64,000 nt of DNA from an uncultured Planctomycetales bacterium. Its GTDB lineage: Bacteria > Omnitrophota > Gorgyraeia > Gygaellales > Profunditerraquicolaceae. Positions 1 to 64,000 of this stretch are shown piece after piece (positions within the stretch are counted from its first letter, which is position 1; every line of letters starts with the position of its first letter). The position numbers were made by a program, and so were the translations under genes. The stretch covers positions 23,650 to 87,649 of the forward strand of contig CAZRVK010000006.1 of NCBI GenBank assembly GCA_964603585.1, read 5' to 3'. The notes under the pieces were generated by a model. That model searched no databases, was not told the DNA's origin, and saw only the letters and a program-made list of their open reading frames with translations.

Positions 1-1
1 A

Positions 2-619
2 TTAGACCGGTATATAAAGGGCAGTAAGCCGATATACCTCTTTTTGAGCCATTTCCATCTCGATCATATCGGAGGATTGCATATCCTGGCAAAATTCAAC
101 TTTGCCCAGGGAATAAATATATACGGGCCAAAAGGGGTTAAGAAACTGTTTTCCCGGGTGATCAATCATCCTTATTCCATGCCGGTGCGGTTACTTAAAA
201 CAAAGATCAGATTGAAAGAGATACGTAATAACAACGATCTTCCTTTAAGGGGTGAATTCAAGAAGTTAAGGCACAAGGGTATATGTTATGGTTACCGTTT
301 TGAACTCGACAATAAGATCGTTTCTTTTTGTACGGACACCGGTATTTGCCGGAATTTATTGGCGCTTGCCAAGAACGCGGATCTATTGATCAGTGAATGT
401 GCCTTTCGGCACGGAGATAATGATGATACATGGCCGCATATGAATCCTGAAGGAGCTGCCTGCGCTGCCCGTAAGTCAGGAGTAAAGAAACTGGTCCTGG
501 TCCATTTTGACGCTTTTGCTTATAAGACAGCCGCCGAGAGGTTATCGGCGCAAAGGTTTGCCCGAAAGGTATTTGCCAATACCGTTGCAGCATATGATGA
601 TCTGGAAATTAAACTTTAG
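2..619 (+). CDS. MBL-fold metallo-hydrolase (5' partial, runs off window start)
   Basis: Reading frame is open to position 2; HxHxDH motif (HFHLDHIGG) and downstream conserved His/Asp typical of metallo-beta-lactamase fold. Confidence 0.6.
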   Translation, partial: LDRYIKGSKPIYLFLSHFHLDHIGGLHILAKFNFAQGINIYGPKGVKKLFSRVINHPYSMPVRLLKTKIRLKEIRNNNDLPLRGEFKKLRHKGICYGYRFELDNKIVSFCTDTGICRNLLALAKNADLLISECAFRHGDNDDTWPHMNPEGAACAARKSGVKKLVLVHFDAFAYKTAAERLSAQRFARKVFANTVAAYDDLEIKL

Positions 620-656
620 CTACCGCCTAAATTAAACCGGCAGGGAAAGCAGATTT

Positions 657-2453
657 ATGATTAGAGTCGCGGATTATGTGATCCAGTTTCTTTTGTCGAA
701 GGGCATTCGAGATGTTTTTATGATTTCCGGAGGAGGTATTATTCATCTGGTGGATGCCGTAGGAAGAAATAAGGATATGAATTACTTCTGTAATTATAAT
801 GAACAGGCTACGGCTTATTGCGTAGAAGGTTATGCCCGGGTTAAAAACGGCGTTTCTGCCTGTATTTTAACTACCGGACCGGGAAGCACCAATGCCATTT
901 CCGGAGTAGCCGGAGGATGGGTGGATTCTGTCCCGATGATGATCATTTCCGGCCAGGTCAAACGGGAGATGATCGCGGATTATTCCCGGTTGAGGCAATT
1001 AGGCGAACAGGAGATAAATATCGTTGATATGGTGAAACCGGTAACCAAGTATGCCGTAACAGTTATGGATGCAGGTAATATCGGATATGAATTAGAAAAG
1101 GCTTATGCGATCGCGACCAGTTATAGGCCGGGGCCGGTCTGGATCAATATACCTTTAGATGTGCAAGGTTCATTTATTGATGAGAGTAAACTGCGCCGGT
1201 ATCCTGCAACGGATTGCTGCATTCCTGTTGTAAACACAGGGCTTTCTCTTAAGGTTAAAAAAGCGGTTGAAATGCTTAGATCTGCTAAGCGCCCGCTATT
1301 TTTATTTGGCGCAGGGATCAGGCTTAGTTCTGCCTGTGGTTTGCTGGATAAAGTGGTTAAATTGTGCAATATCCCGATATTACTTTCATTTAACGGGATG
1401 GATTTAATTACTGATGATAATCCTTTGTTTATCGGTAAACCAGGGATCATTGGTCAGAGAAGGGCTAATTTTGCCCTACAGAATTCTGATTGTCTTTTAA
1501 GTGTTGGTTCCCGCCTTAACGTAAAGATCGTCGGGTATAATTATAAGGCTTTCGCGCCAAAGGCCAAGAAGATTATTGTGGATATCGACCCAGAAGAGTT
1601 AGCCAAGCCTACTGTCACTGCGGATTTAGCGATCCAGGCGGATGCTGGTGCATTCCTAACGGAATTTTTGGCGCAAATCCAGAACAGCGGAATATCCTCC
1701 AGTGCCGATTGGATCAATGCCTGCAATAAATGGAGAAGACAATACCCGAACATTATCGACAGTTTTTATGCCGACAAAGAACATGTCAATACCTATGTTT
1801 TTTATGATAAGCTTTCGGATATTCTGGATCCTGGGGATATAGTAGTCAGCGGCAACGGGATGGCGGCGGTATGCCTTTATCAGGCATTCAAGGTTAAGGC
1901 CTGCCAACGGGTGTTTACCAATAATGGATATGGGGCAATGGGATGGGATTTACCTGCGGCGATCGGAGCCTCGATCGCCTCTGGCAGGAAAAGGGTCATT
2001 TGTGTAAGCGGGGACGGCAGTTTTCATATGAATATCCAGGAATTGGAGTTTTTGAAGTATCATGAACTTCCAGTTAAGTTATTTGTTATCAATAATCAGG
2101 GATATTCATCGATTCGCGGGAGCCAGGATAATTTCTTTGATAGCTTTTATATAGCCGCAGACGGGAATTCAGGAGTCGGCAATCCTGACTTCTCAAAGAT
2201 TGCTGCGGCTTACGGCATTGCCTACGAACGGATATCAAATAATAATGAGATCGACAACAAGTTGATCAAGGTCTTAAGTTCTGATTCTGCATTGATTTGT
2301 GAGCTGAATGTTTCCCCCAGCCAGGGGATTGTTCCAAAGGCGGCGTCTTCGCGCAAGGATGACGGCACTTTTGAATCCCGGCCATTAGAGGATATGTTCC
2401 CTTTTTTACCGGCAGATGAACTTATGCGGAATATGGAGATTTCAAACAGTTAG
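657..2453 (+). CDS. Thiamine-pyrophosphate enzyme, acetolactate-synthase large-subunit-like; candidate YerE-type two-carbon branch transferase
   Basis: 598 aa; N-terminal TPP pyrimidine-binding domain, central domain, C-terminal GDGSF TPP-binding motif; sits in CDP-deoxysugar context with RfbH. Confidence 0.6.
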   Translation: MIRVADYVIQFLLSKGIRDVFMISGGGIIHLVDAVGRNKDMNYFCNYNEQATAYCVEGYARVKNGVSACILTTGPGSTNAISGVAGGWVDSVPMMIISGQVKREMIADYSRLRQLGEQEINIVDMVKPVTKYAVTVMDAGNIGYELEKAYAIATSYRPGPVWINIPLDVQGSFIDESKLRRYPATDCCIPVVNTGLSLKVKKAVEMLRSAKRPLFLFGAGIRLSSACGLLDKVVKLCNIPILLSFNGMDLITDDNPLFIGKPGIIGQRRANFALQNSDCLLSVGSRLNVKIVGYNYKAFAPKAKKIIVDIDPEELAKPTVTADLAIQADAGAFLTEFLAQIQNSGISSSADWINACNKWRRQYPNIIDSFYADKEHVNTYVFYDKLSDILDPGDIVVSGNGMAAVCLYQAFKVKACQRVFTNNGYGAMGWDLPAAIGASIASGRKRVICVSGDGSFHMNIQELEFLKYHELPVKLFVINNQGYSSIRGSQDNFFDSFYIAADGNSGVGNPDFSKIAAAYGIAYERISNNNEIDNKLIKVLSSDSALICELNVSPSQGIVPKAASSRKDDGTFESRPLEDMFPFLPADELMRNMEISNS

Positions 2454-2500
2454 TTTTAATCCGGGAAACTTCACCAATAAGCGTATTGATCGGAGGCATC

Positions 2501-4000
2501 ATGGAGTATCCTTTATTCAATAATCTGTTTATCTTCGAAATGGCCAATAACCATATGGGGGACCTTGACCATGGGCTTGAGATCATCCGCCAGGTTAGGC
2601 GGATAACCAAGGGGTTCGATTTTAAGTTTGCCTTTAAATTGCAGTACCGCGACCTGGATACGTTTATCCATCCGGCATACAGGGATAATATGGAGTTTAA
2701 ATATGTAAAACGTTTTTCCCAGACCCGCCTGGAAAAGGGGGAGCTAAAAAAACTCAAGGATGAAATAACCCGGAACGGTTTTATTTCGGTTTGTACCCCG
2801 TTCGATGAGAATTCCGTCCTTCTTGCGGAATCACACGGGTTCGATATTATCAAGATCGGCAGCTGTTCTTTTACGGATTGGCCGCTTTTAGAGAGGATTG
2901 CCAAAACCGCTAAACCGCTTATTGCTTCAGTTGCGGGCGCCTCTTTGGAAGATATAGATCGAGTGGTAAGTTTCCTGGTCCACAGGAAAAAAGAACTGGC
3001 ACTGATGCATGCGGTTGCCCAATATCCCACAAAAAACAGTAATCTTGAACTTTCTCAAATAGATCTATTGAGGGCGCGTTACCCGCAAATCAGTGTAGGG
3101 TATTCCACGCACGAGGATCCTGGTAACCTGGATGCAATAAAGATAGCGATTGCCAAAGGAGCAAAGATATTTGAGAAGCACGTTGGGCTAAAAACAAAAG
3201 AGTTTGCTTTGAATGATTATTCTTTGACTCCGGGACAGGTCCTTGAATGGCTTAATTCCGCAAAGGGAGCGATGGAGATGTGCGGGAACATTGGATCGAG
3301 AATGGAATTTTCAAACGAAGAAAAGTCATCCTTAAGCGGATTAAGGCGGGGGGTGTTTGCAAAAACGCCGATAAATAAAGGCCAGAAAATAGAATTAACG
3401 GACCTGTTTCTTGCTATCCCTACTTTCCCCGGCCAGGTTACGGCCAATGAGCTTTCAAAATATACTGAATTCCATGCCCTTACGGATATTCAAGAGAATG
3501 CCCCGGTACTGCATTCGGCATTAAGGCAGGTAGATAACCGGGAAAAGATCTATTGTATCGTTAAACAGGTGAAGGGGATCTTGAAAAAGGCCAAGGTCTT
3601 TATTCCCGGTAGGCTTGATTTTGAGGTTTCGCACCATTATGGCGTAGATAGGTTCGCGGAATATGGCGCGACAATCATCAATGTGATAAACCGGGAGTAT
3701 TGCAAGAAATTGATTGTGCTTATCCCGAAACAGGCCCACCCCGAGCAATATCACAAACTTAAAGAAGAGACTTTTCATGTCCTCTACGGAGATGTGTTGC
3801 TTTGCATTAATGGGGTCAGCCGGGAGTGCAAGTCGGGGGATGTTATTACCATAGAACGCTCGGTGCGCCATTCTTTTTGCAGCAAGAACGGGGCGGTGAT
3901 AGAGGAGATCTCATCTACGCATTATGACCAGGATTCATATTATACTGATGAGGCGATATCCAGGAATAATAACCGAAAGACATTGATAACTTATTGGTAA
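2501..4000 (+). CDS. NeuB-family (N-acetylneuraminate/nonulosonate synthase-like) aldolase with extra C-terminal cupin-like domain
   Basis: N-terminal FEMANNHMGD motif matches NeuB TIM-barrel; ~150 aa C-terminal extension beyond SAF region; ATG 2501 preferred over TTG 2486 because of GGAGG RBS. Confidence 0.55.
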   Translation: MEYPLFNNLFIFEMANNHMGDLDHGLEIIRQVRRITKGFDFKFAFKLQYRDLDTFIHPAYRDNMEFKYVKRFSQTRLEKGELKKLKDEITRNGFISVCTPFDENSVLLAESHGFDIIKIGSCSFTDWPLLERIAKTAKPLIASVAGASLEDIDRVVSFLVHRKKELALMHAVAQYPTKNSNLELSQIDLLRARYPQISVGYSTHEDPGNLDAIKIAIAKGAKIFEKHVGLKTKEFALNDYSLTPGQVLEWLNSAKGAMEMCGNIGSRMEFSNEEKSSLSGLRRGVFAKTPINKGQKIELTDLFLAIPTFPGQVTANELSKYTEFHALTDIQENAPVLHSALRQVDNREKIYCIVKQVKGILKKAKVFIPGRLDFEVSHHYGVDRFAEYGATIINVINREYCKKLIVLIPKQAHPEQYHKLKEETFHVLYGDVLLCINGVSRECKSGDVITIERSVRHSFCSKNGAVIEEISSTHYDQDSYYTDEAISRNNNRKTLITYW

Positions 4001-4015
4001 AGAATATTTTTATTT

Positions 4016-4600
4016 ATGAAAACACTTGCCTGGGATGTTGATGATGTGCTTAATAACCTTATTGGGGAGTGGTTTGAAAAACACTGGTTAAAGAATAATC
4101 CCGGGTGTAAGTTAAGTTATGAAGATTTAACCGAAAACCCCGCATTCCGGATATTGGGGGTAGGTTATGAGGATTATTTAAAATCATTGGATGAATTCCG
4201 CCTTTTGCCGGCAGCTTCCGGGATGATGCCGGCTCCGGAAGTGCTCCTTTGGTTTAGAAATCACGGAAGCAAATTCCGCCATATTGGCCTTAGCGCACGA
4301 CCGATTATGTCGGTGCCTGGTTTGGCGGAGTGGGTATTTAAACATTTTGGCAGATGGATCAGGACATTCCATTTTGTGCCGTCTTTACGGAGCCAGGAAG
4401 ATATCCCGGTCTATGATTCCAGTAAAAAGGAGTATCTTCGCTGGCTTGGCAAGGCAGATATCCTGATCGATGATATGCCGGAGAATATTGAAGCCGCCAG
4501 GGAATTGGGGATTAAGGGGGTTTTGATCCCCCGGCCATGGAATAGCGCTCCGGAAGGTATCGATAGGGCATTAGAATCATTAACCAGTATGACTGCTTGA
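4016..4600 (+). CDS. HAD-superfamily phosphatase/nucleotidase-like hydrolase
   Basis: N-terminal DVDDVL (DxD nucleophile motif), conserved C-terminal Asp (LIDDMPEN); 194 aa. Confidence 0.5.
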   Translation: MKTLAWDVDDVLNNLIGEWFEKHWLKNNPGCKLSYEDLTENPAFRILGVGYEDYLKSLDEFRLLPAASGMMPAPEVLLWFRNHGSKFRHIGLSARPIMSVPGLAEWVFKHFGRWIRTFHFVPSLRSQEDIPVYDSSKKEYLRWLGKADILIDDMPENIEAARELGIKGVLIPRPWNSAPEGIDRALESLTSMTA

Positions 4601-4601
4601 T

Positions 4602-5489
4602 ATGGCAAGAAATATCTTTATCACCGGAGGCACGGGATTTATTGGCCGAAACCTCGTAGAACAATTAAGCGGCCGTTATGCGGTTTCTAGTCCGGCTCAT
4701 GAGCAATTGGAATTATTGGACGATGAAGCGGTTTTTGAATTCTTAAAGAATAACCGGTTCGACGTGGTAATACATGCGGCTACCTGGAATGCCACCAGGA
4801 ACTCTAAAAAGGACCTTTCGCAGGTGTTGGCGCATAACTTGAGGGCTTTTTTTAATTTAACAAGGTGCCAATCTTTTTTCGGCAAGATGCTCTATTTCGG
4901 TTCCGGAGCCGAATATGACCAGCGTTTTTATCGCGCAAAGATGCATGAGGATTATTGGGGGATGCATATTCCCGTGGATGATTACGGACTTTCGAAATAC
5001 ATTATGTCCGCATATACACAAAGGTCTTCCAATATTTATAACCTCCGGTTGTTCGGAGTTTTTGGCCGGTATGAGGATTGGCAGATCAGGTTTATTTCTA
5101 ATGCCTGCGCCAAGGCGGTGTGGGATTTGCCGATTACTATCAAGAAAAATGCGGTTTTTGATTATTTGTATATTGACGATTTGATAAAAATTACGGAATG
5201 GTTCATCGAGAATAAGCCCCGGTATAGTTGTTATAATGTGTCAAGAGGGGCAGGGATTGAACTTTTAGAGATTGCAAATAAGGTCCGCAGTATTTCTGGC
5301 AGGCAAGTAGAGTTAAAGATCCGGGAGCCAGGGTTGGCTAAAGAGTATAGTTCTGATAACAGCCGGTTGATAAAAGAGATCGGCAATTATCCATTTGCAA
5401 AGATAGATGATTCTATTAAAGACCTTTACGGATGGTATTTAAAGAATAAGCATTTGATCAATAAAGATCTGTTGCTGGTTGATAAATAA
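4602..5489 (+). CDS. Short-chain NAD(P)-dependent sugar-nucleotide reductase/epimerase (CDP-abequose/paratose synthase-like size)
   Basis: GGTGFIGRNL Rossmann motif at N-terminus; 295 aa; immediately upstream of rfbH homolog. Confidence 0.55.
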   Translation: MARNIFITGGTGFIGRNLVEQLSGRYAVSSPAHEQLELLDDEAVFEFLKNNRFDVVIHAATWNATRNSKKDLSQVLAHNLRAFFNLTRCQSFFGKMLYFGSGAEYDQRFYRAKMHEDYWGMHIPVDDYGLSKYIMSAYTQRSSNIYNLRLFGVFGRYEDWQIRFISNACAKAVWDLPITIKKNAVFDYLYIDDLIKITEWFIENKPRYSCYNVSRGAGIELLEIANKVRSISGRQVELKIREPGLAKEYSSDNSRLIKEIGNYPFAKIDDSIKDLYGWYLKNKHLINKDLLLVDK

Positions 5490-5519
5490 AAATCCCGGCA
5501 GCCGATATGAGGCAAGACG

Positions 5520-6863
5520 ATGAAAAGTGAAAAAGAGGCAAGGAAACGGATATTTTCCCTGATTAAGGGGATTTATAAGGCGCGTGCGGAAAAAAACAGG
5601 TTCCTTCCCGCCAGGAGCATGGTTAATTATGGCGGCAGGGTTTATGATGAAAAAGAGATCATCAGTTTAGTTGATGCCTCTTTGGATTTTTGGCTGACCG
5701 AAGGAAGATTTGCCGCTGAATTTGAAGATAGATTAGCCAGATTTATCGGAGTGAAATACTGCCTTTTGACTAATTCCGGTTCTTCGGCTAATCTTTTGGC
5801 GGTTTCTGCTCTTACCTCCGCAAAACTTAAGGACAGGCGCCTTAAGCCAGGGGATGAGGTGATCACTACCGCTTGTGGTTTTCCGACGACACTTAACCCG
5901 ATCATCCAGAACAGGCTGGTCCCGGTTTTTATCGATATAGAACTGGGTACATATAATATAAACTGCCAAAATATTGAAAAGGCCGTCACTAAAAAGACCA
6001 AGGCTGTTTTTGTGGCGCATACCCTGGGAAATCCCGCAGACCTGCATTTACTGCAGGAAATTGCCAAAAGGCATAAATTATGGCTTATTGAGGACAACTG
6101 CGATGCCTTAGGTTCCAGCTACGATTCAAGGCTTACCGGATCTTTTGGGGATATATCGACTTGTAGTTTTTATCCTCCCCATCATATAACTATGGGTGAG
6201 GGGGGTGCGGTTTTAACCAGCGACCCGCTTTTACGCAGGATTATTATCTCATTCCGGGATTGGGGCAGGGATTGCTGGTGTAAGCCTGGCCAGGATAATA
6301 GTTGCCGAAACAGGTTTAACAGGAAATTTTTTAAATTACCGTTTGGTTATGACCATAAGTATGTATTTTCTCATATCGGGTATAATCTTAAGGTTACCGA
6401 TATGCAGGCTGCGATCGGTTGTGCGCAAATGGATAAGCTGCCAGGATTTATCCGCGCACGCAGGCAGAATTTCGAATATTTCTATGAGTCCTTCAGGCAG
6501 TATGAAAAGTATTTTATTCTGCCTCAAACCTTGCATCGCGCCCGGCCGAGCTGGTTCGGTTTTCCTCTTTTTGTAAAAAAGAACCAGCTATTTTCGCGTT
6601 CCGATATCGTTAGTTATCTGGAGGCCAAAAAGATTTCCACCCGTATGCTTTTTGGCGGTAATTTGCTTAAACAGCCGGCTTATGAAAAAATAGCTTATAG
6701 GGTGTCTCCAGGAGGGCTAAAGAATACTGACCTGGTAATGAAGAACTTGTTCTGGATAGGAGTATATCCGGGGCTAACCCATGCGATGAGGGAGTATGTT
6801 TTGCACTGTATGGGCGTATTTATCAGCCTTAAGGAAAAATCTTGTAAACCACTTCCTAAGTGA
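5520..6863 (+). CDS. rfbH: CDP-6-deoxy-D-xylo-4-hexulose-3-dehydrase (E1; PLP/PMP-dependent DegT family)
   Basis: 447 aa; long colinear similarity to Salmonella RfbH/DdhC as I recall it (TTSGSSANLLA, KPGDEVIT, FGDISTCSFYPPHHITMGEGGAV, FRDWGRDCWC, YDHKY, GYNLK.TDMQAAIG, WFGF, TRMLF.GNL..QPAY). Confidence 0.85.
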   Translation: MKSEKEARKRIFSLIKGIYKARAEKNRFLPARSMVNYGGRVYDEKEIISLVDASLDFWLTEGRFAAEFEDRLARFIGVKYCLLTNSGSSANLLAVSALTSAKLKDRRLKPGDEVITTACGFPTTLNPIIQNRLVPVFIDIELGTYNINCQNIEKAVTKKTKAVFVAHTLGNPADLHLLQEIAKRHKLWLIEDNCDALGSSYDSRLTGSFGDISTCSFYPPHHITMGEGGAVLTSDPLLRRIIISFRDWGRDCWCKPGQDNSCRNRFNRKFFKLPFGYDHKYVFSHIGYNLKVTDMQAAIGCAQMDKLPGFIRARRQNFEYFYESFRQYEKYFILPQTLHRARPSWFGFPLFVKKNQLFSRSDIVSYLEAKKISTRMLFGGNLLKQPAYEKIAYRVSPGGLKNTDLVMKNLFWIGVYPGLTHAMREYVLHCMGVFISLKEKSCKPLPK

Positions 6864-6869
6864 TATAAT
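6842..6869 (+). promoter_or_regulatory. Candidate promoter for S41 peptidase gene (TTGTAA-N16-TGaTATAAT extended -10)
   Basis: Hexamers seen directly overlapping 3' end of rfbH. Confidence 0.3.
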
Positions 6870-6915
6870 AATCAGGAAATATTCGTTGATTGCCTTACCT
6901 GAAACGAGGAGAATA

Positions 6916-8133
6916 ATGCGGAAAATGCTTTCTATGTCTTTGCCTTTATTGGTTTTAGCGGCAGGGTTTTGCGGCTGTACTTTCAATAAAAAAGAAAGGG
7001 AAGAGAAGGTTTTTCAAGGTTATGTCGAGTATTTTAAATCTGTTTACGATGTGATGGAGAAGAATTATTACCTGCCGGTTACTGCGCAGGCCTTTGAGCA
7101 ATTCGTGGCTGAATTCAAGTCTAAAATCTTCGGTCCGCAGGTAAAGGATAAGACCAAGATAGATGATGCGGTTAAGCATGTCGGGACAGGGATCATGGTC
7201 TCTAAACTAAAATCCAGCGAGGATCCTTTTACTAATTTCTTCCCTCCCCAGGTGGTGAAAGAGTTTAAACAGTCTGTATTAGGGTATGCCGGCGATATCG
7301 GAATAGAAGGGTATGTAAAAGACTCGCGTTTCCTGATTACTCAAGTCGAACCGCGTTCGGATGCATTTAAAAAAGGCATCCGGATTAGCGATGAAATATT
7401 GAAGATAAATGATAATCCGGTCGCCGATATCCCGGCAGATTCGATAAAAAAGATATTCTCTCCTGAAATAGAGTCTAAAGTCGTTTTAGAGTTGTTTTCT
7501 CCCTCCACAAACCAGGTTTATACGGCAAGTGTTGCCAGTTCGCAGTATTTTAAGCAGTCGGTTTTCTTGATCCCCACAACAAACGCGGAGGTATCCTGTT
7601 TAAAGATCAAATTCTTTAACGAGGAAACCGGAAATGAAATGCGTACGGCTATCGATGATTTGAATAGGTCAAAGATAAGGAAATTGATCCTTGATCTAAG
7701 GGATAATTCCGGAGGTCCGCCCCTTGCCGCTTGGGATATGGCAGGAGCATTCTTACCGAAAGACCAGAAATTATTTTATTTCCAGAAGCGTAACAGTGAG
7801 CCTCAAGGGCTTGTCAGTACAGAATCCCCTGTTTTGTATGAAGGGACAATGCTGGTTCTGATAAATAAGGGTACCGGTAGTGCCGCGGAGCTTTTTGCCG
7901 GGATTCTGCAGGCGTATAACCGTGCAGGGCTTGTCGGGACTAATTCTGCCGGGCAGGTATTCTTAAAAAGCCTCTTTGACCTTAGCGATGGTGCTACCTT
8001 GGAATTGACTGTTGCTAAAGGTTATCTTTTTAACGGTAATCCTATATCTGCCGAAGGGCTTAAGCCAGATATTGCTATGGCCGATGATAACCAGCTATTA
8101 GCCTCGGTCGTCAGTATTTTTACAAAACAATAA
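6916..8133 (+). CDS. S41 family C-terminal processing peptidase, probable lipoprotein
   Basis: Signal peptide with Cys (LAAGFCGC), PDZ-like region, DLRDNSGG S41 signature; ORF-track start 6796 overlaps rfbH, internal ATG 6916 chosen. Confidence 0.6.
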   Translation: MRKMLSMSLPLLVLAAGFCGCTFNKKEREEKVFQGYVEYFKSVYDVMEKNYYLPVTAQAFEQFVAEFKSKIFGPQVKDKTKIDDAVKHVGTGIMVSKLKSSEDPFTNFFPPQVVKEFKQSVLGYAGDIGIEGYVKDSRFLITQVEPRSDAFKKGIRISDEILKINDNPVADIPADSIKKIFSPEIESKVVLELFSPSTNQVYTASVASSQYFKQSVFLIPTTNAEVSCLKIKFFNEETGNEMRTAIDDLNRSKIRKLILDLRDNSGGPPLAAWDMAGAFLPKDQKLFYFQKRNSEPQGLVSTESPVLYEGTMLVLINKGTGSAAELFAGILQAYNRAGLVGTNSAGQVFLKSLFDLSDGATLELTVAKGYLFNGNPISAEGLKPDIAMADDNQLLASVVSIFTKQ

Positions 8134-8166
8134 GTCAGAGTCTCAATCCGGGTTAAAGTCAGTAAA

Positions 8167-8892
8167 ATGGCTGATTTAAAGTCAAAGAAGATCTTGATGA
8201 TTGTGCCGGCTTATAATGAAGAGCTGAATATTTCCCGGGTGGTAAAGGCGCTTAAGGAAAAGCATCCTTCTTTTTGTGTGTTAGTGGTCGACGATTGTTC
8301 TAACGATAATACTGCTCGGGTTGCCGGTATGTCCGGGGCAGAAGTTGTTTCTCTTGCTTTTAATCTGGGGATTGGAGGCGCGGTTCAGACCGGATTCCAA
8401 TATGCATTGAAACATGATTTTGATGCGGCGGTGCAGTTTGACGGCGACGGTCAGCATGATGTTAATTGTATCTCGGATATTTTAGGCCCGGTACTTGCCG
8501 GCAGGCTTGATATCTGTATCGGCAGCAGGTTTTTATCCAAATCCGGTGCGTTCAAATCATCTTTCTTGCGCAGGATCGGGATAAGGTTTTTTGCTGCCTT
8601 AATCAGCTGTATAATAAGACAGAAACTTACTGATCCTACTTCGGGCAACCGGGCATTTTCAAGAAGGATGATCAGCCTGTTTGCGAAAGATTATCCGGTG
8701 GATTTTCCTGAACCGGAAGGGATAGTAATTGCCAAGCATCATCATGCCTTAATAGGAGAGACTGCGGTAGTTATGCATGCACGCAAGGCTGGAGCTTCAT
8801 CGATCAGTTTCCTTAAATCCGGGTACTATATGTTCAAGGTAACCCTGGCAGTAATCCTTGCAGTTTTAAAGAAAAGGAGAGATATTCCATGA
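8167..8892 (+). CDS. GT2 polyprenyl-phosphate sugar transferase (Dpm1/ArnC-like)
   Basis: N-terminal VPAYNEE...VVDDCS DxD-type GT-A motifs; 241 aa soluble catalytic domain. Confidence 0.7.
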   Translation: MADLKSKKILMIVPAYNEELNISRVVKALKEKHPSFCVLVVDDCSNDNTARVAGMSGAEVVSLAFNLGIGGAVQTGFQYALKHDFDAAVQFDGDGQHDVNCISDILGPVLAGRLDICIGSRFLSKSGAFKSSFLRRIGIRFFAALISCIIRQKLTDPTSGNRAFSRRMISLFAKDYPVDFPEPEGIVIAKHHHALIGETAVVMHARKAGASSISFLKSGYYMFKVTLAVILAVLKKRRDIP

Positions 8893-9260
8893 GGATAAAA
8901 ATACTGGCGATAATGATCTCAATATTTGTATTTTTCCTTGTGATTGACCTTATCCGCAGGGAAAAACTTACTTTTAAATATGCGGTGGTCTGGATCCTTA
9001 TGTGCCTGGCCGGGGTAATTGGTGCTGTCTATGAAGATATCATATTTAAAAGTGCGAGTTTTTTTGGGTTTGAGCTGGCCAGCAATTTTATATTCTTTTT
9101 GCTTGGGGTATTTTTAGTGGTTTTAAGCCTTATGCTTAGTATTTATATTTGCCAGCAGAACCGGCATCTGGAATCGATCGCCCAGAAAATAGGATTGATG
9201 GAACTGGAATTATCCAAGTTGAATGCTGAACGGGCTCAATCTAATCAGAAGAAAGGTTAA
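8889..9260 (+). CDS. Small membrane protein, DUF2304-like, translationally coupled to preceding GT2
   Basis: 123 aa, two TM helices, ATGA overlap with upstream GT2; such small membrane partners commonly follow Dpm1-like GT2 genes. Confidence 0.4.
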   Translation: MRIKILAIMISIFVFFLVIDLIRREKLTFKYAVVWILMCLAGVIGAVYEDIIFKSASFFGFELASNFIFFLLGVFLVVLSLMLSIYICQQNRHLESIAQKIGLMELELSKLNAERAQSNQKKG

Positions 9261-10371
9261 TGCAGTGTCAGATGTTAACGCAGCATCCATTACCCGAAGG
9301 ATCGACCTGAATGTAGGTTATTCCTGCAACATGAAATGCCGGTTTTGTTATTATATAAATGATGTTGTTTCGCGAAACAGGGATAAGGATCTGTCGACAG
9401 AGCAAGCGAAAAAATTGATCATTGCTCATTACCGCAGGAATTTCAAGGTAATTGAATTTACCGGGGGGGAGCCCACGATACGCAAGGACATTTTTGAGCT
9501 GGTTTCTTTTGCCCGTAAGGCCGGTTTCCAAAAAGTTTCCATTATCACCAATGGGTTAAGGCTTGCCGATAAAAGTTATGCCAGGCGCCTGGTTGACTGC
9601 GGGGTAAGTGATTTTTTGTTCTCGCTCCACGGTTCTACTGCCTCGATGCATGATTTTGTCACTCAAGTAAACGGAAGTTACGCGCTTTTATTGAAGGCGA
9701 TCACCGGCCTTGTAGGTCTTAAGGTGAAGGTAAGGTGTAATTCGGTGATTACCGGCGCCAACCTTGGAGATATCTATCCCCGGGCGAAGTTGTTCCATGA
9801 TTTGAATGTCCCAACCGTGAATTTCATTATGTTCAATCCGATCGAACAGCAAACTAAGTCTTCATCAGACGACAATTTCTTTCGCTATTCTTCTGCTGCG
9901 GGGCATCTTAAGAAAGTGGCTGATGATTTCTCCGGGGTTTTTAAGAAGTTGACCATCCGTTATATGCCGTTATGCCAGATGAAAGGGTATGAGCAGTATA
10001 TTCAGAATGTCCATCAGGTGCATTTTGACCATGATGAATGGGATTATTATTATCGTTCGTATATTCGTGAGCCGTATTGGAAGTGGATCGCCGGGCTCAC
10101 TGTTGGTCTGGCACTATTGCCTACAAAGGGGATTTGGGTTAAAAGGGGTTTATCTCAAGCATTGCATGCGGCTATCCTCCAGGCGCATAGTTTCTTGCAT
10201 AAACATAAATTTTCGGTTTGCCGCCAATGCCGGTATGGTTTTATTTGCGGCGGAGTCTGGAAAGAATATGCCGCAAAGTTTGGTGCTTCTGAATTTAAAG
10301 ATGTTCCAGGCCCCCTGATTTTAGACCCCTGGTATTTTATGAATGACGCACAGCGGGCGGTTGAGCAATAA
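9223..10371 (+). CDS. Radical SAM enzyme with C-terminal Cys-rich (SPASM/twitch-like) region
   Basis: CNMKCRFC (CxxxCxxC) + GGEPT glycine-rich motif; C-terminal CRQCRYGFICGG; start uncertain (ATG 9223 overlaps upstream gene; GTG 9265 alternative). Confidence 0.65.
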   Translation: MLNGLNLIRRKVNAVSDVNAASITRRIDLNVGYSCNMKCRFCYYINDVVSRNRDKDLSTEQAKKLIIAHYRRNFKVIEFTGGEPTIRKDIFELVSFARKAGFQKVSIITNGLRLADKSYARRLVDCGVSDFLFSLHGSTASMHDFVTQVNGSYALLLKAITGLVGLKVKVRCNSVITGANLGDIYPRAKLFHDLNVPTVNFIMFNPIEQQTKSSSDDNFFRYSSAAGHLKKVADDFSGVFKKLTIRYMPLCQMKGYEQYIQNVHQVHFDHDEWDYYYRSYIREPYWKWIAGLTVGLALLPTKGIWVKRGLSQALHAAILQAHSFLHKHKFSVCRQCRYGFICGGVWKEYAAKFGASEFKDVPGPLILDPWYFMNDAQRAVEQ

Positions 10372-10385
10372 AATAGACTTTATTT

Positions 10386-11366
10386 ATGCCGGATTTTGTT
10401 TCCATAGTCATCCCTACTTTTAATTCTGCCTGTACGGTCATACAGACCGTTGAGGCATGTTTGGCGCAGGATTATCCGAAAGGCTCTTTTGAAGTAATTG
10501 TTGTCGATGACGGTTCTTCTGACGGGACCAAAGAAAAGCTAAAAGAGTATCCGGTCAAATATATCTATCAAAACAATGCTGGTCCGGCTCGGGCCAGAAA
10601 TACCGGATGGCGCCAGGCAAAAGGAGAAATAGTTTTTTTTACCGATTCCGATTGTATCCCTCCCAGGGATTGGGTTAGCCGGATATTACGGAATTATGAT
10701 TCGGTTAAAGTCGCAGGTGTAGGGGGCTCATATGGGATCGTAAATCCAGAGAGCCTGCTTGCAGAGTGTGTGTATGAGGAGATCCTATCCCGGCACCAGC
10801 GAATGCCCCGGTCTGTCCGGGCACTGGGTTCATATAATTTCTCGGTAAAAAGATCTGTCCTGGAAGAAGTATCTGGCTTTGACGAAAGTTACCGTATGGC
10901 CAGTGGCGAGGACAATGACCTTTCTTATAAAATACTGGAAAGAGGATTCCTGCTTGTATTTGCCAAAGATATCTGTGTGGGCCATTATCATCCGGAGCAT
11001 TTAGGGAAATATTTGCGGACGCAGTTCTGGCATGGTTTTTGGAGAGTGAAATTATATTTGGATCATGCTAAAATGGCTGGTGGGGATGATTACAGCCACA
11101 AGGGTGATTTTCTGCAGCCGCCGCTTGCTATCCTGATATTGGTGCTTTTGCCGTTTATTTTTATCCCGGGGATAATGGTTATTGCCGGTTGCCTGCTGGT
11201 TTTGGAGCTTTTTCTGCAGTTTCCAATATTTTTTTCGATATACGCCAGAAAGCCTTTTATACGTTTTTTGGCTCTTGTCCCGGTTACTTTTTTACGGGCA
11301 TTTGCCAGGGGATTGGGGTTATCTTTGGGGATTTTACGTTTTGTTATCATGAAGAAGCCTCGTTAA
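10386..11366 (+). CDS. GT2 glycosyltransferase with C-terminal membrane anchor
   Basis: SIVIPTFN...VVDDGSSDGT...DSDC GT-A motifs; hydrophobic C-terminus with TM helices. Confidence 0.7.
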   Translation: MPDFVSIVIPTFNSACTVIQTVEACLAQDYPKGSFEVIVVDDGSSDGTKEKLKEYPVKYIYQNNAGPARARNTGWRQAKGEIVFFTDSDCIPPRDWVSRILRNYDSVKVAGVGGSYGIVNPESLLAECVYEEILSRHQRMPRSVRALGSYNFSVKRSVLEEVSGFDESYRMASGEDNDLSYKILERGFLLVFAKDICVGHYHPEHLGKYLRTQFWHGFWRVKLYLDHAKMAGGDDYSHKGDFLQPPLAILILVLLPFIFIPGIMVIAGCLLVLELFLQFPIFFSIYARKPFIRFLALVPVTFLRAFARGLGLSLGILRFVIMKKPR

Positions 11367-11372
11367 AGACCG

Positions 11373-12638
11373 ATGAACTATATCTGTCAGATAAGATGTT
11401 TGTGTGCAGTAGCCGTATTGTTTGGTTCTTTGACAATATGCCCGATCTTAGATCTCGGTGCCGAAGAGCTCTCTAATATGTCATTCAATGCAACAAATAT
11501 GGATGATTTAAAGCGGGCGGTAGAATATTTACGGAATTTAAATATATCCAATCCTTCCGACCAAAGGATCAGGCAGGAGCTTGCCAGGGCGTATAATTTT
11601 TACGCTATTCAGCTGGCAAAGTCCGACCTGGATCTGGCTCTTGATTATATGCAGCGGGCAGTGGATGCCGAGCCAGATAATAAGGAATACTCCGGGAATC
11701 TTTCACAACTGCATTTTACGAAGGCTCATGGATATTTTAAGGCAGGCCATTTGCCTAAGGCGCTTCAGGGATTAAGTTCCGCATTGAGCAGTAACCCGGA
11801 TAATACGGCGGCGCTGATTTTAATCGGCCAGATCTATTATTCCGATTCGAAATTGCAAGAGGCCCTTAATGCCTGGGGAAGGGCTTTGGCGATCGGGCCG
11901 TACGATGCTCAAGTAGCCGCAAAACTCGAGCAGATAAAAAAAGAGTTGAGCAACCAAACGGCTTTCCGTAAACGGGAAACCCAGAATTTTGTTTTCATGT
12001 TTGATCGTGAACTGGATGAATTCCAGTTCGGGAATATGGAAAATATATTGAACGAGGTATATGTCAAGGTCGGGCAGGATTTCAATTATTTCCCTTCATA
12101 CCGGGTTACGGTTTTGGTGTATACGCCTCAAAGATACCGCCTGGAAGTCGAGCCTTCGGAGAATATCATAGGCAGGTATGATGGCGCAATAAGGCTTCCG
12201 GAGTATGCCTCGAAGGAAGCCAGGGATTACCGGCGTATAGTTTATCACGAGTATATGCATGCGATGGTGTATGATCTTTCTGGCAATCGTGCCCCGCGCT
12301 GGCTGCATGAAGGGCTCTCTACATACCAGGACCCCGGATTCAAGCTGGATATCCAGCTATTGGAGCAATTATCCCGGGCAGCTAAATTGCCGGGTATGGG
12401 TGGGATAGAGTCAAATTTCCTGGACTTAAATAACAGTTTTAATTTAACCGTTGGTTACAATCTGGCAAATGCCTTGATCAAATATTTCCTTGCCCGGCAC
12501 AATTTCTGGCATATGAAGAATATCTTAGTTCATTTAAGATCCGGTTTGACTGTTGATGAGGCTTTTCGTAAAGAGATTAATACGGGTGTCGAGGATTTTT
12601 ATAATGCGTGGAAGGAGGAGACTTTTAGAAATAAGTGA
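11373..12638 (+). CDS. Secreted TPR-repeat protein carrying an HExxH zinc-peptidase-like motif
   Basis: N-terminal signal peptide, several TPR-like repeats (AYNFYA, AxxYY), HEYMH + downstream EG. Confidence 0.45.
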   Translation: MNYICQIRCLCAVAVLFGSLTICPILDLGAEELSNMSFNATNMDDLKRAVEYLRNLNISNPSDQRIRQELARAYNFYAIQLAKSDLDLALDYMQRAVDAEPDNKEYSGNLSQLHFTKAHGYFKAGHLPKALQGLSSALSSNPDNTAALILIGQIYYSDSKLQEALNAWGRALAIGPYDAQVAAKLEQIKKELSNQTAFRKRETQNFVFMFDRELDEFQFGNMENILNEVYVKVGQDFNYFPSYRVTVLVYTPQRYRLEVEPSENIIGRYDGAIRLPEYASKEARDYRRIVYHEYMHAMVYDLSGNRAPRWLHEGLSTYQDPGFKLDIQLLEQLSRAAKLPGMGGIESNFLDLNNSFNLTVGYNLANALIKYFLARHNFWHMKNILVHLRSGLTVDEAFRKEINTGVEDFYNAWKEETFRNK

Positions 12639-12677
12639 GTATATACCCGAATCGTTTATATACACAAAGGAGATGAT

Positions 12678-13112
12678 ATGAAAAAGCTGTTGCAGCTTGT
12701 GGGGGTATTCTTGATCTTAGTTTTAACCAGCAGTAATGTATTCGCACAATACCGTTTTTTTGACGGGAATGACTGGAACCTGATCAAGGCGTCAGGCTTG
12801 AATGAATCGGATATGGAGCATGTTAAGGTGATGTTGTTAAAGACAATTTACGAGACTACTATATTTGATGGGACCCCGATGTTTGCGATTAATTCCGGAA
12901 AGGATGATTTTCTGACGGTTTATAACCAGGATTTTGCCAAGTATCCTGCGATTATCGATTTGTTTTACAGCCGGCCGGAAAACGCCGGATTCCCGGTGTT
13001 TTATGCTTTGCGTATCGCAGATATGATAAAGAATGGTACCCCGGAAACAGAGGTTGAGCAGTATAAGCAGGCGATCGTAGCTAAGTTTAGGGAGCAGGGG
13101 CTTATCAAATAA
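12678..13112 (+). CDS. Secreted hypothetical protein (paralog A)
   Basis: Strong RBS AAGGAG, signal peptide, shares FDGNDW and ...LRIADM.KN... and C-terminal GLIK with next ORF. Confidence 0.5.
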   Translation: MKKLLQLVGVFLILVLTSSNVFAQYRFFDGNDWNLIKASGLNESDMEHVKVMLLKTIYETTIFDGTPMFAINSGKDDFLTVYNQDFAKYPAIIDLFYSRPENAGFPVFYALRIADMIKNGTPETEVEQYKQAIVAKFREQGLIK

Positions 13113-13139
13113 AAGGGATTTTTTACTTAAGGAGAACAG

Positions 13140-13640
13140 ATGAAAGAAAAGATAAAATCCGGCGTTTCCGGGAAGAATCTGGTGGTATGGGTGATTATTT
13201 TATCGTTAGCTTTACTGGTTTTGGTATTTTTGATCTTTAGCTTTGGCGGCACAAAGAAGAACAGGATTGTACCTCCTGCGGCGGTTACACCTGGACAAGT
13301 TGGCATAAAGGCTAATTTTTGTGATGGCAATGATTGGAAAATGGTTGGGGCTTTACCGGTATCCGATGAGCAAAGGATATTCCTGAAGCAGAGCCTGATC
13401 CGGGTAGCAATGGAATCCAGCGCTTTAGCCGGTTCGCCGATGGTTAGTTCGGCTGCTCCGATCCCGGATTATATGGCGTATTTGGATAATTTTTATCAAT
13501 TAAATGATAACCTTTCAATCCCGATATTTTTTGGATTAAAGATCGCGGATATGGCAAAGAACGATTTTGATAATTCCGCGATTATTGCTTTTAGGTTAGC
13601 GGTAATGCAAAAATTACAGGTTTATGGCTTGATAAAGTAG
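13140..13640 (+). CDS. Secreted/anchored hypothetical protein (paralog B)
   Basis: Strong RBS, N-terminal TM/signal anchor, same conserved motifs as 12678..13112. Confidence 0.5.
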   Translation: MKEKIKSGVSGKNLVVWVIILSLALLVLVFLIFSFGGTKKNRIVPPAAVTPGQVGIKANFCDGNDWKMVGALPVSDEQRIFLKQSLIRVAMESSALAGSPMVSSAAPIPDYMAYLDNFYQLNDNLSIPIFFGLKIADMAKNDFDNSAIIAFRLAVMQKLQVYGLIK

Positions 13641-13647
13641 CTAAAAA

Positions 13648-15405
13648 ATGACCCCGGCATCTATTACCAGGATTGTCCGCAATCTGCTTTTGTTGATTAT
13701 ACTCGGAGCGGTTTTGTCGGCTGCGGTGTTAAGTTTCCGTAAAGCTGTCAGCCATCCGTTTCATCTGGATGAAGCCGAAGAGGCGCTTTGCGGGCTCAAA
13801 ATGTCCGAGATCGGGCCGCGCGCTTTCCTTAAAGTCCCCGAAGGCAATATGGATGTGACGCATCCATTGTTGTACACTTTTACACATGCTGCGGTGCAAA
13901 GTATTTTCGGCCCATCTGAATTTCCTTTACGGATGTACGGTGTGTTCCATTTTCTTCTTTCATTAACCCTTTTGTTGCTGATTGTTTATGAAATAACCTC
14001 TTCCTGGGAGGTCCATTTTCGCCATCTTGCCGCAATATCTGCGGGTCTTTTGTATATAGTGAACCCTCTTTTGATACAGCACTCGGTAGTGATCAATGCC
14101 GACAACAATATCCTTGCCAGTGCGATATTACTGTTTATTTATTTTTTTCTGCGGTTTGAGAGGCTTACCGGTAAAGGGTTTTTGTATTCCCGGCTTAAAC
14201 TTGCACTTTTATTTGCACTTTGTATCTGGTCCAAGGAGATGGCGCCGTTAATGCTTATAGCAGGGGTGTTGTTTTACCGGATCCTTTGCCGTTCGTTCAA
14301 ACGGTTCGTTCTGGATCTGGTTATTACTGGGGTAATAGGCATTTTGATCTTTTGGCTGACCTGGTGGATGTATTGTGTGTCGACCGGTACGGATGTCATG
14401 GGCTTTATAAAATTCACGATGATCAATAAATCAAAACTGGCGTTTAGCAGCCGCTATACCAGCGGGATATTCTCCATGTTCTTTTACGGGATGCGCTGGA
14501 ATATTTACTGGGTTTCCGCTCCGTTTCTTATGGCAACAGGCATCTTTTTCCTGGTCAGGCTAAAAAGTATCTTTCATCCGGATAAATTCCATCCGGTAGA
14601 TTTTATTTTTATTACCGCCTCCGCGATCTGGCTGCCTTTTCAGGCTTTTCGGCCAACCATCGACATGGTTAAATACCAGTATCCGAGCTATCCGCTTTTT
14701 ATCGCTGTATTGGCGTGGATGTTTGTTCGTTTTTTGACGAGATCTGGGAAGATAAAGATACAGGAATTCTTGAGTCTAAGGAATACGGCCGTATTTACTG
14801 CGGTTTTTTTTATTTTGCTATTGCATTATTACTTCTTAGGTGATTATTTGCTGGCATTATGGAAGCCTTTATCCCAGCATCTTAACTCGCATTTTATTTT
14901 CTATTATTATGCCCCTTTGTTTATGGTGTTATCGGCTGCGGCTTTTATTTCTAAAAAAAATGATTTGGCGGCAAATCTGGCGGTTTGGCTTATTATTCTT
15001 ATCGTGCCGATAAATGCTGCTTTGGGGCTTAACCAGGCAAAAGCGGATTATCTCACTTTCGAGATATGGCTCAATTATGGCGAGTCAGGGTTAGCTAAAA
15101 CCATTGAATACCTTAAAAATAACGTGCCCGATGGCGCGGTAATTTCTACCCGTGCGGATTTAGAGTATTACCTGGTGCACCGTTACGGGATCAAGATTCC
15201 GCTGAATATAAAGCCGGAAAAGATCTTTCAGGCCCCAGATGATATTTTACGCGCTTTTTTCGCAGAGTCACCGGTGGAATATTTGGTGATCGACAAGATC
15301 TCCATCATGCTGGCGTTTAATCCTCTTGTCCCGGAACTTTTAAACCGGTATTTTGGCCTGCAGCAGCAGTTTGGCGATTTTTTTATCTATAAAAGGAAAG
15401 GTTAA
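13648..15405 (+). CDS. GT-C fold membrane glycosyltransferase (ArnT/PMT-like, GT39/GT83-type)
   Basis: 585 aa, ~11+ TM helices, conserved DE in first extracytoplasmic loop (FHLDEAEE), soluble C-terminal domain. Confidence 0.5.
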   Translation: MTPASITRIVRNLLLLIILGAVLSAAVLSFRKAVSHPFHLDEAEEALCGLKMSEIGPRAFLKVPEGNMDVTHPLLYTFTHAAVQSIFGPSEFPLRMYGVFHFLLSLTLLLLIVYEITSSWEVHFRHLAAISAGLLYIVNPLLIQHSVVINADNNILASAILLFIYFFLRFERLTGKGFLYSRLKLALLFALCIWSKEMAPLMLIAGVLFYRILCRSFKRFVLDLVITGVIGILIFWLTWWMYCVSTGTDVMGFIKFTMINKSKLAFSSRYTSGIFSMFFYGMRWNIYWVSAPFLMATGIFFLVRLKSIFHPDKFHPVDFIFITASAIWLPFQAFRPTIDMVKYQYPSYPLFIAVLAWMFVRFLTRSGKIKIQEFLSLRNTAVFTAVFFILLLHYYFLGDYLLALWKPLSQHLNSHFIFYYYAPLFMVLSAAAFISKKNDLAANLAVWLIILIVPINAALGLNQAKADYLTFEIWLNYGESGLAKTIEYLKNNVPDGAVISTRADLEYYLVHRYGIKIPLNIKPEKIFQAPDDILRAFFAESPVEYLVIDKISIMLAFNPLVPELLNRYFGLQQQFGDFFIYKRKG

Positions 15406-16653
15406 ATGCAGAGTAATATTTTTGCGCGTAATGATGAGGGCTTCAATAAATTAGAGATGGCCTTTATTGGGCTGGCAAGTTTTATATTCGTTTTGCTTTT
15501 AAAGGACATTTTATTTTTTGGCCGGCGGATGTTTTCTCATGATACGATCTGGTTCTTTGGGCTGGCACAGTACTTTTATAATTCGGTTATGCATGGGGTT
15601 TTTCCGTATTGGGATATTTATAATTATTGCGGACAGCCGTTTTATTATAATTTGGGGATCGCCAGGATTATGGAGCCTTCTTCGATGATCTGGACAGGGT
15701 TAGCGAAATTATTCGACTGTTCATTGCTTAGCCTTTACCTGTGGGATTATATTTCGAAAATATTCATTTCTGCCCTGGGTGTTTATCTGGCATTTCGCCA
15801 GACGAATAGATTTGTCTTCAGCAATTTTGTGGTTTTTGCCTCTTTTTTATTTTCGTCTCTTACGATGACGGAATTACGCCAGGGTGGGGTGTTGACCTCA
15901 TTTATTTGGACTCCCTGGATCATGTGGTTTTTCTTTCGCCTGTTTAAAACCTTCGATCTTTACAATATTATTGGCTTATCGCTTTTTGCCGGACTTTCGG
16001 TGGCGAGTTATCAGGCTGGTTATGTGTTTGCCTTTTTTCAGGTATTCATCCTTAGCCTGTTTATTAATCATCGGGATTGGCTGCGCCAGGTATTCTTAAA
16101 CGGTAGAAAGGCCATTCTTTTATTATTTGGCGCCTTGATCATATTCCTGCTTTCGCTTCATGTCTTGGCGGTTTTTATCGAGAAAGACCGGAATGTTCCG
16201 GTTCTGCGCCAAATATTGACTACCCGTTCAAGCAATGATTACAGCGTTTCTTCCGGGGAAAAACCGTTATTACCGGCTGATTTCCTGGGGTTGGTGTCGC
16301 CGCCTTTGGCGGCGAAACTTTGGCAGAAGGAGTGGGTGCGCTGGCTTTCGGAATTCCCACTGTATATCGGTATTGTACCGTTTTTACTTGCTTTGTTCGG
16401 GATATTTTTTTCCCGTTCGGTGTTTCGTCTGAACTTTATGATTACTTTGGGAGTTATCGGGCTTTTGTCTTTGGAATTAAAGTTCTGGATGGGGCCGGTA
16501 GGGGATATACTTTTTCCTTTCTTAAGATATGCCCGGCATATGGGGCTGTTCCAGCCTTTTCTGGTTTTTGTGATTGTATATTTTGTTGGGCAGGGGACGG
16601 ATGTATTGATCCAAAGGTATATCCTAAAGGATAACTCAATTAAACGCCTGTAA
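15406..16653 (+). CDS. Polytopic membrane protein (possible N-terminal part of a YfhO/GT-C-like protein)
   Basis: 415 aa, highly hydrophobic; ends at TAA that is in-frame with next ORF. Confidence 0.45.
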   Translation: MQSNIFARNDEGFNKLEMAFIGLASFIFVLLLKDILFFGRRMFSHDTIWFFGLAQYFYNSVMHGVFPYWDIYNYCGQPFYYNLGIARIMEPSSMIWTGLAKLFDCSLLSLYLWDYISKIFISALGVYLAFRQTNRFVFSNFVVFASFLFSSLTMTELRQGGVLTSFIWTPWIMWFFFRLFKTFDLYNIIGLSLFAGLSVASYQAGYVFAFFQVFILSLFINHRDWLRQVFLNGRKAILLLFGALIIFLLSLHVLAVFIEKDRNVPVLRQILTTRSSNDYSVSSGEKPLLPADFLGLVSPPLAAKLWQKEWVRWLSEFPLYIGIVPFLLALFGIFFSRSVFRLNFMITLGVIGLLSLELKFWMGPVGDILFPFLRYARHMGLFQPFLVFVIVYFVGQGTDVLIQRYILKDNSIKRL

Positions 16654-16656
16654 TCT

Positions 16657-18120
16657 ATGAAAGACGAACAGATATATTTCTATATCTTCTCATATTCTTC
16701 GGCCTTGTATTGGCTTGTGATCGCAACATTGTTTTTTGCCGGCTACTTAGTAAGAAAAGGGTTTAAGAAAATTGCCTGTTTTGTTGTTTTGGCGGTAATC
16801 CTAACGGATCTTTTAGCTTATAACCTGCAGGTTTTGCCTTTTGTAACCGGGCTCCGGACAGGGGTTAATTTTAACCAAAAGCAGTTTGACTGGTCTTTGC
16901 CGGAACACCGCAATGAAAACCCTTTTCTGGATAAACGGTTCCGTTATTTTGCCTCCGGGCTCAATAATGACCATACGGCATTTGACGGTACGGCATTCGA
17001 CCGTTTTTCTGCTGCCGGGAACAGGGTCGCTGATGCGAGTGCAATGCTTAAGCAAATCCGGCTTGGCCAATTTGCCTTGCAGAAAGAAATAGATAATTTA
17101 AGTTTATTTGAGCTTATTGCCTTGGGCCAGGACAGCTATGATGATTGGCCTGGTTCCAAGAAAGAGGCTTTCCTGAACTTTATGGAATTGTTATCCGAAG
17201 ACCTTATGTTTCAGCGTAATTTTTACAAGATATTTCCTTCTGGCGAAGGACTATTATTAGCGGCGCGCAGGTTTTTAGCCGAAGGTTATCTGGATTTGAA
17301 TTCCGGCCTGGCCTGGAATACGAAGAAAGATGCGCTGGCATCCCTTGTCAAGCTGATAGATTTTGATCTGGATATCAGTCAGGAAGGATTAGGCCAGGTG
17401 ATAAAAGGCAACAAACCAGATGAAAAATCCCCGATTCTGGCGTATATCCGCAGCCTGGGGTATTTATACAAATCTACTCCGGCAAGCGAGTATTTTATGA
17501 CGCTTTGGGCCAGATACCGTATACCTTCAGCAAATAGTTTCGTAAGGCTTAAGGATTTTGAGAGGATTTACGCAGTTTATACCCGGTCGCTTACTGACCT
17601 GAAGATGACCAGGCAAAACCTGCGGATAAAGAGTGACTTTGGGATTACTGCGCCGGTCATCAATTTTTTTACTTCTGCATATTTTACAGGTCAAGATACA
17701 TATGTCAATGACCTGGAGCAGGACAGGATCACGGATAATCGGCTTTATCTGGAAGGAAAAGATCCCTCAATAAAAACCGAAAACAATCCCAGGAAAGACC
17801 AAAGCGGAAGTTTTTCTTATCTGGTCAAGAAATACACCCCGAATTATTTAAAATTGTTATGTTCATCCAAAACCCCAGGGTTTTTATATTATAGCGATAG
17901 TTTTGATAAATACTGGAAGGCTAAGGTGGATGGAAAAAGAGTAACGATTTACAAGGCAAACGGCCTTTTTAAGGCGGTTAATTTGGCCTCGGGAGAGCAC
18001 ACGGTGGAGTTTATCTACGACCCGGGGTTCTTTCGTTTTTCGATTTGGAGCTATTATTTAACCATATTGGCAGCTGTTGTTTTCTTAACCCTAAGGAGTA
18101 AAATATGGCAAAAGTCCTGA
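16657..18120 (+). CDS. Membrane-anchored protein with large extracytoplasmic domain and C-terminal TM helix (possible C-terminal part of YfhO/GT-C-like protein)
   Basis: N-terminal TM helices, ~400 aa soluble region, terminal TM helix; same frame as 15406..16653. Confidence 0.45.
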   Translation: MKDEQIYFYIFSYSSALYWLVIATLFFAGYLVRKGFKKIACFVVLAVILTDLLAYNLQVLPFVTGLRTGVNFNQKQFDWSLPEHRNENPFLDKRFRYFASGLNNDHTAFDGTAFDRFSAAGNRVADASAMLKQIRLGQFALQKEIDNLSLFELIALGQDSYDDWPGSKKEAFLNFMELLSEDLMFQRNFYKIFPSGEGLLLAARRFLAEGYLDLNSGLAWNTKKDALASLVKLIDFDLDISQEGLGQVIKGNKPDEKSPILAYIRSLGYLYKSTPASEYFMTLWARYRIPSANSFVRLKDFERIYAVYTRSLTDLKMTRQNLRIKSDFGITAPVINFFTSAYFTGQDTYVNDLEQDRITDNRLYLEGKDPSIKTENNPRKDQSGSFSYLVKKYTPNYLKLLCSSKTPGFLYYSDSFDKYWKAKVDGKRVTIYKANGLFKAVNLASGEHTVEFIYDPGFFRFSIWSYYLTILAAVVFLTLRSKIWQKS

Positions 18121-19028
18121 TTATCAAACTGGGATATTCGGAAACGCTGGATAAGGAGATATCCACTACCACCAGCCTTGGAGATGTTTTACGCACTACG
18201 GTGGTCTTGAATTTCTTTAAGAACGATCAGGTAAGCTGGCTGGTAGATGAGAAGGCGTTTCCATTATTGGATGGGAACCCTTATATTGACCGGATACTGG
18301 TTTATAGCCTGACTACGGTTTTACAACTCGAGAAGGAACGGTTTGATACCGTGATAAACCTGGAAAAGGTCCCGGGGATTTGTGCCTTGGCAGATTCGAT
18401 AAGCGCCTGGAGAAGGTTTGGTTTTCGCTTCAATGAAATAACCGGAAAGGCCCAGAGTTATGACGGGGCTGAAGAAGTCCTTGCCTTATGCCTTAGTGAC
18501 GACGAAAAACGTAAAAACCGCAAATTTTGGCAGGAGGCGCTTGCGGATATGATCGGAGAATCCTGGAACGGGCAGAAATATATATTAGGGTACCGGCCTA
18601 AAAGCAGGATCAAATATGATATCGGTTTTAACTGGGCGGTGGGGGATAAATGGTCGAATAAGGCCTGGCCTAAAGAATATTGGAAAAAGCTGGAAAATAT
18701 CCTAAAAAACAGGTATTCTATATCCTGGCAGCAAGGTTTAAATAATCTATATGAGTATATGGATTGGATTAATTCCTGCCGTCTTATCATTACCAATGAC
18801 AGCCTGGGGATGCATTTAGGGATCGCGCTTAGCCGTCATCTGATCGCGTTATTTGGGCCAAGTTCTTCCAAAGAAGTTTACCTTTACGATAAAGGCAGGA
18901 TCTTAGTCCCGGCAAAAGGGTGTGAACGCATTCCTTGCCTGCAAAGCGAATGCTCGAAATCGCGGCCTTGTATGGAATATATAACTCCCGAACGGGTAAA
19001 AAAAGAAGTATTAAGGATATTAAAATAA
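18105..19028 (+). CDS. GT9 family glycosyltransferase (ADP-heptose:LPS heptosyltransferase-like)
   Basis: N-terminal KVLIIKLG...LGDVLRTT motif characteristic of heptosyltransferases; 307 aa. Confidence 0.6.
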   Translation: MAKVLIIKLGYSETLDKEISTTTSLGDVLRTTVVLNFFKNDQVSWLVDEKAFPLLDGNPYIDRILVYSLTTVLQLEKERFDTVINLEKVPGICALADSISAWRRFGFRFNEITGKAQSYDGAEEVLALCLSDDEKRKNRKFWQEALADMIGESWNGQKYILGYRPKSRIKYDIGFNWAVGDKWSNKAWPKEYWKKLENILKNRYSISWQQGLNNLYEYMDWINSCRLIITNDSLGMHLGIALSRHLIALFGPSSSKEVYLYDKGRILVPAKGCERIPCLQSECSKSRPCMEYITPERVKKEVLRILK

Positions 19029-20093
19029 ATGGATGATTTCCGGATCGATTCACAAAAAATAACCCATCATATCGGGGCGTTAAACAAATGGCTTAAAACG
19101 GGAGATGTTTATCCGATTTACGCGGAGATTTCTCCTTCTGGCACCTGCAACCACCGGTGCATATTTTGCGCTTTGGATTACCTGGAGTATAAGCCAAAAT
19201 TCATCGATACTCCGGCGGTAAAAAGATTTATTGCCGATGCCGCCAAGAAAGGTTTGCGCAGTATCATGTTTGCAGGAGAGGGGGAACCTCTTTTACATCC
19301 TGGTTTGATGGAGATGGTATCTTTTGCCCGCACTCATCTCGTGGATACGGCAATTACTACTAACGGGGTGTTGCTGGATAAGAATAACCTGTCGGTCATA
19401 TTGAATGATGCGAGTTGGCTTAGGATAAGTTTAAATGCGGCAACCCCTGAAAGTTATGCCCGTATCCATAGGGCGCGCCCGGAGGATTTCTTGCGAGTTT
19501 TGCATAATCTTCGTCTGGCAGTTTCCATGCGGCGCGCCAAGAATTACCAGTGTACTATCGGGGCCCAGATCCTTTTATTGGGTCAGAATATCCCGGATGC
19601 GGGGATACTGGCAAAGCTATGCCGCCAGATCGGGTTGGATTATCTGATCATCAAGCCTTATTCACAGCATCCGTTCAGTAAGAACCGTTTAAGTAAAACC
19701 GTGGATTACCGCAAACTTTTGATCCTGGAAAAGGAATTAGCGAAATTCAGCACTAAGGATTTTAAAGTGATCTTCAGACGGCATACAATGCAGAAGATAA
19801 TCTCCGGTCGTAATTACAAACAGTGTTATGCGCTTCCCTTTTGGACATATATCAGCGCTAATGCTGATGTCTATGCCTGCAGTGCTTTTTTAGGGGACAA
19901 ACGTTTTTGCCTCGGCAACATTACCCGGGAACGTTTCTTTCGGATATGGAATGGCAGAAGGCGCAAAAAACTCCTTAGGATGATGGCAAACACCTGGGAT
20001 ATAAATAATTGCCGGCAGGTTTGCCGGATGGATGAGATAAACCGTTATTTATGGGAGTTAAAGAACCCTCCCAGGCATGTCAATTTCATTTAA
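19029..20093 (+). CDS. Radical SAM enzyme (paralog 1) with conserved C-terminal WxLKxPPxHxNF motif
   Basis: CNHRCIFC (CxxxCxxC), GEGEP; C-terminal Cys cluster and LWELKNPPRHVNFI tail shared with 23403..24479. Confidence 0.7.
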   Translation: MDDFRIDSQKITHHIGALNKWLKTGDVYPIYAEISPSGTCNHRCIFCALDYLEYKPKFIDTPAVKRFIADAAKKGLRSIMFAGEGEPLLHPGLMEMVSFARTHLVDTAITTNGVLLDKNNLSVILNDASWLRISLNAATPESYARIHRARPEDFLRVLHNLRLAVSMRRAKNYQCTIGAQILLLGQNIPDAGILAKLCRQIGLDYLIIKPYSQHPFSKNRLSKTVDYRKLLILEKELAKFSTKDFKVIFRRHTMQKIISGRNYKQCYALPFWTYISANADVYACSAFLGDKRFCLGNITRERFFRIWNGRRRKKLLRMMANTWDINNCRQVCRMDEINRYLWELKNPPRHVNFI

Positions 20094-20862
20094 TAAAATG
20101 GCTGAAAAGAAATTTTTTCTGGCAGTAATCATGCCGGCGCTCAATGAAGAAAAAAACATCCGCCTGGCGGTGGGCAATGTTTTAAAGGCTTTTGACGATT
20201 TTCATATCGAAGGCGAAATCATTGTGGTAAATGATGGTTCAAAAGATAAAACCGGGGAGGTCGTCGAGTCGATGATGGCGGAGGAGCCAAGGATAAAAAT
20301 GATTAGGCATGAAAGGCCTTTGGGGATCGGGGCTTCTTTCTGGGATGGGGTGGATAATACCCAGGCGGATATCGTTGTAACTTTACCGGGGGATAATGAA
20401 AATGACCCCTGGGAGATATTCCGTTACTATCCTTTGCTTGAGCATGTGGATATCGTGATCCCCTTTATTTTCAATAAGGAGGCGCGTTCTTTGTTCAGGA
20501 ACGGCGTTTCTTATCTTTACCGGTTTATTATCAATACTACGTTTTTAGTCAATTTCAATTATACCAATGGCACGATCCTTTTCCGCCGCTTACTGCTAAA
20601 AGAACTGGGCCATCGCAGTCTAAGTTTTTTCTTCCAGACCGATATTTTGATCCGAACGGTAAAAAAAGGGTATTTGTTTGCCGAAGTGCCTTATCGGCTG
20701 GGGATTAGAAAAGACGGGGTTTCCAAGGCATTGTCTTTTCCGTCTTTTTTGCAAGTAGTAAAAGGGTATGTGCGCCTGGTAAAAGATTATTATTTTCAGA
20801 AAAATAACGGTTCTTCGACTATTTTTAGCAGTGGTTCGCAAACTGCATTACGCAGGGGTTAG
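20077..20862 (+). CDS. GT2 polyprenyl-phosphate sugar transferase (Dpm1-like)
   Basis: VIMPALNEE...VVNDGSKDKT GT-A motifs. Confidence 0.7.
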   Translation: MSISFNKMAEKKFFLAVIMPALNEEKNIRLAVGNVLKAFDDFHIEGEIIVVNDGSKDKTGEVVESMMAEEPRIKMIRHERPLGIGASFWDGVDNTQADIVVTLPGDNENDPWEIFRYYPLLEHVDIVIPFIFNKEARSLFRNGVSYLYRFIINTTFLVNFNYTNGTILFRRLLLKELGHRSLSFFFQTDILIRTVKKGYLFAEVPYRLGIRKDGVSKALSFPSFLQVVKGYVRLVKDYYFQKNNGSSTIFSSGSQTALRRG

Positions 20863-20866
20863 CAGT

Positions 20867-21694
20867 ATGTTTAGACGAAAAAAAGATGAACTTGAGAAAT
20901 ATGCCAGCCAGGCCAGAAGATTGATTATTGAAGTGGCTTGTAAGTCAAGAACTGCGCATGTGGGTTCGGCTCTGTCCTGTGTCGATATTTTAACCGCGCT
21001 TTATTTTCATGTATTGGATATAAATCCCCGCGCCTGGAAAAAAAGGGATATTTTGGTCTTAAGTAAAGGGCATGCTGCACTGGCATTGTATTCGATCCTG
21101 ACGGTTAAAGGGTTAATGAAGAAGGATGCCCTTTTGGGTTATTTGCAGGATAAGGGCAGTTTGCCGGCACATTTGGACAAGGTTACGAATAAATGGATCG
21201 AGGTATCCTGCGGTTCATTAGGTCATGGGTTCAATATGGCTTTAGGCCTGGCATATGGTTACAAGCTCAAAGGTATTAAACGCCGGGTAGTCGCTGTTAT
21301 TGGCGATGGAGAAACGCAAGAAGGGTCGGTTTGGGAAGGCGCATTGTTTGCCAGCCATCTTGGCATAGATAATTTTACCGCAGTGATCGATTATAATAAT
21401 TTACAGGGTTATGGCCGTCCGAGGGAGATCTGCCATTATGAGCCGGTAGCCGGTAAATGGAGGGCTTTTGGCTGGGAGGTAGATAAGGTCAATGGGCATG
21501 ATCATTATGCCCTGATTTCGGCCTTGGAGAAAAAACGTATTCAAGGCAAGCCAAGGGTGATTATTGCCGATACCACGAAAGGCAAGGGGGTGGATTTTAT
21601 GGAGGATCAGCTTAAATGGCATTATTTCATTGTTACCGATGAGCTGAAAGAAAAGGCGATGCAGCAATTATGCGCACCCCGGGGGATACGGTGA
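20867..21694 (+). CDS. Transketolase N-terminal (TPP-binding) subunit
   Basis: HVGSALSCVDILTALYF, GH, GSLGHG, VIGDGE motifs of split transketolase N-section; ATG 20867 just after upstream stop with AGGGG RBS. Confidence 0.8.
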   Translation: MFRRKKDELEKYASQARRLIIEVACKSRTAHVGSALSCVDILTALYFHVLDINPRAWKKRDILVLSKGHAALALYSILTVKGLMKKDALLGYLQDKGSLPAHLDKVTNKWIEVSCGSLGHGFNMALGLAYGYKLKGIKRRVVAVIGDGETQEGSVWEGALFASHLGIDNFTAVIDYNNLQGYGRPREICHYEPVAGKWRAFGWEVDKVNGHDHYALISALEKKRIQGKPRVIIADTTKGKGVDFMEDQLKWHYFIVTDELKEKAMQQLCAPRGIR

Positions 21695-22593
21695 GAAACA
21701 GTTTAGTCGATAAAATATACCAGCATGCCTGTAAAAACAGGAAAATATTCCTGATTACCGGAGATGCGGGGTTCGGGGTGCTGGATGAATTTAAAAAACG
21801 GTTTGGCCGGCGTTTCTTGAACCTGGGGATCGCTGAACAGAATATGATCGGGTTTGCCTCCGGGCTTTCCCTTGCAGGATACAAGGTTTTTGTTTATAAT
21901 ATTGTCCCGTTTGTTTTATACCGTTGTTTTGAACAGGTAAGAAACGATATTTGTTATCAGGATCTGCCGGTCACCTTGGTGGGTATTGGCAGCGGTGTTT
22001 CCTATGCCCCGGGCGGGGTAACGCATTATTCGGTTGAGGATGTTTCCCTGGCAAGGGCCTTGCCTAACCTTGTTATACTTTCTCCGGCTGATCCACAGGA
22101 GGCGCAGGCCTGTGTGGAATATGCGCTGAAAAGTAAATCACCTGTGTATATCCGTATCGCGAAAAATGGTGAACCAGCGATACATAAAAAAAAGATAAAA
22201 AGTGTCATTGAGCCGATTGTGGTAGGCGGCGGAGAACGAGTTGCGGTTTTATTCCATGGTTCTGTATCCTCTGATGTGATGCGTGCTGTGTCAGGCCTGG
22301 CGAGAAAACCGAGAGTGATTTCAGTCCCCATGCTCCAGCCTTTGAACTTTGCTGCGCTTAAGGCCTCCTTAAAAGGGATAGGTACCATTATTACGGTAGA
22401 GGAACATTTCTTGGAAGGTGGACTGGGAAGTATTATCGCGGAATGGATAGTCAGGGACAGGCTTAATTTTCGCCTAAAGAAACTGGGGATAAAGAATGAG
22501 TTTATCCATGCCATTCGCGATAATCCCGGGATGAGGCAGTTGTATGGAATTTCCAGCAGGCAGATTGCGGCAGTAATACGCGGGTCATTTTAA
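21670..22593 (+). CDS. Transketolase C-terminal (pyrimidine-binding) subunit
   Basis: FLNLGIAEQNMIGFASGLSLAG, DICYQDLPVTLVG motifs; overlaps N-subunit by ~25 nt. Confidence 0.75.
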   Translation: MRTPGDTVRNSLVDKIYQHACKNRKIFLITGDAGFGVLDEFKKRFGRRFLNLGIAEQNMIGFASGLSLAGYKVFVYNIVPFVLYRCFEQVRNDICYQDLPVTLVGIGSGVSYAPGGVTHYSVEDVSLARALPNLVILSPADPQEAQACVEYALKSKSPVYIRIAKNGEPAIHKKKIKSVIEPIVVGGGERVAVLFHGSVSSDVMRAVSGLARKPRVISVPMLQPLNFAALKASLKGIGTIITVEEHFLEGGLGSIIAEWIVRDRLNFRLKKLGIKNEFIHAIRDNPGMRQLYGISSRQIAAVIRGSF

Positions 22594-22613
22594 TAGGTAA
22601 AAAAGGGGTGAAA

Positions 22614-23384
22614 ATGTCAGATATCTCATTGCGCCATGAAAATGAAAAGTTGCAGAAAGAAGCGTTGGAGGCATTATTTCAAAGCAGTGGTATGAGCGAT
22701 TTTGAACGGTTCAGGAATTTTACGGTTTTTACCCCTCGGTATAATCTGGCGCGGTTTCTGCTGCATTATGAACTGTTTAAAAAGGTCTATGAGCTTCCGG
22801 GTGTGATCGTGGATTTAGGAGTATATCAGGGGGCATCGACGTTTACCTGGGCAAAACTTTGCGAGATCTTTTGCCCTACGGATGTGCGCAAAGTGGTTTA
22901 TGCCTTTGATACGTTTGCAGGTTTTCCCTCTTTAGCCAAGGAGGATGGCGGGCAGAGTAAGAAGGATGACCGTGTTGTTGGAGGATTTTATACGGGTGAA
23001 GCTATTGAGCGGGATCTGAAGCTGGCCCAGGAAGCGATGCGCCCGGATAAGCATATCCGGCATATCAACCGTATAGAATTTATAAAAGGTGATGCCATAA
23101 AAACCATACCTGCATTTGTCAAAGAAAAAGGCGCAGGGTTAAAGGTTGCTTTATTAAATATAGATTTCGATCTTTACGAGCCGACGAAGGTTGCTTTGGA
23201 AAACTTTGTACCTTTGATGGTACGAGGTGGGATAATTATTCTTGATGAATATGCACTGGAAACATTTGGCGGAGAGACCAAGGCTATAGACGAATATTTT
23301 AAAAAGGCGTTCGGCCAGGTGCCTAAAATCAAGAAATTCGGCTGGCACAGTGTTCCTTCGGGATATATTGAGGTTGATTGGTAA
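22614..23384 (+). CDS. TylF/MycF-family class I SAM-dependent (sugar) O-methyltransferase
   Basis: VDLGVYQGAST nucleotide-binding motif, DTFAGFP, NIDFDLYEPT typical of macrocin-O-methyltransferase family. Confidence 0.6.
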   Translation: MSDISLRHENEKLQKEALEALFQSSGMSDFERFRNFTVFTPRYNLARFLLHYELFKKVYELPGVIVDLGVYQGASTFTWAKLCEIFCPTDVRKVVYAFDTFAGFPSLAKEDGGQSKKDDRVVGGFYTGEAIERDLKLAQEAMRPDKHIRHINRIEFIKGDAIKTIPAFVKEKGAGLKVALLNIDFDLYEPTKVALENFVPLMVRGGIIILDEYALETFGGETKAIDEYFKKAFGQVPKIKKFGWHSVPSGYIEVDW

Positions 23385-23402
23385 GAAGAAAGGGCAGTAT
23401 TC

Positions 23403-24479
23403 ATGGATAAATATATGATGGAAGGCCATAAGCTTTTTTGGCATTTAGATCGGCTCCGGGCTTGGCAGAAGGAAGAGAAAATAGTTCCTTTGCATATGGA
23501 TATCGGCATATCTAAAGGATGCACTATCGGGTGTGTTTATTGTTACGGCGTTTTTCAGGGCAGGATCGGCCCGCAAGGCAAATTCATCCCTAAAGATGCG
23601 CTTTTACGGTTCATGAATGATGCGGCAGATTTAGGAGTCAAGGCGATCTCTATAACCGGAGAAGCCGAACCGACCATGAACCCCCACCTTTATGATGCGG
23701 TGGTAGTAGGCGCTAAAGCAGGTCTTGATTTAGGTTTAGCTACCTGGGGAGGTATGATCCAAGAAGACAGGATCACCGATCTGGCAAATAATCTGACCTG
23801 GATCAGGTTTAATATTAGTGCCGCTGCACCCGACAGCTACCAGAAGATCCACCGCACGACTAAAGAAAATTTCCATAAGGTCATCTCTAATATTGAGAAG
23901 TTAGTGCGTATTAAACGGCAAAATGATTTGAACATTACCATCGGCCTGCAAATGGTGACTATGCCATGGTATGCCGCGGAGTCCTTAAAGCTGGCAAAGT
24001 TAGGTAAAGATCTCGGGGTGGATTATCTGGAGATCAAACATTGTAGTGAGACTACTTCCGGGGACCTGGGGGTAAGGTTTGAAGAGTATCATAAGGTCGC
24101 GGATATCCTGAAAGAGGCAGAGAAGTATTCCGGCGGGCAATATGATGTGATCGTCAGGTGGAAGAAAATATTGCAAGGCAAGAAACGTAATTATGACCGT
24201 TGTTATTGTGCCGGTAATTTTATGCTTCGGATGTCAGGGGATGGTTCGGTTTATCCTTGTGCCCAGTTCTTTGACCTAAGAAGCGATGAATTTAAGGTCG
24301 GCAATATTACTGAACAGTCATTTAAGGATATTTTATATGGAGCGCGTTATTCGGAAGTCTTAAAACGGATACAACAGCTGGATGTGCATAATGAATGCTG
24401 CAGCGGATGCAAGGAGGATTCGATCAATGAATTCCTTTGGACGCTTAAACATCCTCCGCAACATTTGAATTTTGTTTAA
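23403..24479 (+). CDS. Radical SAM enzyme (paralog 2) with conserved C-terminal WxLKxPPxHxNF motif
   Basis: CTIGCVYC (CxxxCxxC), GEAEP; C-terminal Cys cluster and LWTLKHPPQHLNFV tail. Confidence 0.7.
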   Translation: MDKYMMEGHKLFWHLDRLRAWQKEEKIVPLHMDIGISKGCTIGCVYCYGVFQGRIGPQGKFIPKDALLRFMNDAADLGVKAISITGEAEPTMNPHLYDAVVVGAKAGLDLGLATWGGMIQEDRITDLANNLTWIRFNISAAAPDSYQKIHRTTKENFHKVISNIEKLVRIKRQNDLNITIGLQMVTMPWYAAESLKLAKLGKDLGVDYLEIKHCSETTSGDLGVRFEEYHKVADILKEAEKYSGGQYDVIVRWKKILQGKKRNYDRCYCAGNFMLRMSGDGSVYPCAQFFDLRSDEFKVGNITEQSFKDILYGARYSEVLKRIQQLDVHNECCSGCKEDSINEFLWTLKHPPQHLNFV

Positions 24480-24485
24480 AATCCA

Positions 24486-24983
24486 ATGAAAATATTATTT
24501 GCCGGGTCTTGTTTATTCATTCTTAGTTGTTTGATACATGTTATAATCTGGAAAATACGCCTGCCAAAAGGGCAGACTAAGACCTTAGCAAAGATATTTG
24601 CCCTGGTTTTGACCGCAGGGATAATATTTTTCGCCGTAGATACTGGCCGCGGTTTCAGTTGGCTGGATATTGTGCATATTTCTATATTCTATGCCGTGCT
24701 TGCTTTGGTGTACTTGAATACCTATTCGGCTATTGAAGTGGACAGTCCGACATTAGTAATTGTTTCGCTTATCCATAATGCGCAAAAAAAAGGTTTGTTA
24801 AAAATAGAATTGGAGAATGCCTTAAGTGATGATGTCTTGATCGCTCCGCGCGTAAAAGACCTGGAGGATGCCAGGCTTGTATCTTTTGATGGCGTTAGAT
24901 ATAAGCTTACTCCGACCGGGTTAAGGTTTGTGAGTATTTTTATCTTTTGGCGGAAATTATTGAATGCCGGATTAGGGGGGTAA
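24486..24983 (+). CDS. Membrane protein with C-terminal soluble domain (paralog A)
   Basis: 3 predicted TM helices then DGVRYKLTPTGLRFVSIFIFWRKLL; similar to next ORF. Confidence 0.4.
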   Translation: MKILFAGSCLFILSCLIHVIIWKIRLPKGQTKTLAKIFALVLTAGIIFFAVDTGRGFSWLDIVHISIFYAVLALVYLNTYSAIEVDSPTLVIVSLIHNAQKKGLLKIELENALSDDVLIAPRVKDLEDARLVSFDGVRYKLTPTGLRFVSIFIFWRKLLNAGLGG

Positions 24984-24989
24984 TTTCAT

Positions 24990-25514
24990 TTGAAACCGGA
25001 ATATTCCCAGGTCTTAGTCCCGTTTATTGGGTTGTTCTTTAATATATTCACGCAATTAGCATCATTGCGTTTATTCCCCTGGATAGGCCTGTTAAAGTCA
25101 GAATTTTGCGGCTTTATCCTGGGGATGCTGGTGTTTTTATCCATCCAATCGGCATTTATCTTCTGCAGGCGATCTTGTATAGATAGCCCTTTAGGGATTT
25201 TTATCGTGAACTCGATCATCTATTTATCCCTGGCGTACATGTATTTTAATTTTATAAATCTCGGGGAAACTGCACGCCGGATACGCCTGTTGAGTGAGTT
25301 ATACAATTGCCGTGTCGGTTTGACTTATCCGGAGATTATCCAGCGTTATAATGCAAAAGAAGTTTTAAACCGCAGGGTTTTGCGTTTGTTGAATAATGGA
25401 CAGATAGTGTATAGGGATGGCAGGTATTTTACCGCCAATCCTTCTGTTTTAATCATTTCTCAAGGTATATTTTGGATGAAGCAGTTTTTGTTAGGCAGAA
25501 AGCTTTCAAGGTGA
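24990..25514 (+). CDS. Membrane protein with C-terminal soluble domain (paralog B)
   Basis: TTG start; TM helices then DGRYFTANPSVLIISQGIFWMKQFLL matching previous ORF. Confidence 0.35.
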   Translation: MKPEYSQVLVPFIGLFFNIFTQLASLRLFPWIGLLKSEFCGFILGMLVFLSIQSAFIFCRRSCIDSPLGIFIVNSIIYLSLAYMYFNFINLGETARRIRLLSELYNCRVGLTYPEIIQRYNAKEVLNRRVLRLLNNGQIVYRDGRYFTANPSVLIISQGIFWMKQFLLGRKLSR

Positions 25515-25518
25515 AGTC

Positions 25519-26205
25519 ATGTCAGCCGAAAACATAGTTTTAGCGGTTAAATGTGCCCCGGAAGAAAGGCTGTTGTCTTATGCCACGCGTGCGGGGATTC
25601 CGGCGGTTGAGTTGTACCTTTGCGGCGAGACTCTTAATCAAGCTGATGAGGTAGCCGCCTTATGTAAGGATTTTCATTTTCGCTATAGTATGCATGCCCC
25701 AAACGATGCTTATGAGCCAAAGAAACTTTCTTTTTTAGCCGGGGCAATTTCTGCCGAGGTGGTAGTGGCGCATAATATCTTCTGGGAAGATGAATGGAAA
25801 GAGATGATCTCCTGTTTTAAGGGGATCCCGGTAAAGCTTTGTGTAGAGAATATTACAACCGCGCACGAACCTTTGAAATTCATGCGCCGTTATGGCCTGG
25901 GATGCTGCCTGGACCTGGAGCATTTGCAGCTTGAGTGCGCCGGAGTTTATGAGGATGAATTCCTGCGTTTAATGAAAATCGCCTCATATGTTCATATGAC
26001 GGGTTATAAATACCCCTCGGAACTTTGGCATACCCATATACATCATTTACCCCGGCATAATGTTTATCTTCTTGACCTTTTATTGAAGGCAGGGTATTCC
26101 GGGTTTCTGGTGAGTGAAGCGAAAGTGGAAATGCAAAGTTATGATGAATTTAGCAAATTGCATGCTTTCTTTGAGTCATGGAAAGCCAAACATAAGGAAG
26201 GATAA
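25519..26205 (+). CDS. Xylose-isomerase-like TIM-barrel protein (sugar phosphate isomerase/epimerase family)
   Basis: Conserved His/Glu/Asp pattern (HAP, VENI, LDLEH, HMTG) of AP-endonuclease-2/xylose isomerase-like fold; weak. Confidence 0.4.
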   Translation: MSAENIVLAVKCAPEERLLSYATRAGIPAVELYLCGETLNQADEVAALCKDFHFRYSMHAPNDAYEPKKLSFLAGAISAEVVVAHNIFWEDEWKEMISCFKGIPVKLCVENITTAHEPLKFMRRYGLGCCLDLEHLQLECAGVYEDEFLRLMKIASYVHMTGYKYPSELWHTHIHHLPRHNVYLLDLLLKAGYSGFLVSEAKVEMQSYDEFSKLHAFFESWKAKHKEG

Positions 26206-26207
26206 GA

Positions 26208-27056
26208 TTGAAACCTATTAATATCCCGGATACTTATAATTATATCGGAGTTTTTATCACCTTTGCCTGTAATTTGAGGTGCAGTTATTGTATTAATAAT
26301 TTTGAAGGCAATTTGGAAAACCGCAAGATGATCTCCGGTGAAGATTGGGCCAGGTTTTTAAACCGGATTAATTCGCGGGATGATCTGCCGGTTACCTTGC
26401 AGGGCGGAGAACCGAGCTTGCATAAGGATTTTATTTATATTATCAATAATATCAAGCCCGATCTGCACATAGATATCCTGACAAACCTTAGTTTTGACAT
26501 TGATGAATTCATGAGGCAGGTTGACCCCAAGAGGCTTGTGCGCAATTCCCCTTATGCCTGTATCCGCGTGAGTTATCATCCGGAAACCATGGATTTAAAG
26601 CAGACTATGGAGAAGGTTTTGGTCATGATGGATAAGGGTTTTAGTATCGGGATTTGGAGTGTCATGTATCCGGATTACCGTGAGCGTATTTTTGAAGCGC
26701 AGGATATCTGCCGGCAAAAGGGGATAGATTTCCGGCTGAAGGAATTTTTAGGGGAATATAACGGTAAACTGTATGGCACATATAAATATAAGGATGCCTG
26801 CAGTAAGAAAACGGCCAAAACCGTGTCCTGTAAGGCAAGCGAGCTGCTGATTGACCCTGCGGGAACGGTTTTTCGTTGTCATCATGATGTCTATAGCAAT
26901 AAAAGCCCGATCGGCAGCCTTAGTGACGGTGATTTTCAGATCGAAGATGAGTATCGAGATTGCCAGTATTATGGTTTTTGTAATCCCTGTGATATTAAGG
27001 TTAAGACCAATCGGCTGCAGGAATATGGGCATACTTCGGTAGATATAAAGTTTTAG
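26208..27056 (+). CDS. Radical SAM enzyme with C-terminal Cys-rich auxiliary-cluster region
   Basis: TTG start with AAGGAAGGA RBS; CNLRCSYC, QGGEP; C-terminal C...CHHD...CQYYGFCNPC. Confidence 0.6.
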   Translation: MKPINIPDTYNYIGVFITFACNLRCSYCINNFEGNLENRKMISGEDWARFLNRINSRDDLPVTLQGGEPSLHKDFIYIINNIKPDLHIDILTNLSFDIDEFMRQVDPKRLVRNSPYACIRVSYHPETMDLKQTMEKVLVMMDKGFSIGIWSVMYPDYRERIFEAQDICRQKGIDFRLKEFLGEYNGKLYGTYKYKDACSKKTAKTVSCKASELLIDPAGTVFRCHHDVYSNKSPIGSLSDGDFQIEDEYRDCQYYGFCNPCDIKVKTNRLQEYGHTSVDIKF

Positions 27057-27099
27057 CTGCAGAGGTGAACTAACTGGTTCAGGCTCAAGGGGGGAAAAG

Positions 27100-27885
27100 A
27101 TGAAGACAGATATATTTTATTTTTCCGGTACGGGTAATTCCTTAAAAGTAGCCAGGGATATTCTGCAGCAGGTAAAAGATGGACAGGTTATAGCTATCCC
27201 TAAAGTGATATCTCAAGATTCGATAACTACGAATGCCGATAGGGTAGGGATCGTTTTTCCGGTATATATGTTTGGGGCACCTTTGATTGTAGTGGATTTT
27301 CTTAGGAAACTTAAACTTAACCAGGGGCAGTATATTTTTGCCGTAGTAACCTATGGAGGTTTGGCTGGAGGCACGTTGCAGCAGATTGAGCGCGAGCTTG
27401 CCAGGAAGGGGTTAAAACTGTCAGCCGGATTTGGCATAGCCATGCCAGGCAATTATACCCCGCTTTATGGCGCTAAACCATTAGCGGTGCAAAACAAGAT
27501 GTTTGAAAGAGAATATTCAAAGGTTAAGGCTATTTCCGATATTATCGAGGCCGGAAGGCCGTATCCTGTAGAAAAAGGGAATTTTCTTATAAACCTGATA
27601 TTTTCCGGATTATTGTATAACAGTTGTTCATCATCGATACCAAAGATGGACAGATCATTTTGGGTAGAAAATACCTGTACCGGCTGTCAGGTATGCGTAA
27701 AAGTCTGCCCGGTGGGAAATATTAAGCTTGCAGACGCAAAACCTGTCTGGCTGGGCAGGTGCCAGCAATGCCTGGCTTGTCTGCACTGGTGTCCCGAGGA
27801 AGCAATTCAGTTCGGCAGGAAAACGATTGGACGAAAACGTTACCGGATGCCGCAAATACAATTAAATGATCTTTTAAAAGATTGA
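27100..27885 (+). CDS. Flavodoxin-like domain fused to 2x[4Fe-4S] ferredoxin domain
   Basis: N-terminal FYFSGTGNS flavodoxin motif; C-terminal CTGCQVCVKVCP and CQQCLACLHWCP. Confidence 0.65.
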   Translation: MKTDIFYFSGTGNSLKVARDILQQVKDGQVIAIPKVISQDSITTNADRVGIVFPVYMFGAPLIVVDFLRKLKLNQGQYIFAVVTYGGLAGGTLQQIERELARKGLKLSAGFGIAMPGNYTPLYGAKPLAVQNKMFEREYSKVKAISDIIEAGRPYPVEKGNFLINLIFSGLLYNSCSSSIPKMDRSFWVENTCTGCQVCVKVCPVGNIKLADAKPVWLGRCQQCLACLHWCPEEAIQFGRKTIGRKRYRMPQIQLNDLLKD

Positions 27886-27898
27886 AAGAAAGCCGCTC

Positions 27899-28924
27899 AT
27901 GAGATGCCCTTCCTGCAGGTCAGAGAAAGCGAGAAATTCCTTTTATCCTGAACCGCATTTATTTTGTCCGGAGTGTTTACATTGCCGCAAGAGAAAGTTC
28001 CTGCGGGAGGTTCATTACAGTAATTTGTCGGGCCGGTCGAGAATGTTTGAGAAAAACCTGAAAAGGAAAAATAAGGAAAGGATCGCTTGCTTAAAGCCGT
28101 ATTTGGCCAAGGGAATGCAAATACTTGAGATCGGCTGTGCCGAAGGATCCATGGGGGAAGAGGTCAAACGTAAATTCCCGGTTATATATTCAGGAGTTGA
28201 ACCTTCCATGGACGCAAGGTTTGCTAGAACAAAACTTGATAAAGTCTGGGATTCAATGAACAGTATACCTAAAAAACAGCGTTTTGACCTTATTTTGGGG
28301 TTTCACGTGGTCGAACACGTTTACAATATTCAGCGTTTTATTGTCAGACTGCATGCTTTACTTAAGGATGACGGGGTTGTGGTGCTTGAGGCCCCTAATC
28401 ATTCCGGATCCAGGCGGTTGAGCTGGGATTTTAACCGGGAACATACGCATTTATTTACTCCATTATCTATTATATCTTTACTGGAAAAAAACGGGTTTAA
28501 CCTTCGGCAATTGAGTACAGGCCATTATGAGTCGGAAATTTATAATGATTCGATCCGGGCAGTTTGCGATAAGAAACGCAAGGCGGAGTATGTAACTCAT
28601 GATCTGGTTGAGCGTTTTTACCGGTATTTGGGCCGCCGGTGTGTTATTTACGGCGCGGGAGGCGATTTAAAGTCTTTAGTCCTTCCATACATCAAGCGAT
28701 CCAGAATATTGGCTGTTATCGATAGCGCAAAGGATAAGATAAAGACTACTGTATCAGGGCATATTATTCAGGGCCCGGAACAAGCCGGAAAATATAAGAA
28801 TGAAAGGTTTCTTGTCGCCACATTACGGTATCAAGATGAGATTACAGACACGCTTATCAAAAAAGGGGTTTGCCGGTCTAATATTGTTACCTTGGAAGAT
28901 ATATTAGGTCCCGAAGAAACCTGA
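27899..28924 (+). CDS. Class I SAM-dependent methyltransferase with N-terminal Zn-ribbon (sugar C-methyltransferase-like)
   Basis: CPSC...CPEC zinc ribbon, ILEIGCAEGSMG motif I, hydrophobic acidic motif II; architecture like TylCIII family but shorter. Confidence 0.55.
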   Translation: MRCPSCRSEKARNSFYPEPHLFCPECLHCRKRKFLREVHYSNLSGRSRMFEKNLKRKNKERIACLKPYLAKGMQILEIGCAEGSMGEEVKRKFPVIYSGVEPSMDARFARTKLDKVWDSMNSIPKKQRFDLILGFHVVEHVYNIQRFIVRLHALLKDDGVVVLEAPNHSGSRRLSWDFNREHTHLFTPLSIISLLEKNGFNLRQLSTGHYESEIYNDSIRAVCDKKRKAEYVTHDLVERFYRYLGRRCVIYGAGGDLKSLVLPYIKRSRILAVIDSAKDKIKTTVSGHIIQGPEQAGKYKNERFLVATLRYQDEITDTLIKKGVCRSNIVTLEDILGPEET

Positions 28925-28929
28925 CGTTT

Positions 28930-29991
28930 ATGGATAATCCAGAATTCGACCGGACAGACAGGTTAAATACCCGCCAGAGGCTGAAAAACGAGAAGCCAGC
29001 CGTATATGAGAAGTTTGTTCGGCTTGACCAAAGGCCAAACCAGGGGGGGCCTTTTAGCCCGGTGATCGAGATCGCTTACCGCTATGATTGTAACCTTCGT
29101 TGCCGGCATTGTTTTGCCAGCCGGTTTGAGAAAAAGAAACGCAGCCTTTCCTTGGATGACCTAAGGGGATTATCTTTACAAGCTGGCCAGATGGGGGTAT
29201 ATCAATTCATTCTGCAAGGAGGGGAACCGCTCTTTTGGCCCGATTTAGATGCGGTGGTTAGTGCTATCAATCCAAAAGAATTTTATTTAGGGTTAGTTAC
29301 TAATGCGTCATTATTGAATAAAGAAAAGATCATTCACCTTCGGGAGATAGGCATCGATAAGATTGTGATCAGCCTGGATTCTTATGATATGCTTCAGTAC
29401 GAACAGAATCGTAACCGTCCGGGATTATTCAATCATACGCTTGACATGCTGATTCTGGCTAAAAGTGCCGGGTTGCGGGTTGTCATTAATACCCTGCTTA
29501 CAAAAGAAAATGTCAGGTCCGCAAAGCTCCTGGAATTGATCGAGTTTGCCAAGAGGCATTCATTCTTTGTTTATACTAATTTCGCGACTCCTATCGGCAG
29601 TTGGCAGGGGCGCTATGACCTGTTGCTTGACGAGGATGATGCAAAGTATATTTATGATCTAAGCCTAAAGCATAAAGTAGTAAAGCGGGATATTTTTCCG
29701 TATATGGGGCAGAAAGTGGGATGTCCGGCGATCAGGTCGGTAGTATATATTACCCAATACGGTGATGTGCTTCCCTGCCCCTTCATACATATTTCTATCG
29801 GCAATATATTCGAATCTGATTTACCCCGGATCATTGAACAGGGTATGAGGCTGAAATGCTTTAAAGAACAGTCTGGGGTATGCCTGGCTTGTGAAGACCG
29901 CGATTTTATCAGGCAGAAGATCTCCAGGGTATATGATAGATCTTCTCCTGTCCCGATGGATGAGATCTTCGATAAGGATGAATTTTGTTGA
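28930..29991 (+). CDS. Radical SAM / SPASM-domain enzyme
   Basis: CNLRCRHC, QGGEP; C-terminal CPAIRS...CPF...CLAC SPASM-type Cys spacing. Confidence 0.7.
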   Translation: MDNPEFDRTDRLNTRQRLKNEKPAVYEKFVRLDQRPNQGGPFSPVIEIAYRYDCNLRCRHCFASRFEKKKRSLSLDDLRGLSLQAGQMGVYQFILQGGEPLFWPDLDAVVSAINPKEFYLGLVTNASLLNKEKIIHLREIGIDKIVISLDSYDMLQYEQNRNRPGLFNHTLDMLILAKSAGLRVVINTLLTKENVRSAKLLELIEFAKRHSFFVYTNFATPIGSWQGRYDLLLDEDDAKYIYDLSLKHKVVKRDIFPYMGQKVGCPAIRSVVYITQYGDVLPCPFIHISIGNIFESDLPRIIEQGMRLKCFKEQSGVCLACEDRDFIRQKISRVYDRSSPVPMDEIFDKDEFC

Positions 29992-29995
29992 TCCT

Positions 29996-31045
29996 ATGGC
30001 GATAAAAAAGTATTCACAACTTCGTGATCCTGCGCGTAAAAGTTTAGAGAGGTTATTGCCTCTAAAATACCCGATCAGCCTGTATATCGAAACGACCAAT
30101 AGGTGTAATTTCCGTTGCCGTTATTGTCCGCTGTCTCTTGGCGATTATTCGAAGGTTGCTGGAGGGTTCAATGATTTAAGTCTGGACAGGTTCGGCGAGA
30201 TTTCTCGGCAGATCAAAAAATGGCCCAGGTTAAAGGTTTTGCGTTTTTATTTTATGGGTGAGCCTTTATTGAATCCTGCTTTGCCGCAAATGATCAGGAC
30301 AGCGTCTTTAAATAAATTGGCCGAACGCACAGAATTGACGACCAATGCTTCGCTTCTTGATGCGAAGAGGTCATTGGCATTGATCCATTCCGGCCTGGAT
30401 TATCTTCGGATAAGCATTTCAAGCGTTAGCGACTTACGGCATAAACATATTACGCAGACCAGTTTTTCCGTGGACAATATCCGCGGGAATGTGGAGTTAT
30501 TTTGGCTGATGCGCTCTGCTTTAGGCAAAAAGAAGCCGTTTATCTATGTCAAAATGCTGGATTCCTTTAACGTTTTCGAGAACTCAAGATTTATTAAGCT
30601 GTACAAGAATATATCCGATGAGGCAGTGATCGAGAAACCAATGAATTGGGATGGATACAAAAAGCATGATTTTCTATCTTCGGTCTATAAAACCAAGCAA
30701 GAGGCAGTTTTAAAGAGATTATATCCTTACCCTAAAGTTGTGTGCCCATTCCCTTTTTATAACCTTATGATAAACGCAAATGGGGATGTTACTGTTTGCT
30801 GCGTTGACTGGAACCGTTCAACACAGGTAGGGAATGTTTTTAAAAATAGTTTGGGGGAAATCTGGAACGGTAAGCGCCTGCGCGATTTCCGGCGCATGCA
30901 ATTTTCGGGTAATCGCAAGGCAAATCCATCGTGCGCTAATTGCCAGTTTTTATTCACAACTCCGGACAACCTGGATAATATCCGTCCGGAGAATATCGAC
31001 AGTATCCTTGGGTTAAGGCAAAAGGGAGTAAAGGAGAAGGCTTGA
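29996..31045 (+). CDS. Radical SAM / SPASM-domain enzyme
   Basis: CNFRCRYC; C-terminal CPFPF...VCCVDW...CANCQF; start moved to ATG 29996 right after upstream stop. Confidence 0.7.
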   Translation: MAIKKYSQLRDPARKSLERLLPLKYPISLYIETTNRCNFRCRYCPLSLGDYSKVAGGFNDLSLDRFGEISRQIKKWPRLKVLRFYFMGEPLLNPALPQMIRTASLNKLAERTELTTNASLLDAKRSLALIHSGLDYLRISISSVSDLRHKHITQTSFSVDNIRGNVELFWLMRSALGKKKPFIYVKMLDSFNVFENSRFIKLYKNISDEAVIEKPMNWDGYKKHDFLSSVYKTKQEAVLKRLYPYPKVVCPFPFYNLMINANGDVTVCCVDWNRSTQVGNVFKNSLGEIWNGKRLRDFRRMQFSGNRKANPSCANCQFLFTTPDNLDNIRPENIDSILGLRQKGVKEKA

Positions 31046-32547
31046 AGATAGTCCTGATACATCCGTATTTTACTTCAGACCGGGACGAATTTTTCCAGGT
31101 TTTCAGCGAACCATTAGGTTTGCTTAGCCTGGCTACTTATATTGAGCATAAATTTCAAGAGGAAGTTTTAGTCGAGGTTCTTGATCTGTATGCCATGGGT
31201 TTTGATAACATAGAGGAAAGATCCCCTAAGCGTGTAACCCGCGGCCTCTCTAGTGAAAATGAAATCTGCGAAATATTAAGGAAGACGCAGGCGGATATCG
31301 TAGGTATTCATTGTAATTTTACCGGATTCGCAGAGGACGCCTTAGAAATCGCAGGGTTTGTAAAGAAGGCCTTGCCGCAAACTGTTTTGGTGATGGGAGG
31401 GGCGCATGCCTCATATGCTGCCGGGGATATTTTGTCCGGGTATCGGGATGTTGATTATATCGTCCGCGGCGAAGGAGAAGAGACCTTCTATGAATTGATA
31501 AAGTTAATCAGGCAAAGACGTGATCCCGGGAATCTACCGGGTATCGCTTGGCGTGATGCAAGCGGCAGGGTTGTTTTAGCCCCAGAAAGGCAGCTTATAC
31601 AGGAGATTGAGAGTTTGCCTATTCTTGACCGCCGGCATATCGATATGCCGGCATACCTAAGGTTCAACAAGATATCGTTTCCCATGGCGATGCATTATCC
31701 GGTGGCAACGGTCATGGCCTCACGGGGATGCCCGTATAACTGTATTTTTTGCAGTACGAAAAATATGTGGGGCAGGGCTTGGAGAGGGCGCTCTCCGCAA
31801 AATGTAGTTAATGAGATCGGAGGGTTGGTTTCGGATTATGGAGTAAAAGAGATCGCTTTTTATGACGATCAATTCCTGGTGGATAAGTCTTGGGTGCATG
31901 AGATCTGCGATTTGATCATTGCGAAAAAATTTAATATTTCTCTTTCCCTTCCTGCCGGAACAAGCGTTTGGATGGCGGATGAGTCTTTATTAAGAAAGAT
32001 GAAACGGGCAGGATTTTATCGCCTTAACTTGCCGATTGAAAGCGGTAACCAGAATGCCCTTAAATTCATCAGAAAGCCGGTTGATCTGAAATCTGTCCCG
32101 GGGATAATACGTTCTGCCTGCCGGCTGGGGTTCTGGACTTCCGCGAATTTTATCATTGGGTTTCCTTACGAGACGAAAGCAGAGATTATGCAGACGGTTA
32201 AGTTTGCCTATAATTGCGGCATTGATTACCCGTTTTTCTTTATTGCAAAACCTTTTATTGGTTCCGAGATGTATGATATATATGTGAAGGAAGGTTTATT
32301 AAAGGACCCGAAAGAGGCAAATTCCAGTGTTTTTGTGGCAAAGATCGGTTCTCGGCATTTGAGCGCAGAAGAGTTGACCAGGATACGTTTTAATGCCGAA
32401 AGAGGGTTTATGAAACATAAAATAAAATGGTGTTTAAACCCATTTAATCTGGCGTTCTATGTTTTACCAAGGGTTTCTTCTTTGAAGGGGATACGATATG
32501 CGCTAAAGATATTATTGTCTGTGATCCGGGGTAAACATAAGCGTTGA
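31042..32547 (+). CDS. Cobalamin-binding (class B) radical SAM enzyme, probable methyltransferase
   Basis: TTG start with AAGGAGAAGG RBS; N-terminal B12-binding-like domain (IVLIHPYF...VGIHC), radical SAM CPYNCIFC. Confidence 0.7.
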   Translation: MKIVLIHPYFTSDRDEFFQVFSEPLGLLSLATYIEHKFQEEVLVEVLDLYAMGFDNIEERSPKRVTRGLSSENEICEILRKTQADIVGIHCNFTGFAEDALEIAGFVKKALPQTVLVMGGAHASYAAGDILSGYRDVDYIVRGEGEETFYELIKLIRQRRDPGNLPGIAWRDASGRVVLAPERQLIQEIESLPILDRRHIDMPAYLRFNKISFPMAMHYPVATVMASRGCPYNCIFCSTKNMWGRAWRGRSPQNVVNEIGGLVSDYGVKEIAFYDDQFLVDKSWVHEICDLIIAKKFNISLSLPAGTSVWMADESLLRKMKRAGFYRLNLPIESGNQNALKFIRKPVDLKSVPGIIRSACRLGFWTSANFIIGFPYETKAEIMQTVKFAYNCGIDYPFFFIAKPFIGSEMYDIYVKEGLLKDPKEANSSVFVAKIGSRHLSAEELTRIRFNAERGFMKHKIKWCLNPFNLAFYVLPRVSSLKGIRYALKILLSVIRGKHKR

Positions 32548-32575
32548 ACTTTGTGTGCACATGTAAGAGGGTTGT

Positions 32576-33793
32576 ATGGATAAAAAAAAGAAGATAAAAA
32601 AAGTCATCCGGGCCTGCCCGATCTGTTTAGGGGGCTCTGGGGAATTACTGTATGAACAAAGGTTCCATCTTTATCAGGGGCATTGCCTTTTGGATGCTTA
32701 TGATGTCGTTTCCTGCATAAAATGCGGGTTTGTTTATGCAGATAGTGGAGCTACCCAGAAAGACTATAATCGTTACTATAGCGAGTTTTCCAAGTATGAG
32801 AATTCTCTTGCTCCCGGAGGCCTGGTTAATCAGTGTGATTTAGATAAGTATGAACGGATGGTGCATGACCTGTCGAAGATCATCCCGGATAAGAATACTT
32901 CAATCTTGGATATTGGATGCGCTAAAGGCGGATTACTGGCAACTTTTAAGGCGCATGGATATAATGATCTTACCGGGCTGGATCCTTCTTTAAATTGTGT
33001 CGCGCAGGTTAAGGCGCAGGGTATCCCTGCTTTGCAGGGCGGATTGTTCTTGGATAATTTCCCGCAAGGCTTCCTAAAACAGGCTTTTGATTGTGTGATC
33101 GTTTCTCACGTGCTCGAGCATGTTTATGATCTATCCACTGCTGTCAAGAATGCCTTTTCTCTGGTTAAAACCGGGGGATTTTTATATCTTGAAGTCCCGG
33201 ATTCTTCCCGTTATACTCAATATTATGTTGCTCCATACCATTATTTCGATTTTGAGCATATTAATCATTTTGATCTGTGTTCGTTGAACAACCTGTTTGT
33301 TAAAAGCCATTCGGAATATGTTGCTTCTGGCAAGAAGGACCTGCAGCATTCGAATACTGTATATTATCCTGCAGTTTATTCGGTTTATCGCAAATGCGAT
33401 GGTTTGGTTTTAGACAGAGAGATTGTTTCAGATCAGAATTTGAGGGACAATGTCATTAGGTATATCGAAATGTCCCGTCAGGCGGATCATTGGCGGGAGT
33501 TAGATGAGCTTGCCGCCTCGAAGGAAGCGATCGTGGTTTGGGGTGCGGGGGCGTATGCTTTGCGTCTTTACCGGATGAGCCCTTTAAGCGAGTGTAATAT
33601 TATCAGTTTTATCGATAATGACCTTAAAAAGAGACAGGCAGTGTTTGCTACTAATGTAACAGTTAAATTACCAAAAGAAGTTTTGCCGGATTTTAAAGGC
33701 ACGATCGTTGTTTGTTCTGCGGTGTATAATAATGAGATCGTAAAAGAGATCGATGGAATGCGGTTGAATAACCGGGTGGTTGTTTTAAAATAA
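32576..33793 (+). CDS. NDP-hexose C-methyltransferase-like (TylCIII architecture: Zn-ribbon + MTase + C-methyltransferase C-terminal domain)
   Basis: CPICLG...CIKCGF zinc ribbon, ILDIGCAKGGLL motif I, VSHVLEHV, 405 aa as expected for TylCIII-like enzymes. Confidence 0.6.
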   Translation: MDKKKKIKKVIRACPICLGGSGELLYEQRFHLYQGHCLLDAYDVVSCIKCGFVYADSGATQKDYNRYYSEFSKYENSLAPGGLVNQCDLDKYERMVHDLSKIIPDKNTSILDIGCAKGGLLATFKAHGYNDLTGLDPSLNCVAQVKAQGIPALQGGLFLDNFPQGFLKQAFDCVIVSHVLEHVYDLSTAVKNAFSLVKTGGFLYLEVPDSSRYTQYYVAPYHYFDFEHINHFDLCSLNNLFVKSHSEYVASGKKDLQHSNTVYYPAVYSVYRKCDGLVLDREIVSDQNLRDNVIRYIEMSRQADHWRELDELAASKEAIVVWGAGAYALRLYRMSPLSECNIISFIDNDLKKRQAVFATNVTVKLPKEVLPDFKGTIVVCSAVYNNEIVKEIDGMRLNNRVVVLK

Positions 33794-33810
33794 GGGAAGG
33801 CAGGTCGAAT

Positions 33811-34746
33811 ATGTCAGGTAAGCTGATCAGCATTGTTACCCCATGTTATAATGAAGAAGAAAATGTCGAGGCAGTTTATACAGAAGTTAAAGCGGTCTTT
33901 GAGAAGATACACGGATATTGTCGGGAGCATATTTTTATAGACAATTCATCCGAGGATAATACGGTAAAGATCCTGCGTAAGATCGCTGAATCTGACAAGA
34001 ATGTGAAAGTGATCATAAATACCAGGAACTTTGGGCATATTCGTTCCGGCGCTTACGGGTATCTGCAGTCAAGAGGCGATGCGGTGATCCCGGTGGTTGC
34101 GGATTTACAGACCCCACCTGATTTAATCCCGGAGTTTATCAGGAAATGGGAACAGGGATATAAGGTTGTTGTGGGGATAAGAAAAAAGGCCCAGGGTTCA
34201 ATTATACTTTCTTTTGCGGGGAAGTTGTATTATAAGATCATCAGCAAGCTCTCGGATACGCAGTTGATCCATGATTTTATGGGGTATGGTCTGTTTGACC
34301 GTAAGGTTATCGAGATCATTAGAGAGATGCATGATCCATATCCTTATATCCGGGGATTGATCTCGGAAATCGGTTTTAAAACCGCCCAAATAGAATATAT
34401 CCAGCCGGCACGTAAAAGAGGATTAACCAAAAATAATTTTTTTACCTTATACGATATGGCGATGCTTGGGATCACCAATTATTCCAAGATACCTTTAAGG
34501 CTGGCGACAATGTTGGGGTTTATATTTTCCGTGGTTAATATCCTTATCGCGATAGGATATTTTATTTACAAACTTATATCCTGGCAGACATTTTCAGTGG
34601 GGGTGGCTCCGATAGTTATAGGGCTTTTTTTGTTTTCTTCGGTGCAACTGTTTTTTTTGGGGATCCTGGGGGAGTATGTTGGTTCGATCCATACCCAGGT
34701 ATTAAAAAGGCCGTTGGTGATCGAGGAGGAACGCATTAATTTTTAA
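33811..34746 (+). CDS. GT2 polyprenyl-phosphate sugar transferase with two C-terminal TM helices (ArnC/GtrB-like)
   Basis: IVTPCYNEEEN, IDNSSEDNT, C-terminal TM pair. Confidence 0.7.
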   Translation: MSGKLISIVTPCYNEEENVEAVYTEVKAVFEKIHGYCREHIFIDNSSEDNTVKILRKIAESDKNVKVIINTRNFGHIRSGAYGYLQSRGDAVIPVVADLQTPPDLIPEFIRKWEQGYKVVVGIRKKAQGSIILSFAGKLYYKIISKLSDTQLIHDFMGYGLFDRKVIEIIREMHDPYPYIRGLISEIGFKTAQIEYIQPARKRGLTKNNFFTLYDMAMLGITNYSKIPLRLATMLGFIFSVVNILIAIGYFIYKLISWQTFSVGVAPIVIGLFLFSSVQLFFLGILGEYVGSIHTQVLKRPLVIEEERINF

Positions 34747-34798
34747 CCTTGCCGATTAGCTGTTTATTGCAGGGCTTTATACCAGGAAGGAATTTAAA

Positions 34799-35443
34799 TT
34801 GGAGAATAAACTCAAGTACGGGTTTTTCAGCAAAAACAGGGTCGAGGCCTTTAGTGACGGCATTTTTGCGATCATCGTTACACTTCTTGTTTTAGAGATT
34901 AAAGTCCCGCATATTGCCTCATCCGGGTCGGCGGTGGAATTATCCTCGGCCTTATGGGATCTACTGCCGAAATTTGTCAGCTGGGTGATCAGTTTCTTGA
35001 CCATTTGTATTGTTTGGGTAAATCATCACCGTCTTTTTGAAATGTTTAAAGGCATCAATATTGTTATCTTTTGGCTTAATGTACATATGCTCTTGTGGGT
35101 TTGTTTTATCCCTTTTCCTACCGCCTTGATCGGGGATTATCCCCATAATCCGTTAGCGGTGGCTTCTTACGGGATGGTAATGTTTCTTGCCGGCGGAGCA
35201 TTTATTCTTGCCAGGTTGTATGGCGTAAATAACCAGGAGTTATTGAAAGAAAAGGTTTCTCCTGAAGCATATAAAAAGATCATTCTGTTCTCATTTATTT
35301 TCGGTCCGGTTTCTTATTTGTGTGCAGCAATTCTGGCCTGGGTGAATACTTATTTATCGTTTTTTATGTATTTTGCGATTGCCGTTTATTTTATGTTCTC
35401 TTTTGTTATTCATCCGGATGAAGGAGTAAAACATGAAAATTAA
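34799..35443 (+). CDS. DUF1211/TMEM175-like membrane protein
   Basis: TTG start; RVEAFSDGIFAIIVTLLVLEI signature, multiple TM helices. Confidence 0.5.
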   Translation: MENKLKYGFFSKNRVEAFSDGIFAIIVTLLVLEIKVPHIASSGSAVELSSALWDLLPKFVSWVISFLTICIVWVNHHRLFEMFKGINIVIFWLNVHMLLWVCFIPFPTALIGDYPHNPLAVASYGMVMFLAGGAFILARLYGVNNQELLKEKVSPEAYKKIILFSFIFGPVSYLCAAILAWVNTYLSFFMYFAIAVYFMFSFVIHPDEGVKHEN

Positions 35444-36065
35444 TTGTCCCGCCTGTGGTAATGAGATTACAGTCCCGGAGAAAGTTGTGCCCAAGGATGC
35501 AAATGAAAGGCCGGCGGTCGCTAAGCCAAAAAGTTTTGAAGTGGAACGTTTTCCCGGGGGACTGGTGATTTCGCGAAAATGGTTTCATCCCACGATCATT
35601 TTTTTGACATTTTTCTGCCTTTTCTGGAACGGATTCATGGCGGTATGGTTTTCCATAGCTTTTAAGCAAAAGCTATATATCATGGCTTTATTCGGAACAT
35701 TGCACGGAGCAGTGGGATTAGGCCTGCTTTATACTGTGCTGGCAGGGTATTTTAATAAGACATTTATTAATATAAATCCTGGTTCGCTGACCGTTATGCA
35801 TCGGCCATTGCCATGGTTTGGACAAAAGAGGCTTGTTAAGGGTGATTTAAAGCAGTTTTATTCCCAAGAAAAGACTGTTCATGGTGAACATGGGCCGACC
35901 CATACTTACTCGGTGCAGGTGCTTACGCGAAAGGGGCAGGTCATTGAACTGGTGGGCGCGCTTTTATCTCAAGAAGAGGCGTTATTCATAGAACAGGAAA
36001 TAGAAAAGTATCTTAAGATCGATGATGAACCAGTCAGGGGAGAGGTCCCAAGGAGTGTTCAATGA
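35433..36065 (+). CDS. Zn-ribbon membrane protein, hypothetical
   Basis: INCPACGNE ribbon, 2 TM helices, soluble C-terminal domain; ATGA-coupled to next gene. Confidence 0.4.
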   Translation: MKINCPACGNEITVPEKVVPKDANERPAVAKPKSFEVERFPGGLVISRKWFHPTIIFLTFFCLFWNGFMAVWFSIAFKQKLYIMALFGTLHGAVGLGLLYTVLAGYFNKTFININPGSLTVMHRPLPWFGQKRLVKGDLKQFYSQEKTVHGEHGPTHTYSVQVLTRKGQVIELVGALLSQEEALFIEQEIEKYLKIDDEPVRGEVPRSVQ

Positions 36066-37090
36066 GTTTTGAATATGTTCGAGAAGTACCGCATCCGGAT
36101 GAGATCATTAATGAGATACCTTTATCCTTGGGGTTGAAAAGATTAAAACATTCAAGGGATAAGGAGATCTTGGATATTTTTCGCGGCAAGAGCCAGAAGT
36201 TTGTGGTCATTATCGGCCCATGTTCTGCGGATAATGAGCGCTCGGTATGCGTTTATGCTCAACGTTTAGCCAAGTTGCAAAAAAAAGTGGATGAGAAGCT
36301 GGTGCTTGTCCCCAGGATTTACACTAATAAGCCCCGCACTACCGGTGAAGGGTATAAAGGGATGCTGCATCAGCCTGATCCGAGAGAGGCTCCATCGATA
36401 GTAGAAGGGATAAAGGCTATCCGTAAACTGCATATCCGTATATTGCAGGATACTGGTTTAACCTCCGCTGATGAGATGCTGTATCCGGATAATTATCCAT
36501 ATCTGGTAGATCTTTTAAGTTATGTGGCTATTGGCGCCAGGTCAGTTGAGAACCAGCAGCATCGCCTTACGGTAAGCGGGATCGATATTCCCGTAGGCAT
36601 GAAAAATCCTACGAGCGGGGATTTGACGGTGATGCTTAATTCTATTCAAGCGGCACAACAGCCGCATGTTTTCACTTACAATGGGTGGGAGGTAAAAACC
36701 TCTGGGAACCATTATGCCCACGCTATTGTCCGCGGTGCGATCAATCAATATGGCCAAAGTATCCCTAATTATCATTATGAAGACCTGAACTCCTTGGCGG
36801 AAAAGTATCTTCAGCGCGGTTTAGTTAATCCGGTGATCATTGTAGATACAAACCACGCTAATTCCAATAAGCATTTTGAAGAACAACCGCGTATTGCCAT
36901 GGAGGTGATCCATAGTATGCGTAGTTCTGGAGTGCTTAAGCGCCTTGTTAAAGGCTTGATGATCGAGAGTTATTTAGAACAAGGTTCGCAGGCTGTATCC
37001 GGCAGGGTGTTCGGTAAATCTATAACCGATCCATGCCTGGGTTGGCAAGATTCAAAGAAGTTATTATTGAAGCTGGCGGATTATCTTTGA
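36062..37090 (+). CDS. aroG: 3-deoxy-7-phosphoheptulonate (DAHP) synthase, class I alpha (AroF/G/H family)
   Basis: GPCS, KPRTT, IGARSVENQ, GMKN, strong colinear similarity to E. coli AroG as recalled. Confidence 0.8.
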   Translation: MSFEYVREVPHPDEIINEIPLSLGLKRLKHSRDKEILDIFRGKSQKFVVIIGPCSADNERSVCVYAQRLAKLQKKVDEKLVLVPRIYTNKPRTTGEGYKGMLHQPDPREAPSIVEGIKAIRKLHIRILQDTGLTSADEMLYPDNYPYLVDLLSYVAIGARSVENQQHRLTVSGIDIPVGMKNPTSGDLTVMLNSIQAAQQPHVFTYNGWEVKTSGNHYAHAIVRGAINQYGQSIPNYHYEDLNSLAEKYLQRGLVNPVIIVDTNHANSNKHFEEQPRIAMEVIHSMRSSGVLKRLVKGLMIESYLEQGSQAVSGRVFGKSITDPCLGWQDSKKLLLKLADYL

Positions 37091-37124
37091 TCCGAGGTTT
37101 TGTTTTTGACGCTTAAGATGGGGG

Positions 37125-37547
37125 ATGTACATGGCGATAAAATGCAAAGGTTGTTCTCAAAGGGAACATTGCCAGGATTCTTGGGTTTCCTGGGTATTCT
37201 TTTTTGTGGGGATATTGGCTACGATTGCCATCCGTCTGGTGACCGTTTTAGGTGACCATGATCCTGTTTATGGTAAAATTGCCTGGTATATCGGGGTAGT
37301 GGGGTTTTTTGTTTTTTTTGTTTATAAATTCAAGGTTGATGGCGTGCGGTCGAAGCTTATTCGTCAGGCTGATTTGATCGAAAAGATGAATAAACGGGAG
37401 GAATTGAAAGAAGAAGATTATCAAATTGCAAGTTCCGTGTTTTGCAGCCTATCTTCGAATAAGGACCTGATCAATTATTTCATTATTTTTACCACATCGA
37501 TCATTGCATTCTTGTTCGCGTTGTATATTGATATTTCCGGCAATTAG
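37125..37547 (+). CDS. Small membrane protein with N-terminal CxxC pair
   Basis: 140 aa, 3 TM helices. Confidence 0.35.
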   Translation: MYMAIKCKGCSQREHCQDSWVSWVFFFVGILATIAIRLVTVLGDHDPVYGKIAWYIGVVGFFVFFVYKFKVDGVRSKLIRQADLIEKMNKREELKEEDYQIASSVFCSLSSNKDLINYFIIFTTSIIAFLFALYIDISGN

Positions 37548-37627
37548 CGCCTGATTATAAGGATATTGCCGCAGGCTTTGTGCGTTTTCGGTAACTGTGC
37601 AGCTTATATTTTGAAAGGTCAAAAGAG

Positions 37628-39094
37628 ATGATTTTTTCGATCGAGGCTGTTTTATTTTGGGGGGCGGCACTTATTTTCTTAAGTGTCATCGCCAGTAAGC
37701 TTTCTGATAAATTTGCTGTTCCTGCATTATTGATCTTTCTTGTGATCGGCATGCTTGCCGGATCCGAAGGCCCGGGAGGGGTTTATTTTAATGACCCACT
37801 GATCGCCAAGGCCATTGGTATCGTTGCGTTGATATTCATTATTTTTTCCGGAGGGATCAATACCCCCTGGAAAGAGGCGCGCCTGGTTTTATCGCGCGGT
37901 ATTGTTTTATCGACTCTGGGTGTTTTGGTAACGGCGGCCATTGTAGGGGGTTTTACCGTTTTTTTCTTAAAGTTCTCTTTTCTCGAAGGACTACTTTTAG
38001 GCTCGATCATTTCTTCTACAGATGCGGCGGCGGTATTCAGTGTTTTAAAGTCGCGAAAGATAAGCCTGAAGACCCCTTTAAAGCCTTTGCTTGAATTCGA
38101 ATCCGGCAGTAATGATCCGATGGCAGTATTTCTTACTATCGGTATAATTCATTTGTTGACCACACAAACTACTAACCTGGCATCCCTTATTCCTATGTTT
38201 TTTGTCAATATGGCTTTCGGCGGATTAGTCGGTGTCGGTATGGCCCGTGTAAGTATCTATGTGATCAATCGTGTGAAACTGGAGTATGCAGACTTATACC
38301 CTGTATTGACCATATCTTTGGTAATCCTGACCTATTCGATCGCTTCATTCTTTAAAGGGAACGGGTTCCTGGCGGTTTATCTTGTAGGATTGATCTTAAG
38401 CAATAATAATTTCATGCACAAGAAAACTATACTCCGGTTCCATGAAAGTTTAGCCTGGATTATGCAGATTGTGATGTTCCTTACTTTGGGATTATTGGTT
38501 AATCCGTCGCAGATAGTCCCGTTCATTGGGCCGGGACTCATTCTTGCGGTTGTGCTTATGTTCCTTGCCAGGCCGTTAAGTGTATTTTTATGTCTGGCGC
38601 CTTTTAAATGCGGGACCAGGGAGAAGATCATGGTTTCCTGGGTAGGTTTACGCGGGGCCGCTCCGATCATTCTGGCTACTTTCCCTTTATTGGCAAATGT
38701 CCGGTTGGCACATGATATATTTAATATCATATTCTTTGTTGTCTTGACATCGGTGCTTATCCAGGGTACATCCATACCATTGGTTTCGAAGCTATTGCAT
38801 GTTTCTGTGCCGTTGAGCTATAGGCGGCAACGTATGCTGGAGATGGCGGATGTAGAAGGTTTTGATGCAGAATTAACCGATATCATTGTCCCGTATGATT
38901 CAGAAGTTGTCGGTAAACGTATTCTTGACCTGCATTTCTCCGAACGCTGCCTGGTAGTGGTGATCTCGCGTGATGATAAATTCATCATTCCCAGCGGTTC
39001 AACTGTGCTCCAGGGTGGTGATGTGCTGCAGATAATTGCCAGTAAAGCGGATTTATTAAACTGCCAAAAGATGATAAGCCGGTTGAGTGATTGA
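37628..39094 (+). CDS. Monovalent cation:proton antiporter (NhaP/CPA1 type) with C-terminal TrkA-C domain
   Basis: 12-13 TM helices, GSEGPGG N-terminal motif of NhaP2-type K+/H+ antiporters, C-terminal regulatory domain. Confidence 0.7.
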   Translation: MIFSIEAVLFWGAALIFLSVIASKLSDKFAVPALLIFLVIGMLAGSEGPGGVYFNDPLIAKAIGIVALIFIIFSGGINTPWKEARLVLSRGIVLSTLGVLVTAAIVGGFTVFFLKFSFLEGLLLGSIISSTDAAAVFSVLKSRKISLKTPLKPLLEFESGSNDPMAVFLTIGIIHLLTTQTTNLASLIPMFFVNMAFGGLVGVGMARVSIYVINRVKLEYADLYPVLTISLVILTYSIASFFKGNGFLAVYLVGLILSNNNFMHKKTILRFHESLAWIMQIVMFLTLGLLVNPSQIVPFIGPGLILAVVLMFLARPLSVFLCLAPFKCGTREKIMVSWVGLRGAAPIILATFPLLANVRLAHDIFNIIFFVVLTSVLIQGTSIPLVSKLLHVSVPLSYRRQRMLEMADVEGFDAELTDIIVPYDSEVVGKRILDLHFSERCLVVVISRDDKFIIPSGSTVLQGGDVLQIIASKADLLNCQKMISRLSD

Positions 39095-39121
39095 TCGGCG
39101 GGCTGGTATTCTAAGGGGGAT

Positions 39122-39150
39122 AACAAACATCTTGACAGGGGGGGAGTATT
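39122..39150 (+). promoter_or_regulatory. Near-consensus sigma70 promoter (TTGACA-N17-TATTAT) with ~200-nt leader before 39351 gene
   Basis: Hexamers seen directly in 256-bp AT-rich intergenic region. Confidence 0.35.
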
Positions 39151-39350
39151 CCTTTATTATAAAACATCATATTTTCGCAAATGCCTAATTTTATTAATGT
39201 AAGCACGCGTGTTATTAAATATTGCATTATGAGATAATATGCTGGGATTAGATGCTTAAATGCTTGGAGCGCAATTAGATAAAATACCTGAATTCGGCTG
39301 TAAAGTCCTGATATTTATCCCTCCGAGGAGGTATTCTTTAGCAAGATATC

Positions 39351-40790
39351 ATGCCAAAGACTGATAGTGAAATTACACAAATGTTGGCTTACGTCCAAAA
39401 CAGGTTTGCCGGTTTTGGTGTAAGACTTCCTGCTTTAGATAGTACTTTGGCTGGTTCTAATGATCAAAATGAAGATGTCGGACGGGCTGTGAGCCTGATC
39501 CAGGCCTTCGGGAACAGTGTTTTTATTTCCGAAAGCACCCTTCAGGCAGACAGGTTAGCTGATCAAACATTGATTCGCCTTAATGTTGATGGCGTAAACC
39601 GCCAGGCTGTTGTGCTTGATATGAAGCGGTTAGTCGAAGCCGATAAAGAAAATGCCGGGGATAATTTCCAAAGTATTATTGAATCCTTACAAAAAGCCGA
39701 AGGCCATGCCTGTTTGATAATATTTAATTTAGAGAGGATCGTGGGAAATCAGCCTCTTGAGGGAATGTTTATTCCCTTTTTAAAGAAAAAGCCGGTACCG
39801 ATGATTGGGGTTACTGACCTTAAAGGTTTTTCTCAATTGGAGTCCCGCACAGATATTGCCGGGTCACTGCAATTTATCCTTTATGGTCATGAAGGGAAAA
39901 GGAGTAAACGTGATAAATCCGTGCTTATCATTGGTGCCAGTTCATTTTTTGGCCATGCCCTTTATAGCCTGTTTATCCGGGAATATAAGGCTGTTCGTGG
40001 CACGGGTTTTAATAAAGCAGGGCATTTTGGCTTTGATAAATTAGACGTTACTTCCGAAGATGAAGTAAGGGATTATTTCTTTCAGCATCCTGGGTTTGAT
40101 ATAGTAGCTTATGTTGCCGGTGAAGCAGATGCGGATTTATCCGAGACCAATCATGACAGAGCGCGGTTGCTTAACACTGAAGCAGTCGAAAGATTATCCA
40201 GGTGGGCTAAAGGGTGTAAATTTGTTTATACATCATCCGAGTATGTCTTTGACGGCAGTTCCGGGCCGTATGCCTCCGGATCAGCCGCTCGGCCGATTAA
40301 TTATTACGGGCAAACTAAGCTTGAAGGGGAACAGATTGCTTTAAAGTCTTTTGCAAACGCCCTGATTGTGCGGCTTGGGGCATTGTATGGTTATAACGGC
40401 CCAAATGATAAAAAGACCACTGTAAGTAAGCTGATCGCCGGTTTAGACAAGACAGTTCCTTTAGAAGCCGATAATCTTCAGATAAAGCATCCTATTTTGC
40501 TGGAGGATGCCTGCAGGTCATTATTGAAGCTTCTGGATTATGGGTTGACAGGCATATATCAATTAAATGGCCCGGAGGGGCTGAATAAAAAGGAAATGGC
40601 GGAACAGATCATTGCGGTCCGGCATGAAATTACCGGGCGTGTGTTTTCATACCCTGTTATCGGTATTCCTCAACCAGGGATCGCAGAAAAACCTTTGAAT
40701 ACCCATATGGTGAATGTGGATACACCAAGGTTATTTAAGGATGGTGTCAGGTTTTTAATGCAGAAACAGGCAGCATTCAAAGGAAATTAA
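39351..40790 (+). CDS. Two-domain protein: unknown N-terminal domain (~190 aa) fused to RmlD-like sugar-nucleotide reductase/epimerase domain
   Basis: C-terminal half has SVLIIGASSFFG Rossmann and RmlD substrate-binding-like region; N-terminal half has no motif I recognise. Confidence 0.5.
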   Translation: MPKTDSEITQMLAYVQNRFAGFGVRLPALDSTLAGSNDQNEDVGRAVSLIQAFGNSVFISESTLQADRLADQTLIRLNVDGVNRQAVVLDMKRLVEADKENAGDNFQSIIESLQKAEGHACLIIFNLERIVGNQPLEGMFIPFLKKKPVPMIGVTDLKGFSQLESRTDIAGSLQFILYGHEGKRSKRDKSVLIIGASSFFGHALYSLFIREYKAVRGTGFNKAGHFGFDKLDVTSEDEVRDYFFQHPGFDIVAYVAGEADADLSETNHDRARLLNTEAVERLSRWAKGCKFVYTSSEYVFDGSSGPYASGSAARPINYYGQTKLEGEQIALKSFANALIVRLGALYGYNGPNDKKTTVSKLIAGLDKTVPLEADNLQIKHPILLEDACRSLLKLLDYGLTGIYQLNGPEGLNKKEMAEQIIAVRHEITGRVFSYPVIGIPQPGIAEKPLNTHMVNVDTPRLFKDGVRFLMQKQAAFKGN

Positions 40791-40794
40791 TATT

Positions 40795-41919
40795 ATGAGC
40801 TTAAAAAAGCCGAATTTGGATAATTTTTGTGGAACGCCGCAGGCAAGTCGTTTAACTATTGAGGAGATAGATTTTGTCACTAAACTTCCGATTAAGTTTG
40901 TTGAAGGCAATTTTGCCGATTATATGTGGGGAGGGTACCACCTTTACGAGATTAAGGGGTTGCCTTATGACCAGGATACAAAGATTGCTGCGGAGTCTTG
41001 GGAGGTGTCTGGCCATCCGAAATATCCTTCGCGGATACAAATGCCTGACGGCAGGGTTTGTTTGTTCATGGATTTACTTAAGGACCGTGCTTTGGCGGAT
41101 TTAATCCTGGGTGAGGCAGTAGTCCAGCATTTTGGACAGGATTTTCCCTTGTTAGCTAAGTTTGTTGATGTGCATAAGCATATGTCAGCGCATCTGCATC
41201 CATCGCATAAAGCGGCAAAGGCTTTGGGAGAGAAAGACCCCGGGAAGGAAGAGGTGTTTGTTGTTATTGATGTGCATGAGGGGGCAGAAAGCGCGCTGTA
41301 TCTGGGATTGAAACAAGGGGTGACCAGAGAAGTCTTTGATATGGCGGTCAGTAAGGAGGATAATATTCTGGATCTGTCCCATAAAATATATGTTAAGCCG
41401 GGGGATATTTTCCGTATTCCTTCCGGGGTCCTGCATTGCTGGACAGGAGGATCTATCGCGGTTGAAATTACTGAATCCAGTGATCTTACCTATCGCTTGT
41501 ATGACTTTCGCAGGCACAGGCCTACGCATATTAAAAAAGGATTAGCTTCGATTGATTATATGTGCAAGCAGGGACTTGAATTGGAAAAGGAGTGCCGGGG
41601 GTATTGGCTGCCGATTTCGAACAAAGGCATTGATTTTGTCCCGACTCACAATTTCCTGAAAGTTGAACGCTTAAGTGCTGGCATTGAAGACCGGCCGGTG
41701 GAGATTTGTAACCGCGATACCTTTGAAGTTTTGATGGGGATTGATGGAGAAATGGAAGTCACCTCTGTCAGCAATCATTGGCAGGTATATTTGAAGAGAG
41801 GGAAGTCATTGTTAATCCCGGCGCATGCCGGCGATTATTTTGCCCGGGGTATTAATAAATCAAATAATAACCAGGTATTGAGGATCAGTATGAAGATTCC
41901 CGCAAAGGAAGATAGGTAA
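40795..41919 (+). CDS. manA: Mannose-6-phosphate isomerase, class I (cupin)
   Basis: FPLLAKFVD...HLHPSH zinc-ligand region and second His-containing cupin strand colinear with E. coli ManA. Confidence 0.7.
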   Translation: MSLKKPNLDNFCGTPQASRLTIEEIDFVTKLPIKFVEGNFADYMWGGYHLYEIKGLPYDQDTKIAAESWEVSGHPKYPSRIQMPDGRVCLFMDLLKDRALADLILGEAVVQHFGQDFPLLAKFVDVHKHMSAHLHPSHKAAKALGEKDPGKEEVFVVIDVHEGAESALYLGLKQGVTREVFDMAVSKEDNILDLSHKIYVKPGDIFRIPSGVLHCWTGGSIAVEITESSDLTYRLYDFRRHRPTHIKKGLASIDYMCKQGLELEKECRGYWLPISNKGIDFVPTHNFLKVERLSAGIEDRPVEICNRDTFEVLMGIDGEMEVTSVSNHWQVYLKRGKSLLIPAHAGDYFARGINKSNNNQVLRISMKIPAKEDR

Positions 41920-41920
41920 A

Positions 41921-43315
41921 ATGGCCAAACTGCTTAATCTGGAGAAGCGCCTTTTGGCGAAAGAATCCCGCTATTGTTCTTACGGGGATTCAGTGCATTA
42001 TTTAAAGAGGGCCAAGATTTTTTCTTCTTGTGAAGGTTCATTTTTATATGATCTCCATGGCAAGGCGTATCTTGACCTGCAGATGTGGTATTCTGCGGTA
42101 AATCTGGGGTATAAGAACAGGAGTGTCCATGATGCGGTTATAAAACAGATGTCCTGTCTGCCGCAGTTAGCCAGTCAGTACCTGCATCGTGAAAAGATTG
42201 AGCTTGCCGCCTGTCTTGCTAAGCAGATGCAAAAGTCTTTTCAATCCCGGGGAAGGGTGCATTTTAACGTGGGAGGCTCTCAAGCTATAGAAGACAGTAT
42301 AAAGCTTATCCGTAAGACAACAGGCAAAACGCATTTTTTTGCATTTTGCGGCAGTTATCATGGACGGACGATCGGCGCGACCGAGATCACATCCAGTTAT
42401 CGTTACAGGCGTCCCTACGGGCATTTTTCTAACCGGGCGCAATTTATCCCGTACCCCTATTGTTTTCGCTGTCATTATGGGAAGCATTTTGATTCCTGTA
42501 ATTATTATTGTGTACAGCAATTCGAAAAGTTATTCGATACAGAGTATAATTCGGTACTGGATACCAAAAGCGGGGAATGTGAATTTGGCGCTTTCTATAT
42601 TGAAGCTATTCAAGGAACAGGCGGTTATATTATTCCTCCTCCTGATTATTTTAAGCGGCTCAAGAAGGTGCTTGACCGGTTTAAGATCCTTTTGGTTGAT
42701 GATGAGATACAAATGGGTTTTTACCGCACAGGCAGGTTTTGGGCGCTGGAACATTTTGGGATCAAGCCCGATGTTGTAGTTTTTGGCAAGTCTTTGACCA
42801 ATGGAATTAACCCTTTATCCGGTTTTTGGGCTAAAGAGCAGCTTGTTAATCCAAAGGTTTTTGGTCCGGGATCAACGCATTCAACATTTTCCTCTAACCC
42901 GATAGGGACCGCCGCAGGAGTTGCAGTTATGAATTTGCTTGGGGACAAGGCTTTAGCCGCAAGGATCAATAATAGCGGAAAAAAACTCTTGGGGGCAGTA
43001 AAACAGCTTCAAAAGAAGTATCCCGAGATAGGGGACGTTTCCGGTGTAGGTTTAGCTGTCCGGATTGAGGTCTGCCAGAAAGATGGATTTACTCCCAACC
43101 GGAAGCTGGTGGACCAGATATTTCAGGCTGGGCTTGCAGGGGATTTAGAATATAAAGGTAAGAAATACGGTCTGGTTTTGGATGTCGGCGGACATTACAA
43201 GAATATTTTTACATTAGCTCCCTCCTTTTATATCAGCGATGAAGAGATTGGTTTGGCGTATAAGTTCTTAGATGAATTATTCGCGCGTTTTACCAGGACA
43301 AAACACAAGGGATAA
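41921..43315 (+). CDS. Class III (PLP-dependent) aminotransferase
   Basis: VDDEIQMGFYRTGRFWA, FGKSLTNG with PLP-lysine, GSYHGRT. Confidence 0.7.
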   Translation: MAKLLNLEKRLLAKESRYCSYGDSVHYLKRAKIFSSCEGSFLYDLHGKAYLDLQMWYSAVNLGYKNRSVHDAVIKQMSCLPQLASQYLHREKIELAACLAKQMQKSFQSRGRVHFNVGGSQAIEDSIKLIRKTTGKTHFFAFCGSYHGRTIGATEITSSYRYRRPYGHFSNRAQFIPYPYCFRCHYGKHFDSCNYYCVQQFEKLFDTEYNSVLDTKSGECEFGAFYIEAIQGTGGYIIPPPDYFKRLKKVLDRFKILLVDDEIQMGFYRTGRFWALEHFGIKPDVVVFGKSLTNGINPLSGFWAKEQLVNPKVFGPGSTHSTFSSNPIGTAAGVAVMNLLGDKALAARINNSGKKLLGAVKQLQKKYPEIGDVSGVGLAVRIEVCQKDGFTPNRKLVDQIFQAGLAGDLEYKGKKYGLVLDVGGHYKNIFTLAPSFYISDEEIGLAYKFLDELFARFTRTKHKG

Positions 43316-43353
43316 GTGTTTTTATAAAAGCTGATCATACCTATTAATACCAG

Positions 43354-44238
43354 ATGCATAAACCCGACACTAAAGAAACCAGGCTTATTGTCTGCGCCTG
43401 GCTGAATTTTGCCACAACCTTGGCACAGGCGCTCGGAGGCCTGTTTTCGGGAAGCCTTTCCCTTATTTCGGATGCCCTTCATAATTTAAGCGACAGTGCG
43501 GCAATGATGGTTAGTTTTTTTGCCTTGCGGCTTTCCAGGCGTAAAAGTAATGTCGCCCAGACTTTTGGCTATAAGCGCGCAGAGATCCTGGCGGCGCTTT
43601 TTAATGCCTGCACCCTGGTGGTTGTTTCGATATTTCTTTTTAAGGAGGCGGTTGTCAGGTTCGTTTCGCCTTCTCCGGTTAATAGTCCACTGATGTTATC
43701 TGTTGCGGTGGTTGGCTTGCTTGCGAATATAGTTTCGGTTTTCCTGCTTAAGGAGCATGCGCACTCGGATTTAAATGTAAAAGGCGCTTACCTGCATCTT
43801 TTCTCGGATTTTCTTTCATCGGTAGCGGTAATAATAGGTGCGGTTGCGATCTTTATCTGGAAGGCGTATTGGATCGATCCTGTACTAACAGTGCTTATCG
43901 GTGTCTATGTCCTAAGGCAGGGGTATCTGGTTTTTGATGAGAGTATCCATATTCTTATGCAGCATGTTCCCAGGGGGCTTGATTTAAAACTTGTCCAGGC
44001 AGAGATCGAAAATATCCCTGGGGTAAAAGACCTTCATCATGCGCATCTATGGGCAGTGGCCCCGGGCAATATACATTTCGAGGCCCATATAAACGTATCT
44101 TTTGATATGCCGGTCAGCCAGACATGCCGTTTGATGAATCAGGTGGAAGAGGTGCTCAAGGCGCGTTTTAGGATCAATCATGTAACCTTACAGATGGAGT
44201 TTGATTCATGTAAGGGGGTAACTTTGGTTAAACCATGA
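43354..44238 (+). CDS. Cation diffusion facilitator (CDF) family divalent metal efflux transporter
   Basis: 6 TM, HNLSDS...AALFNA motifs of CzcD/ZitB, C-terminal cytoplasmic domain with His-rich sites. Confidence 0.75.
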   Translation: MHKPDTKETRLIVCAWLNFATTLAQALGGLFSGSLSLISDALHNLSDSAAMMVSFFALRLSRRKSNVAQTFGYKRAEILAALFNACTLVVVSIFLFKEAVVRFVSPSPVNSPLMLSVAVVGLLANIVSVFLLKEHAHSDLNVKGAYLHLFSDFLSSVAVIIGAVAIFIWKAYWIDPVLTVLIGVYVLRQGYLVFDESIHILMQHVPRGLDLKLVQAEIENIPGVKDLHHAHLWAVAPGNIHFEAHINVSFDMPVSQTCRLMNQVEEVLKARFRINHVTLQMEFDSCKGVTLVKP

Positions 44239-44276
44239 GTAATGGGTTTTGGCTAAACAGGTTTTTGAGAATTTAG

Positions 44277-44305
44277 TTGACAAAAAATAATTATGGTGCT
44301 ACTAT
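44277..44305 (+). promoter_or_regulatory. Sigma70-like promoter of nikR (TTGACA-N17-TACTAT)
   Basis: TTGACA 44277-44282, 17-nt spacer, TACTAT 44300-44305, ~36 nt upstream of nikR ATG. Confidence 0.45.
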
Positions 44306-44322
44306 TTAATAAATCGTAGCAC
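44296..44322 (+). promoter_or_regulatory. Perfect 7-bp inverted repeat GTGCTAC-N13-GTAGCAC overlapping nikR -10; candidate NikR operator
   Basis: Seen directly; geometry (two half sites ~2 helical turns apart, 27 bp total) resembles E. coli NikR box GTATGA-N16-TCATAC. Confidence 0.45.
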
Positions 44323-44341
44323 TTAAACCTCGGAGTGTGGA

Positions 44342-44755
44342 ATGGCGCATTTAACCAGGTTCGGCGTATCTTTAGAGAAACAACTGCTTGTCCGCTTTGA
44401 TGCCCACCTCAAAGATAAAAAATATACAAATCGTTCTGAAGCTATCAGGGATTTGATCCGGGAAGGCTTAGTCAAGAAACAATGGCAGGAGAATAAGGAG
44501 ATTGCCGGCACGATCACGGTAATGTATGACCATCATAAGAGAGCTTTGGTAAATAAATTATTGGACATTCAGCATAATTTTACGGAGCTTATAATCTCTA
44601 CCCAGCATATCCATTTGGATCACCATAATTGCCTTGAGATAATCGCCGTAAAAGGCAAACCCAGTCAGGCCCAGGGCCTTGCTGATGAGCTGCGAGCCCT
44701 AAAATGGGTAAAGCACGCCACTTTGAATATGTCCACTACCGGGGTAGATATTTAG
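44342..44755 (+). CDS. nikR: Nickel-responsive transcriptional regulator NikR
   Basis: N-terminal ribbon-helix-helix (RFGVSLEKQLL...NRSEAIRDLIREGL) and C-terminal Ni-binding His/Cys pattern (HH..., H.HLDHHNCLE). Confidence 0.85.
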   Translation: MAHLTRFGVSLEKQLLVRFDAHLKDKKYTNRSEAIRDLIREGLVKKQWQENKEIAGTITVMYDHHKRALVNKLLDIQHNFTELIISTQHIHLDHHNCLEIIAVKGKPSQAQGLADELRALKWVKHATLNMSTTGVDI

Positions 44756-44864
44756 AAGAATCATTTTTTTTATCATTTGGTAACACAAAAAACATTAACA
44801 TAGCACTTTGGCCTTAGCGGTGATGATCGGGTCAAGCGGGCTAAAAACGGGGAGGATGAGCTGG

Positions 44865-46238
44865 ATGGGGATAAAAGTATGTTCTTTAATGGTATTAGGC
44901 ATGGTTTTTTTAGCAAACGGCACTGTTTTTGCCCAGGATATCTCGGTCCGTGAGGAGATCGCGCAGTTAAAAGCACGTTTAGAGGTGTTGGAGAAAAAGC
45001 TTGATCTTCAGGACCAGTGCATTAAAGAACAAAACCAATGTATCCTGGAGCAAAAGGAGAAAATCACCGTGTATGAAGGCCGGCTTAGCAAATTCGAGAG
45101 CCAGCGCCATCGCGAGGTCGGCTCACCCATTACGATAGCCGAGGGCCTGCAGATCGGGGCAGGGGCGACGATGATTGTCCAGGGGGCGAATAATATCAAT
45201 AATGCGACGCCTGGTGTAACAAGGAAAGAGTCGCAGACAGATGTTTCGTATTCTGCCGATATCACTTTAGCCAAAGAATTCGATAATCTTAACAGTAAGG
45301 CGTTTTTGCACTTAGAGGCAGGCCAAGGTGCAGGAATTGACGATAATTTAACCCTTTATTCCTATTTGAACGGGGATGCAAGGAATGATAACAATGTTGG
45401 TGTCTCGGAGTTATGGTATGAACAGGGCTTGTTCAAGGATAAAGCGGTTCTGACTTTTGGAAAACTTGATCCGACCTCATATTTCGATGCCAATGATGCG
45501 GCCAATGATGAAACCACTCAATTTCTGGGAGGTATCTTCATAAATAATCCTGTGATTGAGTTTCCGGATTATACTCCCGGTATCCGTATGGCTTATATGC
45601 CTTTTGACTGGATTGAGCTTAACTATGGGATATTCGATGGAAATAGTGACTGGGAAAAAATCGCAGATAACCTGCTGAATATGGGGCAGGTTGAATTTAA
45701 AACCAACTTTTTCAATTTAGCCGGACATTACCGTTTTCTTGGCTGGAATAGCAATGTCAACCACACCGAGTGGCTTGATGATAGCAAGTCAAAAGAGTCA
45801 GCATATGGGTTTGCTTTGAGTTTTGACCAGAAACTAAGCGATATAACAACTTTATTCGCGCGTTACGGCTGGCAGGATCCCCAGGTTTATAATCCAGATA
45901 TTATGGCAACCGGGGATGTGCAATATTCACTTGAACAGTCATGGAGTACCGGTTTACAGTTGCAAGGCAGTCTTTGGGGAAGAGACAAGGATGTTGTTTC
46001 TTTTGCGGTAGGACAGATCATTCCATCCGCAAAATATAAGAAAAGCGGAACTCTTCTGGACCCTGGAAGGCGCGCTAAGACAGAAGGGCATCTGGAGGCT
46101 TACTATCGTATACACCTTAATGATCATTTATCTATCAGTCCGGATTTTCAGTATATCTGGAATCCGTTTGGCAGGGATGTAGCCGATGATACACGGAGTA
46201 TATTCGTAGGTGGGATGAGGACACAGGTGGATTTTTAA
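44865..46238 (+). CDS. Outer-membrane beta-barrel protein (porin-like) with N-terminal coiled-coil segment
   Basis: Signal peptide ...ANGTVFAQD, heptad-rich segment, alternating amphipathic beta pattern, C-terminal aromatic (…QVDF); start ATG 44865 has GGAGGA RBS (ORF track start 44808). Confidence 0.5.
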   Translation: MGIKVCSLMVLGMVFLANGTVFAQDISVREEIAQLKARLEVLEKKLDLQDQCIKEQNQCILEQKEKITVYEGRLSKFESQRHREVGSPITIAEGLQIGAGATMIVQGANNINNATPGVTRKESQTDVSYSADITLAKEFDNLNSKAFLHLEAGQGAGIDDNLTLYSYLNGDARNDNNVGVSELWYEQGLFKDKAVLTFGKLDPTSYFDANDAANDETTQFLGGIFINNPVIEFPDYTPGIRMAYMPFDWIELNYGIFDGNSDWEKIADNLLNMGQVEFKTNFFNLAGHYRFLGWNSNVNHTEWLDDSKSKESAYGFALSFDQKLSDITTLFARYGWQDPQVYNPDIMATGDVQYSLEQSWSTGLQLQGSLWGRDKDVVSFAVGQIIPSAKYKKSGTLLDPGRRAKTEGHLEAYYRIHLNDHLSISPDFQYIWNPFGRDVADDTRSIFVGGMRTQVDF

Positions 46239-46263
46239 CTGTTTAAATAGTGGAGAAGAAGAA

Positions 46264-47301
46264 ATGCATATGGCTGATGCCTTGCTCTCTCCGGCTGTCG
46301 GAGGAAGTATGTGGGCAGTAAGCGCAGGACTCATTGCTTATAGCGCTAAAAAAGTTAAAGAAGAAGTAAATGAGCGTAAAATCCCACTGATGGGAGTTTT
46401 AGGTGCATTTATTTTTGCCGCACAGATGATCAATTTCAGTATCCCGGCTACCGGATCCAGCGGACATTTAGGGGGGGGGATGATCCTTGCAGTCTTACTC
46501 GGGCCGTATGCTTCTTTTTTGGTTATGGCTTCGGTGTTGGTAGTTCAGGCGCTTTTTTTTGCTGATGGCGGGCTTTTGGCTTTAGGCTGTAATATATTTA
46601 ACCTGGGTTTTTTTCCGTGTTTTGTGGCTTATCCATTGATCTATTGTAAAATAGCCAAAGATAACCCTACCCAGGCAAGGATAATGGCTGGTTCTTTAAT
46701 TGCCGGCATTATCGGTTTGCAACTGGGAGCCTTTAGCGTAGTCTTGGAAACTGTGTTTTCCGGGATATCGGATTTGCCTTTTCATGCTTTCGTATTTTTA
46801 ATGCAGCCGATCCATCTGGCGATCGGTATCGTAGAAGGATTGGTTACTGCTGCGGTAGTTATTTTTGTTTGGAAAGCGCGTCCGGAGGTTTTAATTTCTG
46901 CCGAGCGGGCAGTTCCAATAGGCAAAGTTAAAATGAAAAAAGTGATCCTGGGGTTATTGCTGGCTGCTGTTTTTGTTGGAGGGGGATTGAGTTGGTTTGC
47001 TTCCGCCAATCCCGATGGCCTGGAATGGGCGATGTTCAAGGCTTCTGGGAAAGAGGAATTGGAGAATCATGAGCCGATACATATGGCATTAGCGGATATT
47101 CAGAAAAAGACCGCCTTTCTTCCGGATTACGGTTTTAAACCGGGGGAATCTATTGCGAATGAGTCCGCAATTTCTGCACAGGTGGCATGGCCGGCAGTTG
47201 ATGCGGCAACTTCTGTATCTGGATTGATCGGAGGGGCTTTGACCCTGGCAATAGTTATTTTAATCGGTTTGGGACTTAAGCGCCGTAAGGCCGTATTTTA
47301 A
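46264..47301 (+). CDS. nikM: ECF-transporter substrate-specific component CbiM/NikM with C-terminal PDGLE domain
   Basis: N-terminal MHMAD, CbiM-like TM core, then extra TM + NPDGLEW motif; Ni assignment inferred from adjacent nikR. Confidence 0.7.
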   Translation: MHMADALLSPAVGGSMWAVSAGLIAYSAKKVKEEVNERKIPLMGVLGAFIFAAQMINFSIPATGSSGHLGGGMILAVLLGPYASFLVMASVLVVQALFFADGGLLALGCNIFNLGFFPCFVAYPLIYCKIAKDNPTQARIMAGSLIAGIIGLQLGAFSVVLETVFSGISDLPFHAFVFLMQPIHLAIGIVEGLVTAAVVIFVWKARPEVLISAERAVPIGKVKMKKVILGLLLAAVFVGGGLSWFASANPDGLEWAMFKASGKEELENHEPIHMALADIQKKTAFLPDYGFKPGESIANESAISAQVAWPAVDAATSVSGLIGGALTLAIVILIGLGLKRRKAVF

Positions 47302-47339
47302 AATGACGGAACCACAAAGCTTTATTACGGAATTACAAT

Positions 47340-48152
47340 ATGAATGATATCATCCGGAATTCGTTTGATATTGGGTATATGGAAGATTTATCCAGCCGGG
47401 ATAGTTTTTTGCATCGTCTGGACGCCAGAGCAAAATTAATAACTACTTTAGCGTTTATCTCAATAGTTGTTTCTTTTAACAAATATACGCTTTCCGCGCT
47501 GGTTCCATTCTTTGTTTATCCAGTTGTTTTGATCTCTCTTGGCGGCCTGCCCTTCGGGTATTTTGCCAGAAAAATACTGGTTATTTCCCCGTTTGCCGTT
47601 TTGGTCGGTATTTTTAATCCTTTTATTGACCGGGATATACTTTTTTTTATCGGGCCTATCGGTATTTCCGGAGGCTGGGTATCGTTTTTATCGATCATCT
47701 TGAGGTTTATCTTAACAGTGAGCGCGGCGCTTGTTTTGGTATCTTTGACCGGGTTTAATTCGGTATGCGCGGCGCTGATGAAGTTAGGCCTGCCGAAGCC
47801 GTTTGTAGTCCAGCTTTTATTTTTTTACCGTTATATTTTCGTTTTAACGGATGAATCAGAGCGGATGTTTAGGGCTTATTGTCTGCGTTCGTTTAATTCC
47901 GGGGCGGTTGGTTTTAAGTTCTTTGTTTCATTGATCGGGAATTTATTATTACGCACTTTTGACCGCGCGGAACGTATTTACCGTGCCATGTGCTGCCGCG
48001 GTTTTGACGGGCATATCCGTGTTTTGCAGGAGATGAAGGCCAAAGTTACAGATATTGGTTTTATTATCTCCTGGGTGTTTTTATTTATCTTGTTTCGGCT
48101 TTTCAATCTACCGCTTATCTTCGGAAGATTTATTAACGGATTGGTGCAATGA
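47340..48152 (+). CDS. nikQ: ECF-transporter transmembrane (T) component CbiQ/NikQ
   Basis: 270 aa polytopic membrane protein between M and ATPase components; conserved Arg-rich cytoplasmic loop. Confidence 0.6.
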   Translation: MNDIIRNSFDIGYMEDLSSRDSFLHRLDARAKLITTLAFISIVVSFNKYTLSALVPFFVYPVVLISLGGLPFGYFARKILVISPFAVLVGIFNPFIDRDILFFIGPIGISGGWVSFLSIILRFILTVSAALVLVSLTGFNSVCAALMKLGLPKPFVVQLLFFYRYIFVLTDESERMFRAYCLRSFNSGAVGFKFFVSLIGNLLLRTFDRAERIYRAMCCRGFDGHIRVLQEMKAKVTDIGFIISWVFLFILFRLFNLPLIFGRFINGLVQ

Positions 48153-48898
48153 GCCACCATATAATCGAGGCTAATGGCCTGTATTTTAAGTATCCTGACG
48201 GGAAGATTGCACTGGATGGAGTATCTTTGCGTATATCGCATGGAGAGTCAGTGGCTCTTGTCGGAGCTAACGGTGCCGGCAAGTCAACGCTTTTACTGCA
48301 TTTTAACGGATATTTAATGCCGGAGGAAGGGACAGTGCATATTGGTGAGGCATTGCTTACCAGAAAGAATCTGCATTTGGTGCGTCGCAGTGTGGGAATG
48401 GTATTCCAGAACCCGGATGACCAGCTGTTTATGCCTACGGTATTTGAAGATGTGGCCTTTGGCCCGGTAAACCTTGGGTTAACTAAAACAGAGGTCCAGG
48501 ATAAGGTTCTTGAGGCATTAAAGGTTACAGGGGTTGAGCATTTAAGTAAGAGACCCCCCTATAAGCTTTCACAGGGGGAGAAAAGGGCGGTTTCGATTGC
48601 TGCGGTTTTAGCGGTATCTCCGGATATCCTGGTAATGGATGAGCCGACATCCAGCCTTGACCCGCGTTCAAGGAGGCAACTAATTGAATTGTTAAGGGTC
48701 TTTCGTCATTCCAAGATAATCGCAACTCATGATTTAGATATGGCCGCGGAACTTTGTGAGCGGACAATTGTTTTGCATAAAGGCAAGGTAGTCGCTGACG
48801 GCCTAACGCAGGAGATCTTTCATGACGAAAGCTTGCTAAAGAGCTGCGGTCTTGAAAAACCATTGAGTATGCAAGGATGCCCTGTATGTTCTAAATAA
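48149..48898 (+). CDS. nikO: ECF-transporter ATPase CbiO/NikO
   Basis: Walker A GANGAGKST, signature LSQGEKRAV, Walker B ILVMDEPTS. Confidence 0.8.
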   Translation: MSHHIIEANGLYFKYPDGKIALDGVSLRISHGESVALVGANGAGKSTLLLHFNGYLMPEEGTVHIGEALLTRKNLHLVRRSVGMVFQNPDDQLFMPTVFEDVAFGPVNLGLTKTEVQDKVLEALKVTGVEHLSKRPPYKLSQGEKRAVSIAAVLAVSPDILVMDEPTSSLDPRSRRQLIELLRVFRHSKIIATHDLDMAAELCERTIVLHKGKVVADGLTQEIFHDESLLKSCGLEKPLSMQGCPVCSK

Positions 48899-48905
48899 AG
48901 GGAAA

Positions 48906-48963
48906 AAATAAAGGGGACGTTTCTATTTTTCTTGAAATAAAGGGGACGTTTCTATTTTTCTTG
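48906..48963 (+). repeat. Exact 29-bp tandem direct repeat x2 (AAATAAAGGGGACGTTTCTATTTTTCTTG) downstream of nikO
   Basis: Seen directly; a partial third copy (AAATAAAGGG) overlaps the nikO stop codon. Confidence 0.7.
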
Positions 48964-49146
48964 TAGGTTGTGCTGTGTTTCTTTGCAATTTATAGAAAAA
49001 ATAATTTGCGCCAGAGGCAAATAAGTGATTTAATATATTTAAAAGAAACTGTATAAAAAGGCTTTTACTGATTTAGCCCTTTCGATGCCTGCCTGGTAAA
49101 GGCTGGACTGTCTATAATAATCTTATAAGAAACGAAAGAGAATTTA

Positions 49147-49881
49147 ATGCCCAAAGTTAATTTACGTATTCAACTGCTGGAAATGAGCCAAAACCCGATT
49201 TCTTTGATCTATGCTGCCTGCCGGCAATGTTATTCACAGGAGTTTGCCGGAGATATCTTTAACAATCCCGCTGCTGATTTAAAGAAACAAGAGGCTTTTG
49301 TGCGCAAGGTTGTAGCCAGCGGGCATGAAAGCCCTCTGGAACATGTGAAATTCAGTTTTGCCGTAGAAGGCGTATCCAGGGCGCTTACGCATCAATTGGT
49401 CCGGCACCGGGTTGCTTCTTATTCCCAGCAGAGCCAGAGGTATGTAAAGGAAAAAGATTTCGATTATATCATTCCTCCTTCTATTGAGCGTAATCCGGAA
49501 GCTCAAAAAAGTTTTGTTAATTTGATGGCCCAAATACAGGAAGGTTATACGAAATTAATTCAGCTTATGTCCGGTGATAAAATAGAGGGGGAGACGGCAA
49601 ATCAGGATGCGCGGTTTGTGTTGCCGCAAGCTTCCGAAACAAAGATCGTGGTTACGATGAATTGCCGTGAGTTACTGCATTTTTTTAAGCATCGCTGCTG
49701 CAAGCGGGCGCAATGGGAGATACGCGAGCTTGCCAATCAGATGCTTGAGATTTGTAAGGAAAAACTGCCTGCGGTATTTCTGGATGCAGGATCAAAATGT
49801 GTTTCTTTGGGGTATTGCCCGGAAGGAGAGAATTTCTGCTGTGGTAGATATCCGGTTAAGGAGAATGTTATTATAAGATGA
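49147..49881 (+). CDS. thyX: Flavin-dependent thymidylate synthase
   Basis: RHRVASYSQQSQRY ThyX motif (RHRxxxxxxxSxR). Confidence 0.85.
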   Translation: MPKVNLRIQLLEMSQNPISLIYAACRQCYSQEFAGDIFNNPAADLKKQEAFVRKVVASGHESPLEHVKFSFAVEGVSRALTHQLVRHRVASYSQQSQRYVKEKDFDYIIPPSIERNPEAQKSFVNLMAQIQEGYTKLIQLMSGDKIEGETANQDARFVLPQASETKIVVTMNCRELLHFFKHRCCKRAQWEIRELANQMLEICKEKLPAVFLDAGSKCVSLGYCPEGENFCCGRYPVKENVIIR

Positions 49882-50981
49882 CACATGAAGCAAATAATCC
49901 CGCGGGATTAAGAAAAACTCCGCTATATCCAGAGCATATATCAAGGGGTGCAAAAATGTCCCCTTTTGGGGGATGGTTTATGCCGATACAATATGACGGT
50001 ATCTTGGTTGAACATGCGCATACCAGAAATGAGGTCTCGGTATTTGATATTTGTCATATGGGGGAGTTTATATTGGATGGGGACCCGGTTCTAAGCGGGC
50101 TTGACCGGATTGTTACGCAAAGTATCGTTTCAATGCCTCAAGGTTCATGCCGGTATGGGTTTATGCTTGATCCTCATGGAGGCGTTCTTGATGATTTGGT
50201 AGTTTACCGGATGAAGAAGGATTCCTGGATGCTGGTAGTTAACGCTGCAACCATCGCCTCTGATGAAGAGCATTTACGAAAGAATCTTTCTTTAAATTGC
50301 AATATTCAGAATGTTTCCGAGAATTTAGGCAAATTAGATATCCAGGGGCCTAAGTCAATGGATTTACTTAAAGGCCTTTTCGGCAGGGGGGTAAGCGAAC
50401 TTGCGTATTACACCTTTGCTGAATTTACTTTTGGTAAGGAAAGATGTATAATAAGCCGTACGGGTTATACCGGAGAGTTGGGGTATGAGATATATGTCCC
50501 GGCTGCGCGCGTAAAAGATCTCTGGGAAGCTATACTTAAAGATAAGCGGACAAAGCCTGCGGGTTTGGGGTGCCGGGATACTTTGCGGCTTGAGGTGGGG
50601 TATCCTCTTTATGGCCAGGACCTTGATCTAGAACATACTCCTATTGCGGCCGGGTTCAGTAAATTCGTGGATTTTTCGAAGGATTTTATAGGCAGAGAGG
50701 TTTTATTACTTGAATTAAAAAATGGCCCGAAGGAACGGCTGATTTGTTTTAGGTCTGAAACCCGGCGCGCCATCCGGCATGGTTTCGCTATTTTTGATCA
50801 AGATAAGCCGGTCGGAACGGTTACCAGCGGGTCTTTTTCTCCGAGCCTCTGTGTGAGCATTGGAATGGGATATGTTTCGGGTAATTATAAGGCTGGGGAT
50901 AAGCTGCTGATTAAGGATGGCTTAACGCAAATTCCGGTTGAAATTGTGAACAAGCCAATTTACCATAAACCGTCAGTATAA
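49878..50981 (+). CDS. gcvT: Glycine cleavage system T protein (aminomethyltransferase)
   Basis: LYPEH...GAKM..FGGW.MP.QY N-terminal signature, 367 aa. Confidence 0.85.
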   Translation: MTHEANNPAGLRKTPLYPEHISRGAKMSPFGGWFMPIQYDGILVEHAHTRNEVSVFDICHMGEFILDGDPVLSGLDRIVTQSIVSMPQGSCRYGFMLDPHGGVLDDLVVYRMKKDSWMLVVNAATIASDEEHLRKNLSLNCNIQNVSENLGKLDIQGPKSMDLLKGLFGRGVSELAYYTFAEFTFGKERCIISRTGYTGELGYEIYVPAARVKDLWEAILKDKRTKPAGLGCRDTLRLEVGYPLYGQDLDLEHTPIAAGFSKFVDFSKDFIGREVLLLELKNGPKERLICFRSETRRAIRHGFAIFDQDKPVGTVTSGSFSPSLCVSIGMGYVSGNYKAGDKLLIKDGLTQIPVEIVNKPIYHKPSV

Positions 50982-50997
50982 TTTGGAGGGATGATTT

Positions 50998-51387
50998 ATG
51001 AATATTCCAGGGGATCTTTTTTATACCAAGGACCATGAGTGGGCGCGGATCGAAGGGGATAAAGCCTATGTAGGTATTACCGATTATGCCCAATCATCTC
51101 TGGGGGATATTACTTTTGTCGAATTACCCAAGCTGGGTGATATCTTATCTCAAGCAAAGTGCTGTGCGACTGTCGAATCGGTCAAGGCGGCGTCGGATGT
51201 GTTTTCTCCTTTTTCCGGCAAGGTTATTGCGGTTAATTCAGAGCTTACCGCTCATCCGGAACTCGTAAATAAATTACCTTATAAAGAAGGGTATTTTTTT
51301 GTTCTTGAGTTTTCCAATGAAACAGAGAAGGCTAATCTTATGGATGCTAAGAGTTATCAAACTTATGTGGAAGGCCTTGCCAAATGA
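50998..51387 (+). CDS. gcvH: Glycine cleavage system H protein
   Basis: YTKDHEW....GITDYAQ and lipoyl-Lys context ESVKAASD. Confidence 0.85.
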   Translation: MNIPGDLFYTKDHEWARIEGDKAYVGITDYAQSSLGDITFVELPKLGDILSQAKCCATVESVKAASDVFSPFSGKVIAVNSELTAHPELVNKLPYKEGYFFVLEFSNETEKANLMDAKSYQTYVEGLAK

Positions 51388-52715
51388 GTTATATCCCGCA
51401 TACCGAAGAGGATATTAAAGAGATGCTTAAGACCATCGGGATCTCCAGTATCGATGAGCTGTTCCAGGATATTCCGGCAGAACTTAGGCCGAAATCATTT
51501 AATATCCCGGAGGCTAAATCGGAATTCGAAGTAACCCAGTCTTTGCATAAGCTTGCCGCTAAGAATGCCACGCATTTGATCAATTTCGTGGGTGCCGGAT
51601 TCTATGACCATTTTATTCCGGCGGCAGTGGATGCGATAGTCAACCGTCCGGAGTTTTATACGGCTTATACCCCGTATCAGCCGGAATGCTCTCAAGGATG
51701 GCTGCAGGCGATATACGAGTATCAGACGACTATTTGCGAGCTTACCGGGTTAGATGTGGCAAATGCTTCTTTGTATGACGGAGGCACGGCTCTTTATGAA
51801 GCGGCGATGATGGCGATCAGGCTTACTGGCCGCAATAAGATCATCATGGATAGCGGGGTGAGTTTGATTTACCGCACAATGCTTTATACGTATACTTCCA
51901 ACCTTTCTGTGGAATTTATCGAGATACCTGTTGTACACGGCCAAAGTTCCCGCCAAGAGCTTTCTAAACACCTGGATGATAAGACCGCGGCTGTTATTTT
52001 GCAAAACCCGAATTTTTTCGGGGCAGTCGATGACCATAGCGATGTCGTTGAGAGGGTGCATCGTGTGGGGGCGTTGGCGATTGCGTCGGTCTATCCGGTT
52101 TCTTTAGGCATGTTAAAGACCCCGCAGGAGATGGGGTTTGATATTGCTACCGGCGAAGGGCAAAGCTTGGGGATCCCGCTTTCTTTTGGCGGGCCATATT
52201 TGGGTTTTATGGCGGCTAAAAAAGAATTAGTGCGGCAGATCCCGGGCAGGATCGTGGGGGCAACGGTTGACAGTGACGGCAAGCGGGGGTTTGTTTTAAC
52301 TCTGCAGACACGAGAACAGCATATCCGCAGGGAAAAGGCAACTTCCAATATTTGTTCTAATGAGGCCCTTTGTGCTTTACGTGCGGTGGTTTTTTCCGCG
52401 CTTTTAGGCCGGCAGGGATTGAAGGAACTGGCAGAGCATAATTATCAGAAATCCGAATATGCAAAGGAAGTTTTATCGCGTATTCCGGGGGTAGAGGTTA
52501 AACGCAGCTCTCCAACTTTCAATGAGTTTACGGTATTTCTTCCCAAGGCCGCGGATGAAGTTGTATACCGCATGGTCGATAAGGGGTTTGCCTGTGGTTT
52601 TCCTCTGGGCAGGTTTTATAAAGGCATGGATAATTACCTTTTGATCGCGGTTACGGAAAAAAGAAGTAAAGAAGAGATCGGTTTATTGGCAAGCAGTCTG
52701 GAGTCTGTACTATGA
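51384..52715 (+). CDS. gcvPA: Glycine dehydrogenase (decarboxylating) subunit 1
   Basis: MSYIPHTEEDIKEML N-terminus, FLGAGFYDH, 443 aa. Confidence 0.85.
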   Translation: MSYIPHTEEDIKEMLKTIGISSIDELFQDIPAELRPKSFNIPEAKSEFEVTQSLHKLAAKNATHLINFVGAGFYDHFIPAAVDAIVNRPEFYTAYTPYQPECSQGWLQAIYEYQTTICELTGLDVANASLYDGGTALYEAAMMAIRLTGRNKIIMDSGVSLIYRTMLYTYTSNLSVEFIEIPVVHGQSSRQELSKHLDDKTAAVILQNPNFFGAVDDHSDVVERVHRVGALAIASVYPVSLGMLKTPQEMGFDIATGEGQSLGIPLSFGGPYLGFMAAKKELVRQIPGRIVGATVDSDGKRGFVLTLQTREQHIRREKATSNICSNEALCALRAVVFSALLGRQGLKELAEHNYQKSEYAKEVLSRIPGVEVKRSSPTFNEFTVFLPKAADEVVYRMVDKGFACGFPLGRFYKGMDNYLLIAVTEKRSKEEIGLLASSLESVL

Positions 52716-54160
52716 AACTCATTTTCGAGAAACACAAAGCAAACAGGCGTGGGTTTGTTTATGCCGCAGCGGATGTCCCGGAGGCTAAACCTCTGGCAAA
52801 AAAATATTGCCGTAATAGTGATACGCATCTGGCAAGCATAAGCGAATTAGATGTAATCCGCCATTATACAAATCTTTCCCGGCTTAATTTCTCGGTGGAC
52901 ACGAATTTTTATCCTCTTGGGTCATGCACAATGAAATATAATCCGAAGTTTACCGAGCGAATTGCGGCTTTTGAAGGGTTTTCCCAAGTGCACCCTTTAT
53001 TGCCGCAATTGTCCGGAGGCGGGATGCTGGCACAAGGCTCGCTTGAAGTTTTATATGAATCAGAAAGGCTGCTTTCAGAGATTACCGGAATGAGCGCTTT
53101 CACCATGCAGCCTTTAGCCGGAGCCCACGGGGAGCTGACCGGGGTTATGTTGATTGCTGCTTACCATAAAGATAAAGGTGATAGGAGAAAGTATGTTATT
53201 ATCCCGGATTCTTCACACGGAACTAATCCTGCCAGTGCGGCAATTGCCGGCTACCAGGTAATAGTCATTCCTACCGGTGCAGATGGCTATATGAATTTAG
53301 ATGAATATAAAAAGCATTTAACTACGGAAGTTGCGGCAGTGATGCTTACTTGTCCGGATACCCTGGGTATTTTCAATCCGCGTATAAAAGAGATCACCGA
53401 TCTGGCGCACCAGGTAGGGGCTTTGATGTATTATGACGGCGCAAATCTGAATGCAATGTTAGGCAAGTGCCGGCCTGCGGATATAGGTTTCGATGTGGTG
53501 CATATTAATTTACATAAAACCTTTGCTACTCCGCATGGGGGAGGAGGCCCGGGATCTGGCCCGGTTGGGGTCGGAGAACGCTTAGTAGATTTCCTTCCGA
53601 TCCCACGGGTTATCCGCAGGAACGACGGGACATTTACCCTGGATTATCACCGCCATAAATCAATAGGCTATATTGCGCCTTTTTATGGCAATTTCGGCGT
53701 GATCCTTAAAGCCTATGCATATATGCTGCATTTAGGCAAAACCGGATTGATCAAGGCTGCGGAGGCCGCGGTTTTAAATGCCAATTATTGCCGCGCCAGG
53801 CTCAAAGAATATTATGATTCGGCTTTTAATAAGAACTGTATGCATGAATGTGTGTTTTCTGCCTCCCGCCAGGCAAAAAACGGCGTGCATGCTTTGGATA
53901 TCGCTAAATTCCTGATCGATAAAGGCTATCATCCTCCTACTATATATTTTCCTCTTATAGTAAAAGAGGCTTTGATGATCGAGCCTACGGAGACAGAGTC
54001 CAAAGAAACGCTTGATGAATTCATTGAAGTAATGATTGAAATCGCCCGCCTGGCTAAGGACAATCCTGCAGCAGTTACTCAATCTCCACAACACACACCT
54101 GTCAAGCGCCTTGATGAGACAAAAGCCGCGCGTGAACCTAATTTGCGCTGGCAGCCGTAA
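52712..54160 (+). CDS. gcvPB: Glycine dehydrogenase (decarboxylating) subunit 2
   Basis: LIFEKHKANRRG N-terminus, PLP-Lys region HINLHKTF, 482 aa. Confidence 0.85.
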   Translation: MKLIFEKHKANRRGFVYAAADVPEAKPLAKKYCRNSDTHLASISELDVIRHYTNLSRLNFSVDTNFYPLGSCTMKYNPKFTERIAAFEGFSQVHPLLPQLSGGGMLAQGSLEVLYESERLLSEITGMSAFTMQPLAGAHGELTGVMLIAAYHKDKGDRRKYVIIPDSSHGTNPASAAIAGYQVIVIPTGADGYMNLDEYKKHLTTEVAAVMLTCPDTLGIFNPRIKEITDLAHQVGALMYYDGANLNAMLGKCRPADIGFDVVHINLHKTFATPHGGGGPGSGPVGVGERLVDFLPIPRVIRRNDGTFTLDYHRHKSIGYIAPFYGNFGVILKAYAYMLHLGKTGLIKAAEAAVLNANYCRARLKEYYDSAFNKNCMHECVFSASRQAKNGVHALDIAKFLIDKGYHPPTIYFPLIVKEALMIEPTETESKETLDEFIEVMIEIARLAKDNPAAVTQSPQHTPVKRLDETKAAREPNLRWQP

Positions 54161-54173
54161 TAACTTGGGAAAA

Positions 54174-54920
54174 ATGAAGACCTTTAGGCTTATCTGTTCC
54201 AGAGAGGCGAGTGCCGGATATAATATGTCTCTGGATAAGGCGATCTTACAACGGTATCTATGTGACGGTAATCCGGTTTTTCGTATATATTATTGGGGAT
54301 CACCTTCGTTTACTTATGGGGTCTCGCAAGATCCTGGGATGGGTCTCGATCTTGAGAAATGCAGAAAAGACGGTATCGAGTTTGCCAGGAGAATGACCTC
54401 CGGTGGGATACTTTTTCATCATCAGGAGATAACATACAGCCTGGTATGCAATAAAGAGGATGTTGGCGAACCGCAAGGGGTTTTTGTTTCCTACCGGCAG
54501 ATATGCGCATTTCTCATCCGGTTTTACAGATCATTGGGGATCAGTGCTTATTTTGCCCTTGAAGATAAAGGGTTTCTCGGCCGGTCATATCCAAACACAC
54601 TTTGCAGTGCATCGCATGAGAAATACGATATTGTTATTGGCTCGAAAAAAATCGGTGGGAATGCACAAAAACGCAAGAGAGAGGTTATTTTTCAGCATGG
54701 CGCTATACCCATTTCGGTTAATTGGGATTTTGTGCGGCGATACGCTTTAGGTTTACCGCCAGATATATCCGAAAGTGTCACAACTCTTTCAGAAGTATTG
54801 CCGGTTTTACCGCAAAGGCCGGTATTAGAGCAGATGTTAGTCGATGCGTTTAAGAAGGCATTTAATGTTTCTTTTATCGAAAGCGATGAATCAGATTACC
54901 AAGCCAGTTTGGTTAAATAA
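54174..54920 (+). CDS. Lipoate-protein ligase / octanoyltransferase family protein (BPL/LPL catalytic domain)
   Basis: GSKKIGGNAQKR catalytic-Lys region; placed between gcvPB and lipA; start moved to ATG 54174 after gcvPB stop. Confidence 0.6.
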   Translation: MKTFRLICSREASAGYNMSLDKAILQRYLCDGNPVFRIYYWGSPSFTYGVSQDPGMGLDLEKCRKDGIEFARRMTSGGILFHHQEITYSLVCNKEDVGEPQGVFVSYRQICAFLIRFYRSLGISAYFALEDKGFLGRSYPNTLCSASHEKYDIVIGSKKIGGNAQKRKREVIFQHGAIPISVNWDFVRRYALGLPPDISESVTTLSEVLPVLPQRPVLEQMLVDAFKKAFNVSFIESDESDYQASLVK

Positions 54921-55734
54921 GAAGATAAGCCTGAAGGAATGTTCCCGGATGAAGCAACTTCTCCGTGGACTGCGGGTTGAAACTGTTTGTGAACAGGCAA
55001 TGTGCCCGAATATCGGGGAATGTTTCGCGCATAATCAGGCGACATTCCTGATTTTAGGAAGGCATTGTACCCGCCTGTGCAGTTTTTGCAATATTGAAAA
55101 AGCTAAACCGCATTTGCCGGATCCGGATGAGCCAAGGCATGTTGCCTGCGCCGTAGAAAAGCTTTGCCTTAAGCATGTGGTTATTACCAGTGTTACCCGG
55201 GATGATTTAGCTGATGGAGGAGCAGGGGCATTTGCCGAGGTAGTCTGGCATCTCCGCGCCAGGACACCGCAGGTTACCATTGAACTTTTAGTCCCTGATT
55301 TTAAGCTTTCTTTAGAGGCAGTGCAGGTTGTTGTCGGGGCATCTCCGGATATCCTGGCGCATAACTTAGAAACCGTGCCTTCTCTCTATAACAAGGTGCG
55401 TCAGGGTGCGCAGTATTTGCGCTCACTTAATTTACTGCGCCTTATAAAAGAGAGTGATCCTCGCCTTAAAACAAAGTCCGGGCTTATGCTTGGTCTGGGT
55501 GAAACGAAAAATGAGGTTTATTCGGTAATGAAAGATTTGCGTTCGGCAGGATGCGATTTCTTGAGCATTGGGCAGTATCTTGCTCCGAGTAAGAACCACT
55601 ATCCGGTGCAAGATTATATTCCTCCGGAGGTTTTTTCCTGGTATAAACAAGAGGCCTTGAACCTGGGTTTCCTGCATGTTGAAAGCTCGCCGTATGTCCG
55701 GAGTTCTTATATGTCCGGCGCATATTTAAAATAG
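54886..55734 (+). CDS. lipA: Lipoyl synthase
   Basis: CEQAMCPNIGEC auxiliary cluster motif and radical SAM CTRLCSFC; KPVWL N-terminal region like E. coli LipA KPEWM; start ambiguous (54886 vs 54949). Confidence 0.8.
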   Translation: MNQITKPVWLNKKISLKECSRMKQLLRGLRVETVCEQAMCPNIGECFAHNQATFLILGRHCTRLCSFCNIEKAKPHLPDPDEPRHVACAVEKLCLKHVVITSVTRDDLADGGAGAFAEVVWHLRARTPQVTIELLVPDFKLSLEAVQVVVGASPDILAHNLETVPSLYNKVRQGAQYLRSLNLLRLIKESDPRLKTKSGLMLGLGETKNEVYSVMKDLRSAGCDFLSIGQYLAPSKNHYPVQDYIPPEVFSWYKQEALNLGFLHVESSPYVRSSYMSGAYLK

Positions 55735-55756
55735 TTTTAAATCCTGGAGGGTAGAG

Positions 55757-56068
55757 ATGGGAAAAGTAATTTGTAAAGGGCTTACGGGTAATCGAAAGTT
55801 CAAGCGTCTGGCCGGGGTGCATGGGCAGGTGCATGGTTTAAAGGCAGGTTTGGTAGTTTTAAAAAGCAAGGAATCGGTAGGATCGCACACGACTGGGCAT
55901 AAGGAAGAAGCGATCCTGATCTTAAAAGGCAGGGCAAAGATTTCGTATGGCGCAAAGTCTATGAATGCGAAAGAAAACACATTTATTTATATACCTCAAA
56001 ACACCCATCATGATATCGAAAACATAAGCCGCGGCCAGTTGAAATACGTATATATAACTGTCGCTTAG
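55757..56068 (+). CDS. Small cupin-domain protein
   Basis: 103 aa, two His-containing beta motifs (GSHTTGHKEE, THHDIEN), strong GGAGGG RBS. Confidence 0.4.
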   Translation: MGKVICKGLTGNRKFKRLAGVHGQVHGLKAGLVVLKSKESVGSHTTGHKEEAILILKGRAKISYGAKSMNAKENTFIYIPQNTHHDIENISRGQLKYVYITVA

Positions 56069-56210
56069 CAATCGGTGTCGATGTTATTTCACTCCAACCC
56101 TAACGATCTTTTCGTTTTCCTTTATCCGAAACCGCTTTCGTGTTATAATAAATTACCTATAGATGCTTAGCTTTAAATCGGGATATTGCAACCTCCAATA
56201 AGATTAGACG

Positions 56211-56909
56211 ATGGGAAAAGAAAGAATATTGATCATTGAAGATGACAGGCATATTGCTAAGCTTGTAAAATACAACTTAGATAAAGCCGGCTATGACTGT
56301 ACTGTTGCGGTATCTGGCGAGGAAGCTTTTGGGGTTTTAGATACGGAACAAGTAGACCTTATTATCCTGGATATTATGCTTCCTAAAATGGATGGTTTTG
56401 AAGTCTGCCGGAATATAAAACAGATGAACAAGTTTAAGAATATACCGGTTGTTATGCTTACGGCAAAAGGTGAAGAGGTTGACCGCATTGTTGGATTTGA
56501 ACTTGGTGCAGATGATTATATGGTTAAGCCATTCAGTCCAAGGGAGCTTGTTTTAAGGATAAAGGCTGTTTTAAGAAGAGGAAAGGTCGAAGAAACCAAG
56601 AAAGATATTATTACTGTAGGTGTTTTGACCGTGGATATACCGCGGCACAGGGTGAGTGTAAATGAGAAGCTGATTGAACTAACACCTATGGAATTCAAGC
56701 TTTTAATTCTTTTGATCACCCGCCAGGGGCGGGTGCAAACACGTGATGGGTTGCTCCAGGAGATTTGGGATATTCATTCTGATGTTTATACCCGTACGGT
56801 GGATACCCATATAAAGCGATTACGGGAGAAACTTGGCAAAACCGGGAAAATGATCGAGACGGTTATTGGTGTAGGATATAGATTTAAACAGGAAGAAGAT
56901 GAAGATTAA
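56211..56909 (+). CDS. phoB: OmpR/PhoB-family response regulator (phosphate regulon type)
   Basis: Receiver D/D/K residues; IPVVMLTAKGEE.DR..G.ELGADDYMVKPFSPRELVLRIKAVLRR nearly identical pattern to E. coli PhoB; winged-helix C-term. Confidence 0.65.
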   Translation: MGKERILIIEDDRHIAKLVKYNLDKAGYDCTVAVSGEEAFGVLDTEQVDLIILDIMLPKMDGFEVCRNIKQMNKFKNIPVVMLTAKGEEVDRIVGFELGADDYMVKPFSPRELVLRIKAVLRRGKVEETKKDIITVGVLTVDIPRHRVSVNEKLIELTPMEFKLLILLITRQGRVQTRDGLLQEIWDIHSDVYTRTVDTHIKRLREKLGKTGKMIETVIGVGYRFKQEEDED

Positions 56910-58674
56910 ATTGCATTGGAAACTTACATTAATATTCTGCTCCGCAGTGATGCTGGGCATTTTTATCGGCTATTTTTATCTTGCTTTTCACCTTAAGAGG
57001 TATGTTGAGCATAATCTTGAGAATAATCTAAAGCTCCAGATTTTATCCGGCCGCGACTTTATAGAGAACCAGCTTATTTCTTTGAATGCATTAAGGGATG
57101 CCGATAACCTGGCGGATAAAATCGGTAAACAACAGGAATTAAGGGTAACCATTATTGATCGAAAAGGCCAGGTAATCGGCGATTCCGATCTGCATCCTTC
57201 CGGGTTAGAGAATGTTGAAAATCACTTGGACCGCCAGGAAATTCAAGATGCGGCTGATAAAGGGCTGGGAGTCAGTAAAAGGTATAGTTATACTTTAAAG
57301 AAATACCTGCTTTATATGGCAGTTCCTTTCGGGCAAGGAAAGCCCATATCCGGGTTTATACGCTATGCAGTGCCGATATCATATATTGAGATGCTGGAGG
57401 GAAGGTTAGATCAGACTATTCTGGGCTCCCTTCTATTGGTATTTTTACTTAGTTTGGCATTTACTTTTATTATTTCTCTTATAGTTTCCAAGCCTCTTGC
57501 AGAAATGGCAAAAATCGCAAGATGCATGGCAAAAGGCGATTTTTCCAGGAAACCATCGATTTTCTCAAAAGATGAAATCGGTGATTTGGCAAATGCATTA
57601 TCTTATATGTCTGACCAGATAAAGAGTAAGATCGAAAGGATCCAGCAGGATACGGCTAAATTAGACGCGGTTTTATCCAGTATGTTTGAAGGGATCATGG
57701 TGGTGGATGAAAAATGCGGGATTGTTTTGATGAACCCTTCTTTGAGGAAATTACTGTTTGTAGACGCATCCCCAGAAGCAAAAACCCCCCTGGAAGTGAT
57801 CCGTAACCCCCATATTCAGGACATTGCCGACAAGGTGATTAGAGATAAACAGGATTTGATCAGCCAGGAAGTTATAGTTACCCAGCCGCAGGAGATAGTT
57901 CTTAAAGTTAACGCTGTCCCTATAAAGAGGAACGGCCATTTAGAAGGAGCGGTTTTGGTTTTCCATGATATCACCGAATTAAGGAATCTTGAAAGGATAA
58001 GACAGGATTTTGTCGCTAACGTTTCTCATGAGTTACGCACGCCTATATCGAGCATTAAAGGTTATTCCGAGACTCTTCTTGAGGGGGCAATTGAGGATAA
58101 AGATCACTTGAAAGAGTTTATTAATATAATTTACCAGGATTCAAACCGTCTGGCTGCCCTTATTGATGATCTATTAGATCTTGCCAAGATCGAATCCGGT
58201 AAAATGAAAATGTTTTTTATGCCGCAAGAGATAAAGCCTGTTTTAAACCGTTGTTTGGGAGTTTTGGATAAGACGATCAAAGATAAACAACTGTTAGTAT
58301 CGATCGATATTTCAGATGGTATTCCTAAGGTTATGGCAGATGATACCCGGCTTGGTCAGGTGTTCTTGAACCTTTTGGATAATGCAGTTAAATATACCCC
58401 TTCTGGAGGGACGATTAAGATCAGTATTTATTTAAGTGGTAATTTTGTCCAGGTGGATGTTTCTGATACCGGGATAGGGATCCCCGAACAGGATCTTCCA
58501 AGGATATTCGAGCGTTTTTACCGTGTCGATAAGGCTCGTTCCCGCGAGCTGGGAGGCACGGGGTTAGGGCTTTCTATTGTCAAACATATAGTCTTTGCCC
58601 ACGGAGGCCAGGTTTGGGTAAGATCCGTGCTTGGTCAAGGCTCTACCTTTAGTTTTTCCATCCCCCAGGCGTAG
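56899..58674 (+). CDS. Sensor histidine kinase (PhoR-like: periplasmic sensor, HAMP, PAS, HisKA, HATPase)
   Basis: Two TM helices flanking ~150 aa periplasmic domain, SHELRTP H-box, N/G1/G2 boxes (DNAVKYT, DTGIGI, GGTGLGL). Confidence 0.7.
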   Translation: MKIKLHWKLTLIFCSAVMLGIFIGYFYLAFHLKRYVEHNLENNLKLQILSGRDFIENQLISLNALRDADNLADKIGKQQELRVTIIDRKGQVIGDSDLHPSGLENVENHLDRQEIQDAADKGLGVSKRYSYTLKKYLLYMAVPFGQGKPISGFIRYAVPISYIEMLEGRLDQTILGSLLLVFLLSLAFTFIISLIVSKPLAEMAKIARCMAKGDFSRKPSIFSKDEIGDLANALSYMSDQIKSKIERIQQDTAKLDAVLSSMFEGIMVVDEKCGIVLMNPSLRKLLFVDASPEAKTPLEVIRNPHIQDIADKVIRDKQDLISQEVIVTQPQEIVLKVNAVPIKRNGHLEGAVLVFHDITELRNLERIRQDFVANVSHELRTPISSIKGYSETLLEGAIEDKDHLKEFINIIYQDSNRLAALIDDLLDLAKIESGKMKMFFMPQEIKPVLNRCLGVLDKTIKDKQLLVSIDISDGIPKVMADDTRLGQVFLNLLDNAVKYTPSGGTIKISIYLSGNFVQVDVSDTGIGIPEQDLPRIFERFYRVDKARSRELGGTGLGLSIVKHIVFAHGGQVWVRSVLGQGSTFSFSIPQA

Positions 58675-58700
58675 TTTCTTACCAAACGCCATAGTTAAAG

Positions 58701-58719
58701 TTCACAAAAACTTCACAAA
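58701..58719 (+). promoter_or_regulatory. Direct repeat TTCACAAA-N3-TTCACAAA (11-bp periodicity), candidate PhoB box
   Basis: Seen directly upstream of receiver-porin-pstSCAB genes; OmpR/PhoB regulators bind 11-bp-spaced direct repeats; a TATACT -10-like hexamer follows at 58749-58754. Confidence 0.35.
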
Positions 58720-58819
58720 CCCGCCATATCCTTGTTACATCTCTGTTTTATACTTAAGCCATGATGAAAGAAAATAAAAGATACCCTGATTGCAGGATTG
58801 GTTAAAAAAGGAGATTGAA

Positions 58820-59275
58820 ATGACAGAGATTGGTGAACAGAAAAAGCAAAAAAGAATTATGGTTGTTGAGGATGAACTGAATTTGAATAAACTCATTTCG
58901 TATAATCTTTCTAAAAATGGGTATGCAGTAGAAAGTGTTTACGACGGTAATGAGGCAAAAAAGAGACTTTCCAAAGATGTCTTTGATTTAGTGGTTTTGG
59001 ATATTATGTTGCCGGGAATTGACGGTTTCCGTATATGCGAACTGATTAAAGATAATCCGCTAGCATTTAAAACATTTGTGGTGATTTTAACTGCTAGGGC
59101 TGAACAGTCGGATAAGATTTACGCAAATCTTGTCCGGGCAGATCAATATATTACTAAACCTTTCAGTGTGGTTGGGCTAATGGATGTTATTAAAGAATTA
59201 ACCGGCATAAGGGATAAGGATTTTATTGTGAATACAGGGTGTAATCGTGAAAAGAATCGTGCAAAAAATAATTGA
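58820..59275 (+). CDS. Stand-alone receiver-domain response regulator (CheY-like)
   Basis: IMVVEDE...DLVVLDIMLPGIDG...KPF receiver motifs; ATG 58820 with AAGGAG RBS preferred over TTG 58790. Confidence 0.55.
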   Translation: MTEIGEQKKQKRIMVVEDELNLNKLISYNLSKNGYAVESVYDGNEAKKRLSKDVFDLVVLDIMLPGIDGFRICELIKDNPLAFKTFVVILTARAEQSDKIYANLVRADQYITKPFSVVGLMDVIKELTGIRDKDFIVNTGCNREKNRAKNN

Positions 59276-59442
59276 AGGTTTGAAAAGTTTCTTACTCCGA
59301 ATGGCTGATTACGAAGCAGAACGTTTAATTAGTTTGTATGCCCCTTTTTCTAAAGTAAAGTCTAAAAAAGAAGGTGAGATCTTAAAATTAGAACAGGTCA
59401 AATTGAAGAAGTCTGTATTAACAACGAAAAGGAGGAGATAAG

Positions 59443-60723
59443 ATGGGTAAGCGCTTTGTAGCAAAAGGTTTTTTGTGGTTGATGATGATGTGTTTATGGG
59501 GTTTACCGGCATATGCCGGAGAAGTGGATATTTTGCTTCAGAAATTAGTGGAAAAAGGGGTTTTAACCGGAGCAGAAGCCCAGCAGGTTAAAATCGAAAC
59601 ACAGGAACAGGTAAAAAAAGAGGTTGCCACCGGTAAATCTGCTTCTTTGCCGGGTTGGGTGCAAAATATCAAGCTTAAAGGAGATCTGCGCCTTAGATAT
59701 CAGTATCATCATGAAAAAGCTGCTAATGATTATGCTAAGGACACTCATATAGGGCGTATTCGTACACGTCTTGGTTTAGAGGGTAAAGTTAATGATAAGC
59801 TGATGGCGGGGGTTGGGATCGCTACCAGTTCATCCGGTGATCCACGCTCTACCAATATTACCTTTGGCAAAGAAGATAGCGGTGCGTCTTCTAAAATGGG
59901 GGTAAGACTTGATTATGCCTATGCAAAGTATATGCCTAAGCCTTGGTTGAGTTTTGTCGGTGGTAAAATGCTCTTAGCCGATACCTTATGGGAACCGACG
60001 GATCTGATCTGGGATACGGATATAACTCCTGAAGGCGCGGTTGTAAGGTTTGATAAAACACTCGGTAAGGCAAGATTATTTATGAATACCTCTGCATTTA
60101 TAGAGGATGATGACGATAGTTCGACTACAAATCCGACCATGGGTTATTTTACTCAGCCAGGATTCAGCTATAATTTAACTGATAAGCTGGACTTAAAGAG
60201 TGCGGTTACCTTTTATTATTTTAATACAAAAAACAATCCATTTCCGACTTCGAGCTGGTATAAAAGCAGTAGTAATACCAAGTCGGGCGCAAATTGGAAA
60301 TATAATTTCCGCTTACTAAGCCCAGCTCTGGAATTTGGTATAAAAGAGCCTTTTAAGGTAATAGGGTTAAATATCGAGAAGCTGAAATTCTTTAGTGAAT
60401 TTGTTAATAATTTCGCAGCCGAAAAGAAAAATACCGGATTTTCAGCAGGGTTTCAGTTCGGTAACGATAAGATTGAGAAATGGGGTGATTGGCAGTTTAA
60501 GTATATATATGCGATGCTTGGACAAGATTCTGTCCCGGATATTTTTCCGGATTCTGACCGTTACAGCGGAAAGACCGGGATAAGAAGCCATGAAGGGATA
60601 ATAACCTATGGCTTGGGTAAAAATACATCTTTAGGTTTGGATGTTTATCGCTCTTGGAACCTTATCGGGCCGACTAAGGCACCGGAAACATTGGTTCAGG
60701 TGGATTGGAATATGAAGTTCTGA
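59443..60723 (+). CDS. Outer-membrane beta-barrel porin, possibly phosphate/anion-selective (context with pstS)
   Basis: Signal peptide (…LPAYAGE), Lys-rich N-terminal segment, beta-strand alternation, C-terminal aromatic …NMKF. Confidence 0.45.
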   Translation: MGKRFVAKGFLWLMMMCLWGLPAYAGEVDILLQKLVEKGVLTGAEAQQVKIETQEQVKKEVATGKSASLPGWVQNIKLKGDLRLRYQYHHEKAANDYAKDTHIGRIRTRLGLEGKVNDKLMAGVGIATSSSGDPRSTNITFGKEDSGASSKMGVRLDYAYAKYMPKPWLSFVGGKMLLADTLWEPTDLIWDTDITPEGAVVRFDKTLGKARLFMNTSAFIEDDDDSSTTNPTMGYFTQPGFSYNLTDKLDLKSAVTFYYFNTKNNPFPTSSWYKSSSNTKSGANWKYNFRLLSPALEFGIKEPFKVIGLNIEKLKFFSEFVNNFAAEKKNTGFSAGFQFGNDKIEKWGDWQFKYIYAMLGQDSVPDIFPDSDRYSGKTGIRSHEGIITYGLGKNTSLGLDVYRSWNLIGPTKAPETLVQVDWNMKF

Positions 60724-60756
60724 TAATTCAAATTGATAATAAGGAGGAATTAAAAA

Positions 60757-61572
60757 ATGAAAAGACTGGTGTTAGTAACCTTAGCAGGGCTGATCGGCGT
60801 GGGTTTAGCCGTGAGCACCTGTTTTGCCAAGACAATCGTTGTAGCGGGATCGACGACTGTTCTTCCGATCGCGCAAAGAACTGCGGAAGTATTTATGGAT
60901 CGAAACCAGGAAGCGGATATATCTGTGCGCGGAGGAGGATCCAGCGTAGGGATTGCCGCGCTCATTGATGGCACTTGTGATATAGCTGGTGCATCCCGGT
61001 CAATAAAGGATACCGAAATAGAAAAGGCCGCAATAAACGGGAATGATCCGGTTGCCCATATTGTGGCTATGGATGGGATCGCAGTTGTGGTAAATAGGTC
61101 AAATCCTATTCATAAACTTTCTCGGAAACAAATCCGGGATATTTTTACCGGAAAAATCACCGATTGGTCGCAGTTAGGCGCAGGCGAGGGGAAAATTGTC
61201 GTTATCTCACGGGATACTTCAAGCGGCACCTTTGAGGCCTTTGGAGAGTTAGTGATGAATAAAGAGAAGGTTGTTCCCAGCGCTTTGATGCAGGCGTCAA
61301 ATCAGGCAGTCGCGCAAAATATCGCACAGACCCCTTCGGCCATAGGTTACGTAGGATTAGGTTTTATGTCCGGAGATATCAAGCCTCTTGAGGTTGACGG
61401 GGTTATGCCGTCACGGGATACTGTGCTTTCTGGAGCGTATCCGGTAACCAGGCCTCTTTTTATGTATTCTAACGGCCAGCCTAAAGGGTTAATCAAGGAT
61501 TATCTGGATTTCGTAAAGAGCCAGGAAGGCCAAAAGCTGGTTGAAGAACAAGGTTATGTCGGGTTAAAATAA
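60757..61572 (+). CDS. pstS: Phosphate ABC transporter substrate-binding protein
   Basis: Signal peptide, AGSTTV...GGGSS...SRDTSSGT phosphate-binding PBP motifs. Confidence 0.75.
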   Translation: MKRLVLVTLAGLIGVGLAVSTCFAKTIVVAGSTTVLPIAQRTAEVFMDRNQEADISVRGGGSSVGIAALIDGTCDIAGASRSIKDTEIEKAAINGNDPVAHIVAMDGIAVVVNRSNPIHKLSRKQIRDIFTGKITDWSQLGAGEGKIVVISRDTSSGTFEAFGELVMNKEKVVPSALMQASNQAVAQNIAQTPSAIGYVGLGFMSGDIKPLEVDGVMPSRDTVLSGAYPVTRPLFMYSNGQPKGLIKDYLDFVKSQEGQKLVEEQGYVGLK

Positions 61573-61600
61573 GGCGTTTACTCATTTATCCTGACAAGCA

Positions 61601-61624
61601 CGGCAGGCGTAAATTTGCCTGCCG
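61601..61624 (+). terminator. Stem-loop (CGGCAGGC-8nt-GCCTGCCG) between pstS and pstC; possible partial terminator/attenuator
   Basis: Perfect 8-bp GC-rich stem seen directly; trailing sequence only moderately T-rich. Confidence 0.4.
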
Positions 61625-61645
61625 CGCCTCCTATATTTAATAAAA

Positions 61646-62530
61646 ATGGCGCATATAAAAGAAAAATTCTATAAGTGGGTATTTACAATCCTGGCATTTT
61701 CTTCCTTAGTATTCTTACTGGGAATAGTCTTTGTGCTTTTTAAGGAGAGTTTACCAATATTCTCAAAAGTAAGTTTTAGGGATTTTGTTTTTGGCAAGTT
61801 TTGGTATCCGACTTATAACCCTCCGGAATTCGGGATATTCCCTTTAATTTTGGCTTCTTGTTGGGTTACTTTGGGGGCAACAATTGTTTGTATCCCTTTA
61901 GGGGTAGGGAGTGCTCTGTACTTGAATGAAATCTCCGGTTTCCGGCAAAGGCAGATCTTAAAACCGGTCGTAGAGATCCTCGCCAGTATTCCGTCTGTTG
62001 TCTATGGTTTTTTTGGTATGGTGATCGTTACTCCTTTTCTTCAGCGAGTATTCAATCTTCCTACCGGGATGACTGCTTTGAACGCCAGCCTTATTCTTGG
62101 GTTAATGGCAACGCCTACAGTTTGCAGTATTGCTGAAGACGCGTTAAGTTATGTGCCAAGGTCTTTTCGGGAGGCGTCTTTTGCTGTTGGTGCAAATAGG
62201 TGGCAGACCTTGATTAAGGTAGTGATCCCGGCGGCCGGATCAGGGATATCGACTGCCATCATCCTGGGAATGAGCCGGGCAGTAGGAGAAACGATGACGG
62301 TGCTTATGGTTGCCGGAGGAGCTGCGGTTATACCAAAAACGTTTTTAGAGCCGGTGCGGCCAATGACTGCGGCGATTGCCGCGGAAATGGGAGAGGCTCC
62401 GATGGGAGGAGAGCATTATCATGCTCTTTTTGCCATCGCCCTTATATTATTCCTGATTACTTTTATTTTTAATATTATTGCCGAGATCATATCACGCCGG
62501 TACCGGATAAAACTGGGGTTGAGCGGATGA
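61646..62530 (+). CDS. pstC: Phosphate ABC transporter permease PstC
   Basis: 6 TM, EAA-like loop (ALSYVPRSFREASFAVGANRWQT). Confidence 0.8.
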   Translation: MAHIKEKFYKWVFTILAFSSLVFLLGIVFVLFKESLPIFSKVSFRDFVFGKFWYPTYNPPEFGIFPLILASCWVTLGATIVCIPLGVGSALYLNEISGFRQRQILKPVVEILASIPSVVYGFFGMVIVTPFLQRVFNLPTGMTALNASLILGLMATPTVCSIAEDALSYVPRSFREASFAVGANRWQTLIKVVIPAAGSGISTAIILGMSRAVGETMTVLMVAGGAAVIPKTFLEPVRPMTAAIAAEMGEAPMGGEHYHALFAIALILFLITFIFNIIAEIISRRYRIKLGLSG

Positions 62531-63375
62531 AACGGGATTTTTCGCAGAAAGCTGGATTTTTCGGTTTGTTCCTTTGCATGTTGACCACGTTATTTTTCTT
62601 AGGGACGATCATTTATTTTGTTTTTGTCAATGGGATAAAAGTCATTTCCTGGGATTTTCTTACTCAACCACCGCGTAATGCGATGACGGAAGGAGGCGTT
62701 GCCCCTGTAATCATAGGTACATTCTATTTGACCTTAGGTTCTATTATATTTGCTCTTCCGTTAGGCCTTGCCTGCGCGATATATTTATGTGAATATTCCC
62801 CGAAAAGTTTTGTGGTCAATATTATCCGTATCAGTATCAATAATCTTGCCGGGGTTCCTTCAGTTGTTTTTGGGCTGTTTGGACTGGCGGTATTTGTCAA
62901 ATTCTTTGGTTTTGGCGTTTCTTTGCTTTCCGGAAGCCTTACTTTGGGGATACTTGTCTTACCGCTTATTATTTCTGCTTCTCAAGAGGCGCTGATTGCG
63001 GTTCCGCATTCGATACGCGAGGCATCGCTTTCTCTGGGCGCCAGTAAATGGCAGACGATCAAAAAAATTGTTTTGCCGACGGCTTTGCCAGGGATATTGA
63101 CCGGGGTCATATTGAGTATCGGCCGGGTTGCCGGAGAGACCGCACCGATCTTATTTACCGCGGCCGCTTTTTATAAACGCGGATACCCGAACAGTATTTT
63201 TAGCGAAGTTATGGCGTTGCCTTATCATATATATGCTCTGATGACGGAAGGCGCGCATCCGGCTAAACAAAAAGCGATTGCTTATGGATGCAGTTTGATA
63301 CTGCTTTTTATGGTTTTATTGATATCTGCGATTGCGATATCACTTCGGCACAGACAGAGGAGTTATCATGGATAA
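62527..63375 (+). CDS. pstA: Phosphate ABC transporter permease PstA
   Basis: 6 TM, EAA-like loop ([23 protein letters not shown]); ATGA overlap with pstC. Confidence 0.8.
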
Positions 63376-64000
63376 TAATGTAAAAATGCGGGCTTATGGA
63401 ATAAACTTCTTTTATGGCAGGCAGCAGGCACTTACGAATATAAACCTCGATGTTCTGTCTAATAAAGTTACGGCAATTATTGGCCCGTCAGGATGCGGGA
63501 AATCGACCTTTATACGTCTGCTTAACCGGATGAATGAATTGGTGCCTAATACCACCTTAACCGGGAAAATATTTCTGGATGGAGATGATATCCTGGAAAC
63601 TTCAGTTGACCCTGTTGAAATAAGGCGTAGAGTAGGAATGGTGTTTCAGAAACCGAATCCATTTCCGAAGAATATTTTTGAGAATATCAGTTATGGCCTG
63701 GAGGTTAACGGTATCAGGGATAAACATTTCGTCGAAGAGCGAGTCATCGAATCCCTGAAAAAAGCGGCATTATGGGAAGAGGTAAAAAACCGGTTATATG
63801 ACAGTGCATTAAAATTATCCGGTGGACAGCAGCAGCGGCTTTGTATCGCAAGGTGCCTGGCGGTAAAGCCAGAGGTGCTTTTGTTTGATGAGCCGTGCGC
63901 CAGCCTTGATCCTATATCGACCAGAAAGATCGAAGAACTGATCCTGGAACTAAAACACGATTATACGATCGCGATCGTAACTCATAATATGCAGCAGGCC
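63368..64000 (+). CDS. pstB: Phosphate ABC transporter ATPase PstB (3' partial, runs off window end)
   Basis: Hand translation of frame from ATG 63368: Walker [26 protein letters not shown] signature, [11 protein letters not shown] Walker B; no stop before 64000. Confidence 0.85.

Follow-up and report, generated by a model that had tools for sequence, protein, structure and literature searches.

The five genes at positions 657-6863 of the analysed stretch of DNA (64 kb in total, hereafter referred to as the window) most likely specify a rare cell-surface sugar with a long carbon branch. In the reading that we favour, and to which we assign about an even chance, they make up the central part of the route to a CDP-activated 3,6-dideoxyhexose bearing an acyl-derived side chain at C4, with the acyl donor provided by a NeuB-type enzyme; this donor is probably a 3-deoxy-2-ulosonic acid derived from PEP. 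NeuB-like branch supply is a route not described for this known type of pathway and, if true, would represent a third, non-aldolase entry into the scheme of acyl-branched sugars.

By ORF and sequence inspection, the block consists of five ORFs, all on the + strand, intact and close-packed, with catalytic residues retained. The three ORFs named in the original prediction, a ThDP (TPP) enzyme, an SDR and an RfbH-type dehydrase, were found at their assigned positions and on the + strand; the 'gene trio' is nevertheless incomplete, as two further ORFs, overlooked at the time, separate the ThDP gene from the SDR gene. The features referred to below are as follows:

2..619, + strand: MBL-fold/RNase Z-like ORF, running off the start of the window (Lactamase_B_2, 65.7 bits)
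657..2453, + strand: JanthE/YerE-like ThDP-dependent carboligase, 598 aa (three TPP_enzyme domains; JanthE as best solved relative)
2501..4000, + strand: NeuB-type PEP-condensing synthase with a C-terminal cupin fusion (Pfam NeuB, Cupin_2)
4016..4600, + strand: small HAD-superfamily-like protein, 194 aa (DxDxV motif I; weak HAD matches)
4602..5489, + strand: extended-SDR NDP-sugar oxidoreductase, 295 aa (Pfam Epimerase, RmlD_sub_bind)
5520..6863, + strand: RfbH/DdhC (E1), a PMP- and [2Fe-2S]-dependent NDP-4-keto-6-deoxyhexose 3-dehydrase, 447 aa (NF011936, 3bcx)
28930..34746, + strand: two rSAM/SPASM genes, a B12-rSAM gene, a methyltransferase gene and a GT2 gene (Pfam)

Assignment of the encoded proteins

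The ThDP enzyme contains all three TPP_enzyme Pfam domains and the canonical GDG motif (SGDGSF). Among solved structures, its best match was JanthE of Janthinobacterium sp. HH01 (PDB 8rph), a characterised, ketone-accepting YerE-like carboligase in which the motif reads CDG, with 417.6 bits and 36% identity, versus 242 bits for acetolactate synthase (ALS; 28% identity to E. coli ALS I) and 236 bits and 29% identity for PpYerE (5ahk), which, as the sole YerE homolog compared, shows no more similarity to the window enzyme than ALS does. A phylogenetic comparison with ALS, as suggested in the original prediction, placed the enzyme with JanthE in an NJ tree, outside ALS and PpYerE. That it is a housekeeping acetolactate synthase, located near sugar genes by chance, is barely credible: although the top NCBIfam names read acetolactate synthase and some sources label its homologs so, every ALS model scored far below its cutoff (384.7 bits for the best, cutoff 538), JanthE outscored any ALS by 175 bits, no ilvN or ilvC neighbours of the ThDP gene were found in the window scans, and the synteny with RfbH described below is conserved. 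The enzyme would be expected to decarboxylate a 2-oxo acid and to add the acyl group to C4 of a CDP-4-keto-3,6-dideoxyhexose. Since JanthE takes pyruvate too in vitro (PMC12188165), a pyruvate donor stays conceivable here.

Judged by its sequence, the product of 5520-6863 is a genuine RfbH/E1 3-dehydrase, as had been predicted. It scored 690 bits on NCBIfam NF011936 (cutoff 423) and matched the Yersinia E1 structure 3bcx over its full length (residues 3-435, 522.7 bits, E 7.5e-156). In the alignment to 3bcx, the His at the position where aminotransferases have Lys (His220 in Yersinia E1) is kept within YPPHHITMGEGG, with YPPHHITM in the window as compared to YPAHHITM in wild-type 3bcx and YPAKHITM in the mutant 3bb8. 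All four cysteines of the [2Fe-2S] ligand motif C-X57-C-X-C-X7-C are present; NCDALGS, followed by RDCWCKPGQDNSC, aligns at equal spacing with CCDALGS and RDCYCAPGCDNTC of E1. A motif scan of the window and of loci L001-L044 yielded no ORF of the E3 type (AscD/DdhD, Fer2 plus FNR-type), and Pfam scans of the window and of the annotated related loci yielded no Fer2/FNR-type domains. As no E3 partner is linked, the electron donor of RfbH must be unlinked.

The NeuB-cupin ORF opens with TTG at 2486 and encodes 499 aa counted from ATG 2501. It was assigned to NeuB at the family level only (Pfam NeuB 129.9 bits, Cupin_2 27.1 bits), falling well short, at equivalog level, of the cutoffs for NeuB and PseI (TIGR03569, 122.2 bits, cutoff 399.65; TIGR03586, 112.4 bits, cutoff 340.25). 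Among solved structures, the NeuB domain is nearest to 3g8r, a 'probable spore coat polysaccharide biosynthesis protein E' from Chromobacterium violaceum (393 bits, residues 6-345; 393-502 bits in the several comparisons), a structural-genomics entry of 350 aa that, in contrast to the window fusion, has no cupin domain. GYSTHE and FEKH align with GLSDH and LERH of N. meningitidis NeuB, thereby matching both metal-binding His residues, which are invariant among 25 homologs. In profile searches, the cupin domain matched the D-lyxose isomerase 2y0o (E 1.4e-14), 7nzo (1.3e-9) and the M6P isomerase 7zvm (2e-5), and it resembles D-lyxose/D-mannose aldose-ketose isomerases. On these grounds, the fusion protein may make the 4-hydroxy-2-oxo (3-deoxy-2-ulosonic) acid donor.

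For the HAD-like protein, only weak matches were obtained (TIGR01509, E 6.6e-4, below cutoff; PDB 3cnh, E 0.022), and a single-sequence structure model was unusable (pLDDT 44). Across its homologs, WDVDDVLN (DxDxV motif I) and K137 are invariant, as is the second Asp (D153) of a near-invariant acidic pair; its apparent counterpart in L049, of the same size and at the same position, gave a faint NT5C match. We regard it as a putative phosphatase, with a phosphorylated ulosonate or a precursor thereof as its likely substrate.

The 295-aa protein encoded immediately before RfbH is an extended SDR, as foreseen, with the motifs GGTGFIG and YGLSK and matches to Pfam Epimerase (81.9 bits) and RmlD_sub_bind. 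The original prediction likened it in size to CDP-abequose and CDP-paratose synthases (RfbJ/RfbS); a shared size does not by itself identify it as one, and it is not recognisable as such: it matched no model or structure of this kind, and its similarity to the structures of RmlD and Fcl was remote, other best matches being GalE and heptose epimerase. From its position, it may reduce the C1' ketone of the branch in the manner of YerF, although it is dissimilar to the SDR beside JanthE (23% identity over 145 aa only), to which it is not orthologous.

Conservation in related loci

Synteny was analysed in 19 non-redundant related loci with at least 4 kb on either side of the ThDP gene. Homologs of the ThDP gene were accompanied by a nucleotidyltransferase in 16, by a 4,6-dehydratase in 15, by RfbH in 15 (within 10 kb) and by the same SDR in 14 of the loci, the SDR orthologs having 43-55% identity and mostly directly adjoining the ThDP gene. 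The relatives' enzymes were recognised as glucose-1-phosphate cytidylyltransferase (417-428 bits, cutoff 300, TIGR02623) and CDP-glucose 4,6-dehydratase (494-500 bits, cutoff 278, TIGR02622), and both are grouped with the ThDP gene and RfbH in relatives from many phyla. In the window itself, as noted in the original prediction, they are lacking together with E3: no NTP_transferase or FNR-type Pfam match was obtained in scans of the ORFs of 120 aa or longer, complete but for three small ones close to the 3' end, and tblastn with a relative's cytidylyltransferase and dehydratase as queries gave no match in the 64 kb. The sugar nucleotide was therefore deduced from the relatives only.

The slot next to the ThDP gene is variably filled. 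Relatives without NeuB-cupin have an HpcH/HpaI or HMGL-like aldolase, or a 2-hydroxyacid dehydrogenase, adjoining the ThDP gene; where NeuB-cupin is present, it occupies that slot, usually with the HAD-like gene between the two. NeuB-cupin adjoins the ThDP gene, directly or across the HAD-like gene alone, in L001, L002, L009, L010 and L012, and likewise in L019, L045, L046, L048 and L049. Where mapped, the HAD-like gene occurred only next to NeuB-cupin; L048 and L049 have same-sized proteins in its place. Across phyla, the genes keep the order NeuB-cupin, HAD-like, ThDP enzyme, and the NeuB-cupin cassette recurs, with some 60% identity, in Omnitrophota, Bacteroidales, Chloroflexota, Saganbacteria and a cyanobacterium available in culture, Calothrix sp. 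NIES-2098. The NeuB-associated ThDP enzymes did not form one clade in a simple NJ tree. In a reverse test on four contexts chosen solely by NeuB-cupin similarity, all four contained dehydratase, E1, cytidylyltransferase, NeuB-cupin, a protein of about 195 aa and the ThDP enzyme, followed in three by an SDR of about 290 aa.

A C4-branched 3,6-dideoxyhexose, as originally proposed, is the best reading because the ThDP enzyme is not an ALS, is closest to JanthE, and is syntenic with RfbH and the CDP-glucose genes; that the branch is acyl-derived is suggested by the slot adjoining the ThDP gene, which in relatives holds either a pyruvate aldolase or the NeuB-cupin/HAD-like pair. The 'yersiniose-type' two-carbon branch of the original prediction is called into question by this conserved pair, which sits where the JanthE cluster, the published ErwE cluster (PMC9306805) and other relatives have a pyruvate aldolase.

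Proposed pathway, known systems and alternatives

The 'unifying scheme' worked out for yersiniose, erwiniose, caryophyllose and gastriose would apply to this pathway as well. CDP-4-keto-6-deoxy-D-glucose would come from a cytidylyltransferase and a 4,6-dehydratase with genes elsewhere than in the window; from it, RfbH/E1, served by the unlinked electron donor, would remove the C3 hydroxyl to give CDP-4-keto-3,6-dideoxyglucose. For the donor, the cupin domain would isomerise a ketose or ketose phosphate to the aldose, the NeuB domain would condense this aldose with PEP to a 3-deoxy-2-ulosonic acid, i.e. a 4-hydroxy-2-oxo acid, and the HAD-like protein would take off a phosphate. The JanthE-like ThDP enzyme, as its family and synteny suggest, would then decarboxylate the ulosonic acid and attach the acyl carbanion at the ketone of C4, forming a tertiary alcohol. 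From its position, the SDR would play the part of YerF and reduce the ketone at C1' of the branch, and downstream glycosyltransferases would install the finished sugar. Given the NeuB-cupin and HAD-like pair in the aldolase slot, the branch would be expected to exceed the two carbons found in yersiniose and to carry more hydroxyls, with no particular length implied. The more specific proposal, that the NeuB-isomerase fusion and a HAD-like phosphatase supply a polyhydroxylated 3-deoxy-2-ulosonic acid as acyl donor and so define a new family of 'ulosonyl-branched' higher-carbon 3,6-dideoxy sugars, is put forward tentatively, at slightly less than even chances.

Isomerase, PEP-condensing synthase and phosphatase are combined in known ulosonic acid pathways: KdsD, KdsA and KdsC lead to KDO, mannose-6-phosphate isomerase, KDN-9-P synthase and a phosphatase to KDN, and NeuB to sialic acid. 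The trio of the KDO and KDN pathways, with its HAD phosphatase, is akin to the window cassette, whose NeuB domain conserves the NeuB fold and metal ligands. However, these pathways activate and transfer their product, whereas the window product is proposed to be a substrate of the ThDP enzyme, and a CMP-activating enzyme is absent.

The JanthE locus comprises a cytidylyltransferase-type gene, a dehydratase, a DegT/E1-type gene (53% identity to the window RfbH), JanthE, an SDR, a DmpF-like dehydrogenase and a DmpG-like aldolase, and matches the published ErwE/F/J/I cluster for erwiniose of Pectobacterium atrosepticum, in which the 4-hydroxy-2-oxo acid donor is made by an aldolase (PMC9306805). 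The window differs in lacking the CDP-glucose genes and in its donor cassette, with the PEP-dependent NeuB-cupin and HAD-like proteins in place of the DmpG/DmpF-type pyruvate aldolase and acetaldehyde dehydrogenase. A NeuB-type donor fits this chemistry, as NeuB products belong to the class of 4-hydroxy-2-oxo acids needed by ErwE (PMC9306805). In the clusters for caryophyllose (MMAR_2331-2333) and gastriose (MygE/MygI) and in the branched-sugar clusters of R. palustris, all with a long hydroxylated branch, a dedicated 2-oxo-acid-forming enzyme likewise adjoins the ThDP enzyme (PMC9306805); the same HpcH/HpaI type of aldolase adjoins the ThDP gene in L024 and L006, while the window is set apart from these clusters, by their description, in having a NeuB-type PEP-dependent enzyme and not a pyruvate aldolase. 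The YerE/YerF system for yersiniose A in Yersinia pseudotuberculosis (ddhABCD) shares the E1-type dehydrase, ThDP carboligase and reductase and acts on CDP-4-keto-3,6-dideoxyhexose (PMC9306805, PMC12247030), but ddhA, ddhB and ddhD have no counterpart in the window, and YerE uses pyruvate and needs no donor cassette, unlike the putative one found here.

A yersiniose-type product, with a pyruvate-derived two-carbon branch, the SDR as YerF and the NeuB-cupin and HAD-like proteins providing the same glycan with an unrelated ulosonic acid, is unlikely but deserves some weight. Pyruvate is accepted by YerE and JanthE (PMC12247030, PMC12188165), sialic-type sugars are the usual products of the NeuB family, and in some related loci, e.g. 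L021, no donor gene was mapped in the vicinity of the ThDP gene. Yet neither the window nor seven annotated related loci contain a CMP-ulosonate synthetase or any other gene of a nonulosonic-acid pathway, the equivalog scores of NeuB-cupin do not point to such a product, and the gene order is conserved across phyla with aldolases in the same slot of other clusters. Extension after branching, in which the ThDP enzyme would add a short hydroxy-acyl group (e.g. from hydroxypyruvate), the cupin domain convert the ketol to an aldehyde and the NeuB domain add PEP to yield a branch ending in an ulosonic acid, would account for the isomerase-like cupin, for the aldehyde acceptor required by NeuB and for a domain fusion suggestive of consecutive steps. 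We hold it very unlikely, since it leaves the HAD-like protein without a role and since no NeuB enzyme is known to act on nucleotide sugars. Moreover, for ErwE the aldol step precedes ThDP coupling (PMC9306805).

An incomplete or re-purposed module, either using another NDP-4-keto-6-deoxyhexose made elsewhere or non-functional here, would be in keeping with the absence of nucleotidyltransferase and dehydratase within 64 kb, with their presence directly upstream of the ThDP gene in the closest relative, L001, and with the rearranged cluster order relative to L001. It nonetheless appears quite unlikely, given that the five ORFs are undamaged, that L002 is likewise without a nucleotidyltransferase within 10 kb, and that unlinked precursor genes are common.

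Flanking genes

The sole gene visible upstream of the ThDP gene is the MBL-fold hydrolase ORF at 2..619, which has partial RNase Z matches, an HFHLDH motif and no in-frame upstream stop codon; it is the visible left border of the block and lies outside the pathway. The genes at 28930..34746 probably belong to the same glycan cluster, with roles in tailoring and transfer, their link to the module being suggested by L001, where genes flanking the module have 40% identity to the rSAM gene at 28930-29991, 44% to the GT2 gene at 33811-34746 and 29% to the B12-rSAM gene. The trio of B12-rSAM, C-methyltransferase and rSAM recurs next to the module in relatives.

Genes of the module and the 3-dehydrase

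All substantial ORFs of the 64-kb window lie on the + strand. The three genes from which the original prediction had built a CDP-3,6-dideoxyhexose trio are present exactly where it placed them (RfbH, 5520-6863; SDR, 4602-5489; TPP enzyme, 657-2453). As a picture of the module the trio was incomplete: genes for a NeuB-cupin fusion and a HAD-like protein lie between the ThDP (TPP) gene and the SDR, with gaps of 1 to 47 nt.

Genes of the module
657-2453, +, ThDP enzyme (598 aa), three TPP_enzyme domains
2501-4000, +, NeuB-cupin, NeuB-family domain (Pfam, 129.9 bits) and C-terminal cupin
4016-4600, +, HAD-like protein (194 aa), invariant WDVDDVLN (HAD-type DxDxV motif)
4602-5489, +, extended SDR (295 aa), GGTGFIG and YGLSK motifs
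5520-6863, +, RfbH/E1 (447 aa), curated RfbH equivalog model, 690 bits (cutoff 423)

The RfbH protein aligned over its whole length with the sequence of the crystallised Yersinia pseudotuberculosis 3-dehydrase E1 (522.7 bits, E 7.5e-156). Its active-site stretch reads 'YPPHHITMGEGG', compared with 'YPAHH' in wild-type E1 (3bcx) and 'YPAKH' in the 3bb8 variant, so the His found in E1 in place of the Lys of aminotransferases is retained. In the same alignment the cysteines C-X57-C-X-C-X7-C, which we take to be the unusual [2Fe-2S] motif of E1, are retained at that spacing.

RfbH and the first GT2 are separated by the gene of an S41 C-terminal processing peptidase (PDZ and Peptidase_S41; 6796-8133). 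The longest ORF for the peptidase shares 68 nt with the 3' end of RfbH, and the start proper therefore probably lies further downstream. In a promoter/terminator scan of window 1-9000, sites were no commoner than chance.

ThDP enzyme and CDP-glucose genes

The ThDP enzyme scored well below the cutoff of all ALS models (best TIGR00118, 384.7 against a cutoff of 538). Among all solved structures, its top match was the YerE-like carboligase JanthE (8rph; 417.6 bits), ahead of E. coli ALS I (242) and plant AHAS (237), with identities of 36% to JanthE, 29% to PpYerE and 28% to ALS I. On these scores a housekeeping ALS was rejected, in agreement with the original prediction of a YerE-like TPP enzyme. 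A neighbour-joining tree, calculated without bootstrap support and without YpYerE, ErwE and MMAR_2332, placed the enzyme in a group whose edge is formed by JanthE, and left PpYerE and ALS outside. Homologs of more than 50% identity come from Omnitrophota, Endomicrobiales, Planctomycetota, Verrucomicrobiota and CPR bacteria, with identity reaching 64-65% for full-length ones; genome and metagenome scans seeking the upstream DNA of the window returned only relatives, at up to 56% identity (up to 49% full length). The SDR matched the SDR beside JanthE at 23% identity over just 145 aa, on which grounds orthology with that reductase was rejected, and it shows only remote likeness to RmlD or Fcl.

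Module genes were mapped by tblastn onto 44 related loci, and counts were taken over a non-redundant set of 19 loci in which the ThDP gene is flanked by 4 kb or more in either direction. Three of these had been picked via NeuB-cupin or JanthE, which biases the NeuB-cupin and HAD-like counts.

Genes near the ThDP gene in the 19 loci
Nucleotidyltransferase, 16
4,6-dehydratase, 15
RfbH (at least 45% identity), 15; distant DegT in 3 more
Same ~290-aa SDR, 14
Full NeuB-cupin, 8
HAD-like protein, 6

In two tested loci of typical gene order, the glucose-1-phosphate cytidylyltransferase model (417-428 bits, cutoff 300) and the CDP-glucose 4,6-dehydratase model (494-500 bits, cutoff 278) were passed, and the module family is therefore CDP-glucose based. 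In L001, the locus of Candidatus Gorgyraea atricola and the closest relative with context (63% identity), both models were still the top match with scores just under cutoff, and the two genes lie immediately upstream of the ThDP gene. In the window, an MBL-fold/RNase Z-like ORF running off the window start stands in this position instead; the cluster has clearly undergone rearrangement compared with L001, whose GT9, rSAM, GT2, rSAM block is found at window 18105-24479. As the original prediction had noted, the 64 kb contain neither cytidylyltransferase nor 4,6-dehydratase nor the reductase partner E3. As far as the window reaches, the objection that the original prediction itself raised, a lack of CDP-glucose activation genes close by, still stands. 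E3 was also missing from every related locus examined (2Fe-2S plus FNR-type motif scan, Pfam lists), so that an unlinked electron donor seems to be a rule of the family rather than a defect of the window.

The donor slot and a proposed pathway

Acyl-branched 3,6-dideoxy sugars occur as rare surface antigens, and the ThDP enzymes that form them are wanted as biocatalysts for chiral tertiary alcohols. The pathway type is already known; to our knowledge, the branch derives from pyruvate or a pyruvate-aldolase product in all known cases. The characterised enzyme JanthE joins 2-oxo acids, 4-hydroxy-2-oxovalerate among them, to ketones; its natural substrates were described in 2025 as unidentified (PMC12188165, PMC12247030). 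Its locus in Janthinobacterium sp. HH01 (L047, 6805-15782) carries, in order, a cytidylyltransferase-type gene, a dehydratase, DegT/E1, JanthE and an SDR, followed by a DmpF-like acetaldehyde dehydrogenase, a DmpG/HMGL-like aldolase, another SDR and a glycosyltransferase. This is the arrangement of the published erwiniose cluster, in which the ErwI/ErwJ aldolase pair makes 4-hydroxy-2-oxopentanoate and ErwE, which does not accept pyruvate, joins it to CDP-4-keto-3,6-dideoxyglucose (PMC9306805). An erwiniose-type locus implies 4-hydroxy-2-oxovalerate and CDP-4-keto-3,6-dideoxyglucose as the natural substrates of JanthE.

The gene beside the ThDP gene varies among loci without NeuB-cupin: it encodes an HpcH/HpaI aldolase, the class implicated for caryophyllose, in L024 and L006, and an HMGL-like enzyme in L016, and in L013 the gap immediately preceding the ThDP gene holds a 2-hydroxyacid dehydrogenase. 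The remaining relatives carry NeuB-cupin in that slot, usually with the HAD-like gene next, and the latter was always accompanied by NeuB-cupin in the loci mapped. Likeness to NeuB-cupin and the length of the contig were the sole grounds for selecting four further contexts (Calothrix sp. NIES-2098, a WOR-1/Saganbacteria bin, a Chloroflexota bin and a JGI metagenome contig). Each includes genes for dehydratase, E1, cytidylyltransferase, NeuB-cupin, a ~195-aa protein and the ThDP enzyme; the ~290-aa SDR comes next in three of them. The window is no more than one member of this putative NeuB-donor group, partly visible, with its precursor genes out of view.

The NeuB-cupin ORF opens with TTG at 2486, and the database copy of the protein begins with ATG at 2501. 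The protein scored far under the equivalog cutoffs for sialic acid synthase (122 bits, cutoff 400) and pseudaminic acid synthase (112 bits, cutoff 340), and a genuine synthase of either kind was therefore rejected. A CMP-ulosonate synthetase is absent from the window and from seven annotated related loci, which makes a conventional sialic-type pathway unlikely. Both metal-binding His of N. meningitidis NeuB are retained, and the structure closest to the NeuB part is the orphan 3g8r (393 bits). With a profile of 25 homologs, the cupin part matched D-lyxose ketol-isomerase (E 1.4e-14), a D-lyxose/D-mannose isomerase (1.3e-9) and a mannose-6-phosphate isomerase (2e-5). When a library clustered at 50% identity was searched, 127 representatives of the cupin domain family reached E ≤1e-30, and many of the best matches were fusions of ~500 aa; full-length fusions retain about 60% identity across phyla. 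In the HAD-like protein a Lys and an acidic pair are likewise conserved, the second Asp of the pair being invariant. Its family matches were weak (HAD-IA, E 6.6e-4; 3cnh, E 0.022), an apparent counterpart gave a faint NT5C match, and a single-sequence structure model (pLDDT 43.9) was left out of the evidence.

NeuB chemistry joins PEP to an aldehyde to give a 3-deoxy-2-ulosonic acid, that is, a 4-hydroxy-2-oxo acid, and it is to this class that the donors of these ThDP enzymes belong. Isomerase, PEP-condensing synthase and phosphatase, as assigned in the window, would together mirror KdsD/KdsA/KdsC and the KDN route. In the pathway we propose, E1, an enzyme of established identity, would form CDP-4-keto-3,6-dideoxyglucose from a substrate of presumed source; NeuB-cupin and the HAD-like protein may provide an ulosonic acid donor; the ThDP enzyme, judged by family and synteny, would join the donor to the sugar at C4; and the SDR, judged by its position, may reduce the branch ketone. 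The product is probably a C4-branched 3,6-dideoxyhexose. For the model as a whole, with a NeuB-derived donor and a branch of unspecified length, we regard the case as evenly balanced.

If true, a conserved NeuB-type PEP-dependent donor cassette widens the acyl-branched scheme, with unusually long, sugar-like branches predicted. A function would then follow for the 'sialic acid synthase/cupin' fusion, which is widespread and well conserved, and probably for 3g8r as well. The searchable literature yielded nothing linking such a cassette to YerE-type clusters; the genome mining of Krug et al. (2024) may list such clusters. Because Calothrix sp. NIES-2098 carries the cassette and is cultured, the donor idea can be tested directly.

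In two NeuB-less loci, 3-dehydroquinate-synthase-like (sugar phosphate cyclase) genes lie beside the ThDP/RfbH module (L021, 10178-11089; L024, 13347-14423), each with a short-chain SDR nearby. These may represent another donor or tailoring cassette.

Further genes of the window

Radical SAM genes are unusually dense within one glycan cluster (9223-32547), with several methyltransferases among them.

Radical SAM and associated genes
9223 and 26208, rSAM
19029, 23403, 28930 and 29891, rSAM/SPASM
31042, B12-rSAM
27100-27885, flavodoxin/4Fe-4S fusion

The trio of B12-rSAM, Methyltransf_13/14 C-methyltransferase and rSAM/SPASM is found once more in related loci (L001, L002, L009, L032), next to the module there. 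At 20831-22593 the glycan cluster contains a split transketolase pair (Transketolase_N; Transket_pyr plus Transketolase_C) with a TylF-like methyltransferase after it. The matching place in L001, between rSAM and GT2, holds an E1_dh and Transket_pyr pair of the 2-oxoacid-dehydrogenase type with only weak similarity to the window pair. Both ThDP superfamilies were proposed as sugar-branching enzymes for Streptomyces antibiotics (PMC12247030), and a second branched sugar may accordingly be a further product of the glycan cluster.

A PpgS-like polyprenyl-phosphate GT2, a DUF2304 small membrane protein and a YfhO-like protein (8167-9260, 16657-18120) resemble a three-component, lipid-carrier-dependent extracytoplasmic glycosylation system. 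Seven ORFs (144, 166, 585, 415, 165, 174 and 228 aa; 12678-16653, 24486-26205), consecutive or clustered amid the otherwise well-annotated glycan cluster, gave no Pfam match above threshold, the last showing only a weak, sub-threshold match to AP_endonuc_2. At 39351-41919, a 479-aa protein with an RmlD-like reductase domain (residues 191-458) and a 190-aa N-terminal region without family match precedes a type I phosphomannose isomerase and a class III aminotransferase; these may be additional sugar-nucleotide genes located away from the main cluster. A nickel/cobalt uptake unit occupies 44342-48898, where NikR, an OprB-family porin and CbiM(N)/CbiQ/CbiO stand in a row; that the unit has an outer-membrane porin of its own shows that the organism has an outer membrane.

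Follow-up and report, generated by a model that had tools for sequence, protein, structure and literature searches.

Radical SAM enzymes and a widespread candidate sugar-tailoring cassette in a surface-glycan locus of an Omnitrophota bacterium

The window analysed here, a 64,000-nucleotide stretch of contig CAZRVK010000006.1 from an uncultured Omnitrophota bacterium, contains seven radical SAM (rSAM) genes between 9.2 and 32.5 kb, set among genes for glycan assembly. The closest named homologs come from Omnitrophota MAGs, and the exact protein is also present on a metagenome contig. This arrangement of rSAM genes raises the question of whether the seven enzymes form a single pathway, and whether they act on carbohydrates or on peptides.

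Radical SAM genes of the glycan locus

A preliminary description had counted seven CxxxCxxC radical SAM proteins, and the profile-HMM check bears out the count. Each ORF exceeds the Pfam Radical_SAM gathering score and carries one motif.

9223-10371, + strand: radical SAM (Radical_SAM 72 bits, Fer4_12)
19029-20093, + strand: radical SAM, rSAM-A (Radical_SAM 64 bits, SPASM)
23403-24479, + strand: radical SAM, rSAM-B (Radical_SAM 56 bits, SPASM)
26208-27056, + strand: rSAM-C, a small radical SAM of high conservation whose C-terminal domain is rich in Cys (Radical_SAM 39.6 bits, Fer4_12)
28930-29991, + strand: accessory radical SAM/SPASM enzyme (Radical_SAM 83 bits, SPASM 28 bits)
29891/29933/29996-31045, + strand: accessory radical SAM/SPASM enzyme (Radical_SAM 55 bits, SPASM 63.9 bits; start ambiguous, gene caller chose 29933)
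31042-32547, + strand: B12-binding (class B) radical SAM (Radical_SAM 74 bits, B12-binding 51.6 bits)

The proteins at 19029 and 23403 are paralogous over their full length, as had been proposed (32% identity, E 5e-66), and the B12-binding assignment of 31042 is likewise sound. The SPASM label holds for 28930 and 29996, although not for these two exclusively, as 19029 and 23403 are also SPASM-type. Radical SAM genes account for 7 of the 28 genes in 8.2-34.7 kb versus 1 of 36 in the rest of the window (Fisher's exact p = 0.01), the lone outlier being a LipA-like gene at 54844. Assuming that 2% of genes are radical SAM, the binomial probability of the clustering is 1e-6. The clustering is not due to chance, and the high density is a recurring pattern: other uncultured anaerobes have related glycan loci that likewise hold three or more rSAMs.

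The glycan genes of the window (five GT2, GT9, YfhO, RfbH, NeuB-family and SDR) are all encoded on one strand, and the gaps do not exceed 52 bp. Those upstream of the main rSAM group are as follows.

657..2453, + strand: YerE-like candidate C2-branching enzyme, ALS-like, TPP/FAD (Pfam TPP_enzyme_N/M/C)
2486..4000, + strand: NeuB-family sugar-PEP condensing enzyme with fused cupin domain (Pfam NeuB 129.9 bits, Cupin_2)
4602..5489, + strand: NAD-dependent sugar epimerase/reductase, SDR (Pfam Epimerase 81.9 bits)
5520..6863, + strand: RfbH, CDP-4-keto-6-deoxy-D-glucose 3-dehydrase of 3,6-dideoxyhexose pathways (NCBIfam NF011936 690 bits, cut-off 423; Pfam DegT 303.7 bits)
8167..11366, + strand: separate module of GT2 8167-8892, DUF2304 membrane protein 8889-9260, radical SAM 9223-10371 and GT2 10386-11366 (Pfam)
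12678..18120, + strand: membrane machinery, with small single-TM proteins at 12678 and 13140, 13648-15405 (~8 TM), 15406-16653 (~7 TM) and YfhO-family GT-C 16657-18120 (hydropathy scan; Pfam)

The YerE-like enzyme scores 385 bits against the NCBIfam acetolactate synthase model, short of the cut-off of 538. The NeuB-family protein does not reach the cut-offs of the NCBIfam NeuB and PseI equivalog models, and the best NCBIfam match of the SDR is weak (ADP-glyceromanno-heptose 6-epimerase, 68.6 bits, cut-off 274.6). Judged by sequence, the pairing of RfbH with the YerE-like enzyme (657-6863) indicates a second branched sugar, a putative yersiniose-type 3,6-dideoxyhexose. The module at 8167..11366 and the membrane block, in which YfhO is the sole Pfam match, both keep their synteny in another Omnitrophota locus (L004). 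The module is linked to the core cassette described below in just 2 of 84 loci, and relatives of its radical SAM occur in other GT-rich loci.

Homologous clusters that always hold a RiPP precursor had been named as evidence for peptide chemistry, and none of the 82 related loci contains one. Within the window, too, the earlier remark that no plausible precursor is visible stands: the largest intergenic gap in 8-35 kb is 52 bp and every small ORF there is nested within a larger gene. The radical SAM ORFs have no RiPP recognition domain, there being no room for one because the cluster motif begins at residue 21-54, and none of the NCBIfam RiPP-maturase models is matched above its cut-off. rSAM-A occurs naturally fused to an ALS-like TPP enzyme (P0257, 951 aa), to SIS_2 (a GmhA-like SIS domain), to a CTP_transf_like nucleotidyltransferase (three proteins), to a DegT aminotransferase and to a methyltransferase. 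These catalytic partners are all sugar-pathway enzymes, and the sole other fusion is an intein insertion. Taken together, the results support carbohydrates, not peptides, as substrates, the option previously favoured.

A core cassette shared among distant bacteria

The core cassette at 18105-27056 comprises GT9, rSAM-A, a TPP enzyme, an ArnC/GtrB-like GT2, rSAM-B, two membrane proteins (m1 and m2) and rSAM-C, and these genes are syntenic across related loci. The region contains, besides the three rSAMs:

18105..19028, + strand: GT9-family glycosyltransferase, heptosyltransferase family (Pfam Glyco_transf_9 47.6 bits, cut-off 22)
20077..20862, + strand: polyprenyl-phosphate-type GT2, ArnC/GtrB/DPMS-like (Pfam; closest solved chains ArnC, GtrB, DPMS)
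20831..22593, + strand: TPP enzyme of transketolase/DXS-like type, split into 20831-21694 (N part) and 21670-22593 (pyrimidine-binding and C-terminal part) (Pfam)
22608..23384, + strand: TylF-family O-methyltransferase (Pfam PF05711 44.7 bits, cut-off 23)
24486-24983 and 24990-25514, + strand: two membrane proteins, each with three TM segments and a soluble C-terminal domain
25519..26205, + strand: possible xylose-isomerase-like TIM-barrel protein (Pfam AP_endonuc_2 23.9 bits)

The earlier annotations of the split transketolase, the TylF-like methyltransferase and the GT2 enzymes at 20077 and 33811 stand. The TIM-barrel sugar isomerase is a possible assignment only, scoring below the Pfam cut-off of 31.1; its homologs (~52% identity) occur in 5 related loci.

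The core, shared by many phyla of anaerobic bacteria, is found in at least 80 species genomes from more than 10 phyla. Homologs of rSAM-A with 45-57% identity lie in 80 listed GTDB species genomes, drawn from 510 tblastn-confirmed candidates, and the hosts include Omnitrophota, Planctomycetota/Brocadiaceae, Thermodesulfobacteriota, Nitrospirota, Elusimicrobia, Bacillota and the cultured Helicobacter cinaedi. Plasmid pDCAR1 of Solidesulfovibrio carbinolicus carries a copy within a pse/NeuB locus. A literature search found no published description of the cassette, in keeping with the earlier suggestion of an undescribed pathway. The seven enzymes are, however, neither one pathway nor peculiar to this locus: 19029, 23403 and 26208 belong to the widespread cassette, 9223 to a separate module, and 28930, 29996 and 31042 are accessory. 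No cassette enzyme reaches the cut-off of a curated NCBIfam equivalog model, so every activity assigned to the cassette is a prediction.

At the core of the cassette, rSAM-A has one Twitch-like domain for an auxiliary cluster. Its invariant cysteines are 40, 44 and 47, and 266, 284, 328 and 332; the region of the latter four aligns to the Twitch segment of BtrN (residues 158-236). The structure model has a pLDDT of 90.9, and the family comprises 1,642 clusters (50% identity) at E<=1e-30.

Gene presence in related loci was scored within +/-10 kb, on contigs many of which are truncated. On this basis rSAM-B is present in 39-41 loci and the GT2 at 20077 in 33-53; the GT2 occurs with rSAM-B in 28 of 33 and usually adjoins it. 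The first of the 3-TM proteins is found in 15 loci and the second in 12, always with the first. They have no Pfam match and are distant paralogs (28% identity over 93 aa, E 4e-4).

The TPP slot and the upstream module

In 72 of 77 loci the gene for a TPP enzyme lies no more than 3.5 kb downstream of rSAM-A: E1 alpha/beta in 35, split transketolase in 32, ALS-like in 4 and both in 1. The three types are interchangeable occupants of one slot. The split enzyme of the window matches the NCBIfam transketolase and DXS models below their cut-offs, and homologs of the YerE-like enzyme at 657..2453 (37-44% identity) fill the slot beside rSAM-A in four loci (L025, L034, L069 and L077). E1 alpha/beta and YerE provide precedent for TPP-dependent C2 branching of keto-sugars (PMC4802897). 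The C-branched sugar of the preliminary description thus gains support from three interchangeable families, two of which (E1 alpha/beta and ALS/YerE-type) are known to add C2 branches to keto-sugars, and from RfbH, above its equivalog cut-off, beside the YerE-like enzyme. The C2 units of transketolase-type and pyruvate-decarboxylating TPP enzymes normally differ, so treating the three types as equivalent is an assumption.

Upstream, related loci carry either GT9 and rSAM-C or an HldE-like and a GmhA-like gene, never both (0 of 31 and 0 of 34 loci). GT9 is present in 31-33 loci (~61% identity) and accompanies rSAM-C in 20 of 23. rSAM-C homologs share 60-72% identity, with invariant cysteines 21, 25, 208, 224, 252, 258 and 261; C28, which completes the radical SAM motif as its third cysteine, is kept in at least 90% of sequences. 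Its structure model (pLDDT 91.2) matches generic SPASM/Twitch folds only. In 33-34 loci rSAM-A is directly preceded by the GmhA-like and HldE-like genes.

This link to heptose metabolism through GT9 and the GmhA-like and HldE-like genes had been overlooked. No GmhA-like or HldE-like gene was found in the window, so the link at this locus rests on GT9, which scores below the cut-offs of the heptosyltransferase I/II/III models, and on the related loci. AbmJ sets a precedent as an rSAM with a heptose substrate (PMC9978623). The GmhA-like and HldE-like proteins may instead use a different ketose phosphate: both fall below their own cut-offs, and the HldE-like protein has a swapped domain order.

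A proposed pathway and its decoration

Beyond the cassette, the glycan block continues to 34746, downstream of which lie housekeeping genes.

27100..27885, + strand: EFR1-family flavodoxin-ferredoxin (NCBIfam NF038196 266.7 bits, cut-off 75; Pfam Flavodoxin_5, Fer4)
27899..28924, + strand: Zn-ribbon and class I methyltransferase with C-terminal domain (Pfam Methyltransf_23 85 bits; N-terminal CxxC...CxxC)
32576..33793, + strand: second Zn-ribbon and class I methyltransferase (Pfam Methyltransf_23 80.4 bits; N-terminal CxxC...CxxC)
33811..34746, + strand: GT2 of GtrB/ArnC architecture, with two TM helices at the C-terminus (Pfam Glycos_transf_2 85.6 bits; TM at residues 227 and 255)

The flavodoxin-ferredoxin, recognized previously and confirmed by the EFR1 model, probably donates electrons to the rSAM clusters and is not conserved alongside the cassette. 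The methyltransferases, 28% identical over the core, had been called TylCIII-like C-methyltransferases. Their Zn-ribbon and methyltransferase domains are confirmed, but neither matches Pfam Methyltransf_13 or Methyltransf_14, and the likeness to the sugar 3-C-methyltransferases KijD1 and TcaB9 (PDB) is weak and confined to the core (E 0.0015-0.02). Orthologs of rSAMs 28930, 29996 and 31042 were not found in related loci. 28930..29991 reaches no NCBIfam cut-off and has relatives of only ~26% identity in 4 related loci; 29891..31045 is not conserved there. The B12-rSAM is below all NCBIfam cut-offs, and of the solved chains MgmA, AprD4 and TokK are closest to it; it is a candidate C-methylase. 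The deoxygenation and C-methylation earlier ascribed to radical chemistry are putative activities of the rSAMs. Among 131 ORFs sampled near the cassette, 17 are B12-rSAM paralogs, more than for any other accessory type.

From the observed gene content, conservation, linkage, fusions and absence of peptide features, we infer a substrate and a series of chemical steps, and give the reading as a whole a probability of about one half. It holds that the region forms the distal half of a modular surface-glycan operon of ~35 kb on a single strand; that its core is an as yet uncharacterised sugar-tailoring cassette, widespread and exchanged horizontally, with rSAM-A and a TPP-dependent C2-transferring enzyme as its invariant heart; that this cassette modifies an NDP-heptose-type sugar, first generating a carbonyl by radical chemistry and then adding C2 in a TPP-dependent step; and that the 27-35 kb part is lineage-specific decoration.

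In this scheme, one of the two mutually exclusive front modules would supply or deliver the sugar: a dedicated HldE-like/GmhA-like activation pair or, as in the window, the GT9 heptosyltransferase-family enzyme with its partner rSAM-C. rSAM-A would take hydrogen from the nucleotide-activated heptose-type sugar and create a carbonyl, by dehydrogenation (as BtrN and anSME) or by radical dehydration (as DesII, AprD4 and viperin). The TPP enzyme would then add a two-carbon acyl-anion unit to this carbonyl, much as YerE, AviB1/B2 and Plm8/9 act on 4-keto sugars, giving a C2-branched or C2-extended higher sugar. A second arm of ArnC/GtrB-like GT2, rSAM-B and the two 3-TM proteins may load a sugar on polyprenyl phosphate, modify it and pass it on to GT-C enzymes, namely YfhO and the polytopic pair at 13.6-16.6 kb, to be attached in the periplasm. 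The block at 27100-34746 would decorate further, with EFR1 as reductant, two SPASM/Twitch rSAMs, the B12-rSAM (probable C-methylation), two Zn-ribbon methyltransferases and a GtrB-like GT2. The product is probably an unusual sugar, heptose-type and branched.

Gene content of the glycan block

All of the approximately 64 genes in the window lie on the + strand. GC content is even throughout (0.40–0.47), GC skew is positive in every 2-kb bin (0.09–0.22), and the strand bias, complete over 64 kb, is unusual. From 44 to 34746 the genes form a single packed block, where gaps do not exceed 52 bp and many starts overlap the preceding stop. Annotation of the block with Pfam and NCBIfam gives the following genes, listed by start position or range, strand, and assignment.

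657, +, ALS-like TPP flavoenzyme
2486, +, NeuB-family enzyme fused to a cupin
4602, +, SDR
5520, +, RfbH (NCBIfam NF011936, 690 bits; cut-off 423)
6796, +, S41 peptidase
8167, 8889, 9223, and 10386, +, GT2, DUF2304, radical SAM, and GT2, in that order
11373, +, TPR protein
12678 and 13140, +, two small single-TM proteins
13648 and 15406, +, two polytopic membrane proteins
16657, +, YfhO GT-C
18105, +, GT9
19029–20093, +, radical SAM enzyme, denoted rSAM-A
20077, +, GT2
20831 and 21670, +, split transketolase
22608, +, TylF-like methyltransferase
23403–24479, +, radical SAM paralog of rSAM-A, denoted rSAM-B
24486 and 24990, +, two 3-TM proteins
25519, +, weak TIM-barrel match
26208–27056, +, radical SAM enzyme, denoted rSAM-C
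27100, +, EFR1 flavodoxin-ferredoxin
27899, +, Zn-ribbon methyltransferase
28930 and 29891/29996, +, two radical SAM/SPASM enzymes
31042, +, B12-binding radical SAM
32576, +, second Zn-ribbon methyltransferase
33811, +, GtrB-type GT2

From 34799 on, the genes are housekeeping, among them TMEM175, DAHP synthase, a Na/H exchanger, RmlD-like, PMI, NikR, CbiMQO, ThyX, the glycine cleavage system, LipB, LipA, a two-component system, and phosphate uptake. Some 10 kb past the gene for the B12-dependent radical SAM enzyme, 44342–48898 encodes NikR, an OprB-family porin, and a CbiM/CbiQ/CbiO ECF cobalt transporter; this region may bear on cobalamin or cobalt supply.

The preliminary description counted seven radical SAM enzymes in the block, and the Pfam/NCBIfam annotation bears this out, with one CxxxCxxC motif per ORF and PF04055 scores of 39.6–83 bits against a cut-off of 29.5. 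Its assignment of 28930 and 29996 as SPASM-type also stands, though not for these alone, as PF13186 (SPASM/Twitch) exceeds 21.5 bits in 19029, 23403, 28930, and 29891/29996. The sixth radical SAM ORF has an ambiguous start: GTG 29891 gives the longest ORF and overlaps the preceding gene by 100 bp, 29933 is the public gene call, and ATG 29996 was the earlier choice. Radical SAM genes make up 7 of 28 genes in 8.2–34.7 kb versus 1 of 36 elsewhere in the window (Fisher p = 0.01), and the binomial chance of that density is 1e-6 at a 2% background. The density once taken as a mark of this locus is thus real but not peculiar to it, since GT-rich loci of 9223 relatives carry at least two extra radical SAM genes and the plasmid pDCAR1 at least four. 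The sole other radical SAM gene of the window is LipA-like. This eighth ORF (54844–55734, motif CTRLCSFC) adjoins a LipB/LplA-like ligase (the two together span 54036–55734), with gcvT, gcvH, gcvP1, and gcvP2 (49878–54160) as neighbors, and is almost certainly lipoyl synthase, unconnected with the glycan block.

The 22608 protein belongs to the TylF O-methyltransferase family (PF05711, 44.7 bits versus 23). The 27899 and 32576 proteins had been called TylCIII-like, a label to which Methyltransf_13 and Methyltransf_14 lend no support: the TylCIII/TcaB9/KijD1 architecture (Methyltransf_13 Zn domain, class I methyltransferase, C-terminal Methyltransf_14) was not found in either, only Methyltransf_23 and similar models matching, and in the PDB the alignments with KijD1 and TcaB9 are limited to the core (E 0.0015–0.02), with an N-terminal CxxC...CxxC present. 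The match behind the proposed TIM-barrel isomerase at 25519 lies under the Pfam threshold. EFR1 at 27100 scores 266.7 bits with NF038196 over its full length (subfamily threshold 75) and, going by what is generally known of radical SAM activation, is a plausible dedicated reductant of the radical SAM clusters. The 31042 protein has class B architecture (PF02310 51.6 bits, PF04055 74.3 bits), lies under all curated family cut-offs (best, BchE, 176 bits versus 481), and has MgmA, AprD4, and TokK as nearest solved chains. GenK, GenD1, and Fom3 are class B radical SAM methylases acting on sugars or aminoglycosides. The 31042 protein shares the B12-binding and radical SAM architecture of these and of TokK, and differs in lacking a match above a curated-family cut-off and an ortholog in the related loci.

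A conserved core and its partners across phyla

A protein identical to rSAM-A is encoded on a 144-kb NCBI contig, and one identical to the B12-binding radical SAM enzyme on a 14-kb contig of the public run SRR15237810. The nearest named homologs of rSAM-A share 51–58% identity, and nearly all belong to MAGs of Candidatus Omnitrophota. When one genome per GTDB species was scanned with a degenerate pattern, 510 relatives were confirmed. The best 80 of these align over their full length at 45–57% identity, and their hosts are Omnitrophota, Planctomycetota including anammox Brocadiaceae, Thermodesulfobacteriota, Nitrospirota, Elusimicrobia, Bacillota, Arcobacteraceae, a few archaeal MAGs, and Helicobacter cinaedi CCUG 18818. 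The whole family spans more than 1,600 sequence clusters. A plasmid search gave one close match, pDCAR1 of Solidesulfovibrio carbinolicus DSM 3852 (44.6% identity to rSAM-A), where the copy sits inside a pseB/pseF/NeuB-family locus and the cassette genes are annotated merely as ‘radical SAM protein’, ‘SIS domain’, or ‘PfkB kinase’. A full-text literature search, from which most subscription journals were absent, returned no description of the cassette, and public annotations are generic.

Conservation was measured by tblastn of each window protein against the related loci, with presence or absence scored within ±10 kb on contigs that are often truncated.

Conservation of core genes in related loci (gene, start position, loci with a match, mean identity)
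GT9, 18105, 31–33 loci, 61%
GT2, 20077, 33–53 loci, 47%
Split transketolase, 20831 / 21670, 37 / 24 loci, 41% / 36%
rSAM-B, 23403, 41 loci, 41%
3-TM pair, 24486 / 24990, 16 / 12 loci, 36% / 40%
TIM-barrel-like, 25519, 5 loci, 52%
rSAM-C, 26208, 23–25 loci, 59%

In the same comparison, 27100, 27899, 28930, 29996, 32576, and 33811 show no conservation with these genes, 31042 meets paralogs alone (~27% identity), and the 8167–18120 block is syntenic in close Omnitrophota relatives only, such as the one carrying locus L004. Based on this pattern across related loci, the sequence is divided into three parts: a conserved core at 18105–27056 (the cassette), a separate GT2-DUF2304-radical SAM module at 8167–11366, and lineage-specific decoration at 27100–34746. 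Homologs of 9223–10371 in two GT-rich loci of unrelated MAGs (L087 and L088) stand beside a GLF/amino-oxidase-like FAD enzyme and two more radical SAM genes, which suggests a second recurrent radical SAM glycan module. A Pfam census of 131 random non-core ORFs near the cassette found Radical_SAM in 20, 17 of them with a B12-binding domain, along with SIS_2 (11), PfkB (8), CTP_transf_like (8), epimerases, dehydratases, DegT, and methyltransferases.

A regular neighbor of rSAM-A is a TPP enzyme, which follows within 3.5 kb in 72 of the 77 loci having at least 1.5 kb of sequence past rSAM-A. Its type varies: 35 loci have E1 alpha/beta pairs, 32 split transketolases, 4 ALS-like enzymes homologous to window gene 657, and one has two types. 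The window transketolase has all three Pfam domains (N, pyrimidine-binding, and C) spread over its two ORFs; the best transketolase model gives 227 bits versus 488, and the C half matches DXS equally well. A role for transketolase as a mere supplier of sedoheptulose-7-phosphate is rejected because E1 alpha/beta and ALS-like enzymes take its place in about half of the loci.

Upstream of rSAM-A, two arrangements occur. In 33–34 related loci the directly preceding ORFs encode GmhA-like isomerases (33; ~100 bits versus an NCBIfam cut-off of 209) and HldE-like proteins (34; ~150 bits versus 521). The HldE-like proteins (e.g., L023 7861–9396 and L010 8421–9998, both in related loci) have the adenylyltransferase N-terminal and the PfkB kinase C-terminal, opposite to canonical HldE. 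Across 82 loci these genes never occur together with GT9 (31) or rSAM-C (23), which are found together in 20. Owing to this mutual exclusion, the two sets are regarded as alternative front modules for one core. The window belongs with the GT9/rSAM-C loci; its 64 kb contain neither a GmhA-like nor an HldE-like gene. A GT9 domain is clear in 18105 (PF01075, 47.6 bits versus 22), which lies under the heptosyltransferase I/II/III equivalogs (29–42 bits versus cut-offs of 135–185). The cassette shares the GT9 family, and its alternative form the GmhA-like and HldE-like genes, with the ADP-heptose pathway (GmhA, HldE, GmhB, HldD, WaaC/WaaF). It differs from that pathway in its members scoring under equivalog cut-offs, its reversed HldE-like order, and the exclusivity of GT9 and GmhA/HldE. 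We know of no radical SAM or TPP enzymes in canonical heptose pathways.

The third pairing joins rSAM-B to GT2 20077, which co-occur in 28 of 33 loci. The nearest solved relatives of the GT2 are the polyprenyl-phosphate glycosyltransferases ArnC, GtrB, and DPMS. The locus resembles three-component periplasmic glycosylation (a GtrB/ArnC GT2, a small flippase, and a GT-C such as GtrC, ArnT, or YfhO) in having GT2s 20077, 33811 (with two C-terminal TM helices), and 8167 (by DUF2304), and in its GT-C candidates, the YfhO-family 16657 and two polytopic proteins. It is unlike those systems in that no GtrA-family flippase was detected in the locus and GT2 20077 has a radical SAM enzyme and two novel 3-TM proteins as its partners; these 3-TM proteins and DUF2304 are candidate flippases.

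Two related loci illustrate other arrangements. The cultured pathogen H. cinaedi CCUG 18818 (L084, 9039–20964) has rSAM-C, rSAM-A, fused and split transketolase, an SDR, rSAM-B, a methyltransferase, another radical SAM gene, and a Methyltransf_13-type methyltransferase (the Zn-domain type of sugar C-methyltransferases). Three short ORFs there resemble a broken second rSAM-A copy, and no glycosyltransferase is among the annotated ORFs of the 21.5-kb locus. On a 1.6-Mb Omnitrophota contig (L002, 1–21065), genes for T2SS/type IV pili, four pilin-like genes, and a gene for an STT3-family oligosaccharyltransferase of 857 aa immediately precede a cassette of GT9, rSAM-A, E1 alpha/beta, GT2, and rSAM-C. 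After the cassette comes a HEAT-repeat protein longer than 1,861 aa. The arrangement hints at protein (pilin?) glycosylation in that genome.

Enzyme family and substrate class

The invariant cysteines of rSAM-A in 21 sequences are those of the radical SAM motif (40, 44, and 47) and exactly four more (266, 284, 328, and 332), where a full SPASM domain with two auxiliary clusters has 7–8 C-terminal cysteines. The C-terminal domain is predicted to be Twitch-like with one auxiliary cluster, and its segment aligns with residues 158–236 of BtrN, the Twitch domain (profile E 1e-9). The AlphaFold model is confident (pLDDT 90.9), and its PDB neighbors mix peptide and sugar enzymes: SuiB, DesII (TM up to 0.71), SkfB, anSME, BlsE, MoaA, and viperin, with anSME and BtrN matching no better than SuiB and DesII. 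No radical SAM enzyme of the block reaches any curated NCBIfam family cut-off; for the DesII equivalog TIGR04426 (at least 450 bits), 19029 scores 37.3 and 23403 scores 28.5 bits. The rSAM-C protein is strongly conserved (60–72% identity), with five invariant C-terminal cysteines and no Pfam SPASM (PF13186) match.

Like rSAM-A, the sugar enzymes BtrN and SpeY (Twitch dehydrogenases), DesII, AprD4, BlsE, AbmJ, HygY, and viperin consist of a radical SAM core followed by a C-terminal auxiliary-cluster domain. DesII, BlsE, BtrN, and viperin appear among the sequence or fold matches of rSAM-A, and identity to carbohydrate-acting radical SAM enzymes is 12–18%. The cassette differs from their pathways in having three conserved radical SAM enzymes plus accessories; to our knowledge, those pathways use one or two, none of which works with a TPP enzyme. 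AbmJ acts on a heptose (PMC9978623).

Among 1.84 billion representatives searched by profile, rSAM-A occurs in fusions with a SIS_2 GmhA-like domain (one protein, P0246), with a cytidylyltransferase-like domain (in three proteins), with an entire ALS-like TPP enzyme (P0257, 951 aa), with a DegT sugar aminotransferase, and with a methyltransferase. The ALS fusion repeats the linkage of rSAM-A to TPP enzymes seen between genes. None of the fusion partners is peptide-related, and all catalytic ones are sugar enzymes. In another homolog (P0312, 631 aa), an intein splicing domain lies just before or within the radical SAM core.

SPASM and Twitch enzymes are known best as peptide maturases, and top fold matches include SuiB, SkfB, CteB, and anSME, so that the block could be imagined to crosslink or modify a peptide or protein that the glycosyltransferases then glycosylate; the L002 cassette beside pilin genes and an oligosaccharyltransferase would suit such a role. 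The earlier failure to find a precursor peptide is, however, confirmed. A six-frame scan of the window placed every small ORF within annotated genes. Clustering of 801 intergenic small ORFs around the cassette in 82 loci gave a largest cross-locus cluster of three members, which are GmhA-like fragments, and the seemingly conserved small ORFs in these loci are fragments of GmhA-like or PfkB genes only. An N-terminal RiPP recognition element is not possible because CxxxCxxC starts at residue 21–54 (in 31042, after the B12 domain). All RiPP-maturase models of NCBIfam score far under cut-off, leader peptidase and exporter are absent, and the fusions point to sugars throughout. RiPP or protein maturation is thus very improbable, being essentially excluded by these results from the window and the 82 loci. 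Lipid modification of the Tes, HpnJ, HpnR, or ladderane type is also rejected, since matches are weak and partial and the context is entirely glycan. A carbohydrate substrate is well supported, and we place the probability that the cassette tailors carbohydrate at about 0.8.

Proposed pathway, alternatives, and significance

The finding is best understood as a cluster for nucleotide-sugar tailoring whose radical SAM–TPP core has not been described before. In the proposed pathway, an NDP-heptose-type sugar would come from the dedicated HldE-like/GmhA-like pair or, in GT9-type loci, from the cell's own pool. The rSAM-A enzyme would turn it into a carbonyl compound by oxidation or dehydration, to which the TPP enzyme would join a C2 unit. 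Methyltransferases, reductases, and further radical SAM enzymes would complete the sugar, which GT9 with rSAM-C, or another transferase, would install. GT2 20077, rSAM-B, and the two 3-TM proteins probably handle a polyprenyl-phosphate-linked sugar, bound for the YfhO-type and other GT-C enzymes at 13.6–18.1 kb. This model is the simplest that accounts for the linkage rules and fusions; we infer its activities, and as a whole it stands at roughly even odds, any single chemical step being more doubtful than not.

Thiamine-dependent branching of sugars has precedents. E1 alpha/beta and ALS-type (YerE) enzymes add a pyruvate-derived C2 branch to 4-keto nucleotide sugars in yersiniose, eurekanate, and paulomycose (PMC4802897). 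YerE, AviB1/AviB2 (avilamycin eurekanate), and Plm8/Plm9 (paulomycose) resemble the cassette in placing an ALS-like or E1 alpha/beta-like TPP enzyme within a sugar pathway, and the same two families occupy the slot next to rSAM-A. The cassette is unlike them in that its TPP enzyme is coupled, and sometimes fused, to a Twitch-type radical SAM enzyme, a split transketolase/DXS-like enzyme is a third option, and the context points to heptose rather than 6-deoxyhexose. In those pathways, as far as we know, NAD-dependent 4,6-dehydratases provide the keto acceptor and no radical SAM enzyme is involved. In the yersiniose route the RfbH 3-dehydrase acts before YerE, and the window also has RfbH, with the ALS-like enzyme 657 nearby. 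No gene for an E3 reductase, CDP-glucose synthase, or 4,6-dehydratase was found in the window, whose first position already lies within the locus. Genes 657–6863 (ALS-like, NeuB-cupin, SDR, and RfbH) look like part of a yersiniose-type pathway with its first genes upstream of the window, and RfbH paired with an enzyme resembling YerE suggests that there is a second sugar, a branched 3,6-dideoxyhexose like yersiniose.

A bolder and tentative reading, doubtful on present evidence, takes rSAM-A and its TPP partner as a previously unknown radical/carbanion tandem of anaerobes from more than 10 phyla. It would convert NDP-heptose (or hexose) into C2-branched or C2-extended sugars of 8–10 carbons, of the yersiniose, erwiniose, or caryophyllose type, with GT9 and rSAM-C versus the HldE-like and GmhA-like genes as alternative entry modules. 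If so, few known surface sugars would be tailored by radical enzymes as heavily as the one encoded by the dense radical SAM complement of this Omnitrophota locus.

The radical SAM enzymes could instead come in at a late stage and modify sugars already linked to polyprenyl phosphate, or the polymer or lipid once assembled (by epimerization or methylation after transfer, for example), rather than soluble nucleotide sugars. The pairing of rSAM-B with an ArnC/GtrB/DPMS-like GT2 and two membrane proteins, the three such GT2s and GT-C enzymes in the locus, and the place of 9223 between a GT2-DUF2304 pair and another GT2 are consistent with this. Yet all of the radical SAM enzymes are predicted to be soluble, with no TM segment; H. 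cinaedi keeps rSAM-C, rSAM-A, and rSAM-B with no annotated glycosyltransferase in its locus; and for rSAM-A, fusion to soluble sugar-phosphate and nucleotide-sugar enzymes contradicts late action, which is rather unlikely in general and most plausible for rSAM-B only. If chains were built on sugar phosphates, rSAM-A would act on the sugar phosphate, before nucleotide activation. The LmbR/N/P/K/O pathway builds the lincosamide GDP-octose by such chain building. The TPP enzyme would transfer a C2 unit to an aldose phosphate, giving a higher ketose phosphate, and the GmhA-like and HldE-like enzymes would activate the product after rSAM-A. Their genes immediately upstream of rSAM-A, the SIS fusion P0246, and the transketolase/DXS-like nature of the split enzyme argue for it. 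However, E1 alpha/beta and ALS-like enzymes substitute for transketolase whichever front module is present, pyruvate as donor would give 1-deoxy-ketoses unusable by an aldose-ketose isomerase, GT9-type loci such as the window lack the isomerase and kinase entirely, and nucleotidyltransferase fusions outnumber the SIS fusion 3 to 1; chain building of this kind is unlikely.

The seven enzymes might also have no functional unity, having piled up as unrelated tailoring enzymes in a hypervariable surface-polysaccharide island of an anaerobe, where they simply stand in for O2- or NAD-dependent enzymes. Omnitrophota polysaccharide cassettes are reported to be hypervariable (bioRxiv 10.64898/2026.06.07.730766). 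Of the seven, no more than three are conserved as a group, 9223 is part of a different module, 28930, 29996, and 31042 have no orthologs in the related loci, and other glycan loci of uncultured anaerobes also carry at least three radical SAM genes. Against this, tight linkage within the rSAM-A/TPP, GT9/rSAM-C, and GT2/rSAM-B pairs recurs across phyla, in part as fusions, and the genes lie in one translationally packed operon with a putative dedicated reductant. As a full account it is decidedly unlikely; it is compatible with the modular part of the radical SAM–TPP model, being true of the accessory genes and not of the three linked pairs.

Radical SAM sugar chemistry has so far come from a handful of antibiotic pathways with one or two such enzymes each. 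Here, a conserved cassette of three sits in cell-surface glycan loci and is coupled to thiamine-dependent C–C bond formation. The family is spread over many phyla, and databases name the cassette enzymes ‘radical SAM protein’ only. Two carriers are in culture, H. cinaedi CCUG 18818 and S. carbinolicus DSM 3852 (pDCAR1), which makes the question directly testable. Omnitrophota are nano-sized, host-dependent bacteria. If the inferred chemistry is right, the cassette would define a new way in which anaerobes make sugars that are branched or have more carbons, provide candidates for the still unsolved biosynthesis of such sugars in LPS, and bear on the surface biology of Omnitrophota.

Follow-up and report, generated by a model that had tools for sequence, protein, structure and literature searches.

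Two radical SAM proteins encoded in the 64-kb stretch of DNA analysed here (the window), which we call A and B, end in a conserved and previously undescribed C-terminal tail and, by sequence, are ancient paralogues that form two separate orthologous groups with a conserved pairing. We propose that a large, uncharacterised radical SAM clade has its founding subfamilies in these two groups and that A and B, together with a TPP enzyme, form the core of a sugar-tailoring cassette, a reading to which, taken as a whole, we would give an even chance. It is built on homology, family size, tail conservation, synteny and domain fusions, which are what the analysis has established so far. The features concerned are collected in Table 1.

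Table 1. Cassette genes in the window and conserved elements of A and B
Feature	Coordinates	Strand	Basis
GT9 (heptosyltransferase-like) glycosyltransferase, translationally coupled to A	18105..19028	+	PF01075, 47.6 bits
ORF A: radical SAM/Twitch-like (SPASM-type) enzyme, 354 aa, A-type orthologous group	19029..20093	+	
A: CxxxCxxC (C40, C44, C47), predicted SAM-binding [4Fe-4S] cluster site	19146..19169	+	Invariant columns
A: predicted auxiliary-cluster region, four invariant Cys (C266, C284, C328, C332)	19824..20024	+	Invariant columns
A: C-terminal helix end and tail, N338...L341 W342...P-P-x-H350-x-N352-F353-I354-COOH	20040..20090	+	Conservation
GT2 glycosyltransferase (soluble, Dpm1/ArnC/GpgS-like), conserved cassette member	20077..20862	+	PF00535, 74.5 bits
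Split TPP enzyme, N-terminal (TPP-binding) half, transketolase/DXS-like	20831..21694	+	PF00456, 103 bits; PF13292, 49.5 bits
Split TPP enzyme, pyrimidine-binding and C-terminal half	21670..22593	+	PF02779, 96 bits; PF02780, 45.6 bits
TylF-like SAM-dependent methyltransferase, accessory	22608..23384	+	PF05711, 44.7 bits
ORF B: radical SAM/Twitch-like enzyme, 358 aa, B-type orthologous group	23403..24479	+	Pfam
B: tail LWTLKHPPQHLNFV-COOH	24435..24476	+	Conservation, pLDDT
Two small membrane proteins, sm1 (165 aa) and sm2 (174 aa), co-conserved accessory	24486..25514	+	
Xylose-isomerase-like TIM-barrel protein, accessory	25519..26205	+	PF01261, 23.9 bits (below cut-off)
Third, short radical SAM protein, 282 aa, conserved cassette member	26208..27056	+	PF04055, 39.6 bits

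Two orthologous groups with a common tail

A preliminary description of this DNA had called the two ORFs a paralogous radical SAM pair, and both are present on the + strand and are homologous over their full length (32% identity, BLASTP E 5e-66). The two proteins exceed the Pfam gathering cut-offs for Radical_SAM (PF04055; 64 bits for A and 56.2 bits for B against 29.5) and for SPASM (PF13186; 31.7 and 35.7 bits against 21.5), and B scores 28.2 against a cut-off of 27 for the SPASM model TIGR04085. The motifs listed in that description, including the near-identical tails, all occur in both: CxxxCxxC (CNHRCIFC in A and CTIGCVYC in B, with C40, C44 and C47 in each), GE(G/A)EP (AGEGEPLL and TGEAEPTM) and GNIT (LGNITRERF and VGNITEQSF). 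The C40, C44 and C47 columns are invariant in alignments of 34 and 78 sequences, and the glycine-rich SAM-binding ('GGE'-type) motif takes the form GEGEP in A and GEAEP in B, with G83, E84 and E86 invariant among the 78. As members of the superfamily, A and B would be expected to cleave SAM reductively and so generate the 5'-deoxyadenosyl radical.

C-terminal to the core, C266, C284, C328 and C332 (A numbering) are the only conserved Cys in the family alignments. The Cys-rich region described earlier is therefore present, but with four family-invariant Cys and not seven, and the seven-Cys motif of a full SPASM domain, which holds two auxiliary [4Fe-4S] clusters, is not found in A or B. A beta-hairpin is predicted between C266 and C284 of A (E272-275, E280-282), and positions 256–334 of the family profile, which contain the four Cys, align with residues 158–237 of BtrN; the four invariant Cys, the hairpin and this alignment are as expected of a Twitch (BtrN-type) domain, in which Cys residues on either side of a beta-hairpin and a Cys pair further downstream ligate a single auxiliary cluster. 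We also take the spacing, C-x17-C-x43-C-x3-C, to resemble the BtrN Twitch motif. Because only four Cys are conserved in the SPASM-type domain, one auxiliary cluster is predicted, and we infer that A and B each carry one SAM-cleaving [4Fe-4S] cluster and one fully Cys-ligated auxiliary cluster. The AF2 model of B (pLDDT 93.1) has the same topology as A.

The tail reads LWELKNPPRHVNFI in A and LWTLKHPPQHLNFV in B, in each case with its last residue directly before the stop codon. Both ends follow the consensus N-x-[FY]-L-W-x-L-K-x-P-P-x-H-x-N-F-[IV], a pattern with these two occurrences and no other when the window is translated in all six frames. Positions N338, L341, W342, H350, N352 and F353 (A numbering) are at least 90% conserved in both subfamilies, and the B-first alignment shows no variation at P352, H354, N356 or F357. 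Among 148 diverse representatives, 115 have HxNF[IVL] at the C-terminus, and most of the others end in a close variant of it. The tail is predicted to be ordered in A (pLDDT about 91, falling to 75 at its end) and in B (92–95). The suggestion that it is foreign to characterised radical SAM families has stood: no NCBIfam model comes near its cut-off for A or B, the best being that of the tungsten-cofactor oxidoreductase maturase (TIGR04317; 83.9 and 73.4 bits against 380), the PDB shows no relative by sequence, none of the PDB sequence matches carries the tail, and our searches found no curated family, solved structure or paper that covers the family or the tail.

The family comprises about 1,900 clusters at 50% identity and is present in at least 567 species genomes. 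Homologues of B number 2308 and include proteins from Scalindua (69% identity), Brocadiaceae and Nanoarchaeota. Window A is 46–51% identical to the A-type proteins of Scalindua and other Omnitrophota, and window B is 47–69% identical to B-type proteins. The identity between A-type and B-type proteins is about 30% everywhere, whereas counterparts in other phyla share 45–69%, and the pair is therefore not a local duplication. The duplication that had been suggested is thus neither recent nor local but an old divergence.

Conserved gene order and domain fusions

The cassette genes in the window abut or overlap, and the TAA stop codon of the GT9 gene directly adjoins the ATG of A. Pfam identifies the genes between A and B as GT2, split-transketolase and TylF-like methyltransferase genes, as had been described. 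The GT9 protein falls under the cut-offs of the NCBIfam models for heptosyltransferases I, II and III, and the GT2 protein under those for ArnC, PpgS, AglJ and GpgS. Between them, the two ORFs of the split transketolase (20831..22593) match PF00456, PF02779 and PF02780 with scores that exceed each cut-off. Its N-terminal half matches transketolase model NF004559 with 227.5 bits over positions 12–282 of 627, and the best NCBIfam matches of its C-terminal half are dxs (127.7 bits) and transketolase (124.4 bits), both under cut-off; the transketolase equivalog cut-off of 488, to which 227.5 and 124.4 bits compare, is set for the full-length model. The small membrane proteins sm1 and sm2 have no match in Pfam or NCBIfam and are weak paralogues of each other (28% identity over 93 aa, E 4e-4). 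YfhO-like GT-C membrane proteins neighbour the cassette.

The cassette recurs across many bacterial and archaeal phyla. The survey of synteny took in 80 named genomes, which represent about 14 lineages at phylum level; 61 of the loci have enough sequence upstream of A. The conserved order is [GmhA-like and HldE-like heptose-nucleotide genes, or GT9] – A – TPP enzyme – GT2 – B. A TPP-enzyme gene starts no more than 3.5 kb downstream of A in 57 of 66 loci, being of the transketolase type in 35 and of the E1 alpha/beta type in 21; it lies immediately next to A (<400 bp) in 54 of 74. B is found within 8 kb of A at 38 of 61 loci and is absent from that distance at the other 23, and a GT2 orthologue follows A within 8 kb, again in 38 of 61. 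Several loci have an RmlD-like keto-sugar reductase gene between the transketolase and B. A transketolase-type enzyme, as first described, is thus the commonest kind of partner, but an E1-type enzyme takes its place in 21 of 66 loci. Likewise, the GT2 and TPP-enzyme genes of the bracketed group are conserved, but the TylF-like methyltransferase lies outside the core (one of 80 sampled loci, and a Scalindua locus).

Absent from the preliminary description were the partners upstream of A. At 51 of 61 loci, A is immediately preceded by HldE-like or GmhA-like genes or by GT9; GmhA-like/HldE-like genes are found in 37 of the 61 orthologous loci, and in 14 they are replaced by GT9 orthologues (50–71% identity). 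The upstream genes match heptose kinase/adenylyltransferase and GmhA models, all under cut-off, and match the GSU2086 family above cut-off. The HldE-like protein has a reversed domain order, with the transferase domain N-terminal. In Geobacter, GSU2086 is located between hldE and gmhA (PMC5585712).

Other members vary more from locus to locus. Homologues of sm1 and sm2 follow B in 16 and 12 of the 80 loci, respectively, and also in the Scalindua locus with the methyltransferase, and those of the TIM-barrel protein follow B in five of 80. Seventeen of the 80 loci have an orthologue of the third radical SAM protein (about 60% identity), which in most cases closes the cassette on the 3' side; in H. 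cinaedi its gene lies directly upstream of A. On plasmid pDCAR1 of the cultured S. carbinolicus the order is PfkB – hypothetical – SIS – A, and a split transketolase is encoded at a distance of about 8 kb.

A-type proteins also occur as fusions, all of them 40–49% identical to window A. The fused domains are SIS/GmhA-like in one protein, nucleotidyltransferase-like in three, a methyltransferase in one and, on a single 4.4-kb contig, an ALS/YerE-type TPP enzyme in one. With transketolase-, E1- and ALS/YerE-type partners, three unrelated TPP folds occupy the partner role.

A possible relay on an activated sugar

Conserved synteny and the fusions strongly reinforce the sugar-pathway reading with which the analysis began. 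The product of the cassette is probably a modified cell-surface sugar, most likely derived from a heptose, and, as no member has been characterised, probably one not yet described. The sugar may not always be a heptose, since at one locus A, transketolase and B stand among hexose-type genes (NTP-transferase, dehydratase-like SDR, DegT). The window has GT9 in place of any HldE-like or GmhA-like gene across its 64 kb, so that the case for a heptose at this locus depends on orthology and on a GT9 protein that scores below its NCBIfam cut-offs.

We suggest that A, the TPP enzyme and B act as a relay on a nucleotide-activated, heptose-type sugar destined for a surface glycan, and regard this proposal as evenly balanced between right and wrong. 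The chemistry, as the sequences suggest it, would run as follows. GmhA-like and HldE-like enzymes, whose genes would lie outside the window in this genome, would make the activated sugar. A would then take a hydrogen atom from a carbinol carbon of the sugar and pass an electron to the auxiliary cluster, leaving the sugar oxidised, or oxidised after elimination, to a carbonyl. The TPP enzyme would place a two-carbon acyl-anion equivalent on this carbonyl, giving a C2-branched or chain-extended sugar, and B, which would recognise the same nucleotide handle by means of the N-terminal and tail motifs that it shares with A, would perform a second radical step on the product. It is thus plausible that A and B act on two related sugar intermediates. 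The TylF-like methyltransferase would decorate the sugar, and GT2 and GT9 would hand it on towards the surface glycan; GT2 may load it onto polyprenyl phosphate for the neighbouring YfhO-like GT-C proteins. For the tail, a probable role is to close or gate the active site, by analogy with the C-terminal tail of MoaA.

Two questions for this model are (i) whether the TPP enzyme works on the product of A and (ii) whether the substrate is a sugar nucleotide. On the first, the split transketolase could supply only a precursor, sedoheptulose-7-phosphate, while A and B, perhaps as radical epimerases, deoxygenases or dehydratases, would tailor the sugar independently and without any chemical hand-off to or from the TPP enzyme. 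Transketolases classically make sedoheptulose-7-phosphate, and the match of the N-terminal half to transketolase is clear (227 bits). At three loci, moreover, the cassette is flanked by genes for a transaldolase and a GmhB-like HAD phosphatase, next to GmhA-like and HldE-like genes, which fits simple precursor supply. Nevertheless, genes of the PDH-E1 alpha/beta type, which cannot make this compound, hold the TPP position in 21 of 66 loci, and in one case it is an ALS/YerE-type enzyme that is fused to A. The close spacing of the TPP gene and A, and the GT9-type loci, the window included, that keep the TPP enzyme in the absence of heptose-synthesis genes, also argue against precursor supply, which we consider unlikely.

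For the second question, the substrate of A and B might be a heptose phosphate, not yet activated, or, once transfer has taken place, a sugar linked to polyprenyl phosphate or bound in a glycan. Where there is a SIS gene, A always follows it, the SIS domain fused to one A-type protein is like GmhA, which acts on a sugar phosphate, and in many loci a GT2 gene resembling polyprenyl-phosphate glycosyltransferases lies between the TPP enzyme and B. Three independent fusion clusters that join A to a nucleotidyltransferase-like domain point instead to a sugar nucleotide, although fusions may reflect gene adjacency only, and the enzymes closest in fold have nucleotide- or nucleoside-linked sugars as substrates. 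We regard action on other sugar forms as improbable, to about the same degree as precursor supply.

Functions outside sugar metabolism are less likely still. Most SPASM enzymes are peptide or protein maturases, and A and B could be of this kind (sactipeptide or ranthipeptide synthases, or anSME-like). However, the curated models of RiPP radical SAM/SPASM maturases (PqqE, SkfB, PapB, SCIFF, AlbA and others) all score far under cut-off, at no more than 46 bits against 265–850. The abutting cassette genes leave no room for a precursor gene and include no small ORF, peptidase or exporter, the neighbours and fusion partners are sugar enzymes in about 14 phylum-level lineages, and only four auxiliary Cys are conserved, which makes a maturase role very improbable. 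A role in modifying metallocofactors or nucleotides is the least probable of the alternatives. TIGR04317 is the best NCBIfam match, MoaA and viperin are among the sequence and fold matches, and the PADLOC pVip models match the radical SAM core, but the pVip match is limited to this N-terminal core (residues 39–179) and is not full length. The scores for TIGR04317, MoaA (TIGR02666; 55.5 bits for A and 42.2 for B against an equivalog cut-off of 284) and viperin (NF038283; 54.7 and 41.4 against 180) are all far too low. Genes for aldehyde oxidoreductase, Moco or defence are absent from the neighbourhood, and the auxiliary site of MoaA is open with three Cys, whereas A and B have four.

Relation to known systems

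The closest folds to A and B are those of two sugar-acting radical SAM enzymes, DesII and BlsE. DesII (TDP-4-amino-4,6-dideoxy-D-glucose deaminase/dehydrogenase of the desosamine pathway) is 16–19% identical to A and B, a resemblance in structure only; it is about 100 residues longer at the N-terminus and, unlike A and B, has neither a paired paralogue nor a TPP partner. Against the DesII model (TIGR04426), A and B score 37.3 and 28.5 bits, with an equivalog cut-off of 450. BlsE (cytosylglucuronate decarboxylase, blasticidin S) is 14–16% identical, catalyses a decarboxylation and is also without a TPP partner. BtrN (the Twitch dehydrogenase of butirosin) and anSME (a SPASM alcohol/thiol oxidase) oxidise alcohols to carbonyls with the auxiliary cluster as electron sink, the same chemistry as proposed for A, and like DesII they work by hydrogen abstraction and oxidation.

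That the extreme C-terminus of a radical SAM enzyme can have a function has a precedent in MoaA, which also has an auxiliary cluster: its conserved GG tail places the terminal carboxylate in the active site and controls the cleavage of SAM (PMC12625886). Models of the MoaA tail, which is flexible, have low confidence, whereas the tail of A and B is predicted to be ordered and ends in H-x-N-F-[IV] rather than GG; substrate and cluster ligation also differ.

The TPP classes that adjoin A or are fused to it are those of YerE (yersiniose), which is ALS-type, and of AviB1/AviB2 (avilamycin) and AlmDI/AlmDII (aldgarose), both PDH-E1 alpha/beta-type; all of these transfer two-carbon units onto NDP-keto-sugars. 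An NDP-hexose 4,6-dehydratase supplies the keto sugar in those pathways; in the present cassette a radical SAM enzyme takes the dehydratase position, the context is heptose-like and the commonest partner is of the transketolase type. Finally, the ADP-heptose pathway (GmhA, HldE and GmhB, with GT9 heptosyltransferases) provides a parallel to the commonest upstream neighbours of A, which are GmhA-like, HldE-like, GSU2086-family and GT9-like, although their scores are all under the equivalog cut-offs of that pathway and GT9 is the one of them present in the window.

The radical SAM pair and its terminal tail

ORFs A and B, the two radical SAM paralogues of the cassette, align from end to end at 32% identity (E 5e-66). 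The CxxxCxxC, GE(G/A)EP and GNIT motifs attributed to them in the preliminary description are all found in the two proteins, as are the tails LWELKNPPRHVNFI and LWTLKHPPQHLNFV, and a six-frame translation of the whole window contains the tail pattern at two sites only, one in A and one in B. Between them lie, as had been claimed, a GT2 gene, a two-ORF split transketolase-like TPP enzyme and a TylF-like methyltransferase. The cassette genes overlap or abut (the GT9 gene just upstream ends in a stop codon that touches the ATG of A) and form part of a long array of + strand genes.

Coordinates of the radical SAM pair and of other features of the window
Feature	Position	Strand	Remarks
ALS/YerE-type TPP enzyme	657..2453		TPP_enzyme_N/M/C; 17 kb upstream of cassette
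NeuB-like synthase	2486..4000		with cupin domain
SDR	4602..5489
DegT aminotransferase	5520..6863
Radical SAM gene	9223..10371
Three large membrane proteins	13648..18120		directly upstream of GT9; one with YfhO-like C-terminus
ORF A	19029..20093	+	354 aa; passes Radical_SAM and SPASM Pfam thresholds
ORF B	23403..24479	+	358 aa; passes Radical_SAM and SPASM Pfam thresholds
sm1 and sm2	24486..25514		small membrane-protein genes after B
Radical SAM gene	26208..27056
Flavodoxin-like and 4Fe-4S ferredoxin domain fusion	27100..27885
Radical SAM gene	28930..29991
Radical SAM gene	29891..31045
Radical SAM gene	31042..32547
TMEM175-type potassium channel homologue	34799..35443		downstream of glycan genes
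DAHP_synth_1 (KdsA-like) gene	36062..37090		downstream of glycan genes
CbiM/CbiQ/ABC cobalt ECF transporter, ThyX and glycine-cleavage genes	46264..48898 and 49147..54160

The pair had been read as a duplicated enzyme, which as a local event is not borne out. Window A is 46–51% identical to 354/355-aa proteins of Scalindua and of other Omnitrophota and window B is 47–69% identical to 358/361-aa Scalindua proteins, whereas A and B share ~30% identity in every genome compared. A recent tandem duplication is thus rejected, and the two proteins represent ancient, co-travelling orthologous groups. The family is large: homologue searches gave 3588 matches for A and 2308 for B, an exhaustive profile search (E ≤ 1e-30) gave 1,933 clusters at 50% identity, and, with one genome scanned per species, carriers were identified in at least 567 species genomes. 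The best 80 of these carriers include Omnitrophota, Planctomycetota, Thermodesulfobacteriota, Nitrospirota, Elusimicrobia, Bacillota, Lentisphaeria, Auribacterota, Firestonebacteria, Oligoflexia, Arcobacteraceae and Helicobacter cinaedi among the bacteria, and also Methanoperedens, Hydrothermarchaeota and Nanoarchaeia. Inteins interrupt two family members (P0324 and P0337), and in one of them a LAGLIDADG homing endonuclease domain is inserted close to the radical SAM motif.

In alignments of 34 and 78 members (A numbering), the radical SAM cysteines C40, C44 and C47 and the SAM-binding residues G83, E84 and E86 are invariant, as are an N-terminal K10/H14 motif, tail residues L341, W342, H350, N352 and F353, and only four further cysteines (C266, C284, C328 and C332). 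The four-cysteine region surrounds a predicted β-hairpin and aligns to BtrN residues 158–237, and so points to one fully ligated auxiliary cluster. Sequence and predicted structure together indicate a Twitch-like domain rather than a two-cluster SPASM domain. The AlphaFold models of A and B (pLDDT 95.2 and 93.1, respectively) have identical topology, and the nine-residue tail beyond the last helix is predicted to be ordered (pLDDT 75–95). The two groups have 13 positions that are fixed differently. An HxNF[IVL] terminus is present in 115 of 148 diverse representatives, with near variants in most of the others. In most B-type orthologues, but not in window B, FLWxLK and PxHxNF are separated by an insert of ~10 residues, and a third, more distant subfamily of 327–348 aa ends in EH[LI]xFV.

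For both A and B, every NCBIfam equivalog score is far from its cut-off; the top model, TIGR04317, scores 84 and 73 bits against a cut-off of 380, and the models for MoaA, viperin and DesII, with those for all RiPP maturases, fall well below even these values. On these scores, RiPP and cofactor maturase identities were rejected. The PADLOC pVip models match only the N-terminal core, and anti-phage viperin was rejected as well. With the genomic context also unsuited to such functions, we consider a role for A and B in RiPP maturation very improbable, and a cofactor or viperin-like role marginally more so. Single-sequence searches of the PDB found no close sequence relative, nor did a 78-sequence profile, for which CteB ranked first (6.6e-16), followed by MoaA, BlsE and DesII; the C-terminal 105 aa searched alone had no significant match. 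In an insensitive search of a 5.8-billion-protein set, a profile built on the terminal 62 residues recovered only 41 short same-family fragments from 63 candidates and no other architecture bearing the tail. The view that the tail is foreign to characterised radical SAM families is upheld for the families and structures searched. Literature searches returned nothing relevant on radical SAM enzymes in connection with transketolase, heptose or ADP-heptose, nucleotide or branched-chain sugars, polysaccharide or the Kuenenia S-layer; a study of the Kuenenia S-layer glycan reports an unidentified 174-Da unit, with no gene tied to it. We conclude that A and B form a genuine pair of conserved, uncharacterised radical SAM subfamilies, with the tail as their hallmark.

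Cassette synteny and TPP partners

Locus look-ups and tblastn mapping reveal a recurrent operon with the order (GSU2086-family–small nucleotidyltransferase–HldE-like–GmhA-like) or (GT9)–A–TPP enzyme–GT2–B–(TIM-barrel–sm1–sm2–short radical SAM). Adjusting for truncated contigs leaves 66 or 61 informative loci. A TPP gene starts within 3.5 kb downstream of A in 57/66 (transketolase-type in 35, PDH-E1 alpha/beta-type in 21), B lies within 8 kb of A in 38/61, and GT2 is found within 8 kb downstream of A at the same frequency (38/61). Upstream of A, an HldE-like or GmhA-like gene is present in 37 of 61 loci and GT9 is directly adjacent in 14, with heptose genes or GT9 in 51. These upstream genes score below cut-off against the heptose kinase/adenylyltransferase and GmhA models and above it for the GSU2086 family; in Geobacter sulfurreducens, hldE and gmhA flank GSU2086 (PMC5585712). 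The 64-kb window contains no HldE-like or GmhA-like gene and is a GT9-type locus. Several loci have an RmlD-like reductase gene between B and that of the TPP enzyme, and the cassette loci as a rule lack the usual NDP-sugar 4,6-dehydratase.

Two cultured organisms have members of the family. On plasmid pDCAR1, Solidesulfovibrio carbinolicus has the order PfkB–hypothetical–SIS–A, near a split transketolase, methyltransferases and CMP-sugar synthetases, and H. cinaedi has A, B, a member of the third subfamily, two transketolase sets, an SDR and methyltransferases. A-type proteins are also found fused to a GmhA-like SIS domain, to a nucleotidyltransferase-like domain (three separate clusters), to a methyltransferase and, once, on a single short contig (P0260), to a complete ALS/YerE-type TPP enzyme. 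The claims on the family and its context, namely that the cassette is widespread, tailors sugars and is coupled to TPP enzymes, are well supported.

The role of TPP partner to A is filled by three unrelated folds. Transketolase-, PDH-E1- and ALS-type TPP enzymes can all transfer a two-carbon acyl-anion equivalent onto a carbonyl, and such carboligations require an aldehyde or ketone acceptor. The transketolase could instead merely supply sedoheptulose-7-phosphate as a precursor, as the transaldolase and HAD phosphatase flanking the cassette in three loci (L087–L089) might suggest. This is unlikely, because E1-type and ALS-type enzymes stand in for transketolase and the trait common to the three folds is delivery of C2 to a carbonyl.

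Other genes of the window

The window has its own ALS/YerE-type TPP enzyme, which is 35% identical over ~600 aa to the fused TPP domain of P0260 (E 1e-136). In Scalindua and S. carbinolicus (L005 and L093), genes for NeuB-family synthases and for CMP-sugar synthetases (CTP_transf_3, PseF-like) repeatedly lie close to the cassette, and the window also has a NeuB-like gene; a link to ulosonic-acid-type sugars is possible. Homologues of the large membrane proteins upstream of GT9 lie alongside the cassette in one further locus (L036), and these proteins may be GT-C transferases using a lipid-linked sugar. The products of sm1 and sm2 are weak paralogues (28% over 93 aa) that match no family; their homologues follow B in 12–16 of 80 loci, also in Scalindua, and they are possibly a flippase or a regulator.

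Seven radical SAM genes, A and B included, fall within 23 kb, interspersed with methyltransferase and GT2 genes; one is B12-binding and two more are SPASM proteins that lack the tail. The flavodoxin–ferredoxin fusion in the middle of this array is a plausible dedicated electron donor to its enzymes, and the cobalt importer may have a bearing on the B12-dependent member. The + strand carries nearly all ORFs of at least 150 aa, the GC skew stays positive across the whole window (0.09–0.22), and neither tRNA genes nor other signs of a mobile element were seen in it. Window B is 69–80% identical to planctomycete (Scalindua-type) B, compared with 49% for A against Scalindua A, and TylF, rare elsewhere, is common to the window and a Scalindua locus (L004). 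This hints at lateral exchange of a TK–TylF–B sub-block between Omnitrophota and Planctomycetota.

A possible route to a C2-extended sugar

As a working hypothesis drawn from sequence, A would generate a sugar carbonyl anaerobically for the TPP enzyme. It is a natural candidate since TPP enzymes need a carbonyl acceptor, the 4,6-dehydratase is generally missing, and A is Twitch-type with a DesII/BtrN-like architecture, including the predicted fully ligated auxiliary cluster. A keto intermediate would fit the RmlD-like reductases. B shares the N-terminal and tail motifs of A and differs at the 13 fixed positions, which suggests a second-step enzyme that would recognise the same handle. GT2, GT9 and the adjacent YfhO-like membrane proteins suggest that the sugar would be delivered to a surface glycan.

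We tentatively propose a new multi-phylum route to a higher-carbon or C2-branched sugar, as one possibility, in which A, rather than an NAD-dependent dehydratase, makes the carbonyl anaerobically on a nucleotide-heptose, any of the three TPP classes carboligates (e.g. heptose + C2 = C9 sugar), B completes the skeleton, perhaps through cyclisation or deoxygenation, and the H-x-N-F-[IV]-COOH tail plugs the active site and so ties SAM cleavage to the binding of substrate. That A and B act instead on sugar phosphates or lipid-linked sugars, not sugar nucleotides, seems to us rather improbable.

If the carbonyl–carboligation scheme is right, A and B would constitute a new family with a function of its own within the large unassigned part of the radical SAM superfamily, and A would be the first radical SAM enzyme known to supply a thiamine-dependent carboligase in the making of a sugar. 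The scheme would also point to a new surface sugar common to Omnitrophota, anammox Planctomycetota, sulfate reducers, Nitrospirota, Elusimicrobia, some archaea and the pathogen H. cinaedi. The scheme is directly testable because the family is large, tightly syntenic and present in the cultured strains H. cinaedi CCUG 18818 and S. carbinolicus DSM 3852.

By analogy with MoaA, whose C-terminal tail controls radical initiation, the tail of A and B may gate the active site. The conserved terminal tail would then offer a second system, after MoaA, for studying tail control of radical initiation.
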